Origin: Microthyrium microscopicum
Taxonomy: Eukaryota
Length of the DNA stretch: 64,000 nt
Direction of reading: 5' to 3'
Assembly: GCA_010405405.1 (NCBI GenBank)
Contig: MU004233.1
Coordinates: forward strand, 2,210,539 to 2,274,538
The position numbers and the translations under genes are program-made. The notes beneath the pieces were generated by a model. It saw only the letters and a program-made list of their open reading frames with translations. It ran no database searches and was not told the DNA's origin. Below are positions 1 to 64,000 of this stretch, piece after piece (the first letter of the stretch is position 1; each line of letters starts with the position of its first letter).

Positions 1-1111
1 AACTTATATGCGACCACCTTACTTCTCTACAAATGCTTTAGTTCTTTCTACTCTTGGTGGTCTTGGATATAAGGTTATCCAGGCCGATGTCGACACATTG
101 GATTGGGAATATGGTACGATATCCCCCAGCACACATAACTCTGACTATGGCTTCAGAAGTAGCAAAAACTCTGGTAATTCCCATCGCACTTCATGGCTAC
201 TATAAAGTGCGATGAGACTTCCACAACAAAAGCTAATACTATTTTCAAAACACTCGTTCAACATGTGAAGTACAAAGTCACTCTTTGGCCATGTTTTGTT
301 AACGAATTACAGGTCCCGAGGGTCAAATTGCGACCTCCGAGCAAATCTTTCAATCTGGTTTGGATTCTGGCGCAACTATCAACCTCTCTCACGATCCTCT
401 TCCCAACACTATCAGCGATCTCGTCCCATATATGATCAATGCTATCAAGGCCAAGGGTCTACGAGGTAAGTCGTTTGGCTACTTCCAATTCGAACTTTGA
501 AGCTAATGTGACTTAGGCGTCACTGTGGGCGAGTGCCTTGGCGACGCTGCTGGCAATTGGTACAAGACCACCAGCGGCGGCGGAGGAACCACACCTCCTC
601 CAAGCGGTGGTGCAACTTCTCCTGATGGAACATGCGGCGGTGCGAACGCTTACGTCTGCCCAAGCGGATTGTGCTGTTCCCAATATGGTTATTGTGATAC
701 GTAAGACCACCCCAGCGATGCGTTGGTTTCATTCCCAAGCTATGCTTTTCTTGAGCATTACTCTTTACTTTCAAGTACTATCTTACTAGGTCATGGCTGA
801 CATTTATTTGTATAGTGGAGCAGACTATTGCGGCACAGGATGCCAGTCAACATTTGGTACCTGTACGGGCTCTGGAGGAAGCACTCCACCACCTTCCGGC
901 GGCGGAACAAGTCCCGATGGTACATGCGGCGGTTCGGCCGGCTACTCGTGTCCCTCAGGTCTATGCTGCTCTCAATATGGATATTGCGACTCGTACGTCA
1001 AGCGTTTTCATCTTTGCGACCATTATCGAGTAGACGGTTGCTAACTTTTCATCTAGTGGTGCGGACTATTGTGGAACTGGATGCCAACCCACATTCGGTC
1101 AATGCTCTTAG
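1..1111 (+). CDS. Chitin deacetylase / polysaccharide deacetylase (CE4) with two C-terminal CBM18 (hevein) chitin-binding modules; 5' end lies outside the window
   Basis: Spliced exons <1-113, 313-465, 517-700, 816-992, 1057-1111. Translation gives YMRPPY...DTLDW, LSHD and VTVGECLGD (CE4 motifs), then two SPDGTCGG...CCSQYGYC...YCGTGCQ..FG.C repeats. GT-AG introns. Confidence 0.9.
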
Positions 1112-1757
1112 TAGGATTAACAAAAATAGGCAGACGGTGTTTTGATTCGATCCCTCATAATTTAATTTCTAGATTTGGGCGTTAAGCTTTCGAGCTTTTT
1201 AGCATAATACTCCTGGCGATTCAAGTCTATGGACTGGACGCCTTCAATTCCACATCAGCTTTTCTAGCTGTCTTTCCAAATTTGTTGTCATTCGTCAATC
1301 TTTTTGTTCCTCTTTTGACAATAGAACTTGGTCCATCAGGCTCCAATTCTTGGATTCTGTATAGTTGTGTGTTCCACACAAACTTGATGCGCAAATCTAA
1401 GAACGACTTGCTTCATTCTCAGTCCCGATTATTCGCTCAGTATGATGTATTCATATTAATCTCATTCAACATCAAAGCTGCCCAATTTTTTCTCATTCCA
1501 CCATCCTCCAGCCTTGAATACTGAGCTTGTGAGCTCATGCCGTAAACTCAACTGGATTCTACACAAGGCTGAGCGCCTTGAAGCCTAAGAATTGAGGGTT
1601 GTGATTGGCTGGAGCTAGCCAATCAGGTCCAAGCTCTTTTTACAGGCGGACGGACTTTGTGTGAATCGCACCCTAAAAGGCAACGTTGCTTGTTTCCATC
1701 GTCATCTTCTTTTCAACATTGCTCTTGGGGTTTCTGGAGCATTCAAAGTCTTTCATC

Positions 1758-3284
1758 ATGATTCAAGGCCTTCTCCAAGTAAGTCTACTCGAGGCGCTCA
1801 GCATCCATAGCAAAGCTAACAGCTCTAGGCGCTTACGCGCTTTCTGGACAACCCGGCTATACCATGGAAACGTCTTATAATCAGCTTCTCGGTCGGACAG
1901 TTTGTCTTTGAGAATTGGCTGTTGTTGCGCCAGTATGGTGTCTACAGCCGGAATACTGTGCCCAAGACTCTAACCAAGGAGGTGGACCAAAAGACTTTTG
2001 ACAAGTCTCAGGTTAGTCGCAATAGCATAACAAGCAAGTGAGCTCTTACTGACACAGACATGTATAGGAATACGGTCGTGCCAAAGCCAAGTTCCAATTC
2101 TTTAGCTCCCTCTTCAGTCAAATCAAGAACATCGCCGAAATACAGTACAATGCCTACGCTTATATCTGGACCCTGGTTGGGGGCTTTATGCTCCACCGAG
2201 CTCCAGAACGGTTCTCCGGTGAAATAACGCAGTCGCTCCTATTCTTCATTCTCTTCAGCTTCGCAAATACAATTATAGATATGCCGCTATCATACTATCA
2301 CCATTTCGTTATGGAAGAGAAGTTTGGATTCAATAAGATGACTAAGAAAACCTGGATCATGGATAAAGTCAAAGGACAGTTACTTGGAATTGCTCTCGGT
2401 GTTCCAATTGGTTCCGGTGTTCTCTCCATCATCAAATACTCTGGCGACTCATTTTTCTACTACGTCTGGATGTTCATGGTCGGCGTTCAACTCATCGGAG
2501 TCACTGTGTACCCAATTCTAATCGTACCTATCTTCAACAAACTCACACCACTTGAAGCTGGATCTCTTAAGACAGGGATTGATAATCTGGCCGCAAGACT
2601 GAAGTTCCCTCTTACCGAGTTGCAAGTCATAGACGGTAGCAAGCGCTCATCTCACAGCAATGCCTATTTTACTGGTCTGCCATGGAAGAAGACCATTGTG
2701 CTATACGATACCCTTATTGAACAACAGTCGGAAGAGCAAGTCGTTGCTGTTCTCGCCCACGAACTTGGACATTGGCACATGAGTCATACTACAAAACTCC
2801 TAGCTATCAACAGCGGCCATCTGTTCTTCATCTTTGCCATGTTCTCTGCTTTCGTCCACAACAAGCAATTATTCTCTGAGTTTGGCTTCGTCAAGGAGCA
2901 ACCAATTCTCATTGGATTCTTCCTATTTTCAGAGGTCCTGAACCCAAGTGAATGTCTTATGCAACTTTTCATGAACATCATGACTCGTTCATTTGAATAC
3001 CAAGCTGGTGATTCTAAATCATACTCGTGATTATATACATGTCTAATGTGTCTGCAGATGCCTTTGCCCAGAAACTCGGCTACAAGGTTGAACTGGCACA
3101 GGCCTTGATCAAGCTACAGATCAAGAACTTGTCTTCCATGGACGCCGATTACTTCTATTCCAGCTACCATCATTCACACCCCATCCTTCCGGAACGTCTA
3201 CGGGCTCTTGGTTGGGATGGAAGCGAAAAGGTACCAGAAGCTCCGGAAAAGAAGGATGAGAGCGAGAAAGCTGTCAAGGCCTGA
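1758..3284 (+). CDS. STE24: CAAX prenyl protease 1 (M48 zinc metalloprotease), multi-exon
   Basis: DGSKRSSHSNAYFTG, HELGH zinc motif, FEYQAD, YHHSHPILPERL. ATG at 1758 is followed by a gtaagt intron; further introns near 2012-2068 and 3008-3057. Confidence 0.95.
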
Positions 3285-3451
3285 TCGCGAGGTTCAACGT
3301 TGACCATCGACAACTGTAAATGTATCAATAGCGAGTCCTGGGGTAATGCAAAAGCTCATCATACCTTTGCTTTGACGGTTGGGCGTTGAGTTCGGTGCTG
3401 GAGTTTTGGTCCCAAGGAGGAATCTTGATAAATCTTCATAGCATGTAGCTT

Positions 3452-4366
3452 TCAATCAGAATCAGAGTCGTCCTCCGACTCCTCCGAGCTACTTGAATCG
3501 GCCTCACTGACAGGAGCGTTCTCCTCAGCCGTCTGCTCAACTAATTTGTCATACCCTCCATCCTCCGACGATTCATCCGAGTCCTCGTCCAAGCCATTCT
3601 TCCCCACACTTGTCCCATCCACATCCATCTCATCCACGCTCCCACCATCCAACCCCTTCTTCATATCAACTTCAATATTCATCCCATCCTGATTCTCCTC
3701 TCCCTGCCAGCCTACCGGCACATCCACCCCCGGCATCGTCTTACTCGGCACCATACTCCCTAGTCTCGACCTTACCACCAAATCCACCGTCTCCTTCGTG
3801 TGCTGCTGTCCAAACACATAATCCCCCATTCTCTTGACCTTCTTCGCTTTCCGTTCCTCCTCTTCTTTCCTATTCCGCTCCACCGCTTCCGCCACATCAC
3901 TCTCATCCAGTCCCTCTGGATTCGTCCACTTCTCAAGAACCTTCAAATACCCCATTTTCGCGCCCCCACTTCTCCCCGCCTTGCCGAAATCCAGTCCCCA
4001 TTTTGTGAATTTTGCGTCGGGATGTAGATATGCCTTGTCCTGGCTTTGCGCTACATAGCCGCTGATGAACTGGAAGACTTCATCGTCATTTGCATCGCGT
4101 TCTTTTTGGGCGAGCGTGAGGAAAGGTTCGGAATAGGCAGTCGTTCGGAAACGACGCGCTTGGGCGTAGATTTTTGAAACGATGGCTGCTTCTTTAGCAT
4201 TGCTTTGTGTTGGGTTCAGCGGCGGTTTTGTGGTTGCGGTGGTAGTGGTGGTGGTCTCTGGGGCATCTTCGCCGGAGAGGATTAGGGGGACGCCGCTGAA
4301 ATCGCGAAGGATATTTGGACCTTTGGATTTTGTGTTTCGGGCGTCGTTGTAGCGTGCGCTATTCAT
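3452..4366 (-). CDS. Hypothetical protein with acidic low-complexity C-terminus
   Basis: 304-aa ATG-initiated ORF with natural composition; no family recognised. Confidence 0.7.
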   Translation of the reverse strand: MNSARYNDARNTKSKGPNILRDFSGVPLILSGEDAPETTTTTTATTKPPLNPTQSNAKEAAIVSKIYAQARRFRTTAYSEPFLTLAQKERDANDDEVFQFISGYVAQSQDKAYLHPDAKFTKWGLDFGKAGRSGGAKMGYLKVLEKWTNPEGLDESDVAEAVERNRKEEEERKAKKVKRMGDYVFGQQHTKETVDLVVRSRLGSMVPSKTMPGVDVPVGWQGEENQDGMNIEVDMKKGLDGGSVDEMDVDGTSVGKNGLDEDSDESSEDGGYDKLVEQTAEENAPVSEADSSSSEESEDDSDSD

Positions 4367-5385
4367 GATTGCAAATATACTGGGTGTTTATTGCAGATTG
4401 TTGGTGACCATGTAGATTTTGGTGGGATAACTTTTTTTTGGGAGATGGAAATTCTGCGCACGGGCCAGGGGTGGTTTTGATACCTCGAAGTTGACCCTTT
4501 GCATCTGTTCAATGACCGTACAAAGCTTCCACATTGCGCCAACATGATACATACACGACTATTACGAGCCTCAATACCGAAAGGCATAATCCAGCAATTC
4601 CGTCAAAATGCGCTGAATGATCTGCAGATCTCTGCTACTCCGTAAGCCACGAGTCCAAAGAGCCAGAGGCTATTCTAATAACGCAGATGCTATACACGTC
4701 AATTCTCCCTCCTGCAACCTAAACGGCCTCAAATCACATCAATAACGACGAACATCGAATCGCCGCTATCTACAAACCCATCGATTGCACCGGTCTCCTC
4801 AAATCCGGCACTCCTAGCTCTGCAAGTGCGCAATCATCGGCGAGCGACCTTCAAACCGAGTCACTATACGCGGAAAAGACGACATGGCTTTTTATCACGG
4901 TTAAGAACGAGAGCAGGACGCAAAATACTGGCACTTCGGCGAGCGAAAGGATGCAGATTCCTAAGTCACTAGATGGAGACGCGTGTAATGAATAGAGCAC
5001 GGAGCTAGATTTGGACAAATGTGGGATTATTGTACAAGTATCCCAAAAATGTGTATGTCCTTGAACTATCAAAACGGTCTATCACATGTATATCACAAGC
5101 CAAGGGTCAAAAGTCAGCAGCGTCTGTCTTGGATCTTCTGCCTTTTAGCATTAATGGGCGAGGAATCTTCATTTTCTGATATATATGTTAGACAATGTAT
5201 ACCCGTGTAACAGTACTGCTTACCCTTCGTCGTTCCTTTCCAGAGTCGGTATTTCAACCAGACCCATTGGGCTACTTCCTCGTGTAAACACTGAGTGAAG
5301 CATCACCCATTTTAAGGATATGTAGTAGTGTGTTGTTGTGAGTGGCCATTCTCAAGGACTTTGAGATGGCGACCTGCATCTGTGA

Positions 5386-6024
5386 TCAATCGTCGTCGCT
5401 CTCGTCCATTTCCATATCTGCTTCATCTTCTTCCTCCTCCTCTTCTTCCATTGGGGCATCCGCCTCTTCCTCCTCGTCTCGAGCGCGCTTTGTGCCTGTT
5501 GAAGCAGCGGCAGGTGGCGCTCCACCAAACACGGACTGTTGAAGCGCAGTTCCCTTTTCGCCGGCTACAGGTTCCGTGGCGACTGATTTTCCAGTGTCCA
5601 TGACGGGTATCTTGAAAGTGCCGTCGAGCTTTGAGATGAACTCGGACTTGCCCTTAGCATACTGGATTCTCTGCGCTACATTAGCATTATGTACTAGCAG
5701 GCCATCATTTCTAACTACCATAGGTCTGCCCAAGAACTCAAAGTCATCTAATTGTCTGAGCACCTGGATTGCAGTTTGAATGTCGCGGAAGGTAATATGC
5801 GCCTGGCCGCGCATCTTTGAGGTCTTGAGGGCAACGATATCGAGAACTGGGCCATAGGTGGAGAAAAGGACGTATAGTTGGCGTCGTAAATCGTCTTTCT
5901 TTATCTTCTCGTTTAGGTTGGAGATGTAGAGTCTGACAGGTAAATATTCATGTAGCTTCAAGTGTGACTATGGGACGTACGTTTGGTTTGGCGTTCCGCC
6001 GGATTTCTGTGCCTTGGAGGCCAT
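5386..6024 (-). CDS. U2 snRNP B'' / U1A-family RRM protein
   Basis: MASKAQKSGGTPNQT|LYISNLNEKIKKDDLRRQLYVLFSTYGPVLDIVALKTSKMRGQAH...RIQYAKGKS; two short introns; acidic tail. Confidence 0.88.
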
Positions 6025-6268
6025 GTTTCAGTATAGAGATGTTACTAGAGCGAACGTATCTTGCGAGGACTTATATTATGGTGGGATGAGAGACAGAGAG
6101 GGATGTGGTGATGTTTTCAGTGGTGGTGGGAAGCATGGACAAATTTCAGCAAGGTTGAGGTTTGGTCTGCATCTTCAACCTCTCAACTTCAACACCGACA
6201 ATCTTCAACACATCTCCACTCTCCCTCCTCAATTGCGCCCGCAATACCGGCTCTGAGCAGCCTTAAAT

Positions 6269-7690
6269 ATGCGCAATACATTGGCCTCGTCGCCGGCGAG
6301 GCTAATATCACAATCTCGACCCGCCATCCGCTCTCAGTCTGTCACAATACCCCTCAGAATAGCTCAACGTCGGCAGGCGTCAACTGCTGCAAATCTACCC
6401 TCAAACCGCATTCGCAACTTCATATATGGCTCAACGCTCCTTGTTGTTGCCTCTACGGGCTACGTCTACATCACAGATACCCGGGCGTCAATTCACCGAT
6501 ACATCATACCCCCTCTAGCGCGCGCAATTTGGCCAGACGCGGAAGATGCACATCACGCAACAATAAAACTACTCAAAGAGCTCTATGCTCTTGGCGCAAA
6601 CCCTCGCGAGCGAGGCATACCATCTGGATCCTCTAGTTCTCTGGTAGAGATATTTGGTGAACCGTTAGCCAATCGAATAGGCATATCTGGAGGTCTGGAC
6701 AAGAACGCCGAGGTTCCTGATGCGCTCTTTGCTCTGGGTCCTAGCATTGTCGAAGTGGGTGGTGTCACTCCACATCCCCAGGGCGGCAATCCTAGACCTC
6801 GTGTATTCCGAATCCCGGGTGAGCAGGCCATCATAAATCGCTATGGATTGAATTCGGACGGCGCTGAAGTGGTGGCCATGAGGCTCAGACAACGAGTTCG
6901 TGAATTTGCATACGCACACGGACTTGGTATCGACGAAGAGGCAGAACAATATGTATTGAATGGGGGAGCCAATGTACCTCCAGGGTCACTTTCAAAGGGC
7001 AGGCTGCTGGCGGTACAAATTGCCAAAAATAAGATCACTCCTGACGACAACCTGGAGGCTGTTGTAAATGATCATGTGTACTGTGTGGAACAGCTTGGAA
7101 AATACGCAGACATTCTAGTCGTCAATGTCTCGTCGCCAAACACACCCGGTCTTCGAGCACTTCAGTCAAAAGACCCTCTCACGAAGATCTTATCTGCGAC
7201 TGTCAAGGCAGCCAAATCAGTTCCACGAAAAAACAAACCCGCCGTTATGGTCAAAGTTTCTCCCGACGAGGACTCTAAAGAGCAAATACGCGGCATCTGT
7301 GACGCCGTATGGATCAGTGGTGTGGATGGTGTCATTGTCGGCAACACAACCATGCTACGACCAGAACCCTTGCTTCATGGTATCGGCATACCGGCCAACG
7401 AGGCAGTAATACTACGCGAACAAGGAGGCTTCAGTGGACCACACTTATTTGAGCGAACGATACATCTCATCAAAACCTACAAGAGCATACTCGAACTAGG
7501 CCCACCAGAAGGAGTCAAGGGCGAAGGTCTCCAACAAAAAGTTATCTTTGCATCTGGGGGCATAACGAATGGGCAACAAGCTCTAGAGGCAGTCAAAGCG
7601 GGAGCAAGCATTGCAATGGTCTACACTGCTCTTACTTACGGTGGTGTAGGCACGATCTCGAGAATAAAAGGGGAGATGGAGTCTAGTTGA
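6269..7690 (+). CDS. URA9: Dihydroorotate dehydrogenase (quinone), class 2, mitochondrial
   Basis: Arg-rich presequence plus TM segment, GGLDKNAE, QGGNPRPRVFR, INRYGLNS, VNVSSPNTPGLR, VKVSPD, GNTT, GGFSG, ASGGI. Confidence 0.95.
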   Translation: MRNTLASSPARLISQSRPAIRSQSVTIPLRIAQRRQASTAANLPSNRIRNFIYGSTLLVVASTGYVYITDTRASIHRYIIPPLARAIWPDAEDAHHATIKLLKELYALGANPRERGIPSGSSSSLVEIFGEPLANRIGISGGLDKNAEVPDALFALGPSIVEVGGVTPHPQGGNPRPRVFRIPGEQAIINRYGLNSDGAEVVAMRLRQRVREFAYAHGLGIDEEAEQYVLNGGANVPPGSLSKGRLLAVQIAKNKITPDDNLEAVVNDHVYCVEQLGKYADILVVNVSSPNTPGLRALQSKDPLTKILSATVKAAKSVPRKNKPAVMVKVSPDEDSKEQIRGICDAVWISGVDGVIVGNTTMLRPEPLLHGIGIPANEAVILREQGGFSGPHLFERTIHLIKTYKSILELGPPEGVKGEGLQQKVIFASGGITNGQQALEAVKAGASIAMVYTALTYGGVGTISRIKGEMESS

Positions 7691-8346
7691 GAGACCTCTC
7701 TTCACTTTGTACAAATCACTCATGTTTATAGATACGGTAGAATTGCAACCCCTGTATGTGTAGTTGAACAACTCCCATCACGTAGCAGAAGAAACCACTG
7801 ATTACGGTCCCCTTCCAGAATCTCGAAGTCCGACATGAAACCAGTCCATGCACCTCTTTAACCGCACCTTTGAGCTACAGCTGGATCTACATCTAGAACA
7901 ACACCGGTATCTGCATCTCGATCATGAGCATCATGTCAATCACAAGCTGAGCCACACAAACCAACTGATTAAGCTGGGCTATAAATTCGGAGAAGTGATT
8001 TCATCAACTTTGCCACCCTACTCTCTTCTTCATAATGTTCAAACCGGACGGGTGGTCTATGATATCAGAGCCGAAATGTATGGGACCAAATAGAAGTTAG
8101 CACTACTTGTCTCCCAGCTTTATCATGTTCTCATATTTCACCTCAGAACATAGTTTGGTAAGAACACGTTTCGAACCAAAATGTACCGGTATGTTTCTAC
8201 CACGAATCATCTCAACCGTACTTAAGGTATAAAACCCCCACAGCGTTCTAGCGACATGTCAAAAACCAAGTTTCCAACACTTCCGTGACTGAAGCCCATC
8301 ACACTCTAAAATTCAGGACAAGATCTCCAACTACATATCAGCCGAA

Positions 8347-9658
8347 ATGGCCATTCTAGCTTTCATCCCACTATTTTTATTTACGATCGCCAGTTGCCTC
8401 GAACATGGTGATAGTGGCCATGGCCCTGGTGAGACTCCCTCTTGTCAATTTTCGCATTTGATGAGATCAGAAACAACTTCGTGGTTCCCATGGAACTTTT
8501 TTCTGATCGAATGCCATGGCTCCCATCACACTCGATGGCTTCCATAACCAAGTTACTTTGTAATCTTATGCTAACAGTTTCAGGTCCCTTCACACCGGGT
8601 GATCATCGATTGACCCCTTCCCCAACGACCTTTCAAACGCTGACTCACTCTGTTTCGACGGAAAGCACTACGAGCACAATGTCCGCCACCACCACGGTTA
8701 AACCTTGGGTAAGATTCACTCGTGCCAACACATTCCTGGACAACATTCGATGTAACTAAAACCATCACATCTCCCATCGCACTCGATGGTTTTCATAGAA
8801 TGCCTTTCTTATTGAGTGCTATGGATGCCATCGAATGCGACGGGCATTTTATGGTTTTACTCCGAAAAGACTCGATAGCCTTATCAGCTAGATTTTTCGA
8901 CAACATCCACTTGTAACAAGAACGTCATATCTGCCATCGCATTAGATGGCCCCTATGAAAGGTGTTCTTGATCGAGTGCGGTGGTTGTCATCAAATGCAA
9001 TCGATATCTCACTGTTCTACGCTGAAGTGACAAAGTCGTCTTTTCAGAGCATATTAGCTCTGAGCGTACTCCAGAGTAACCTTGAACTAACAAATCCTAG
9101 GCAATCTGGCCCGTTGCAAGCCTTGCAGGCCTTGCAGGCATGCTCAATCACCCATATCATCATTACAGCCCAGCGCATCAAGGAGTCAAAGTACCAATCA
9201 ATGCAAATTATCCCGCGAACAGTGATGGCCTAGTATCGAAGCCAACTTCGACAATGACAGCAACAACAACTCGCCGCAAGTTCGTGACTCGCGGCATTGA
9301 TATCAGAAGTCCTGTAGGGACCCCAACGCCTCCTGGTCCTACTACTTGGCCAGGCATGCCCCAGGAAACATCCAGACCTTCATTTACCAAATTGCCTAAC
9401 CTAGTAGGCTGGATAACCGTCCTTACTCCTAGACCATCTGAAACGTCAAAGACGGAGACTGCTTCAACGACCACGACTCTTCCTTCGCTCGCAACACAGG
9501 TTCAGGAATTGGAGACGGAGACTGCTACATCGTCCTCGGCTCTTCCTACCACGTCAACAGAGCCATTGATGTCATGGAAACCAAACGTCATGGGGCCATC
9601 ACCTAAGAAGGGTTGGAAGTGGTGTGGTGATCATATTTGTGGAGTCAACACTTTTTGA
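8347..9658 (+). CDS. Putative secreted Ser/Thr/Pro-rich protein (254 aa) with a short C-terminal W/C motif
   Basis: Exons 8347-8428, 8584-8708, 9101-9658 splice in frame (765 nt). Hydrophobic N-terminus MAILAFIPLFLFTIASC. Both introns have GT donors, CTAAC branch sites and AG acceptors. TATA-like tataaaa near 8228. Confidence 0.72.
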
Positions 9659-10307
9659 TCAATATCATAGACCCATAAGGTGAGTTGAATGATGTTTCCA
9701 TCCTCGCAATCAAAAGACAATGAAAATGGCGCGCTCCCATCAAGTACGGTGTCTCCCATCGCACTCTATACTGAGAGAATGCTGAACTTCCCACCGCATT
9801 CGCTGGAGAGTTAACGATTCTACACATCTAGAGGGAACTGAAGCACTTGGGTCTAAAGCGTAGTAGATGGTAGCCACCGCACTTGATGGAGTGCGCCCAG
9901 TCGTGTTGTACATGTACATTATACACTTTTGTTCATCGATTTCGGGCTGTCTACATGTCAACTTTGATCACTAATGCTTCCAGGGTAGCTGACTCCGATA
10001 TTTCCTTGTTTTGGTAGTGTGTAATACAATTTTCTCTCTCTTTAATACTATAGCTCTTGAAAGGTTTTAAGTCTGAGAGCCGTCTCTTAAAGATCACTTT
10101 GAGCGTTGATTCCGTAAGGAGTAATTCTAGGTATGGACTGCTTCGAGACACTGTACAATCCAAGGAAAACAATCTGCTCGTGAGGACAGGCTCTGGGTAC
10201 AGTAGATGGTGGCCTTACTTCTCCATTTTGACCACTTATTGGCTTACGCCTCAAGCAAATTTCTGGAGAGAAGTCACAGACCATCCGTAACCGTTGTTGA
10301 GACTATC

Positions 10308-11652
10308 CTAGACATGGTCTTCCAATTTTGTGATAGCCTGTTGAACCAAGCCCACCTGCTGGCGCGTAGTTATCGTCACCTCTCCATAAGGATAACTCGA
10401 ACTATGATCTGGATCCCACAATTTGATGCGAGCAACAATCTCACAGCACGGACATGCCACAACAGTGGGACCATAGTTTATCGGTGCATCGTATCCTCGG
10501 AATACCATGTCCGCCTGACTCTTCAATCCAGCTCCCAACGTTCCCCATTTCGTGCTCAGATGCTGACAGATTCGCCAATCTAGTTCTCGTACTGCTGTTC
10601 CTATTTTTGCCCGGAAGTCATCCGGGTCAAAGACCACTCCCACAGGCGCATTGCCATGAATAGGGAGAGGAAAGACGAGTTGAACGGCACTATGAAGAAC
10701 GAGCCCGCCTGTAGGGATTCGATATGGGACGATGTTGTACTCGATGTTGAATGAAATTGAGCTTTCAAACATTTTGGGTCGAGGCTCTGATTTTCCATGG
10801 CTTTTGTAAGGCCGTATGAGAGAGATTCTAGCCGGCAGGGCAGAAACGAGACGCTTGACCATGCGATGACGAAGTGGGAGTCGACCACTGGAGGCGGCAG
10901 GAGTACTGCCTCCAGCGCTCTCTATAGAGCGTGTCTGCTCTTTGTTGGCTTTGGCATGGGTCTTTTGCGGATCCAAGATGAATTCTGTTCCTGGTTCCTG
11001 AGCGGGTGTGAATGCAGTCAGTTTTCTATGCTGAGTTAGAGCGCAATTCGAATGAGTTTAGGAGGAACTTGATAGAACCACGGATGGCTAGGACTAACAG
11101 GTTGCTATCTCTCTCACAGCATCTCAGTAGACCTGGACAAATCGCATTCTGATATCCGACGAGATTGAGATATTGATAAGGAAGCTGAGAGAATCTGCCT
11201 CCAATATCAATCCTGTCTTTAGGATTCGAGCCTGCACCAGCAAGTCCTAAATGGCCGACGCGATGGAGAATCTTGCACTCATGGCAATAGCGAAAGTCCG
11301 GCCAAAAGGTCTTTTCCAGGTTTTGGTATAGCTTAAGTCGATTTGCATTGAAAAGCCCCTCTGCGCCTGGCCTTTGTGGTGGTAGTACTGTAGGCACACC
11401 AACGGCGGCATAGATGTCTGGATGACTGAGCGCAAAAAGAGTGTGCCAAATAGGCGAATTTGTTTCTGAAGCTATCATACTCAGAATCTCGACTGGCAGC
11501 GATAGAATTCCAGCTCCTTTGTTAGATGTAGGAGATATATTCATGACTTCTTGCTTGAGTTCTTCCCAGTTGGATGACTGAAGATATGGCGGCGCATGGA
11601 GTTGGCATGCATGCCCTCCCCAATAACATGGGAAAACAAAGTTGTGCTCCAT
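10308..11652 (-). CDS. F-box-like protein (paralog A)
   Basis: ILSLPVEILSMIA F-box-like motif and CxxC..H. An intron 11098-11026 (gttagt...ctaac...tag) joins ORF 11026-11652 in frame to ORF 10308-10976. Confidence 0.7.
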
Positions 11653-12075
11653 GACCAGTTGTTGTCTTCAAAGAGAAGCAGATGATAATGTCTTGAAAAT
11701 ATCTTTGACAAGAGAGATGATGAGAGAAGAAATGGATGAAAGGGAGTTGGAGGTTGTCGTCCAGGATTGACTGGTGATCCAATAGAAATCCATACCTGAT
11801 GCGCCACTCTCTATGCCTGGGCTCCCTTATACGAAGTGATTTGCTAGAAATAGGATGAGTCGAACGCTGAATTGTGTTTGTTGGCCAAACTGGGTATCTG
11901 TTCTGTGTTTTGCAAAGACCAAGTACACGAGAGTACTTCTTGACGTAAAAGCGAGTTATTTGGAGGGTACTTCTATTGACCAGAGAGTTTGTTAGACCAC
12001 CTTAGATAGAGTAAACTTTAGTACAGAATCACATTCTATCCAGTAATTACTAGTAATATCAAGATAGACCATTTG

Positions 12076-13936
12076 CTATTTGCCATGCCATGACATGAAT
12101 GCTGATAACTTCCGTCTCCACCTTGATTTATTGAGCGCAGTAATATCCTTCGCATCATAAAGATCCTTTTCAAACTCACCATTACTCCAAAACGCATCAG
12201 TTGGTGCTCTTCCTTGGCCGAGGAATCGTTTTACATGTAAGCGGACTTGGTAATTTGATCTTGGTCCTTTGTGGTATGCCTCTATATAGACAAAATATGA
12301 TGTTTTGCACACTTGACAAGTCCGAACTACCGAGGGTGCTTTAAGAGGACATATGTATGGCCGCAGGTTTGACCTTGAGTGACCAACTTGGTGTATGGAG
12401 CTGTAGCTATACTTGCCATTGGCGACTTCAACTGACGTGGTGGTGTGAGGGCAAATAGGCCAATTGAGAAGTCGTACGTGATCTGGACAGGTTAGTAGGT
12501 GCTCTTCTTGAATAGTGAGTTGATAGTTGCTGCAGGAATTGATGTTCTGAAGAAACGCTATTAGATCATGTTGGATCAGAGCAGATTTTCATCAGAAACA
12601 AACGTAAACTCCCCTCGAGTTGTGGAAGTGATAACTTACCCCATAGTGTCCAGACATCAGAACCATCGTCTGGTAGGGAAGAACTTCCGGGATTATCACC
12701 AAGATTGAAAATAAACATGCCGCTGAGGAGGATACCATTGTCCTGGACTATAGTTTGTATCCGGTGGGTCTGGGTAATGCTTTTCCCCTCAAAGTTGAGC
12801 TTACGAGCAACCAAAACAGCTCTACGATCAAAACGAGTTGGCAGCATACTACTATTAGAAGGACCATAAAGTCTGTCCAAAGCATCATTTAGGTCTGTAC
12901 TTGCGAAATTGTCAGGTTGATTGCCAGTGGGTGATGATTGTTTGAAAATGTATTGATAGGATGTCGTTGGCCATTCACAACAGTCCGTATCCCGAACCTG
13001 ATAGCCATTTGCACCCATGAATATGGTATTGCATTGCAAAAGACCAGGACAGATGCCTCCGCGTCCTTTGTTTTTGAAGTTCTCAGTGGCTAGCTGAATA
13101 TATTTGGGTGGGATCTGGAACGATGAGAGCCCGAATTGAAGTCGTGCCGCTGATGCTTGACCTTGTAGACCGATGCCAGAAACAGTGTGCAGTAATTCGC
13201 ACTTTTCGCAAAATCTGATAGTTTGAAAGTTATCCGACTCCAGCCTGTGCAACAGTTTTCTCTTCTCATACTGATTAGTCGGAAATTGAGCCAGGGCTTC
13301 TGTTTTATATCGGGCCCAGAGTCCAGAACAGGACAGCGCAAACGTAACGCGATGGGTAGGTTTTTTGAGGTGCATATAAATCATGTCCAGAAGTTCAGGT
13401 GGCATAGAAAGAATGCTGACGCGTTTGTTTGAGCTTGTGGTACTGGCAGTTTGATGAAACGCCATTTCTTTCGCAAGAAAATGTCGGGATAAACTGTGGT
13501 GGTGAGAGCAAGGCTCCAAAGACCAGAGACAAGGGGGAATGAAGGTATCGGCATCCATGAATGAAGGAGGGCCATGCTGAATTACGTGTTGTTTCCATTG
13601 CTCAGAATGTAACCAGCGACGAGACTGAAATGACTGAGCGAGCGACTCCATGGGGCCTGGCGACAAATTTTGTAGGGGTGGAAACGGCGAGATCGATGAA
13701 ATCGATGAAGCCGATGAGGATGAAGATGAAGAGTCGAGCGTCAGGGGTCCTTGATCTACTCTTACTGTCGGGCTATGCTTCACCCTCATTATTAAGTCAT
13801 AATTAGTAGGTAAAGAGGTCAGATCAAGATTTGATGGCGGCTGAATTGTCTCAATTGTCAGAGCTGCCTTCGCTGCGCCCCACGATCTTTTCCAGGTTGA
13901 CTCCAACTTCGCCTGTTGATGGCTTGATCCACACAA
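12076..13936 (-). CDS. F-box-like protein (paralog B); start codon uncertain
   Basis: ILSMPPELLDMIY motif, FCEKCELLH, ICPGLLQC. An intron 12639-12558 (gtaagt...taatag) joins in frame to the exon ending at 12076 (LNWPICPH...CQVC). Confidence 0.7.
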
Positions 13937-14615
13937 TCTCTCACCATGTGCCTGCTATTGATGGAACATTCGGCGTGCTCATAAGCTACGCTTTACATTC
14001 AAGCGATCTTTGACCTGCTGATACTGGGGCAAATGGCTTCATTTGGTAGAGCAGGATCAGATGTAACGCAGCTTTCGTTCGTAGCAAGCGATAACAAGCA
14101 GCGGATTACCGTGGCTGAGAGCACAACAAAAAGAATGCCAATCGTTCGGTCCTAACGTTTTCCTGGTCATGATCCTTCATAGACAGAATAACCAGAAGAC
14201 TGAGGTATCTCGGTGTTCAGGCGGCTACTCTACCGTTGATGGACTGTTGGTCCCGTGTCACGATGCCTGGTCGTATTCTCAGCAATGGCTTCACCATTGC
14301 CAATTCCTGCAATCTTGCTGAGTGCATTCTTAGTACAACATGAACAAGTCGCAGTAAAGTTTGGCATGTGATTAAAAAATATATCGGTTGTTGGCCGATA
14401 TCAAGGGCTCCCTCAAACTTCAACCGTCCATGATTTCGTGCTAGAGCTCAACTCAACCTCGGCTTCAAACAACACCAAATCCAGCATCTATCTCACTATC
14501 TCAACCCTCACCAAACACCTTACGACCCGCCCAAAACACAAACCAGTCCTCTCATACTACACCTCTCCATACCCCTCCTCGGTCCCTTCAACGCGCCCAC
14601 CAAAATACAACCCCA

Positions 14616-15264
14616 ATGGCCTCCCTCAAACCCCCAAACCGCAGATTCCCACTCGTCAAACACGATCCCGAAACCAGCTCCGCCGACAGTCGCGAAGACG
14701 ACGTCCCCTCCGAACCCCTCCAGCGCATAACATTCATGTGGCAATGGATAACTGAGCGCGAACCCGTCGTACGAACCCACTCCCTTCCCTTCCCAGTAAA
14801 CGCGCTAACAATTGAGGTAGTACTTCGACTCTGTATTGCGCGATCATCTGGTTCCCGTATCCGCCGCCCTTAATCCTACGGACCGAAATCGTGCGACGTC
14901 TACATTTTTACTCAAAGTGCCGCGGTCGCTGTGTAATGGCGGAGGTAATCTTCATGGAGGTGCGGTAGCGCTCATATTTGATTTGCTCACCAGCTTAACG
15001 GTGGGCGTATGCGCGCGCGAAGGCTTTTGGGATTCAGGGCATGTTAGCCGGAATCTGAACTGCACATATATTCGACCGGCGCCCGAGGGTTCGGAGGTGC
15101 TGGTGGAGAGCGACGTGATACATCTGGGAAAGACAATGTGCGTTTTGAGCGGGGTGATGCGAATGAAGGATACTGGCAAGATCTGCTATGTATGCGAACA
15201 TGGCAAAGTAAAAGTCGACGGTTACAAGTTACCAGAGAATGATAAGGAAGCCAGTAAACTATGA
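14616..15264 (+). CDS. PaaI/ACOT13-type hotdog-fold acyl-CoA thioesterase, C-terminal SKL (probable peroxisomal)
   Basis: NGGGNLHGGAVALIFD, GHVSRNLNCTYIRPAP; intron 14769-14820; ends ASKL*. Confidence 0.88.
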
Positions 15265-15413
15265 GACGACGGCGAAATTGGTGCATAGAGGATTGAATGG
15301 GTATAGACGGTTTCCATACATATGTATAAATACCGGGTAAATAGATGGCATGAAGCATATGGCATATTATGAATTATGTAGACTACAACAATAGAGATGC
15401 GCTAGCAGAGATA

Positions 15414-17394
15414 CTATTCATCTTCGTGGTGAGCTCCAGCGAAGGCGGGCTCACCTTCTGTTGAGTCTTCCAAGCCATTGTCTGCTTCCTCGTGGGGTGG
15501 TTGCACAGCGGGTGCCGCGGGCATAGATTTTCCGAGTGGCGTGTCTTCGTCGTGATCGACTTCTTCTTCGGCGTCTAGGCGCATGAGATATGTTTCCCAG
15601 ATTTCGATAAGCTGTGAGATAAGTTAGCATGTCTCATTGAAGAGATTGGAGGATAATGTACCTCTTTTTGAGCTTCGACTGCACCTTCGAGGTACGTCTC
15701 AACACTTGATTTGAACTCTTCAACCTTCTCCATTTCGAATCGATTGACTTCCTGACGTAGGATACGACCTAGATCGTCCCAAAGAAGTCTCGCTTGGTGA
15801 GCTCTCTTCTCTGCATCGGCGACTTCGGCTTCTAGCTGAACTAGACGATCTTGTTGACTTTTGCCTTGCCTCAAAAGTTTGTCTTGAGTGCCCTTCTTTT
15901 TGTTGAGAGTATTCTCGGCTTCTTGATAGGCTGTGTAGCTCTTCTCCCGCATACTAAAAGCTTGTTTACAGCTACCAATCATCCGAATGTACTCATCAAT
16001 AACAATTCCAAGCGTTAGGATATCTTGCTGTGCTTGACGATCGTAGAGATCGCGAATGCGCATCTGGACTTCTGAGAGACCTTCAAGTGGGCCGGACATG
16101 GCAGGTGATAGCTCTACGGACGCGAGAGAGTGCAGTGAGATTGAAAAGTCGCTGCAGGCGTCGGCTAGAGTTCTACGTTGCTGAACGACTGTGTCAACGG
16201 CTTTTTCAAGAGCTTTGAGTTGATTCTCAAGAGCGTCGAGATAGATGCGTCGCTCATGGAACCACTATTTAAGGTTAGTAAACATCGTGATGATTCCGTG
16301 CAAGTTCTTACATCGTCATGCTCGACATATTTCGTCCCACTAGATCCAATTCCCAATCCGCTGAACATGCCTTTGGACTCGCTGACTAGTGGTTCTTTGC
16401 GTTCTTTTTGACGAATATCAATAGCAAACGATTCACTCTCCAAGAACAGCTTGAGGTCGCTATCCCGTTGCAGAATAGGATGAGCGGCGGTTTTATTCAA
16501 CATTCGTTCCAATGCTTGTCGTCTCGACTCCACGAAATCTTGATTGAATCGTCCAACCGCTTGCTTCTCTGGAGGAGGAGGAACTATAATGCCAGGATTG
16601 TTGGTGTGCATCTGATTGTAAAGCCAAAGAAAATCTCGAAATCTCCTACTAACAGTGAACTCTCCCGTTCGATAGGCCTTTGATGTAGTCTTGGTATAAA
16701 CTTGATACTCCGTATGCGCGCTAGTGATGTCTCCAACTTTGTGCGGATCTCCAACGGTAATATGGAATGTTGGCTTCGAAGCCTCGACGACATTAACGCT
16801 GGGCTGTCGCGGTGGTCCACCGGCTGCAGAAGGCTGTACTGGAGGAGGAGATCGTGCACCTGAAGGACCAGATTCTTCATCGTGGTCTTCTAGGTTGACT
16901 GATCCCATCAATGTCCTCAATGACGCATTCGAAGAAGTATTGGGTCGCGGGGCTTGGGGTTGAAGGGTTTGGCCCTGAGGAGGAGGCGAGGTGACAGATT
17001 CGGTCTCAGTACTGGATGTTGTTGGAAAGTTACTGTCACCCAGAGGCCCCAATGGACCCAGCGCATCGTCTGCGGATTCGACTTTGGTGGTATGAACGAC
17101 CATGCGTTTGTGATTTCGAGGACCACGGCCTCGACTTGCGGTTCCTACATTTCGCGGCGCTGCGGTGGATGATGTAGGAGCTGTAGTAGGCGCATTGTTA
17201 TCTAATTCTGTTAGCTTTACGAGCTATAGAATCCCAAGCTTGCATACCAGATTGAGTGTTGTTGTTCGAGGACTCGGGAACAGTCTCGGCGCCTTGGGAT
17301 GGAACATCTGATAGGAGTAAGCTTTAATTGGGAGAACAGTTGTTGGAAGTTACTTGCCGTCCCAAGGCGACGCACTATCATGGTCAAAATCCAT
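15414..17394 (-). CDS. VPS5: Sorting nexin Vps5/SNX1 (PX + BAR domains), retromer subunit
   Basis: ITVGDPHKVGD, VSRRFRDFLWLY, PPPPEKQAVGRF, ESRR, BAR region ending LIEIWETYLMRLD. Multi-exon; the first intron is GC-AG. Confidence 0.93.
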
Positions 17395-17989
17395 AGCTTG
17401 GAGCTTTATGTACTAGAGATCATCTTCGTCATGAAGCTCCCAGCAATTCAGTCAACAGGATGCGATGTGGGCGCAATCAGGCAAGAACAGCAATTCTGAG
17501 GCATCACTTGCTTGCCTCACTGCAGATCAACGCTAACCGCTTACATAGTAGCGCCTTTCCTGCAACTACCATCCAACCTCCAGGATTTAGGAGAGAAGAG
17601 TGTAATCTTGAACCGCAAAGCTTATATACAGTTCGAGGCCAGAAGACGGAGAAAACGTTCATGCAATTACGAGCTATTGGCAATCAAAGAACGACTTCCA
17701 TACTCCTGCAGGTACGTCTTCAGATACGTCGAATCTAGCCATGTCCAGCAATTGCTCAACTAGTAAGCTTGGTCAAGTTCCGATCATTTGTATGGATCAA
17801 TGATAGCTCGCAACTTGGATATATCAGGACTGTATTTATAATAGGAACCCCTTGATACCAAAAGCATATTATTGTAGGATGTGCCGAAAGCTTTCTGCGA
17901 TCCTCGGCGCGTCAGAAGAGCCAGATTGTACGGAGCAGTGCTTTTGATGTGGGTGCTGCGACAGCTTGAGGTGTTCACGTACGTCGCTA

Positions 17990-18158
17990 TTATATTCCCT
18001 CATTCTGCTTGGCCATTTCATTCCCGAAATCTACCATGTTGTCCCAAGTAATGAAGTCCAGCACATCCTGCCTCGTCAGCGGAATATCGTCGTCGCCAGT
18101 GTTCGCCACAGGCATTAGCAAACATCGGTCCGAGCTTCCATCAGGCAAAGTAACACAT
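17990..18158 (-). pseudogene. Detached 3' end of the deaminase-MYND gene, separated by the retrotransposon block
   Basis: Removing 18159-35764 joins ...DDVRLMC to YFA*WKLGPMFANA. A second frame gives LTRQDVLDFITWDNMVDFGNEMAKQNEGI*. In-frame TGA at 18141-18143 and an apparent frameshift. Confidence 0.75.
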
Positions 18159-18310
18159 TGTTGTAAGAATATGAGAAATAAAGCGTGGTTGATTACTATG
18201 GGAGTCTAAGGGCCTAATATAGTTTTTAGGACACGCTAATTAGAGGATTATATTATCTCTAATTAGGTCCTATAATTATTTAATTTCTTAGTATATTCTT
18301 TATTATAATA
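18159..18310 (-). repeat. LTR of outer Gypsy (3' LTR in element orientation)
   Basis: Direct repeat of 35608-35759; the differences I could see are C>T/G>A transitions. Confidence 0.92.
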
Positions 18311-21300
18311 TCTTCCCTTACTAGTATAAATTCTCTTAAGATTATAAATCCTATAGTTATAGCTTTAATAAATAAGTAAAATAAAAAGAATATTATAATA
18401 ACTAATAAGGAACCTTTATTTAGGACTTAAGACTATTACCCTAGCTATATTATAAAATAATTTCTAAGAAGTTATCTTTTTAAGATTTTTCTTAAGATTT
18501 AGGTTAAATTATTATAAATAGCATTTAGGTATTTATAGTTCCTAATTTTTTTAGAAAGGTCTATTTATATAAGAGCTATTAGTAGTAATAAATTAAAAAA
18601 TTATAAGAAGTTTATATAAGTATACTAAAGCTACTTAATTTAATAAAAGATATATATAACTTATATTTTAAAGCTTTAAAAAGTAAAGTTTATAAAAAGT
18701 AATATATAAGTAGTAATAAAGAACTAAGTAGTAATTACTAATCTAAGTAAATATAAAATAAGAGCCTAATCTTATATTTATAAAGCTTTATAATTTATTA
18801 TCTTCTCTTCTTTTTCTTTATTATATTTTTATAATATTTTAAGCTAGTAAAAGTAGATTTTCTCTTATACTTTTAATATTATTAAGTATAAGTAGTTCTA
18901 TATATTCTTCTTCTTTAATTCTTAATTCTTTTTAAGCTTTTAATTATAAGAGCTCTTTAAGATAGTTTTTTATACTAAGCTAACTATATTATCTTTAAAG
19001 ATATTTAAAAAATATAGTACTTACTTTTAAGTTTCTTAAGCTTAGTATAATTAAGCTAAATCTTTATAGTAAACTCTAAGTCCTACTATTTATTTTTTAA
19101 GTTTAGTTACTTAACTTTATTCTAAGGAATATTTATAATTATTTATAAATATACTTAAGTATCTATCTTCTTTAGCTAAGGCTTATAGTTAATAAGGTAG
19201 TATATTAAGATTCTTAAGTATAAAGAATAATAATAACTACTTTCTACCTCTTCTAGCTAGATTTAGTTATTAATAGAGTATTAGCTATTTAAATCTTTCT
19301 CTTAAAGAGGCTTACTAATAGTCTTCTATAGGCTACTATAATATTAATTCTAAGATAAAATAATCTTATAAATAAATACCTATGTTTAGACTATATCCTT
19401 TAGTTTTAGAGAGTAAGTTCTTTTACTAGTAAAAGTTAACTTATAAATAAGCTACTTAAGAGACACTTAAATAAAAAATAGGTTTTACTAAGAAGAATAC
19501 TCTAACATAAGTAATACTTTAATAACTTTAAAAAATAAGTCTTTTAGATTAAAATAAGATTAAGCTATTTATAATATTTAGTACTTATATTACTAATACC
19601 TTTAGTTTAGATTATAACTTCTTAAATATTATACTACTTAACTTAATATAAGTATATATAGAATAAGATATAATATATTTCTAAGTTTAAGTAATAAAAG
19701 ATACGCTTTAGTATATTTAAAATAGCTTAGTATACTTTAAAATAACTTTATATTAAGTTATTAACTAAAAGTATAGCTAAAGCTACTACTATTATATAAT
19801 ATTTAAGCTAGAGTAAACTTATAGTATTCTTTAAGTATATAAGTATATAATTAGTAAGATTAGCTTCTTAACTATTCTTAAGAATAAACTAGAGTATATT
19901 AAGTTATTAAGTAAGAAGAAAGTAAAGACGCTATTATATTAGCTTATAAAAAAGTAAAGTAGTATATATAAAACCTTACCTAAGCTTTAAATTAAGATAG
20001 AGCCTAGTTTAAGTTATTATTTAGCTTTCTTAAAAAAGCTTAATAAGTAGACTTATAAGTATTTACTTAATAATATAGCTTATATTATAGTAAGTAGTTA
20101 ATTAATCTATTTAAACTACTAGCTATAGATATATAAGAAAAAGACTTAGAATAAGCTTATCTAGGTTCTATAAGATCTTTAGAATTAGGAAGTTAAAATT
20201 CCTTAAGAGATTTTAGTATTACTTAAGTATTATATTAAGTATAGTTTTACTTAGACTAAGCTAGCTACTATAGTAATAATTAATTTATTATCTAGTAATA
20301 ATAAGCTATAAGTAGCTATAGCTTATATTTAAGATTACTAACCTAACTAGCGTTATAAGAAATATAAATACTACTATATACTTAAGTTCTTAGATAAAGA
20401 AGTTATTACTTAGCATAATTATATAGTCTTTTAAGATATAAAGAGTAATTTTATATTTAATAAGGCTTATATAAATTATGTCCTAAATAGTAAATAAAAT
20501 TACTTATTTATAATAAAGAAAATAAGTATAAGTATTATATAATTAATATAGGTAGTTACTAAACTATTTATTATTTCTATTTATAGCTTTATTAGTAGCT
20601 TATTATCTATATTATCTTTAAGTTATTTAGAAGCTTTACTAACTATATTTAGTTCTAGTAGAGAAAAAATATATTAGCTTACTTATATAGAGAAAGAAAT
20701 AGGACTAGATTCTTAAAGTTAGTTATTTTTTAAAGAATAAAGAAAAGTAGTATTAGGCTTATATTACTTTAAAACTAGAAAGTAGTAAGTTAGCTTAGGA
20801 ATTTAGATTATTTAGGTTTCTTATTTCTTACTATTAAATATTTTATAAGAAGGCTTTTAGTAATAATCTTAGAGATTATTAAGAAGATTTAAAAATAGCT
20901 TATTATATTTAAATAACTTTAGTAATAATCTTAAGGATTACTAGAGAGATTTAAAGGTTTAATTTTAGTTATTATTATTTATAATAATTTACTTAAATTA
21001 ATAATAAATAAAAGTAATTTTTTATAAATAATTTCCTTAAATAAATATAATTAAAAAAGGTTATAAAAGAAATAATAAAAAGTTAATTTTTCTTTTCTTT
21101 TTTATAGATATCTTACCTATATCTATATATAGAATAATTTCTTATCTAAGAGTAGCCTTTTATTATCTCTATCCTAATCTTAAATATTATAAGCTAATAC
21201 TAAGACGTATAAAACTATTAAGTATTATAATTAGCCTAAATATATTAGTATTCTATAAGAATCCTTTAGTTATATTTATCTTTTATAGTAAACTAAGTTT

Positions 21301-22223
21301 AAGATAATTTATAGAAAGAATCTCTACTTTTATAGTATCTAGTAATAAAAAGTTAATACCTTAATAGTTTTCTTTAAGATTAGATACTTATTTATATAGA
21401 TTTATTACTTCTAGTATAGGTATATAAGTAATTAGGGTAGTAATCTTATTATAGCTCTTTAGCTTTAATAATTTATTTCTCTACTTTTATTATTTTAATA
21501 ATATAAAGATTAATTCTTAATCCACTATAGCTAAAAGGATTTCTTCTCTTACTAAGCTTTAATTTAAAAGAATAAAAATATTATTATTCTTCTTTTTTAC
21601 TAAATCTTATAGTACTATAGAATATTCTATTTCTTATATAATTTACTTTATCTATTCTAAATTATTTTATACTAAAGCTAAAATTAAGTTAAAAGAAATA
21701 TATTTTAACGCTATAAAAGTTTTTAAGTTACTATTTAGGTTATAAATAGTTATTATAGAATATTTCTTTTTTTATTTATAAATATCTACTTTAACTTTTT
21801 AAACTTTTCTTATAAGGTTAAGAAAAATAATAAATAGACTTAAGTAATATTTTCTAGTACTAAATCTCTTAATATTAATTAACTTTACTAAAAAGTTTTT
21901 TAATCTATTAAGCTAGTCTTTCTTAGTTATAATAGATATATCTATCTTACTTTTATATTTTTTATTTAGAATACTTTTAAGATTATTCTTACTTAGTTAT
22001 TTATATTTAAAATATAGCTAGTTCTAGTAATAGTATTTTTTTTTTTTTATATATATATTTATATAAAGTAATTCTTATAGATAAGATTTCTAAGTACTTT
22101 TTTATTAAGTATCTTAAAAGTATATATTCCTAAGAAATAAGCCTTTAAGACTTTATAAAGACTAAACTATACTATTTAGAACTTAGTTTTATTTAAGTTT
22201 TTAAAGAGTATATAAGAACTTAT

Positions 22224-22450
22224 TGTAATGATTCCTCTTTATAGGCTTCATAGTAGTATTATAAGAGAGATCTTATTACAAGATTACGCGCTAGACCTAA
22301 GGGGGTTAACGCGCCTAAGGATTTACTAAGTAGACTTACTTCCCTCGTAAATTTATAGCTCTTCTAGATCTTCTTCTCTCTCTCTTTTGTTTATAGATTC
22401 TAAAATATAATCTAATTATTTACTCGCTCTAAGTTCTATAGCTCGTTATA
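22224..22450 (+). repeat. 5' LTR of inner Gypsy
   Basis: Begins tgtaatg; aligns with 29655-29881. Confidence 0.92.
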
Positions 22451-25400
22451 TAATCTATAAACTATTTAACTACTTGCGTATTTATATTACGTATCTTAGA
22501 ATTTACTTCTAAAGAAGCGCCTATATAGATTAATATCCTATACGCGTAGTCTTAGACCTTATTAAAAATTCTTTATAGATTTACTAAATCTGTTAGCTCT
22601 ACTAACCCTTTATTTAATTAAAGCGTTAGGATTTCCTAATATTCTTTAACCTATTAATAGTCTAAGCATTAATTGCCCCTTATCCTTAGTTCTATAGAAT
22701 ACTAAAGTTTATCTTTTGTACTATTACTAAATATTTATAATTATACTTAATATACTTACTATTAAAACGTACTAAATAAATAAGCGTTCCCTCTTAATAC
22801 CCTTCTTTATTATTTATAACTATAGCTAATAAGGCTCTTAACTAATAGACCTAAGTTAATAGCTATATAGCCTACTTGCCGTCCCTAATTACTTATACTT
22901 AGCTTAATAATTAGCGCCTATCTCTATCTTCTATATACTTATATTACCTATCTCTATCGCGTCGCTCTTCTGCTATATATACTAAGTATTAAAGTAGACT
23001 TAATACTTAGGATATAGTATAACTAGATACTACCTAGAAAATAGTAGATTTAGTAGAGAGTATCTTAAAACTATTAAAACTACTAGAACTAGACTTAAGA
23101 GCGTTATTAAAAGATAAAGATAAGTTAGAAGATAATTATCTATTAGAATAAGGCTATAAAAACAAAAAGACTAAAGCGTTAAAAGACGTTTCTTAAAATA
23201 CTAGTTAAATAACTTTACTAAACTAAATAAATATAGAAGATAACTAGTTACTAGCTCCTTTCTAACTTAATAATAATATTAGACTTTCTTTTAAAATATA
23301 TAAATAGCTAATAGAACTATGCTAGTAAGCTAAAGGCTTTAGAGTACTACTTATATTAATATCTTACTACCCTATAGTAGTAGACTTTAATTAACTAGTT
23401 ACTCTAACTATTAATAAGAACCCTCTAATCTTCTAAGCTACTTAAGTATAAAAGATACTTAGTAAAGAAAGTAATAAGCTAAAAAATATAAAAGTATACC
23501 TTTATTATAAAGAAAAGTAATTAGACCTTTACTACTACTCTTATTACCTAATTAAATTAGGTATAGACTTAGAACGTTTATTAAAAAGAGAAATTATACT
23601 AGACGACTTAGTTATATAGCTCTATGCCTTATTATTAGCTTCTTAAACTATAGCCTACCTCTTTAAAATTAAGTAAAATATAAATACTTATAATATAGAC
23701 TTAATCTATACTCTCTAAGAAAAAGCTTTAAAAACTTAGGGAGAGATATAGGACTTAGCTAAAACTAATAATAAATATATAAAATAGATTACTTACCTTA
23801 AAGCATAGATTTAAGATAATACTATTACCCTTAAGGAAGTAGTAACTATTCGCTAAAAAGTATAAAAGCTATAATATAATAATAATTTACTTAAGGAAGT
23901 ATTTACTACTTATATTAATAAGATTAGTAAATATTATAAGGCTTTATAGAAGAAGGTAGATAAAGCTACTATTCTTTAAGCCTAGATTAATACCCTCTAA
24001 AAGAAACCCTTAGCTACTAAGGTAACTAATCCCTATCTTAATTATAATAAGTTAGTAGATAATAATCTATTCTACTAAATCTCCTTAGCTTAGGATATAG
24101 ACTAACCTAACTTAAATATACTTTTAGGGGTACTAGACTTACGTTAAACTACTTTCTTCTTTAATCTTAACTTAATTAGTAGCGCCTCTCTCCTTAAAGT
24201 ATAGAGTAATAAACCTTTACTTTTCTTAAGAAAGAATAAGCAGAAGTACTATGCTTAGAAAGATAAAGTATTAGACTACCTTAATAATAATATATAAGTC
24301 TATCTTATAGAAGCCTCTAAGATCTAAGTTGTCTAAGAAGTAATAAAGAATTAGACGTTTAGTATTATTAATAAGTAAAGTAACTATAAGTTAACTAACC
24401 TATATTTATCTATAGTAGAGATATAGTCTAATCTAGACTATAAGTATAATATTAAAGATAGCTATATTACTATTAAGACTTAGCTTAAAAGTTAAGAAGC
24501 TATAATAAAGCTTATTAAGAAGCTTAAATAATTTCTAACTTACTTCTTAGAGAACTTATAAGAAGCTAAGCTTAGTAATTAAGATAAGATTATTAAAATA
24601 CGTCCTCTTCTACTCCTAAGATTTATAGAGAAAGTACTCTTCGTAGAATTAAAAATATTTATAGATTTTCTTAAGAGTCTATATACTATTGCTTATTATA
24701 TTAAATACGTTCCTTTTGCTAATCTATAAAGCTATAATAATAATAATCGTCTAGCAGCTAAGGGTAGTAGATAAAAACCTAAGTTTAATCGCCCTTTAGA
24801 TATCTATAATGCCCTAAAGGTAGATAATTATTATATAAAGTATAAAGAGAAAGGCTATAGCTATTAGTATAACTTAGTACTATGTAAAGATAGAGATGCT
24901 TTATTAAACACTAAAATCTAACTAAAGGTCGTAGCTATTATTATAGAATTTATTATTATCTACGATTAAATCGCTACTTAATCTCTTTAGTCCCTAACCG
25001 TAGAAAATAATTATAATAAGTATAATTATAGTAATAAGGTAGAAAACTAAAAGCTTCTTTGTAGAGACGTGCGAAGAAGCTAAATAAACAAAAAGCGTAT
25101 AATTAGTAATAGAAGAAAGATAAACCTAACTCTAAGCTAGTTCTTATAGAAGAATAAATCTAATATAAGGTTAATAAGACTATCTAGCGCCTAGAAGTTA
25201 ACCTCTAATAAGTATTATCTCTAAAGCCTATTATATTTAATAATATTAAGTTAGCTATTATTAAGATATTCCTTGCCTTTATAGTATATAATTTTTGCCT
25301 TTAAGAAGTAGCTACTATACCTATAGTAAGCAATTAATAGACTACTTATAGTACTATATTCTTTCTAAAGTAAGGCTACTACTTAAAAATTAATATCTTT

Positions 25401-28400
25401 ATAGATATTAGAAGTAGAGCGATAGGAATTATTTATCCTAACTTTATTAAATAATATAGGATCCTTACTATTAATCTCTCCGCCTTTTAAATTATGTAAT
25501 TAGCTAATGATAAAGCTATTACAAAGGTTAATAAAGCTACTATAGTTAATATCTATTTAGGAGGGCATATTAAATAAATCTACTACTTCGTTATAAACAT
25601 AGCTAGTTATGATATTATTTTTAGTAACTTATAGATTAACCTCTATAAGGTTACTCTTAAAGAGGGAAAGAAGTAAATCCTCTTTAATTTAGACTACTGC
25701 TTAGTATATTACTTGCTAGCTAGTTACCTAATCTTTATAGATTATAAAGGCCGTTTAGTTAACTTAACTAATCCTTACTTTAAGAACGTTACTATAGTTA
25801 GCGCTATTACCTTTATTAAACTATTAGAACGAGGCTAGTAATTTAACGAAATCTAGCCTAACGATTTTAAAGATAGAAAAGATAAGAAACTTCTAAATCT
25901 AGATTCTATACTAAAAGAAGATATTACTATTAACTTAGGCAAAATCTTACCTAAGGACTTTAAAAAGTAGCAAGAGAAATATAATAAACCTCCCTTCTTA
26001 TAAGAAGAGATTCTTAAACGCCTACTAAAGGAATATTACTATTATATAGATATCTTTAACTTAAAATTAGGTAATAAACTTATACTATATCGTAGTAAAT
26101 AGGATTACTCTATTAATATTATTTTAGACGCTATAATCCTTAAACGTTGCTATAATAGCTTAGGTTACTAGGAATCTCTTATTATTAAATAATACGTTAA
26201 TTAGATACTTAGTTAAGATTAAGTTTAGGCTAGTAAGTTATATTACGCTATACTAATACTATATATATATAAACTAGAAGGAGGAATTTAAGTTTATATT
26301 AATTATTATAGACTTAATAAGATTATATAAAAGAATTATAACATTCTTTTATAGTTACTAGAAACTTTAACCTATATCTATTACGTAAAATACTTCTTTA
26401 AATTTAACGTTATTACTACCTTTATATATATTTATATTAAACCTAGTAATAAATATAAAACTACATTCCTAACTTATTATAAGTTATATAAATTTAAAGT
26501 TATACCTTTTAGCCTTATTAGAGCCCTAAGGACCTTCTAGGCTTATCTTAACTATATCCTAATTAATTACCTTAATAACTTTGTTATAGGCTATATAGAT
26601 AATCTATTAGTCTTTAATAATATTAAAGCTAGCTATACTACTTATACTTACTTAGTTTTAGAAGTAATAGGTAAAGTAGGATTATACTTAGATATCTAAA
26701 AGTATAAATTTAATACTTAATAAGTTAAATACTTTAGCTTAATTATTATTACTAAAGGCATTAAGATAGACTTAGAGAAAGTTTAAAGCGTAGTTAACTA
26801 ATAACGTTCCTTTTTAGTAAAAGACGTTTAAGCTTTCCTTAGCTTTACTAACTTTTATTACTAGTTTATTCTTAAATATTTAAAGATTATAGTATTACTA
26901 ATAGTACTTATAAAGAAGGACGCTATAGTAATCTTTCTTTAAAACCTTAATAGGCTAGAGGAATATACGTTTAAGAAGCTAAAGTAAGACTTTACATTTA
27001 CTAAGATATTATATTACTTTAACTATATAAAAGAAATATAGCTAAAGATAGACGCCTTAGATTAAGTTTATATTATAGTCTTCTCTTAAAAAGGTAATAA
27101 TAAGAAGCTTTATCTAGTTATATACCTCTTAAAGAAGATAACCCTAGTAGAATGTAATTATAATATTTATAATAAAGAGCTTCTAGCTATTATCCGCATA
27201 TTTAAAGAGTAGGAATTAGAGCTATTTAGCTCTATTAACCCTATTTAAGTATTCTTTAATTACTATAACTTTTAGACGTTTATAATAATAAAACGTCTCT
27301 CTTAACGATAAGCTAGATAGGCTAAGTTCCTCTCTTAGTTTTACTTTAAGATAAAGTATTATCTAGGTATAGCTAATAGAAAGGTAGATACCCTTACTTA
27401 TTAGTTATAAAATATTTTATAAAGTAATAATAACCCTTACGTCTCTTAATAGGTTTAACCTTTACTATTCCTATACTAATTTAATATAAGGCACGTAGTA
27501 AAGCTAGCTATATTACTTATTAAACTTACTTACCTCTTAATACTATACTTAGCTACTATTGTTTAGGATAAGTTAGATATTTCTAATCCTATAGGTAAGC
27601 TACTTAATTCTATAGGAGAGTCTCTTAGTAATAATAAAACGTCTAAAAGTAAGCTACTTAATCCTTTAGAAGATAACTTATTCCTAGATTTTAATAGCGA
27701 CTAGTTTCTATAAAACATTATAAACGTAGTAAAGTATAATAAAATAATAATTACTATTTACTACGCTAAAACTAATTATTAGCTCTTCTTACTCTTTAGT
27801 ACTCTAAAATAAGAATAGATTAAGCTTAGAGATTACGTAGTAATTATTAACAAAATAATCTTTTACTATAACTAAATCTTTATTCCTTAAGAGAAGCTTT
27901 AGCGTCACGCTATATAGAGCACGTATAGCTATAAAGCTATAGGCTATAGCAGAGTAGTAACAACTTATTACTACCTATAGGAAGATTACTAGTAGCCTAA
28001 GATATTATAGGATATTAAAAGCTTTATTAAAGGCTATAAATACGTATTTGCTAAACCTATTTACTAAAAGAAGTAAGGCTTCCTACGTTAATTCTCTCTC
28101 TTTAAGCGCACATAGTCTAATATTTCTATTAACTTCGCCATTTTACTACCTTACTATTTATACTAAGGTGTAATCTATTAGTACGTTATAGTAGTTATTA
28201 ACTAATATATATAAACCTAACGTTTTATCTTGCTGCTAAACCTATCTATAGACTTAATAGTACTAGCCTTTATTAATTATATATAGAAACTTATTAGCTA
28301 GCTATTAATAATTCTTTTAGATTATAGTAGCTAATTTACCTTTATATTCTAGAAGCGCTTATATAAATACGTAGGTATAATACTCTATCTTAGTATAGTA

Positions 28401-29531
28401 TTTTACCCTAAGACTAATAGTATAATAGAAATCTTAGTTACTATACTTAAGTAATTTCTATATACGTTTATTAACTAGGATTAAGATAACTAGGTAGCCC
28501 TTTTGCTCTTTACTAAATTTATAGTTAATTTTGCTATAAATACTATTATAGGAATTATATCCTTTAAAGCTTAAAACGAATTTAACCCTTAATTAGGTCT
28601 TAAGTCCTTATATTACCTCCTAAAACCTATAAACACCTCTGTAGCTACTAATAAGGAAGCTATTAATATAGATATAATATAGAAGGGTTGTACTAAGATA
28701 TATAATTATTTAATAGAGTAATTAATCTAGGCATAAGCTTAATAGGTAGAATACGCTAATCATTATTACTATATAGCTCTAGACCTAGTACTAGGTAACT
28801 AGGTTTACTTAGATATATAGAACTACTCTACTTTACGTCCTTTAAAGACTCTAGACAATAAGAATATAGGCCTTTTTTATATAATTAAAAAGATTAATAT
28901 TATTATCTATAAACTTAATCTCTCCTCTTCTATAAAGATATATAATATCTTCTACGCCTAGGTCCTCTACTATATTATAGACGATGCTAAGTTACTTAAG
29001 TACACTAATCTACTACTAGTAGTTATTAGAGAAACTATAAATAATAATAAATAGTCTATTAATGCTATTATTAATAGCCGCTTTACTAGTTAATATAAGA
29101 AGCTACAATACGAGATTAAGTATACTAATTATAATAAAGCTAAATAGCATAATTAGATAGCCGCTAAGAATACGCTAGAGCTTATTACTAAGTTTTATGC
29201 TTAGCACTTTAGTAAGCTAGGCCTATACCTTACTTGGATACTACCAATATTAGAGCCTACTAGCAATAGTATTAATTATAACTCTAATAGCGTTCCCGCT
29301 AATTAGAAGGAGTAAATAATTATACTACTAAAAACTCCCCTATATTAATAAGATTACTAACTACTAGACTACTAGGACTTAAGAACTAGAGTATTCTAAA
29401 GACATCTTAGAGTTTATTAATACTTCTTAATAGTTACCTTAGTAGGCTAGAGGTTAAGATACTTTAAACAACTAGTAAGGTTAGTATTATACTATAGAAG
29501 GATTAAAAATATTATTTATTACTAAAAATTT

Positions 29532-29596
29532 ATTAGACTAGATTAGACTAAACTAGACTAGACTAGACTAGACTAAATTAAAATAGAATAGATTAG
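29532..29596 (+). repeat. (GACTA)n pentanucleotide microsatellite in the 3' region of the inner Gypsy
   Basis: tagactagattagactaaactagactagactagactagacta... Confidence 0.75.
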
Positions 29597-29654
29597 GAAA
29601 GTAGATATAATTAGTAGTCTATAGCCTAGAGAGCTATACTAAAGGGGAGGGTTA

Positions 29655-29881
29655 TATAATAATTTCTCTTTATAAGCTTTATAGCAGTATTGTAAGAGAG
29701 ATCTTATTATAAGATTACGCGCTAGACCTAAGGGGGTTAGCGCGCCTAAGGATCTACTAAGCGGACTTACTTCCCTCGCAGATCTATAGCTCTTTTAGAT
29801 CTTCTTCTTTCTCTCTCCCGTTCGTAGATTTTAGAATATAATCTAATTATTTGCTCGCTCTAAGTTCCGCAGCTCGTCATA
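29655..29881 (+). repeat. 3' LTR of inner Gypsy
   Basis: Follows the PPT; ends gctcgtcata (ancestral ...caca) before TSD cttat. Confidence 0.92.
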
Positions 29882-32800
29882 CTTATAAGAAACTTAATAA
29901 TAAAGTTCTTTTTTAAAATTATATTACTATTAATAAAGTTTAAAGCTATAGTTTATTTTAATAAGGTATTATAATAGACTTACTTAGTAGTTCTAACCTT
30001 TTTTAAATAATCTTTAGTAATTATATAGATAAGAAATATAATACTAGTTAATTTAGTCTATTTATTTTCTTTTACTTAGCCTATTTTAAAGTCTTTAGGA
30101 TCTCTTCTATAAATAAAAAAGAAGGAAAATATTCTTAATATAGTATAAGCTTATACTTTAGTAGTATAAATTACCTAATTTAAGTATAAATTCTAGCTAA
30201 TTATAAGTTTTCTTTTTAGAAACTTAGTTAGAAATATACTTAGTAAGCTATTAAATTTCTTAACTTTTTTATTAGACTAAGGATTATATAAAGCTATTAA
30301 GTAATACTTAGTCTTTATTTATTATAATAAGAATAGAATTACGTCTAAAATAAACTAAGGTCTATTATTTAAGGTTAATAATTAAAAAAGACTATATTTT
30401 AAGATAATTTTCTTATAAATAAATTTTATAATTATAAAAGTAGTAGCGTTTAGTACTACTTTTATAATAAACTATTTTATAGTATAGTTAATTATATAAA
30501 TAATATACTAGTTTCTAAAGAGACTTTATAAAAGTTTATTAATTAGGTTAATTCTTTAAGCCTTAAATAGCTATAGATTTTATACTTAATAATAGAATTT
30601 ATATTTAGGTTTACTTTAATTTATTTATTAAACTTAATATATAGAATAGAACTTAGTAAATTCTTAGAAGTTATCTTTTATTCTTAGCTACTAATCTTTT
30701 AGTTTAAGAATATTAGTAAAGCTTATATATAATAAGTATCTATACTAATTATATACTTTTTTAATAAAGTCTTAATAGTAAAGAAAGTAAATATAAAGTA
30801 AACTAGTAAGTATCTTAGCTTTAGTAAAATCTTTTTCTAAAAATAAATACTTATATTTTCTTCTAATATTACTATTAAGATTAATTTAAAAATAATTAAG
30901 AACGCTTTTTTAAAGTCTTTTCTATATACTAATAAAGATAGTATAATCTTTCTTTTTTAATACTTCTTATAAGCTTTATATATAAAAAGCTTCTTATTCT
31001 TTTTACTTTTATAAAGGTTTTAATAAGATAACTTATATCTTAGAAGATAAATTATTATTATTATTTTTAAGCTTTATTTTTTAAATAGTATTAATTTATT
31101 CTTCTTAGAAGTTTAGGTAATAATTAAGAGTATTAAGAATTACTATTTAGGAATTCTTATAATATATAAAGATAAGATTAAATTCTTAGAATTTTTTAAT
31201 TTATTAAATAATACGTTAAGTATTATTCTTAATTATATTTATATATTATAAGCTATTATAATTTATAATTACTTTAATAGTCTTCCTTAGAAAGTAGTAT
31301 TAGTATCTTTTAATTATATTCTTAACTATAAGAAGCTCTTTCTTATATATTAGATAATTAAGTTTAGTTTTACTTAGCTTATAGCTATTAAAGATAACTA
31401 AGTACTATTTACTCTAGTTATTTTCTTATACTAGCTTATAACTAATTATATAATTTAAAGTATTTATTTAGAGCTTTATAGGCTTTTATAAATTATATAT
31501 TACTAAGATAGGTAATAAAGTTAATAAAGTCTTAATTCTATTAAAAGCTATAGTATATTAATAAGTCTAAGTAATAAAGTAGTACTTTTTTTTTCTAATA
31601 TCTAGATTAGCCTTTTTTAAAAGATTAAAGATAAAAGTAGTAATTTTAGTAAAGTTCTTAATATATTATTAGTAGTATAAAGTAAGACTAAGGAATTAAT
31701 ATATTTTATATATATTCTTAGGTATAGGCTAAGACTTAATTAAGGTAGTCTTTTTATATAAAGATTAAATTTATTAATTTTCTACTTTATAGCTATAAAA
31801 TTTAATCTTCTTAACTTTAAAGATATATTTATTAAGATAAGTATAGAGCTTATTATCTTAAAGAATCTTTAGAATTTAGGTAATATATTTATAATATTCC
31901 TTTATAGTATCTAAGTAAATAATAATATTATTTAAGTAAATAACTATATAAGTTAATAAAAAGGGCTAGAAAAAAGTATTTATTATATATTAAAAAAATA
32001 ATAGTATATTTATTAATTTAAAAGATATAATAAATAACTTATACTTTTTAAATCTAGTATTAAAGGCTATTTTCTTAATATCTTTTTCTACTATATAGAC
32101 TTACTAATAGCTTAATAAGAAGTTAAGCTTAGAGAAGAATCTTACTTTACTAATAGTATTAAGATACTTATTAATTTATAATAAGGAATAAGTATTCTTA
32201 TATATAACTATATTAAGTAGATAGTAGTTAATATATATTCTCTATTTTCTTCTTAGTTTTAGTATAAATAGAATAGAGAAACCTTAAGGACTTTCTAAGA
32301 CTCTAATAAGTCTTTTAGTAAATAGTTCTTAAATTTACTTTTTCTACTTTTCTAATTATAGGCTAGATATTTAATAATAAGCTTAGTTATAAAAAGAAGC
32401 GTTTCTTATAGAGATTTTATAATTAAACTTAAAGTATAGTAAAAGTTTAAGAAGAGTATAATAAAAGAACTTATAATAATTATTTAAAAGTTTCTATATA
32501 CTTTTATCTTTTAGAATAAGTTTATTAATATTAAGGTTATTAGTTATTAAGAGAATATTAGACTATTCTTATATTTTTTAAATTAGCTAAAGAATACTTT
32601 TAATTTTATTTTCTACTTTTTTTACTTTATTTTAAAGTACTTAAAAGATTATATAGAGAAAGCTAGCTATAAACTACTTTATTTATTTTAGGTAGCTTTT
32701 CTTATTCTAAAGAAGCTTTACTTAGTATTTTATAATAAGTTTATAAGTATATAGGCTTCCTAAGCATTATTCTATAAGCTTAATTTACCTTATTATCTAA

Positions 32801-35607
32801 TTAATCTATAGATTATATAATTAGAACTATAAAAGTCTAAAAATAACGTTAAGATTAAAAATATCTAGGATATAAGCCTTAAAGTAGCTATAAAAGATCT
32901 TAATATAATAAGATAAATAAATCTTAAAGAAAGTTATAATTATATAGCTATTTATAAGAGTAACTTCTTTCTTTAGGATAAGTATTATAGAAGCTTTAAG
33001 TTTCTTAATAATCTTTTAATTAATATAAATAAAGTTAGCTCTTAAGTCTAGGAAAGCTATAATCTTAATAGAATAATTTTTATAATATAAGTAAATAAGT
33101 AAATATAAGAGAATATTATTATATCTACTTATATAGTTAAAGAAAGCTTATTAGTTATTATATAAATAAATAGAATATTCTAGTTCTAAGCTAAAAGATT
33201 CTTATTTATTTCTTAGTAATAGTAGTTTTTTAAACTCTATTATTACTAGTTAAGCTTTTTATAATCTATAATATAATAGCTAAGTTTACTATAATTTTAG
33301 TACTTAAGTTTAGAATTATTTATAGAAGCTTTTTTACCTTTAGAGTTTTTTTTATAAGAGAGTTATAACTTCTTATTAAAGTTAAATTTCTTAAAGTATT
33401 AAATATTATATTATTTTTTAAGATAGTAATTATAACTATTTATAATATTAAGCTACCTTAAAATTTTATTATTTAACTTAAGCTTATTATTAATATAGCT
33501 TTTATTATTAACTTCTTTAAGATATTTCTTAGAACTAGTATTTAGGGTAAGCTCTTTATTTTTCTTAAAACTAAAAAAGATCTTATTAAGTTATCTTAGC
33601 TTATAAACGCTATAAGTATTATATATATTTTTATAAAAGTCTATATTATATTTAATAATCTTTTATTTAAAGGCTAAAATATTAATTATAAGGTTAAGAA
33701 TAGTACTATACTTATGCTTAGCTTTAAAAATAATCTATTCTTTAAGGCTTCTTTAAATTTAGATATCTATTTTATAATTAATAAATATAGAATTTATTTA
33801 AGTCTATAGAATATAAAGATAATAGATAAATTCTTTAGTAAATAAAATTTATAATATATAATCTTACTAAATACTAACCTTAAATATATCTTTTTTAATA
33901 CTAAATATAAATTAAAAGTAAATAAAGAAGTAAGATAAACTTTTAAGTATCTTAAACTCCTTTATAGCCTATTATTAAGCTAAGTTAGCTTATAAAAGAT
34001 ATTATTTAATAAGAAGATATTCTTTAACCTTAGTAATTTTTTACTACTTAGATAGAGTAGAATCTAATAAAAGAATATTCTTATTAGTTTTAAAGGTATA
34101 AAGAAAGCTCTTAGCCTAAGTATTATACTTACTTAGTTTCTTAAAAAATAAACTATTAGAAAGTATTTTAAACTTAGTTAAATATTATCTTTATTTCTAA
34201 GAAACGTCCTTTATTATCTTAATAAGTTTTTAGAGACTAAAAGTTTAAAAAAGTAATTTAATAGTCTTATCTAACTCCTTACTTAGCTTTCTTATAAAGT
34301 TTAAGTAAGTAATACCTATTTATAAAGTTTTATAGGTTAATACTTAAGTCTAAGTATAAGCCTTAATTTTATTTACTTAGTAATCTTAAGTATATAAAGT
34401 AAACTTACTTATATTAAGATAAGAAGTTAATTTAGTAATATAATTTATTATTTCTTATTATTAAATATATTAGACGTTCTTTATAGGTTTAGGGCTATAA
34501 TCCTATTTAATTTACTTATTAGTAGTAAAGTAAAATAGCGCTCCTTAAGAAAAAGTAAGCTTATTTATAAACTACTAATTTTTATTATTATTATATTAGA
34601 AAGTTTAGTTATAAGCTTAGAGAATATAGTTAAGTTTTTTAAGAGTATAGTTCTAAGCTTAAAAAAAAGTTTATAGTTTAGTAGAAGAATAGTTAATAGT
34701 TTAAAAATTAACTTATTATATACTAATAAGATAGTTTAAGGCTTAGAGCCCTAATTACTAAATATTAGTAACTTAAGTTATAAGGTTAAGACTAAAATTT
34801 AGTATACTAAGAAAGTTATTTAGTAATATAAAAGTAAGTTACTTATTCTAAATACTTAGATTAGTAATCTAGGCTTAGTATTATACTTATTAAATATCTT
34901 ATCTTATAGCTTAAGCTATAATATTATTATACTAATTATTTATTTTAATAAAGAAAAGTAATAGTTTTAATAAAAAGTATAATCTTAATAAAATAAAAAA
35001 AAAGTCTTAAAGTCTAAAAGTTTTTATATTAAAGTTAGTTAGATAGAATTTAGAGTTAGAAAATTATTCTAAGGTAAATTTTTATATTTCCTTAGTATAG
35101 ATAAGATTTTAATCTAATTTCTTAAGATAACTTAAGATTAAGAATCTATATTATTACTTATTAGCTTTAATCTATATAGTAAAGTTCTTATAATATTATT
35201 TTAAGGAATTTTCTAAGAAAAAGTTCTTATATTTTGTCTAATAGTTATATAATTAATATAGTAAAGGTTAGTAAGAATAAAGAGAGTATTATTATAAGAG
35301 AGATAATTTTTATAATATATTTAATAATCTTTAAAGTAGTAGTTTAAATTAAAGATAATTTAAGATATTTTTAGGATATATTATAGTAAGAAATATTATT
35401 ATATATAAATCTTAAGAATTATTTCTTAATATATAGTTATTAAGTATTAGGCTATAATAAGGTTAGCTAATTAGAGAATAATATTCTTAGAGTATATTTT
35501 ACTAGATATTAATCTTAAGTAATTATTAATAATAAGATAAATTTAGGAATTTCTATAAAAGGTTTATTATTTAGAAGTCCTAATTAAATTAAATTATTAC
35601 TACTAGA

Positions 35608-35759
35608 TATTATAAGAATATAAGAAATAAAACGTAGTTAATTACTATAGGAGTCTAAGGACCTAATATAGTTTTTAGGATACGCTAATTAGGGGATTAT
35701 GTTATCTCTAATTAGGTCCTACGATTATCTAATCCCTTGGCATATTCTTCATCACAACA
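35608..35759 (-). repeat. LTR of outer Gypsy (5' LTR in element orientation)
   Basis: Ends catcacaaca followed by TSD cacat. Confidence 0.92.
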
Positions 35760-35764
35760 CACAT

Positions 35765-38432
35765 CAGCCTCACATCGTCAATGGCAAGATCTTTACCATC
35801 TAGTCGAACAGCCAATACGTTTCCGAGTTCAAGATTCCAGTCCAGTGGGGCCCATCCCCAATCTGCCTTCTCTGGGTCAGTCTCTACCATGAGAAAGGTA
35901 GCATCTTGATTACTGTCGGCAGTCATGTTATCATCCCATCCCGCTGGGTGAATCCATTGCTCAATGTCTGTGTATTTCCACAGTATAAGAGGCAATCCAA
36001 GGAGCCGTGAAATCGGAGAGACCGATCCCTTTCTGTATGTAAGTCGTGTAGGATGGGCCCTGGGTACATCAACCAAGACGTACGCCTCCGAGCCGTGCAG
36101 TTTTGTTTCACCGTAGCAGCATATCTTTACTCCGCGAATGCCTGCAGATGGGCGACTGATAAGCTGGCTGTCGCTCTCTTTTAAGTTATCTGACAATCTG
36201 TAGCTGATCATCCAGTCGAGTATGTGCCGAAAGTCGCCTAAAGTGATATCCTCATAAGACTCATTTGACTGCTCTCTCACTGCGACAACTGGACCGCACC
36301 ATCGGTGGGGAATTGTGCCGGACGTACCCACAGCTTTCAAAAGGCTCTTGTTGAGGGCGGAGCCGTCGTCCAAGAAACAATTCCGAAACATCAAGGAAAC
36401 TGCGTAGCCTTTCTTGCGCGGCGCAAAATACACAAATCCGCAGCCCAAGTTTCGATCACGTATGGGGTTGCTTTCAATTCTCTTAGTTCCCACGAATGGT
36501 TCGTCTGCGCCGAGATAAGGATGGGGACTTATGTTCTCGTATGATGCAGCAGTTCCATATTCACGTCTAAGCTCGCAGGGTATCCAGATCATTCGCGGCT
36601 TGACATTGCCAGCTGGGAAAAGTATAGCGCGTTTGTGGCTTGGAGAGGGCCGAGTAGTCTGGGTAGAGAAGTCCTTGCAAAGTAGCCTGTGACTGGGCCA
36701 GTCTGTCTTTTGACACTCGGGTGAACAGTAATAACAGCTACGGCACTGCTTGCATTGTTTGGTAGGTCTTTTATTGCACATTATGAGGCGTCGTATGGCT
36801 CGAAGTCTGAACGTGGATCATCTGTTGGTTGTGAGGCTAGAGTAACTCCTTCTCTTTTCTCATGTTAGTTTTGGTTCAAAGACCTACAGGAATCTCAGGA
36901 CATAACAAGAGGTTAAACTCACAGGATAAGTCGTTCTTCTCTCCGTGCTATCTCGGTATTCCTAGCAAGTATGGTCTTTTCTTGTCTTTCTAACGAATCT
37001 TGTAGGGCTAGGCTGGATAGATCCGATACAAGAGAAGATTGAGGCACAGCTTCCACGAAAAGTTTATTGCGAGCTTGAATAGGGGTATCGAGGTAAGTAT
37101 TGATTCTGGAAAGAAGCCTTTTCTCGAGCTTCGCCAACGCAGCTCTGGTTCTTAACGACCCGGAACTTGGAACTCCCCAGGCTGGATAGCAAATGCTATG
37201 GCTTCCTCGAGTTGTTATGGGCTGAGGTAAAGATTGTAGAAAGCCATTGCATAGCAAACAAGCCTTCTTGCTGCACTCGAAGTAGGGGATAGTTGGGGTG
37301 GGCGTAGCAGGGTTCTCAAAGTGCATAACAAGCTGGGTTTCGGCATGTAGGCGATACGATTTTGCACATTTTTTTTGGAACCTCTCGCTAAATGCAGCTA
37401 GCGATCTTAGATGGGCCTCTGACGGCGAATTATAGAAAAGTTGAGCCCAAGCGTCCTGAATGTGGATCTGATATGCCGGAGAGATAGTTGTTCTTGGGCT
37501 AGAAGATACTGGAGAGATACGGATGTCTCGAAACTGACTTTGTAAACTCGCTATATGCCATAAAATTCGGCAATCGATAATAGGTCTAGCAAGAAACTTC
37601 AAAGCATACCACAGTTTCTCACCAACTTTGGCCTCAAAATTCGAGTTAAGCAGTTGTTGGACGTCTACGGATGAAACGCACTCATAAGCCTGTTGGACAA
37701 CCTTTTCCCTGAAACTAGCTGCTCCGATGTCCTTTTGGTGGAGGAGCTCAATGAAATTTAGCCAAGTCGTGAATGCCTGCTGACTCCCGGACCAGCGCTT
37801 CGTGCTCCACTTCTGACGGTTCAAGACAGATTTAAGGAGGTTACGGAGGGTTTCAACCCAATTGTCGACTCTTCGACCGGTGTACGCTATCGCCATACAT
37901 TCGAAATCGGGCGATGAGTCTAGAAAAGCTCCTCATCAGGCTAGTTCATTTGAGGAAATCAGTCGATAAGTCTTACGTTTGTGAACTTCGTTTGACAAAT
38001 ATTCCTTCAGCTTTTTGCAATACTCTATCTCGATTCCCTGGAACTGATACAGGCAGTGACCAGAACCGCGGTTTGTGGTTATACCAAAGCAGTCATTTCT
38101 CGCAACGTATACGTGGGCAAAATCTTCCCGTTCACACAACGCTGTCGCGGTGACACCCTCCCAGCCTTTGGTGATAGCAACTGAGCAATGCAATCGAGGA
38201 ATTTTGAACGGATTGATTCTCTGGATCCTTGTAGAATAACTGCTCTCTCCGTGTACGCGTCAAGTTCGCCGCACTGAAGCCCTTCGCCTTCCTCAGTAGT
38301 GTCAGGCTGCTGCAGTTCACTATGACTTCGCGTTTTGGTCAAATACGAAAGAATGTGTGCTGCCCAGACGACCCTAGCAACGCGGCTTTTGCTTCCTTCA
38401 TCACCCTCTTGCAGGAACTTTGATGTCGGCAT
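35765..38432 (-). pseudogene. OTT_1508-like nucleic-acid deaminase fused to a MYND zinc finger and C-terminal domain; frameshifted and TE-truncated
   Basis: FLDCIAQLLSP/KGWEGVTATAL...VARND N-terminus; LHAETQL...CSKKACLLC...RGSH..YPAW deaminase motifs; CNKR..CKQCRSCYYCSPECQKTDWPSHRLLC MYND finger. Putative introns ~37977-37929 and ~36922-36856; apparent frameshifts near 38170 and 36785. Confidence 0.75.
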
Positions 38433-38815
38433 TTAATGACTTGATGGGATTATCTCTTGGATTCTAGGAAGGCAGTGAAGTTTTAGCGACAATGACGTGA
38501 AAATGTATCAAGTGGAGAAGGTTATGGATTGGAGCCTTTCTAAGAATAATAAGAGGAAGAAGCTATCGGAAGAGGTGCGCTCTACAGATAACAGCAGGGC
38601 GTAAAGGTGAGTCGGCCTCGCAAGCTCGCCCAATCATCTAGGGCAGTCGCCTACCATGTATGTAGTTCACTGCCAGACAGCACGACAGGTGGCGATCAGA
38701 TTGAATTATGGACGAGCAGTCATTGGTACTCCCACGAGTGACGTGTGCGCGCTGGGGGATGTGACTTTCCATTCTTTTCACTCTGCAATATCACCAAGAT
38801 ACTTACTAGGTTAGG

Positions 38816-39437
38816 TACCGTAGCGTGGAGGGGGGAGTAAAGGACTTGATCTTCTGATGAAACTACATTACCTTTTGAACTCTTTTTAGAAGCCTATTCT
38901 TCTCTAGAATATGATGTCTTGAGTAGATCTTATGTTCTGTGAATAAAAGCACTTACGACTAAAGATGAAGAAGGTACGATAGCATGTTAGAAGGAACGAA
39001 GGCTATAAAAGGAGAGGCTTGAAAATTGCTTAGCTATATATGATCGCCCCGCAATTTCGATTTAGTAATTGTGATTATCCTAGTAAATCTCTGCCGTAAT
39101 TATGCCTCGTCTGACTAAGCTTTAGCGTATCGATCTAGCCTCTTTTGTAGTTCGAATTGTAATATTTGTAATATATAATTTTAATTCCCCAATTTCTCCC
39201 TTTATACTTATACCTCATAGTAACTACTGCCAATTTTTTTGCTTAAATATATTATCAAAAAATGGCTAAAACATAGCCAAAAAATAGTTCTATGAGAAAA
39301 TGCTTTTCTTGTTAGAAAATGATTTTTCAAAAGAGTGCGCACGATGCACCACTATAGAAAACCTACATTTTTTGCTAAAAATCTATAACTGTATAATCAC
39401 TAATCGATTTCTATTACTCCCCGTCGCGCGCTAGGTA
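38816..39437. mobile_element. Possible degenerate MITE / Tc1-mariner-like relic
   Basis: Imperfect terminal inverted repeats taccgtagcgtggaggggggagtaa / ttactccccgtcgcgcgctaggta with TA at both outer ends, around an AT-rich non-coding interior. Confidence 0.4.
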
Positions 39438-40454
39438 GTCACCATGATCGTTCAACTCTGTTGACAAACAATCCAAGGTTTTGCCAAACAAATCGCAAGA
39501 GAAGGATTGGGTAGCAAGAACGGGAAGAACAAATTGAAAAGAGACAGCTAGAAGGAGATGGAAATACCGCAAAATCAGGTACTTAGGTGGGAGAAATTGC
39601 CCAATGCAACCTCGAAACACCACGTCGATATCTGTTTCCATCATCTGAGAGTAGTAAATATACAACAGTCAACTGACCAAGTATAGAGTCCCGGAAACTA
39701 AGCAGGCATCGCATACCAGTCAAGTCCACCTACCAGTGTTATATGTACCTAGAAATCCATAGTCCACCTCTATTACGCCGCAACCTCCCATTCCGTAGCC
39801 AGGTTGACAACGGTGGTCAAGGACCTGTAGTTGAGGTGCTTTCAACTGTCACTACATTAACCCGCAGTCACTGCTAGCCCAGTTTGTAATTATGGATGCT
39901 ATATATATCTTTGGTTTCTGCTTCTTCCACCATGTCCGAGACTTCTTTCCCACAACAATACCTGCAATACCCGCTTCCTTACCATCACTTTATTCAATCA
40001 ATAATCAGAGCGCAACCCTTGAGAAAAGAATTTGATCGACATGACATCGGGTATGGCCTTTCTAATATTCAGAAGCTATCATTACTGATGGACCCTCAGA
40101 AAACGAACTCGCAAGTCTGGCAAGTCTGACTTTGCAGCCAGACCAAGACGCATCGCAAAAGATCGCAAGCTCTTCAGAGGAAGAGGTAGACAAATCATCA
40201 CTTGATCAAGGTAAGAAGCTCCATTTCATACCCAATTCTGGATAAAACTTGCCATATCGAAAAAGGTGATGGCTGTCTGAGCAGACTATGCTCCTTATAA
40301 AAAGCATTGTCAAGCGAGTGCAATGATTTCCACTGGGTGCTATCGCTTTTATAAGCTGTTCTATGGTTTCCTCCGAAACAATCCGAATTGTTTTTGCGTA
40401 GTGTTTTGGCTCTTCATTGTCTTATACTAACGACTTTCAGGCTTTCCAGGGGAT

Positions 40455-41777
40455 ATGGACTCATCGGAATATGAAGAGCCTCATCTAATAGAAAATCCCG
40501 AGGAACAAAAGTCGGCTCCTAACGAGAGTGAACGCCAGCTGAAATTCGAACTGCACTTCTCCCAACTAATCCGAAGTCTGTCGCGACAAGAAGGATGTCT
40601 CTGGCTTAAGCTTATGGACTGGTACGACCACATGATTCTTACTGACCAGGAACTGGAAATCCTGCCAACACTCTGGAAAAAGCTAGGAGCGAAGAGTAGG
40701 AATCCCGAGTTTGCTCGACGACTTCATACTTCCGGACAACCTATGTTTCCGCGTGACCAGATCATATCTGCTGTACGTCAATTGCAAGCGAACGAATCCG
40801 TGGTTACTATCCAGCAATGGGATGGTAGACTTCGAAAATACAACATGAAGAACTACTCGAAAGACAAAGAGGTGCCTATTCTGCATCTGAAGTCCTTTCA
40901 ATCAATTCAGACAGATGCGCTTCAATTGGACGTTCGGTCGGACCCATTGATGGTTTGTTACGACACCTATGAGCGAATTACACGAACTCAAACTAGAGAA
41001 GTGGAACTCTCGGTAACAGAAATCATCAAGATCTACAATGATTGTTCTGAAACCTGGCGACGATCAAGCATGGCAGATGAGCTCAAAGCCAATCTGAAAG
41101 GTTGCGTGGTTGACAAATGCATCGGTTTCGCATTTGGCGGGTTCAACATCCCAGGAAAAACTGCTCGAGGAGTGACAAATGAACGTAGCTACACTCAGCT
41201 CGCGGCGCTTGTCTTCATGGCCGAAGTTCTCAGCGGATTCCAGGGAGGAAAAGATATCCCTATCTATGCCCAAGAACCAGCATGGAATACAATCGAGAAG
41301 GAATTTCTGAAGTCTCTCGGCATCACTGTGCTGGAACATCCTATGGGTCTACTGGAGATCGATTCCTTCTCGGCAGTAACCAGCATGTACTGCCAGATCC
41401 CATTAAGGCAATTCATGGCCGATGATTCGCGTTACTGGCCCGCCGTATTTGTCACCGACCGAGTTGAGACAGCTGACGAAGAGGACAAACGCGCCCTAGA
41501 AGCATTAGAGGACGAGGAGTAAGTTTTTTCGTCCTGTTTCAAAATCATCTTACTGATAATTCTTTCTTGTAGTAAGATTGCCTACTGGGGTGATCCGGAT
41601 GGCGACCGAGTTCGAGCCATGGTTGAGTCTGGGTACGACAAGACTCTTCTTCCTCAGGCTCCTGGATACAGCATCGACTGGGAACACAATCCAGATGTGG
41701 ACCCAGTGCTCAAGGGAACATATATGCACGTTCGGAAAGCGGAGCAAGCTTCTTTGCTCAGAGCAAATGGCGCATAA
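40455..41777 (+). CDS. SRR1-domain-like protein (paralog 1); probably has an additional upstream exon ending ~40210
   Basis: KCIGFAFGGF...SYTQLAAL...IYAQEPAW..IEKEFLKSLGITVL..PMGLLEID. Intron 41519-41571 leads to last exon DKIAYWGDPD...GA*. Confidence 0.7.
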
Positions 41778-42967
41778 TGGAAAGCTGTCTTACTCATTAA
41801 TCGTGCGGAACAGGTTAGGTAGTGATAAATGTTGCTAGCATAGTCCCATTATTCGATCTGAAAGTGTAATCTCGCCCTGCGTTTATCACGACCTATTGCG
41901 GTTTGCAGATACGATCTGTCGGTTTAAAACTTAGCGACCTTGTGAAAACATTTCGTAAAGCTCTCAAATGTTCACTCCTTCTGACTCTGCGTTCGTGAAC
42001 AAAGCAGCAGGATCAATGATTCCGCGGTAAAAACTACGCGCGTATCTAGATCATTAGACGATAATAAACTACTCGAGGGTCCCATCTTAGTTGAGCAATT
42101 CAATCGGTGAGTTTGAGACCTTTGAATCAGCAGCAATTGCCATCGCACTCTTTAGCTCGATGTAGCACCATGGCTTCGAGCACAGCATATAGCTCCCATA
42201 CAATCCGATAGGCATTCAGGGCATATCTCGAGTTTCCAGCCCAGCATGGTTTTGCTACCGCGCTGTACAGCTTCCATGTCCCTTAGTAGTTCCAACAGCC
42301 TCTGGTTGAGCTTTGAGCCCAAATGCCGAAATGTTTTTCGGCCAATGTAAGCTTTGATTACACCCGTATGCCTAGCACATCCCATGTGCACTGAACCGGC
42401 TTCTAGGGGACCATTGCATCTGCAAACGTACGTAAAATTGCAGTTGACAGATTTTTTGGAACCTATCTTTCGACCGCCAACAGAAAGAGCATGAATTCAC
42501 TGTGGCGTTTACCATATTTCTGTTTGCGCGAACTCATAGTCTGTTACATCCTGAAGTGATGATTGGCATTGATCTGAATCTGTTGGTAATGTACCAGGTA
42601 ATCAAGCTCAGCAAGGGGCATGTCATGAACTCATGGTGCTTATACAGGTATTTGCGAAATTGTTTTCCTTTGATCGGCACAGGTGATTGGAGTTTCAATT
42701 GTTGGTTCGCGGTCACTGACGCTCGTGTTGTTGCAATCGTGTCAGTCAACGAAAAGACCACGAATTGATATTGGCGGTCACCACATTCCTGTTTACCTCA
42801 ACTTCTGTTTGAATCTTATTCTGCATTGGAGGCTCTTGCCGTTGGTATGATGTGTATATAACTCTTTGGAATCTTTGGTCCTCTGTTCCATTCTTATCAC
42901 CACAACACTTCTCATATCTTTACCATCAACCTCTCTAGGTACAACAATCTACAGCAACAAACAAAAC

Positions 42968-44076
42968 ATGGCATCTGGTATGTTGGACCAAGTCGAGAAG
43001 AGCCTTACTGACCCCGTGTTCAAGGTATGTCACCTCAGCAGCTTCAATCTATGTCACCTCAGCAGCTATATGAGTCAGGAATCCCAATGTACCCAAGGAG
43101 CTCAATCAACGAGATGATAGACGAAATCAACCATATCGACAAGAAGAAGCCTACCATCGAGGTCAAACAATGGGACGGAAGAACGACCACTTATCCCAAC
43201 AACCCGGGCAAGAATAAGCGTACGCATATCGAATTTGTTCGCATACAGGAAGTTCTTGGCAACCCCGGACAAGTATGGCCCTTAAGACTGGAATACGATA
43301 ATGATGAAAACAACAAGACCGTAAACTACGAGAAAGCCAAGAAGCAATTCTACAGACTGCGTGATATGTGGGAGCGCTCTGATGTAGCCAAGACCATCAA
43401 AAGCAATCTCTTACGTTACGATGGCTGTAAGCTCACTGGGGTAATCGGCCTCGCATTGGGATCTTTTGCCAAACTGGGATCGCCCTTGTCCAATAGGAGT
43501 TTGACTCAACTGGCCGCTCTTCTCTACATTGCCAAGATTCTCAATGAGAACCAAGGAAGACATGATATTCCAGTCTACGTTCAAGAACCGTGCTTCTCCA
43601 GCGACGAGAGACTCTTCATACACCAAATTGGTAAACAAGTCATGAGTGACTTGAATGGAACCGACTTATTCCTACCACCACCACCTGGTCATTTGGACTT
43701 GCCGGCTGCGGTTGTCAATCATCCGGATGGCCTAATGATGATCGACGCGGCTACAGTGGTGCTTAGCATCTCACCTGATATCGCAATTAAGAGCTTTGTC
43801 GCCGATGACATTGGGTACTTACCTGCGGTGTTCATCACTGACCGCCCGCCATCAGCCGAACAAATGGCACGAATGTAGGTAAAATTCGAGGCTCAATAGT
43901 GCATAACACTGATACTTGATTATAGTCCTCCAGATATGTTGGAACACGTGCTGAATAACCAAACTGACCCGGAAACCAAACGGTGGCGAGACGTAGTTGC
44001 AACGAGATGCACAAAAATTCCTCTTCCGGAATATGAGGACGGATTTACAGGAGTTGACATGATCATTCGAAACTGA
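42968..44076 (+). CDS. SRR1-domain-like protein (paralog 2); start at 42968 (via a short intron) or 43027
   Basis: VIGLALGSF...SLTQLAAL...VYVQEPCF...GLMMID...PAVFITDR. Intron 43875-43925 leads to a last exon ending IIRN*. Confidence 0.7.
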
Positions 44077-44727
44077 TTCCAGTCAACATATGATTGGACC
44101 ATAGGGATGGTATCTTGTGTGCTCTACGAGAGGGAAGTAATTGGTCAACTATGATATTTAGAAACAGGATATGGCAGCATGATGTATGTGATTGGAATTT
44201 GGTGCTGTATTGCTTGAAATTGTATTTGGTGGTGGGTGTATGAAAAACCTCGTGGTTTTTCGGTGCTTAGTTTGGAATTCATAGCTGGTGGAAGAAAATT
44301 TGTAGAAAAATCAACTTCAATTGATACCAAATGGCGCCTTGAGTGTCCAGAGACGTACGTAATTGACCTACAGGATTTACTACTACTACATGAGGTCAAT
44401 CTTGGTAAATCCAACGTGCTGGGTTTCAACAGACTGATAAGGAAACTAGAGCTGTTCCATCGACCTCGATGTCGGCTCATCAAATTCTGTAAGGTTTTAT
44501 TCGTCGGACTGTCAAGCATGCTCTGTTTAAGCAACCATAGGGGTAGTCAACAATGAGGGAGTGCAGTAGTACCATAAGGCTGACCACAAGGCTGACCAAT
44601 CAAACGCCAGAAACGCCGAACCAAAAACTCGCCTCAACTCCATCATCGACTTCAACAAAACATTTCCACCCCATCATACAGACACTTACCTCCCTAATCG
44701 TCTTTAATAAGAACATTTACCATCACA

Positions 44728-45531
44728 ATGCTCCGCCCATCAACATTCCAGCGGCTACCACACTCCATCCGCACCCTTACCACCCTCTCCACAAACCCAT
44801 CAATCTACGCCCATCCATCACCCTCCTCCATCCCACAACAGCACATCCTCTCCCTCCTCCCCACCAGTCCACCAACACCCAATCTCGCACTCGGCACAAC
44901 CACAGCCCTCCCACCAACAACGACTTCCTTCACGCCCAACCGCTCCTTCTCGCCCATTCTCCACTCCGTGCTTAAACAATACGCAACACAAGATCCAGCC
45001 GTCCAAATGGCCGCCAACGCATACGCGTCCGAGGCAGGATTCACAGCGAGCGCGAAGCAACGTGGGCGCGAGAGTCAGGGAGGTAGTGGAGGGGCGAAGA
45101 GGGGCGGGAGTGTAGGACGGGGCGGATGGGTGCATGTTAGTGATTCGAGAAGACCGCCGGAGTACGTTCAAGTCCGCCGCAACTGTTTTCTGACTCGCAT
45201 ACTAATATGCCAAATAGCTGGGGAAGGATCTCTGACCCGGAGGATATTTTTGGGTAAGGAGTAAGGAACCTTGGGGGGTGGCTTTAGCTAATAGGGGACA
45301 GATCTGTAGAGGTCGATGCGGAGGGGAAGTTTGTGGGAGAGAATGGTAATTATCAAGACAGCGGCACGTATCGAATGATTACGAGGGATGGAATGTAAGT
45401 TCACCATAGGACTCAACATGCACATGGTGAAACAAGCTAATGACGGAACGATTAGATTGGGATTGAGTCCATTTCTCATGGGGAAGCTCGTGGAGAGATT
45501 AAAAGTCCTAGAGAAGGAAGCACAAGCATAA
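44728..45531 (+). CDS. Conserved fungal hypothetical protein, probably mitochondrial
   Basis: Presequence-like N-terminus. Spliced C-terminus HVSDSRRPP..WGRISDPEDIFGSVEVD...YQDSGTYRMITRDGILGLSPFL; three short introns. Confidence 0.75.
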
Positions 45532-45675
45532 CATCTGGAGGAATACGCTTATGAAGAAGAAACGCTAATCTGATGAGGATGGATTTTGGATTGCCTGTGG
45601 AGGCATACGCTTATTACACGTCTATTCATACACACCACTTTTGGGTTGATCCGAACTTGCTTGGGACGGCAACTT

Positions 45676-50567
<4,892 letters not shown>

Positions 50568-50888
50568 TCACATTCTTGGGGTGGAAAGTGGAGAGCAAAT
50601 TGTTCCCCAGAAGAAAATCCCAGCCTCGTGCCTTCCCCAAGCTTGTGCACGGTCCACATTGCAGGCCAATTGATGCAAGGGGCTATTTTCGTGAGATTCA
50701 TTTGTTATGGTCATGATGCTGCAATCAATTCCTGCGAGTAATTGGAGATACACAGTACTAGTTAGGAGTCAGCGAGCGGGAAGTAAAGTCACATAATCAG
50801 CCACGAGTACTACTAGTAGCGACAGTACATTACAGCTAAAATACAATGCATCGCAAGTATATTCAACACAAGCTACAAAGACATCTCA

Positions 50889-51751
50889 TCATGCCGCTGC
50901 AGTATGATGACCATCAACAACTGGTCCATCGACTGTATCAAGATGCTTTCCCTCTGCTGGTACCGAGACACCCTTCTCGTGCTGGTGCTTAAACCTGATC
51001 TCATCATACGCCGCCAACCCAACCCAAATCAGCAACAAAACACCAACAATAACAAAGTTGCGAATGATGGACCCAGTAGGAATCACATTATCCTCCATCG
51101 CCAACTGGAATCCCAGTCCATTGTTGATGATACCAAGCAGAATCGACAACCGTCCAACCCAGCGATGCACATAAGCAAACACACTCTTTCCACCAGTTCG
51201 CTTAAAATGACGATGCTGCAGAATGCCCATCGCCGGCTGTACCAATACGATTACAGCCACTACAACCAGCCCAATGATAACGTGTGCAGGCACTGACCCA
51301 GATAGGCGATCCGTATCCTGCGCCAACCGAATGCCCAAAGCCATTGCGCCCACCATCATGACTGTCGCGAGCACTTGGATAGGTACATGTATGGATGGTA
51401 TTTTATTGCGCAGATACGTATTACGTAGGAAGGAGATCTTGTCGATTGGCAGGTGTACTGCGATCGCGCCGAGTGGGTAGAGGATAATGAAGACGATGCT
51501 CATGATACACGCGTGGCCGTTGCGAAGGCGGTTGTAAACCTTGTAGGAGTCGGTGCCATAACCTTCATCGGCACGTTTGCGGAGGGCGTAGGTGCTTGGT
51601 TGGAGAGGTTGGCCTTGGACTGCTGCGATGATGTTGTCGGGACCTGGGAAGTGGTTAGTTTCATGGGCTATCTCATTGGAGGATTGGGATATGTACCAAG
51701 GAGTAGTGCTAGGAGAAGTACTGGCAACGCGATGGTGGAGTAGCGTATCAT
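50889..51751 (-). CDS. Cytochrome b561-like integral membrane protein
   Basis: Signal-like exon MIRYSTIALPVLLLALLL, intron, then about five TM segments with spaced His (HACIM, HVPIQ, HVIIG, HRWVGR). Confidence 0.75.
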
Positions 51752-52776
51752 TTTGGTGTTGTAAATGTATATTTGGCTTGAAGACTTAGATCAAGATGGA
51801 GAATTAAATGCAAAAGTTTTTAAAATGCGATAATGACAAAGAGTAGAAAGGAATGGCATTTCTCTATTTTCTGAGGCTCTACTCCTATTATGACAGTTTC
51901 ATGGACGCGGCAAGTCCCGTCGCTGTCAGAGCGATTCAGCGTCAGCAACACACGGCAAACTGCAAAGCCATGGAATGGTTGTGAAACCAGACCAAAAGAA
52001 TGCAGCTTGGCGCTATTTTGGGCGTTTACAACTGCCAGCCACGATTTCAAAGAGATCGGCATCTGATTTAGGCCAATGAGCGTCTTTTCGTTGGTCATTT
52101 TATAGGCTAGATGCTGGACGGGTAGGTTGCAGGCCGAGAGAGATCTGGTGATATTCCCTGATATTCCCAACTCCCAACTCTCGCTTGTACGAACTACGAA
52201 ATACGAAAGTACTTGTGAGCCTGCTGCAGCTTGCAACGCTAGATACTAAAGTAGAAGTAGACTTTCCTTACTTCTTTGACGAGATGGAAAGTTCCGTATC
52301 AGGGACTCGGTCTTGCGTATAACCTTTCTACGAAGTACCTTCTTGCAACGAGTCCACGACTGACTCCTGGCTTGTTATGAGACAAGGAGAAATGTATGAC
52401 GAGTTCAGCTGTTAAGCTCTTGGAGGATACAATCGAAGGGTTTCACCATAACATCTCCCAAAAAAAGAAAGCGCGCCATAGATAGAAGAGAACATGTTTG
52501 AAGGTGTAAGTACTGTTCCATGGTATGTGTCTGAAAGCTAATACTTCAGAGCGAGGTAAACTGTACAGTCTTCTTAACATATCTCCCGGGAGAATAGAAA
52601 CATGTTTCATACAATGTGTTCAAAAGCTGCTCACAGCGTAAATTGTTCATAAACATACTAATATAAACAAGAAGTAGTTTTGGTATCATCGCCATGACAT
52701 AACTTACCCATTTTCCAAAGAGTATTCCCATCAACGCCAATCCAACTCATATCATCCAATGTTATTTTCAGCCTCA

Positions 52777-53667
52777 TCATACAGTCCTCATCGACGACAT
52801 AGAAGCCCACCTCTTCAACGACTTGATCGACCAACTCGAATGCCTCTTCATCTCCCCCGGACTCGCCATCTTCTTCGCCCTCGGCAACATATTCTCACTC
52901 GCCATGCCCACCAACCCCGGCCTTGAAGCCCCATCCGAACTCTCCTCTTCCTCCGCCAGCACATCCAGCGTGCGCTCCAAACTCGGCGAAGGCATAAACT
53001 CCGTATCCATCTGGTTGATTGTCGCAACGACCAAACACATCCCATTCGTCTTCTGATTACACGGCACACACTTGAGACCTTTGAGATCGACACTGACGCT
53101 GCCGCGCGATCGCTTTATTCGTGAGACGGGAACACTGGATACGAGACCGCAGGACGCACAGCTCCAGAAGTAGTTTAGACGGCTCGCATCTTGCAGAATT
53201 GGCGCTTTGCGGTTTGCGTCGAAGGATATTACGCTGTCTGTGTCGATGGTGCATTTCCGGCAGAAGGAATGCGTGCAGCGGTCACATACTGCGTGGCATT
53301 TGTCTGCTACTGGTTCGTCGTCTTCGTGCGCTAGGACTGGTTGCGAATGGGGACAGCGGCAGCAGTTTATTAGACTTGTGCGGAGGGGTGTGAGTGGGTC
53401 GTTTGGATCAAAGTCGCTGATGTCGCGGGCGCTGGGGCCGTGGGATTGTGGTGAGAGGGGGGATGTTGGTGATGTGTTGTCGAGGGAGTTGTCGTCTGAG
53501 AAGGGGTCGGTGTGGATGTCGGTGTAGAGATCAGGTTGGATATCGGAGGGGTGGTTGGAGATGATGAGTTTGGTGTCTATGTCGTCGACTAAGCTGTCGT
53601 AGCGGGAGTGTTGTTTTATGGGTGTGTAGGTGCCCTTTGTGGTATCGGCGAAGGTTATGCCTGGCAT
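52777..53667 (-). CDS. Hypothetical protein with two Cys-rich zinc-ribbon-like modules
   Basis: CCRCPH...CDRCTHSFCRKC and WSCASCG...CVPCNQ..C; ATG at 53667. Confidence 0.7.
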   Translation of the reverse strand: MPGITFADTTKGTYTPIKQHSRYDSLVDDIDTKLIISNHPSDIQPDLYTDIHTDPFSDDNSLDNTSPTSPLSPQSHGPSARDISDFDPNDPLTPLRTSLINCCRCPHSQPVLAHEDDEPVADKCHAVCDRCTHSFCRKCTIDTDSVISFDANRKAPILQDASRLNYFWSCASCGLVSSVPVSRIKRSRGSVSVDLKGLKCVPCNQKTNGMCLVVATINQMDTEFMPSPSLERTLDVLAEEEESSDGASRPGLVGMASENMLPRAKKMASPGEMKRHSSWSIKSLKRWASMSSMRTV

Positions 53668-54950
53668 GTTGGACTGATTGATATGTATGATGGCTACACA
53701 GGTATGTGGTGGTGATATGCCTTTGGTATGTACTGGTGAGGTTCCCTTTACACGTTCTTCAAGAGCGGCCAGTTGAGCTACTTTATGTAACAAAGTCAGC
53801 AACCGAGTATGTAAAGGAACCGAAACGGTAGAGGAACCGCCTTGGGCTCAAACCCCTGGGTCCAAGACCACTATCAGAAGACAAGAATCAGGGCTATTTC
53901 TCCGAGATAGCAGAGTTTATAACTGTCCTGCCTATTTTATGATTCATATTTCCTGTCTTGGATACTTCAAACCTGGTAAATTTGCGGCGAAGTAAAGAAA
54001 TTTAGACAGCAATGTCGAGCTTTGGTGCTAGTTCTGCCATATCTATTCTTGCATCCTACTCTACAGGGGAGTCCGATGTGTCTATCACTTTTTGCGTATA
54101 TCTACCGTTTGGGACTGATAGGGCTTCTAGGCTCGACTGGTTCGCTATGTACGCTAGAGTAGCGGGATGGGGTTTGCTCAGCCTCAGCTGTCAGATTTGT
54201 ACCCTTGCTGGCTTGTCGATCGAGAGTAGCTTTGACAGGTTTGGCATTTTATCTTTACGGAAGTCAATGGTCCAAGTTTTGTATCGTGTTTCAATCTTTA
54301 TACATGCTTAGCAGTGACAATATTGAGGGAGGCACTGGCTTTGAATCGCATATTAAAGTATTGCCGAGGAACAATCCTTCAGTGACTGGGGTTGATATAT
54401 TCAGTGTGGATCAGGAATCCTTCGGTGAAGGTTGCCAACCTGCCATCTTTTGCACAGCTGACTCACGGAGAGAGCGTTCTACGCAGACTAATTGTTCCCA
54501 TCTTCACTAATAGTGGGGGAAAATGCTAGTCGAAAGCTTGCATATGAGAAAGAATCTCGAAGAGTCGAAGACTAAGATGTGCATGAGCATGGTTAGTACC
54601 AAATTTAGACTTACCCCGGATACAAAAGTCCCGGTACAAAAATCGAAAAGCTTGTATGGCAAGGTCTCGTCATTGATATAAGTCGCAGCTCGTGAGTCCC
54701 TATCTCTCAATATTTGACTGAGCCTCAACGTGGACTCTGCTTTAATCAATACGAGAATTCTTTGCGGCTCGGCTCAATGGTACAGTGCTTAAACGTTTGG
54801 ATGTTGGTTTAAGCTTACAAGGCTTTGAACTGGCACATGCGGGTCGTTTCGGCAAATTCCAGTCCAACGTAAGCAATGCATTGCTAGTGGTAAATCGTGG
54901 GGTATATTGAATAGAGTTTTTACAGTGGCTATGTTGTATAGTTTCCATTG

Positions 54951-57900
54951 GGCGATTGTTAAGTGGCCTCAGCTAATTCTGAGGTGGCCCCAGAAGGATC
55001 TTAGGTGGCCTCAGCCGCCGTTATCCAAACGATTATCCACTAATCCTGTATCGATCTAACCTTAAGTAGCCTTAGTCTAACCTAATATAGTAATATCTTA
55101 AAAAATAAAAATAGATTACTATTAAGCCTTACTTCTAACTTCATATCTAACTTTATATTCTTAATTACTACTACTACTACTATAATTACTACTTCTTTAT
55201 AATATAATTACTTAACTATAAACTAACTAAAATAGATTAATTTAACGTTCCTTGTATTCTTAATCTTCCCTTTATTAGCGTTATTTATCTTACTTAGTAG
55301 GAAGGCCTTAACGCTATTTATGCCTATAATGAAATTTATAAATATTATATTAAATAAAAGCGTAGTTCCTTTTTTAAATTAAACCCTAATAACGTATATA
55401 TTTAGTATATTAAAGCTAGTAAACCCTCTTATTATAGAGATACCTTTTATAATATTAAAAGCGTAAGGAATTATTGCTTTTATAACTATTAAATTATATA
55501 AAGTAAGAATAAAGCTCTTTTAGAATAAATTATTAATTATTAAGGTACTTATTATGACTATCTTATAGTATAAATAAATACTACTTACGCTACTATTTAA
55601 TTATAGGCTTAGGAAGCTTTAGAAATCTATAATAAAGTTACTATTTTATCTTTAAATAAGAGGACGTTACTAAGTAAGATAATAGTAACCTTTTAGCATA
55701 AATATCCTAACCTTATAATTACTATTTAGGACATCTATAATATAAGAAGCCTTAATAAGATAATTTAACTCGCTAAATATACCCTAATTAATATTATAGT
55801 AGCTAAATTACGTACGTACTTTAAATTTATATATAAAATCTAAGTATGCTAAAATAAGCTTATAAGCTTATTATTAGTATCTAAATAGTCTATTAAGCTT
55901 TATTAAACTTATTCTAATATCTTACTCTTTAATTTAATATACTAAACTAATAAATATAAGATGCTAATATTCTATATTAGTATAGTAATAATAATAAATA
56001 AATACTTTAGTATAGCGTTTATATATATAATAAGTAAAGATAAAGTATAATATTAGTAGGCGCTAGAAGCATTTAATAAGAAGGTTTAACTAAGAATTCT
56101 TCTCTTAAATATTATCTTTATAAACTATTACCTAGCGCTAAAGAACGCCCTTATGACGTTAATTCCTAATCCTTAATTAATATACTAATACTACTATAAA
56201 GAGGTTATTTGTCTTTATATTAAGATATATTAGAATCGTCTTTAATATCTTAAGGATCCTATAGGAAGAGCTATTGCTACGTAGACTTAGGAATTAGCCT
56301 ATAAGCTATAGTTAAAAGTAGCTAAAATTCCTCTATTATTAGAGTTAATTTACTAATAAATTTATAGGTTCTTTACGCTTTAATAGAGCTTAAACTAAAC
56401 GCTACGTAGAAATATCTTAATACTATATTAAAAGTAGATAGTAAAGGTCTTTATTTTATATTATATCTTAGGAAGACCTAGATACTATAGAAATATTAAC
56501 TTTATAACGCCTATATCTTTAGAGTCTGCTATTTAGGTATAAAAATAACCTCTTTACTAGAAGGATTATATAATGCTATTAAAGAATAAATTTAAAAGAA
56601 TAGTAATTTTCTCTCTGTCTTAAATACTCTAAAGGACGCTATTAAGGCTTAATATAAATGACTAAAAGATACTATAGGCTATAAGGCTAAATACGCGTTA
56701 TATAATCTACTACTATAGCATCTTTCTATTATATTAAGAATATTTTACTACTTTATTAGTAACTATGCTCTAGATTTAATAAAGAAGTAATATCTTAAGT
56801 ATAAAAATAAGGAATTTAGATGAGTTAAACGTATAGAGTACTCTTTAATCTTTACTACTACTATAGAGTTACTATATAGTTATACTATTAGGCTAAAGCT
56901 TACTAAAGACTTCTATTAGGTTCTTAATAAGGCTAATATTAATTCTTATTAGTTTTATAATTAATTTAAGTCTAGTAGAAGGTTAAATTGTCTTTTATAA
57001 TATCCTATTAGTTAAGATTTATTACCTAAAGCTACGTTAGGAATTTAGCCTTTAGATATTATTTATAGTAGTAGACGTCTTTAAGTATCTTAGCTTAGCG
57101 CTTAGCCTAATTAACGCCTATAGGCTTTAATAGGTTAAATACTATCTTATACTAAGCTTTAGCCTATTCTATTGCTAGCAATAGTTAATATAGTAGCTAT
57201 AGTGGCTATAGCGTCTTAAGAATTTATTAATATTAAAGATTTAGATACTAAACTTATATAGACTTACGTTATAAAACGCTAGCTACTACTAGAAGCTATA
57301 GAAGTAATAGATCTTATAGTAGAATTAGGCCCTTCTTTATAACTTTAGCTAGATTTAAGCCTATAACCTTCTTTAGCTAAACGCTAATACTAAAATACTA
57401 CTCTTCTTATTTAACCTTTACCTAAATAAGTATTAAGTAAACGCGTTGTAGCTCTATTAAAGAAGGTGCTTTAGATTAAAGTAGACTATTAGGCTACGCA
57501 AATTAAAGAGTTAGAACGCTATTAAGCTAAATAAGAGCGCTATTAGGCTAATCTTAAAGAACGTCTTACTAGAGCTAAAGCTATAGCTATAGAGGCCTAA
57601 ATTATTACTTTAATAACTATTATTACTATTAAGATAATAATGTATAAAGGGGTTACTATCGCTACTACTACTTACGCGTTAGTTTAACTAACTAGAGACT
57701 TAAATAAGAGAGGAAAAAGGCCTATTTAGTAGTATTTAGGTAGATGTACTTAAAGATAGTTTAATACTAAGAATTCGCGTAAAGATTATATATAAATTAG
57801 CTATAAAATACGTATATTATCTTTAGTAGTAGCTAGTAGCTTTAGATCTCTCTAAGGGCCTAATTTGGGTATAAAATAAATATTTTTAGAGTTAATATTC

Positions 57901-58093
57901 TACGCGCGCCCTTTAGGCGTTAATACAATATAATAACCTAATTTTTGAGTAATATTTAACTACCACTAGGGCCACCTTAGATCCATAGTTAATTTCCTAT
58001 TTGGGTTTAGATCCATTGGATAACGGCGGCTGAGGCCACCTAAGATCCTTCTAGGGCCACCTCAGAATTAGCTGAGGCCACTTAACAATCGCC
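54951..58093 (+). mobile_element. Mutator-like DNA transposon (MULE), 3143 bp, RIP-inactivated
   Basis: 78-bp TIRs (54951-55028 / 58016-58093, one C>T mismatch); 9-bp TSD TTTCCATTG (54942-54950, 58094-58102). Transposase relics: D.TY.TNKYKMP (~55931), EGLHNAIK (~56558), SWIM-like LPCSH (~56869). Confidence 0.93.
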
Positions 58094-58119
58094 TTTCCAT
58101 TGTAGCTTCAATGGACCGG

Positions 58120-58739
58120 TTATCTGGGATATTTCTTCCAGCCAACACCATGCCCTCTCTGTCACGATGAGTTAGCGCAATGGCGAGTATAATTTTAGTA
58201 GAGCGACTTACTGTTTTCCACTCCCTGATCAATTTGGGCATTTCTGTCATTGCGGTTTCTCTCTGTCTGACCTTGAACATCATGGCTCGTTCCCAGCTGT
58301 GACCCTTGACTTGTTGACCTTCACCTGTTCCTCGTACTCGAGAGCCTAATTCTCGTCGTGCTTCTCGAACCGCTTGTTTCTTTATGGTCCATGGTAATAG
58401 CTCTTCGACCCCATGTGCTCGTGCTAGTCTAACCAAGCCTGCCTGTTTTCGCATATTGTACATCGGTGCTCTCCATTTCTGTGTGGTTGGGTTTTGCCAG
58501 GGCAGGAAGGGATTGTAGTTGGGGTCTTCAGTTGGGTGTTCTGATGTGACATGTCGGTTATTTGGTTCTATAGTATATTTTGTGGTACCATCTTCTTTAA
58601 GGATTGGGACTTTTCTTGGAGCGAGAACCGGTTCGGCGGCAGTCTCAGGCTTGGGTGGAAAACGGGTGAAGAAGCGTATGAGTCGAGGAGGAAGGGTTTT
58701 GGCGATTTCGATAAACTGGGTATTTGCGGCGGCCGCCAT
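58120..58739 (-). CDS. MRPL25: Mitochondrial large-subunit ribosomal protein mL59
   Basis: LPPRLIRFF.RFPP, NPFLP...W..P.Y..R.QA.LV..A...GVEELLP, VKGHSWER, MPKLIREWK. A terminal intron gives RGHGVGWKKYPR* (TAA 58120-58122). Confidence 0.88.
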
Positions 58740-59491
58740 GATGGTGATTTCAAGAGGGTATATCGAGCTCCAGATTTTGATATAGCCTGATTGTCGCTGA
58801 GTATGCTGTGCTGTGGGAAAGCAATGACAGTCTCAATTATGCCGTGTCCATTGCAGATTCTGCTTCCAGGTGTACGAGAAATCTGAGATAAGGCCAAGAA
58901 GGAAGGGACGACGGCGGTATGAAAGATGTTGCGATTTGCGACAGTCAAAATGACTTTCAATGTTGTTAAAAAAATGAAAGACTTGAATTGGGAAGGAGCA
59001 ATGGACATTGAGGGCAGACACACTTGTCCCATTTGGGGAGAGTGCCAAGACTCGATTTGGTGGACCTGTGGATTGACAAGAGAAACAACGACAGACTCTC
59101 TCACTCTCTCACTTTCAGACTCCCTTTAACTCCTCCACAACCCAGGGCTACAACCACTTCCCCTCAATCTTACAATCTGCATCTACCACACTCGCCATTT
59201 CATATCGACTATCGCTATTATTCAAACTCTTCTTACACCATTGAAATAACCGCCATTGTCCTCCACCACCCTGACGCGCTGCGGTCCGAGACTGCCGTAT
59301 GCCAAGTTTCTGATCGTTCTGCCACCTCATACTCGACTCATGTCGCTCCGCTATACTCTTGCTCACACAAATACACCGTTGAACTGCTGAGGATACACGA
59401 TTGACTGAGCTTTTGCGCTTCTTTGACCATCTCCATGACAAAAGATCTCAGCAGTACATCCTCGCCACAATTGAACAATTGTTAGGCGATC

Positions 59492-61102
59492 ATGGCCGAC
59501 ACACGGAATGGCAGCCAATCTGGTGCCAGTAATGTTTCTCCTTCAAATACGACCCAGAAGAAAAGCAAAGGGAAAACCCAAAGCAAACCGGATCTGCACC
59601 AAGCAATACAATCTAGAATGAATGAACTGCAGGGCATTCAGGAAGCCGACAAAGAATTAGAGCTTGAAATTAGTGAGTTGTTAGGATTGTCATGCTCTCG
59701 ATGGCAAACTTTGCTACCATTCCTTGTTGCTGACCATTATATAGCTCGTGAGGTTAAGAAAGCGAACAGAGAATTGTCCTCTAAGACTGCACAGTTGGAT
59801 CCACTCTCAAAAGCCACACTTATTCAAGAACGATGGGCCAAGCTACTCACTGAAATGAAACGTTTGGAACGCGACAATCAGAAATCCAAGAGACGGGCCG
59901 ATACTTTGCAAAAGGAACGCGACACTGCAAAATCCGAACTTACAAAAATGACGTCGATCAAGGACAAGCTCGAAAAACTATCAAGGGACTCTATGAGCAA
60001 CAATAAGAAGTTACAGGTATGAGCTCAGACTTTGCCTACTTGAGGTACATGGTCTAATTCGCACAGACCGACCTCGAGAAATGTCAAAATCAAGAAGCAC
60101 AGTCCCGGGAAGCGCTAAATGATAGACTCGAGACCATGACCGGTGACGTTGAAGCTGTAATAGAATCTCATGAAAAGGCAAGAAAAGAAAGCGAGACTTC
60201 TTTAACGGATGAGTTGTATGTTTCCTATACTTCTCGTTTGCCTTTTGCTCATGACAGTCTCAGATTTCGCCAGAAATGTAAAAGTTTCATCGATCAATAC
60301 GAACTCCGAGAACTTCATTTTCAATCTCTTCTTCGCAGCAAAGACCTCGAAATTCAATACCATATAGCCAAATTAGATCAACAAAAACGCGCACAAGAAG
60401 TTGAATCAAGTCGCTCAAGCCAATTAACTCGACAAGTCTCCACTTTCTCACAAACCGAAAACGAGCTGCGCTCTCAGCTAAACATTTACGTCGAAAAGTT
60501 CAAGCAGGTGAGTGACGCACTGCTTAAACACTTTCCTGTATTTGCAACCTGTCTTCTCCCCGCTTTCAATGTTGCTAACGTATGCTTTCAAGGTCGAGGA
60601 TACATTGAACAGCTCCAACGATCTTTTCCTCACTTTCAGAAAGGAAATGGAAGAAATGTCCAAGAAGACAAAGCGACTGGAAAAGGAAAATCTGGCACTC
60701 ACCCGGAAGCATGAAGCAACAAATCAAAGTATCATGAGGATGGCCGAGGACCGTACCAAAAATCAGAAGGAAATGGACATCCTGCGTAAGCGAAATGAGA
60801 ACCTCGAAAAGCTCTGTCGTGGCATGCAGGCTCAAGGTCGTGGACAGTCTGTCGTTACACAGGAACATCCTGCAGAAGCTGGACAGGTTGCCTTGGATGA
60901 TGATGAAGGCACTGGAAGCGAGTACGATGATGACTACGACGACGAGGACGGCAGCGATGAATATGACGATGAAAGCGATGATCTTGTCGAGCAGACGGCT
61001 CAACATGCTCAACATATTCAACCTCCTACCAGGCGAATTGCTAATGGCGCTGCTGGGCCTACGCCAGTAACCACAGCCGCCGTTAATGGAGTTACTGCAT
61101 AG
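59492..61102 (+). CDS. Taxilin-family coiled-coil protein
   Basis: KDKLEKLSR, QYELRELHF, LRSQLNIYVEKFKQVEDTLNSSNDLFLTFRKEMEEMSKKTKRLEKEN, LEKLCRGMQ; four introns. Confidence 0.88.
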
Positions 61103-61763
61103 CAGCTTTCTCTCGATGGCCTCTTTCATAATCTTGCTTATTATTTTGGCTGATCGAGTGAGTCTTCGGAATTACTTGATACATAAATCATCGCTAGATC
61201 GGTTTTCTGCTCACAGTTGATGTGTTGTCTCTATTATCTACATGTGAACGTGAATCCTCATCCTATGGGATGTGCTGTGATTTACATTATTCAAGTGCTC
61301 CTTGTCAGTAGTAGCGCTATATTGTAATCCTCATCATTGACGAGCGGCCCATACAAAGCAATTTCAAATCATAGTCGATGCTTGAGGCTCCTAGCTACTG
61401 TGTCGCGACCCAGAAACCAATATTCAAGTCCATGTGGCTATAAATAGTAGGTAGATCTCAAATGTCATGACATCGTGCTACGTTCATCACTACCTCGGTC
61501 GTCCTCAACCCCATCTTTTCGACCATCATCCCCGCTGACTCTACAACTCCAACCCTACGCGCCACTCATGGCTTCCTTTAACCCCCATATGAAGCTGAAA
61601 TCCTATATCTCTCTCATCTTCATTCCTCCCTGATTCACGCGACACAAACCAATACTTCAAATCCTACAGACCAGCACCACCCATCCAACGAACCAACTCC
61701 ATCCCCTCCGCTGATCCCATCCCACTCACCTCGACTGCAGGTGAACTCAATTGAACGCCAACC

Positions 61764-63074
61764 ATGCCTCCCCAACTCTCCACGCCCCTCTGCCAACTCC
61801 TAGGCATCCAATACCCCATAATCCTCGCCGGCATGGCCCGCACATCCGGCGGCCCCCTCGCCGCTGCCGTCAGCAACGCCGGCGGCCTAGGCGTCATCGG
61901 TGGTCTAGGATACACACCTTCCCAACTCACCGAAATTATCACCGAGCTCAAGTCCCATCTCCGCGATCCCTCTTTACCGTTTGGCGTGGACCTTGCGTTA
62001 CCACAGGTGGGTGGCGGCGCACGCAAGACGAACCATGATTATACGCATGGACAGCTGGATGAATTGATTGACGTGACGATCAAAGAGGGCGCAAAGTTAT
62101 TCGTAAGCGCGGTGGGTGTGCCGCCGAAACGGGTCATCGAGCGGTTACATGAGGCGGGCATTTTGGTGATGAATATGGTGGGTGCGCCGAGACATGCGCG
62201 CAAAGCACTGGATGCGGGGGTTGATATTGTTTGTGCGCAAGGTGGTGAGGGCGGTGGGCATACGGGTGATATTGCGAACTCTATACTCATTCCGTCTGTG
62301 GTGGATGTTGCGTCGCAATATACGTCTCCGCTTACTGGGAAACCTGCGATGGTGGTGGCGGCGGGCGGTATCTATGATGGGCGTGGTCTCGCGAGTAGTT
62401 TGATGCAGGGCGCGCAGGGAGTTTGGGTGGGCACGCGGTTTGTGGCGAGTACGGAGGCTGGTTGTAGTCAGGCGCATAAGGAGGCGGTGGTGAGTGCGAA
62501 GTTTACGGATACGTTGAGGACGTTGGTGGTTAGTGGGAGGCCGTTGAGGGTCAGGATGAATGAGTATATACAGGGCTGGGAGGATCGGCCGGAGGAGGTG
62601 AGGAAGTTGACTGAGCAGGGGATTGTGCCGATGATGAAGGATATGGAGGAGGAGAAGGATGTGGATTTGCCGTTTTTGATGGGCCAAGTGGCGGGTATTG
62701 TGCAGGATATCAAGGTATGTTGTTGATGTCACGATGTGTTTTCGGTGCAAGTGCTAAAGAGTCGTAGCCGGCGAAGGAGATTGTTGACGATATGGTAAGA
62801 ACCCCTATTGACAAAAGTCGTCAATACACCAGTTTCTGGTGTCCTTCTTGGTGCTCCCACGGCACTTGATGGCTGCCAAAACACTCGATGGTTTCCGAAG
62901 CATGCTATGGCATGGCTTTGCAAATATCCAACATCGTGGTTTCAGCTCGTGCTGGCTCCAATGGCAGACAGCAGTAACTTTTGGTTATCATACACTAACA
63001 TGCTTCAGGTCACACAAGCAGTCCAAATGTTGAAGTTGGGACAATCATACACAGGAGGTCAGAGCAAGTTGTAG
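61764..63074 (+). CDS. Nitronate monooxygenase / 2-nitropropane dioxygenase family, C-terminal SKL (PTS1)
   Basis: LAAAVSNAGGLG, AQGGEGGGHTG, VAAGGIYDGRG, VWVGTRF. Exons 61764-62714, 62768-62794, 63009-63074; ends QSKL*. Confidence 0.92.
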
Positions 63075-64000
63075 CCAGCCCATCACGTCCAATCGACTCT
63101 TGCAACACAGTTGGAGAAACCTGGTTGTATAGACTACAGACCTGACTAAAAAGCACGATTATCAAGTATAAGAAAACTAGCTAATTACATACCAAACTTG
63201 CCGATCTAGTCGTCCCCTTCTAGTCTGCTTATGCATAATAGGCGATGCATGTCTTTAGTTGCCAACTTCATCTTTAAGTTACAACTTCTTTTGGCCACTG
63301 AATATCGAAAGGTTGTTGGTTAGCAACCACAGACGATGTATATTGGTCGCCTTCTAGTACTTCAATGCGTAATGCGAGACCTATGTTTCTAGTCGGTAGC
63401 TTAACCAACATGATGGTATATTCTGATGACCACTGAAGATGGAATAGTTGCCGCATGCGCGTTAATGCGTGATACGAGATGTGTTTAGTTGTTAGCTCCA
63501 GCCTTCTAGCTGGAATCTGCTTATAGCCATTGATTATCAAAGGATTGTTTCATGGAAATATGCCTAATTGTAGACGCAAGTCTCTGATCGCTGGCTTAAC
63601 CTTTAGGCTGGTATCTTCTCCTGACCACAGAATATAGGACACTTGTTGGATGGCATTTCGTAGGCGGTGAGAAATCCAAGAAGCCCCTGGCAGGCAAGGA
63701 TCATTTTGAATCCTACTTTATACAACGTAGAGTAAACTATACGACATCCAACACCACCGAAATGGAGACATTGTATTGCGACACAGTAATGTCTGGAAAT
63801 AAGATTCCAATGTGTAAAAGAACACGACAGTACCATTGCTTTCAATGAGTCCCAAGTTCCTTATCCCACCTTGAACTGCTACACAGATATGTTCAATAAT
63901 CTATCCGCCTTCAGCCCACGGCACTTACCGATGTCTTTGGCACGCAAAAGCCAGCTTCTCATATTGAAAGACGTATGATAGTTACAATTAAGTTTCAGCC

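Follow-up and report, generated by a model that had tools for sequence, protein, structure and literature searches.

The 64,000 bases of Microthyrium microscopicum DNA analysed here, which we call the window, raise the question of why a near-palindromic 17-mer should recur in the long introns of genes that are functionally unrelated, namely those for a chitin deacetylase, a secreted Ser/Thr-rich protein, an SRR1-domain protein and a nitronate monooxygenase. A sequence-only reading had described the motif as dispersed in both orientations, and this is real: allowing up to three mismatches to CCCAYCGCAYTYGATGG, there are 12 matches on the two strands of the 64,000-base window, against a mean of 0.24 in shuffled sequence, and none of 100 shuffles reaches 12. 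The weight-matrix scan with shuffled controls proposed in that reading gives, for this window, 15 sites at a score of at least 14, where 50 shuffles average 0.72 sites and never exceed 3; the matrix was derived from the same 12 matches and is circular for those 12, and it adds the sites 8504(-), 42139 and 62875. The sites form clusters of 2-4, have 6-4-6 dyad symmetry and are better conserved than the flanking sequence; across the 15 copies there are 24 transitions and 22 transversions.

The positions given earlier for the copies nearly all stand (Table 1). The exceptions are a copy at about 711-727, which is absent at up to 4 mismatches, by the matrix at a score of at least 8 and by both profiles; one at about 40311-40326, which scores only 9.1 as a 17-mer but belongs to a degenerate full unit, 40258-40386; and the sites at 8295-8311 and 63915-63931, which are partial. 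The motif had also been said to avoid exons and transposable elements altered by RIP. No copy is found in the coding exons of the window, nor in its RIPed blocks, even by a pattern tolerating C>T and G>A, so to that extent the statement holds; it fails for 8295-8311, which is placed between the spliced joints 8187>8243 and 8427>8583 and hence in an exon of the mature RNA rather than an intron. The weak copy at 42139-42212 reaches an nhmmer E of only 0.16-2.8.

Table 1. Copies of the motif and the introns that contain them (window coordinates; (-) marks the reverse strand).
Feature	Coordinates	Strand	Details
17-mer matches (up to 3 mismatches)	180, 200(-), 8522, 8773, 8828(-), 8933, 8969(-), 9737(-), 9755, 9790, 9873, 62856		
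199-nt intron, chitin deacetylase gene	114..312	+	arms 180-196 (+), 200-216 (-); profile hits
115-nt intron, doubtful member	701..815	+	spliced in X7 contig; no motif or profile hit
Solo partial copy (12 of 17 letters)	8295..8311	+	5' UTR exon of gene F; matrix score 12.1; 12-mer identical to 8522-8533
155-nt intron 1, gene F; shortened copy	8429..8583	+	arms 8504-8520 (-), 8522-8538 (+)
392-nt intron 2, gene F	8709..9100	+	units 8756-8875, 8917-9034; arms 8773, 8828(-), 8933, 8969(-)
Putative 304-nt intron, gene F 3' UTR	9680..9983	+	variant unit, long inverted repeats 9725-9897; 17-mers 9737(-), 9755, 9790, 9873
Predicted 230-nt intron upstream of SRR1-domain gene main exon	40211..40440	+	degenerate full-length copy, unit 40258-40386
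Weak copy upstream of second SRR1-domain paralogue	42139..42212		matrix score 18.2 at 42139, 8.5 at 42196(-)
214-nt last intron, nitronate monooxygenase gene	62795..63008	+	17-mers 62856, 62875; profile hits
Solo partial copy (12-mer)	63915..63931	+	downstream of nitronate monooxygenase gene; 12-mer identical to 62856-62867; matrix score 9.0

Judged from the sequence, the repeated unit is about 105-130 nt long and contains an internal inverted repeat, each arm of which has the 17-mer as its conserved core; the unit is not, as had been proposed, a 17-bp REP-like palindrome. Within the intron at 8709-9100 one unit aligns with the other (8752-8871 with 8913-9031, E 9e-11) and the unit aligns with its own reverse complement (E 1e-7), as does the variant unit at 9728-9896 (E 4.6e-9); the inverted repeats span 106 nt at 8756-8861 and 169 nt at 9728-9896. 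A single-sequence nhmmer query with 8770-8874 finds 40272-40385 at an E of 0.004. These repeats are internal to the intron, and no inverted repeat is formed by the intron's two ends. The hairpins predicted at 8765-8850 (-33.5 kcal/mol, z -4.9) and at 170-225 (-20.9 kcal/mol, z -5.5) are stable, and minimum free energy z-scores for five long introns are -6.6 (the whole intron at 8709-9100), -2.4, -2.0, -1.8 and -1.4, with only -0.9 for the predicted intron at 40211-40440 and -1.6 to +0.6 for short introns. The 6-bp stem with a 4-nt loop noted earlier is present, but the dominant fold is the long hairpin between paired copies. Co-variation between the arms is weak (4 paired against 19 unpaired changes, p 0.08).

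Intron sizes were checked against spliced contigs from runs X5 and X7; DNA run X4 lacks the joints that these contigs show. Ordinary introns in the window measure 45-65 nt (11 RNA-supported short introns) and element-bearing introns 155-392 nt, and all three RNA-supported introns longer than 150 nt (114-312, 8429-8583 and 8709-9100) carry strong copies. The earlier picture, in which introns are typically about 50 nt and copies lie in the long ones, is thereby upheld except at the 115-nt intron, in which no copy is found. A GT..AG joint for 114-312 is present in X5 and X7 contigs, and this intron is skipped in the public protein model P0121. Gene F, which encodes the secreted Ser/Thr-rich protein (CDS 8347-9658), has an intact reading frame only with both 8429-8583 and 8709-9100 removed. 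The former has a GT..AG joint in an X5 contig, and the profile hit within it (8482-8546, E 3e-6) was obtained before that copy was added to the profile; at the latter the X5 contig picks up again at 9100, and the intron contains an internal tandem duplication with a period of 160, its collapsed length being 232 nt. The exon structure around the last intron of the nitronate monooxygenase gene (61764-62714 / 62768-62794 / 63009-63071) is the one obtained by alignment to 5 named homologues and to the public model P0001 (347 aa, 100% identical). For the predicted intron at 40211-40440 neither protein-model nor RNA support was found, and an intron at 9680-9983 is hinted at by the series GTGAGT...CTAAT...CAG and by an X5 contig that ends at 9679. 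Introns of the family have CTAAC-type branch points 8-9 nt before the acceptor. The intron at 701-815 has only GTAAGA and a C-run at its 5' end in common with them, and its position in a duplicated CBM18 module corresponds to that of the 64-nt intron at 993-1056. The family is represented in the window by five CDS introns in four unrelated genes and by one or two other loci.

The resemblance between these introns extends beyond the inverted repeat. Four of them (199, 232 when collapsed, 230 and 214 nt) are collinear and can be aligned from the 5' to the 3' splice site; the first arm lies 66, 64, 64 and 61 nt from the 5' splice site, in unrelated genes, and the second arm 96-117 nt from the 3' splice site, while the inverted-repeat core begins about 47 nt inside the former and stops about 95-115 nt before the latter. 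In global alignments compared with shuffles the whole introns give a z of 12.1 (0/300), the 3' part without its last 16 nt a z of 4.8 (0/300), the 5' spacer without GTRAGA a marginal z of 2.1 (8/300) and an intergenic control a z of 0.4; when only the flanks are aligned, locally, no significance is reached (z up to 2.4), and pairwise global identity between the introns is only 44-55%. An A at position +6, which was noticed first and tested afterwards, is found in 6 of 7 long introns and in none of the 11 RNA-supported short introns (p 4e-4); it occurs also in three of six less secure, predicted short introns, giving 6/7 against 3/17 overall (p 0.004). Exonic flanks of the form G-intron-G accompany 6/7 long and 2/11 short introns (p 0.013), and the last 30 nt show anchored identity at p 0.007. 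Alike 3' ends could also stem from selection that favours consensus signals where introns are long. Short direct repeats (2-3 nt; GGT, AGG or GG) are present across the boundaries of all six long introns compared, against 2 of 11 short introns with G flanks; they overlap the splice-site consensus. Since the similarity, weak but significant, reaches both splice sites, the element is most likely the intron itself and not the inflation of an older intron. Of the suggestion that a tiny mobile unit inflates introns, what survives is a dispersed multicopy family; the unit is longer than 17 bp.

Many further copies lie outside the window. Among the contigs of DNA run X4 that match 1-10200, 108 of 128 are less than 99% alike and match in part only, and depth in X4 rises 3- to 6-fold solely over the motif-bearing bins. 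At least 24 contigs begin their match at 9725-9729; in X4, X5 and X6 many contigs are similar to 9725-9765 and 9855-9889 only and differ beyond them, and in a 433-nt contig the stretch 8773-8838 recurs as a 66-nt copy with 6 differences. Parts of the units are matched by about 100 contigs from other places in this assembly, in settings that may or may not be intronic. The variant unit at 9725-9897, which is outside coding sequence, is the closest to the abundant genomic copies. Within the window five of the seven loci fall in CDS introns, and these account for about 10-14% of the non-coding DNA (P 1.4e-4 to 7.6e-4). The copies are un-RIPed, although RIP has heavily altered the larger repeats of this genome; the motif family is dispersed, multicopy, tied to long introns of unrelated genes and untouched by RIP, as had been supposed. 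No near-identical copies, which would be a sign of recent activity, are seen in the window, where the closest pair (the two tandem units of 8709-9100) is identical in 82 of 121 aligned columns. This pattern fits old copies in a degenerate family like that of Dothistroma septosporum, rather than an active one.

The explanation that we regard as probable is a family of introner-like elements (ILEs), now decayed, of which the 17-mer is the mark: repeats with the size of an intron, about 200-230 nt, that have spread among unrelated genes. Such an element would bring its own 5' splice site (GTRAGA), branch point (ACTAAC) and acceptor, so that a sense copy in a transcribed gene would be spliced out and do little harm. 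Its internal inverted repeat has two arms, each about 40 nt long with the near-palindrome CCCATCGCACTCGATGG at its centre, and the pre-mRNA is accordingly predicted to fold into a long hairpin. The copies would have been made by insertion of the whole element, that is by intron gain, and would then have decayed by substitution, by deletion (the 155-nt copy) and by internal duplication (the 392-nt copy). That the 17-mer can still be recognised may reflect constraint on it in the source elements from which new copies were made, and not a need for it in each resident copy. Candidate routes of copying include a transposase acting on the palindromes, reverse splicing and capture at DNA breaks.

Intron gain is suggested by the nitronate monooxygenase gene: among 17 metagenome relatives whose contigs are at least 5 kb long, 15 have an uninterrupted open reading frame at the site of the intron at 62795-63008; this comparison is of one intron and presumes that the metagenome proteins were called without splicing, as we take them to have been.

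An ordinary MITE without splice signals might instead have entered short introns and UTRs that already existed and lengthened them, exonic copies being purged. The internal inverted repeat, its arms about 40 nt long, is MITE-like, one unit is placed in the region of a 3' UTR, two solo fragments lie outside introns, and a long MITE reaching near the branch point would also account for the significant similarity of the 3' part. Repeats of this sort, similar in sequence and found in regular introns of unrelated genes, are noted in Sclerotinia sclerotiorum, Fusarium graminearum and Rhytidhysteron rufulum in PMC3609843; those repeats sit in otherwise unrelated introns, whereas in Microthyrium the intron ends and layout are common as well. 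We nevertheless hold the MITE explanation to be unlikely. What is left of a long intron outside the unit (84-158 nt) already exceeds a normal 45-65-nt intron, and neither the constant spacing between 5' splice site and first arm nor the +6 A and G flanks held in common would be expected; the uninterrupted site in the metagenome relatives likewise tells against it. Some 11.6 kb of inter-CDS DNA contains no full copies except 9725-9897 and the weak site at 42139, although introns are the far smaller part of the non-coding target. No target-site duplication beside the inverted-repeat core is seen by eye. The longer parent elements with the motif, which the earlier reading proposed to look for, are absent from the 64-kb window, also by the RIP-tolerant pattern, as is an autonomous partner that has matching ends and a transposase; a 3.1-kb element at 54951-58093 contains unrelated 83-nt repeats.

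That the palindromes are functional sites, either bound by a dimeric protein with affinity for DNA or RNA or acting as hairpins in the regulation of splicing or of transcript fate, would suit their dyad symmetry, their clustering and their conservation above the surroundings. The unrelated functions of the host genes, the free decay evident in the substitution counts and the arm pairs broken more often than kept make this quite improbable, as do the roughly 100 copies elsewhere, which suit a repeat family better than a regulon, and the promoters, in which no copies are seen. Long introns of short-intron fungi often house snoRNAs, and the hairpins are stable, so the long introns might host small structured RNA genes (snoRNA- or microRNA-like hairpins) of which the motif is a part; given the same copy number and free decay, and a layout in which no box C/D or H/ACA arrangement is seen, we judge this extremely improbable. 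The Rfam comparison suggested earlier finds no family at gathering score anywhere in the window, and a permissive scan of 8400-10000 gives one spurious match (E 0.3, 19.7 bits against a cut-off of 45).

Bacterial REP and BIME sequences are extragenic palindromes of 20-40 nt mobilised by RAYT transposases. The Microthyrium family is like them in appearance only, being made of short imperfect palindromes that are dispersed, alternating in orientation and non-coding; it differs in being eukaryotic, nuclear, intronic and removed by the spliceosome, with a unit about ten times longer. Membership is rejected on the grounds of a fungal host (spliced nuclear genes, Dothideomycete proteins) and an intronic unit of about 200 nt, and no RAYT-type transposase is implied.

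Returning to introner-like elements, the proteins closest to those of the window are all from Dothideomycetes, and thus from the class in which ILEs were first described, in Fulvia fulva, Dothistroma septosporum, Zymoseptoria tritici and others; the papers on them (PMC3609843, PMC4457414) count degenerate families as ILEs. The likeness lies in multicopy spliceosomal introns with canonical splice signals in unrelated genes of the same fungal class, several-fold longer than regular introns, with a stable predicted structure and decay toward ordinary introns. The Microthyrium family differs from them in sequence, in its 44-55% identity in place of near-identical copies, in arms each centred on a 16-17-nt palindrome and in that gain was examined at one intron. 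Zymoseptoria families, as classified in PMC12130899 (Dataset S2), are hAT-type elements of about 120 bp with terminal inverted repeats that 'co-opt both' splice sites. They too have a short inverted-repeat core within the intron, with both splice sites outside the repeat; in the example given there (splice sites 33/172, TE 44-157) the core lies about 11 nt inside the 5' splice site, compared with about 47 nt in Microthyrium, which is without demonstrable terminal repeats at the intron ends or a 2-bp duplication flanking the core. The sister (stw)introns of Hypoxylaceae, as PMC8469720 describes them, are likewise proliferated introns, with inverted repeats of 45-55 nt each with a short palindrome, WTTCTAGAAA, with a symmetry that fades in older copies, with no target-site duplication and absent from Rfam; they differ in belonging to the Sordariomycetes, in sequence, in having terminal repeats and many nested twin introns, and in numbering dozens of copies against about 100.

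The Microthyrium introns would therefore be a further case of a known kind, the fungal ILEs, in a lineage with none listed before. The earlier statement that no named fungal element has this consensus agrees with the literature, in which, as far as our searches reach, no family with this 17-mer is described. A 2025 survey gives 0 introner families for Microthyrium microscopicum, the species to which the proteins of the window match, and 0 also for Dothistroma septosporum, which has 298 degenerate ILEs.

The case that the long introns are excised rests in part on four public runs compared with positions 1-10200: X4, a DNA run of the likely source; X6, a low-depth run; and X5 and X7, whose RNA label is a guess and which we treat as transcript assemblies because GT..AG joints are present in them and missing from X4. 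In this interval X5 and X7 give evidence for eleven short introns, each 45-65 nt long, and they back the splicing out of the intron of the chitin deacetylase gene and of the shorter long intron of gene F, which encodes a secreted Ser/Thr-rich protein. For the longer one an X5 contig picks up again exactly at 9100, where that intron ends, and only the removal of both leaves gene F with a single open frame, of 254 codons. The public models P0121 (chitin deacetylase) and P0001 (nitronate monooxygenase), which match the window at 100% identity, leave out introns 114-312 and 62795-63008, respectively, and five named homologues cross the latter junction without a break. Strong copies of the near-palindromic 17-mer are found in all three RNA-supported introns longer than 150 nt, as well as in one annotation-supported intron, and in none of the eleven short ones; the sequence-only reading, that ordinary introns here are short and the long ones bear the motif, is upheld by these counts.

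Features of the window, with coordinates and properties
Feature	Position	Length	Properties
Long intron, chitin deacetylase gene	114-312	199 nt	5' splice site to first arm 66 nt
Hairpin in this intron	170-225		-20.9 kcal/mol, z -5.5
Further introns, chitin deacetylase gene	701-815; 993-1056		spliced in X7 transcript contig
Introns upstream of gene F	7754-7818; 8189-8243		spliced in X5 contig
Gene F, CDS	8347-9658
Shorter long intron, gene F	8429-8583	155 nt
Longer long intron, gene F	8709-9100	392 nt; 232 nt collapsed	tandem duplication, period 160; 5' splice site to first arm 64 nt
Hairpin in this intron	8765-8850		-33.5 kcal/mol, z -4.9
Inverted repeat	9728-9896	169 nt	E 4.6e-9 (nhmmer)
AT-rich block	18000-35700	17.7 kb	GC 0.16-0.29; RIP indices 1.65 and 0.10
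Direct repeats edging the block	18161-18308; 35610-35757	148 nt	86%
Pair inside the block	22226-22450; 29657-29881	225 nt	88%
Tandem SRR1-domain genes	39890-43878		31.6% identical over 285 aligned residues
Predicted intron, first SRR1-domain gene	40211-40440	230 nt	5' splice site to first arm 64 nt
Pentafunctional AROM gene	45687-50567 (-)	1,626 codons	one frame, intronless
RIPed element	54951-58093	~3.1 kb	83-nt inverted repeats, 96% complementary, each with three GTGGCCYCAG copies
Ordinary intron, nitronate monooxygenase gene	62715-62767	53 nt
Long intron, nitronate monooxygenase gene	62795-63008	214 nt	5' splice site to first arm 61 nt

The motif itself recurs far beyond expectation. Twelve copies of CCCAYCGCAYTYGATGG with at most three mismatches lie in the 64-kb window, against a mean of 0.24 in dinucleotide-preserving shuffles and with none of 100 shuffles reaching twelve, which rules out chance as their source and bears out the recurrence claimed earlier. 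A weight matrix, which is built from the same twelve copies and is therefore circular for them, returns 15 sites at a score of 14 or more (shuffle mean 0.72) and adds three strong ones at 8504-, 42139 and 62875. Nearly all of the coordinates first proposed from the sequence proved correct. The copy placed at about 711-727 has to be withdrawn, as neither the motif, the weight matrix nor the profile scans support one there, and that at 63915-63931 is present as a 12-letter fragment only. The claim that exons are free of the motif holds for coding exons, none of which in the window has a copy, and fails at 8295-8311, where a 12-letter fragment is present in a UTR exon and not in an intron.

The unit is not, however, the 17-bp palindrome that had been described. 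The copies tend toward inverted pairs that form stable predicted hairpins, and nhmmer aligns 8752-8871 with 8913-9031 (E 9e-11), with its own reverse complement (E 1e-7) and with 40272-40385 (E 0.004). A profile of three units retrieves 8482-8546 (E 3e-6) and 165-212 (E 0.009), with weaker matches at 62865-62897 and 9750-9825, and finds no match in the exons, ordinary intergenic DNA or AT-rich blocks of the window. Because of this inverted pairing and of these nhmmer and profile matches, the unit is much longer than 17 nt: the 17-mer is the best-kept core of each arm of about 40 nt within an inverted-repeat unit of 105-130 nt. Among the arms of resident copies, 19 changes break pairing and 4 co-vary, so that the signal of compensatory change is weak (p 0.08).

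Whether the element is the intron, or a repeat dropped into an older one, is a question for which similarity of the intron ends is the key test. Four introns (8709-9100 after collapse of its duplication, 40211-40440, 62795-63008 and 114-312) are collinear, with nearly constant distances from the 5' splice site to the first arm and 96-117 nt from the second arm to the 3' splice site. Their global alignment over the whole intron gives z 12.1, a score that none of 300 shuffles reaches; the 3' part without its last 16 nt gives z 4.8 (0/300) and the 5' spacer without GTRAGA z 2.1 (8/300), while four intergenic control stretches give z 0.4 (113/300). Aligned locally and by themselves, the intron flanks show no significant similarity; it is the global collinear alignment that is significant. 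At the donor, position +6 is A in six of seven long introns versus none of the eleven RNA-supported short ones (p 4e-4, for a feature spotted before testing); with the addition of six short introns that are less secure and predicted by frame continuity, 3 of 17 short introns have it and p becomes 0.004. An exonic G at both flanks is likewise seen in 6/7 long versus 2/11 short introns (p 0.013), and anchored identity over the last 30 nt is greater among the long introns (p 0.007). Selection in long introns might be an alternative cause of their consensus-like 3' ends.

The history of one insertion site could be followed in the nitronate monooxygenase gene, its main exon serving as query. JGI metagenome genes are called without splicing. 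Of 120 homologues among the matches listed, we kept the 37 that come solely from JGI metagenomes and dropped 83 (NCBI, Logan, ENA) that are spliced or whose calling is unknown. Both C-terminal junctions are uninterrupted in 34 of these 37, and the other three (P0002, P0004 and P0005), at 86-87% identity the closest relatives among the matches listed, are broken at the first junction or read through it, just like the window, P0005 reading into unrelated sequence. Short contigs might be spliced transcripts, and the count was therefore restricted to contigs of at least 5 kb, where 15 of 17 homologues are uninterrupted. Since the site is uninterrupted in these, the 214-nt intron is, to judge from the sequences compared, not a widely shared old intron, and a gain in this lineage would fit, assuming that the metagenome genes were indeed called without splicing. 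For the chitin deacetylase site, the sole foreign homologue that turned up comes from a 1,064-nt contig, possibly a transcript. Within the nitronate monooxygenase gene, the ordinary intron of 53 nt seems to be common only to the three closest metagenome relatives (break at ...DIKV) and absent in 34 of the 37 homologues among the matches listed, and it looks lineage-specific as well.

Copies are also numerous outside the window. Of 128 X4 contigs matching 1-10200 (55 of them only partly within it), 20 are at least 99% alike and represent this very locus; the remaining 108 are more divergent, and most of them are placed by way of the depth bins. X4 depth climbs from some 1,025 and reaches 3,125 over 8501-8840 and 6,311 over 9521-9860; in at least 24 contigs the match starts at 9725-9729, the left side being partly conserved (...CGACAAAAT), and one 433-nt contig carries a copy of 8773-8838, 66 nt long and with 6 differences from it. 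The X5 transcript assembly and X6 show the same loose ends. As a repeat, the motif family is multicopy in the source genome. In the metagenomes the 17-mer scan gave at least 120 loci that are chance matches, with a single match in each of the 80 tabulated; against the unit profile, nhmmer aligned only some 20-45 nt around the motif in the 120 loci (best E 0.014; median GC 0.58), and none of them adds an outside copy of the family.

Within the window, CDS introns contain five of the seven loci (P 1.4e-4 to 7.6e-4), one of the five being predicted only and the 9725 and 42139 loci being scored as non-intron. The estimate uses a rough gene map outside the RIPed blocks (about 29.5 kb coding, 11.6 kb between CDSs and 2.1 kb of listed CDS introns), on which CDS introns before insertion make up only some 10-14% of the non-coding target. 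The RIPed blocks at 18.0-35.7 and 55.0-58.05 kb hold no copy even with a pattern tolerant of C>T and G>A, and the reported absence from RIPed TEs thus stands. Element-bearing introns have TpA/ApT ratios of 0.4-1.1 and (CpA+TpG)/(ApC+GpT) ratios of 1.1-1.6, the RIPed blocks 1.65-1.7 and 0.10-0.15; the motif-bearing copies are not RIPed, and substitutions among them comprise 24 transitions and 22 transversions. A length threshold for RIP is known from Neurospora, and the escape of units of 155-392 nt fits a threshold of that type. A longer parent with the motif in its TIRs, as had been envisaged, was not found in the window: the RIP-tolerant motif is not in excess in either block, and the element at 54951/58011 is rejected as parent, its TIRs being unrelated to the family. 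That element is a probable DNA transposon, now dead, with subterminal binding repeats. The larger, AT-rich block is edged by direct repeats and holds a second repeated pair.

These features match those of the introner-like elements (ILEs) of Dothideomycetes as described in the portions available of two reports: multicopy spliceosomal introns in unrelated genes, with canonical signals, at least about twice the normal length, a stable predicted structure and fast decay toward ordinary introns (PMC3609843, PMC4457414). All close protein matches are from Dothideomycetes, and the 100%-identical model is attributed by its source to Microthyrium microscopicum. As in the present family, Zymoseptoria ILEs in the accessible part of Dataset S2 have an inverted-repeat core inside the intron, an example being a hAT-type TE at 44-157 between splice sites at 33 and 172 (PMC12130899). 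The sister (stw)introns of Hypoxylaceae are built alike, with a short palindrome within each 45-55-nt inverted repeat, and lose their symmetry with age (PMC8469720). Our copies are degenerate rather than near-identical, and in this are closer to D. septosporum than to the active families of Z. tritici. A 2025 survey lists no introner family for M. microscopicum and none for D. septosporum either, and therefore misses old families. Literature searches for the literal motif returned only two chance 12-mer matches in plant primer and marker lists, and the portions seen of literature naming the species with 'intron' contained nothing on such elements; the family was not found in the literature searched, and its kind, the fungal ILE, is already known.

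The repeats, which are homologous, hairpin-forming, of intron size, spliced out, multicopy, intron-biased and not RIPed, most likely arose as follows. An element that brought along a donor, a branch point and an acceptor would be neutralised by splicing whenever it inserted in sense into a transcribed gene; resident copies would then decay by substitution, deletion (to 155 nt) and internal duplication (to 392 nt). Because resident arms break pairing more than they co-vary, we place the constraint on the 17-mer in the copy-producing source elements, where it may be needed while each resident copy may do without it. Transposase acting on palindromes, reverse splicing and double-strand-break capture are candidate copying routes, and the 2-3-nt direct repeats at intron borders cannot discriminate between them because they overlap the splice consensus. 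More speculatively, and with the balance of probability well against it, the sharply conserved, dyad-symmetric 17-mer (CCATCG-N4-CGATGG per arm) might be the cis-acting recognition site of the ILE-copying machinery, one candidate for which is a dimeric protein, transposase-like or structure-specific, with its gene at another place in the genome. If so, the family would provide the first defined handle on ILE movement. On this speculative reading, the subfamily resembling 9725-9897, for which some 100 matches reach 85%, may still be active.

A plain MITE that had landed in older introns is an origin we regard as unlikely, given the constant spacing from splice site to arm, the intron ends held in common, a lack of copies between genes and an orthologous site that is empty. 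That the copies are functional sites for a protein or an RNA is very improbable, since their hosts are unrelated, the copies decay freely and there are about 100 of them. Intronic small-RNA genes are the least credible origin, and find no support from Rfam, in which no family reaches its gathering score in the window and a permissive scan gave one spurious weak hit.

Where new spliceosomal introns come from has long been debated, and intron birth is observable in few systems, fungal ILEs being one. The present family brings into their range a Dothideomycete lineage scored as having none in a survey of thousands of genomes, and shows that families, even old and decayed ones, are recoverable through a small conserved palindromic core and shared splice-site ends. 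Should the 17-mer reflect constraint in source elements, it would offer a concrete candidate cis-element of ILE mobility. Such elements also account for the outlier long introns of a short-intron genome and flag broken gene models, as at the chitin deacetylase gene, where the public model stops at 701-815 and RNA contigs go on.

That model, P0121 (285 aa), ends in ...YGYCDT at the start of this intron and looks truncated: within 1-1252 the X7 transcript contig splices this intron and 993-1056, which have equivalent positions in a duplicated CBM18-like module, and runs through two such modules to 1252. An X5 contig spans the dihydroorotate dehydrogenase gene into gene F with two spliced introns between the coding regions, and the transcript over 7691-8346 is either a long intron-bearing 5' UTR or read-through transcription. 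A search at E 1e-10 with the SRR1-domain gene returned no homologue, the window's own product included; the first of the two tandem genes has the predicted element-bearing intron, and the weak copy at 42139 lies upstream of the second. The intronless AROM gene has neighbours with several introns.
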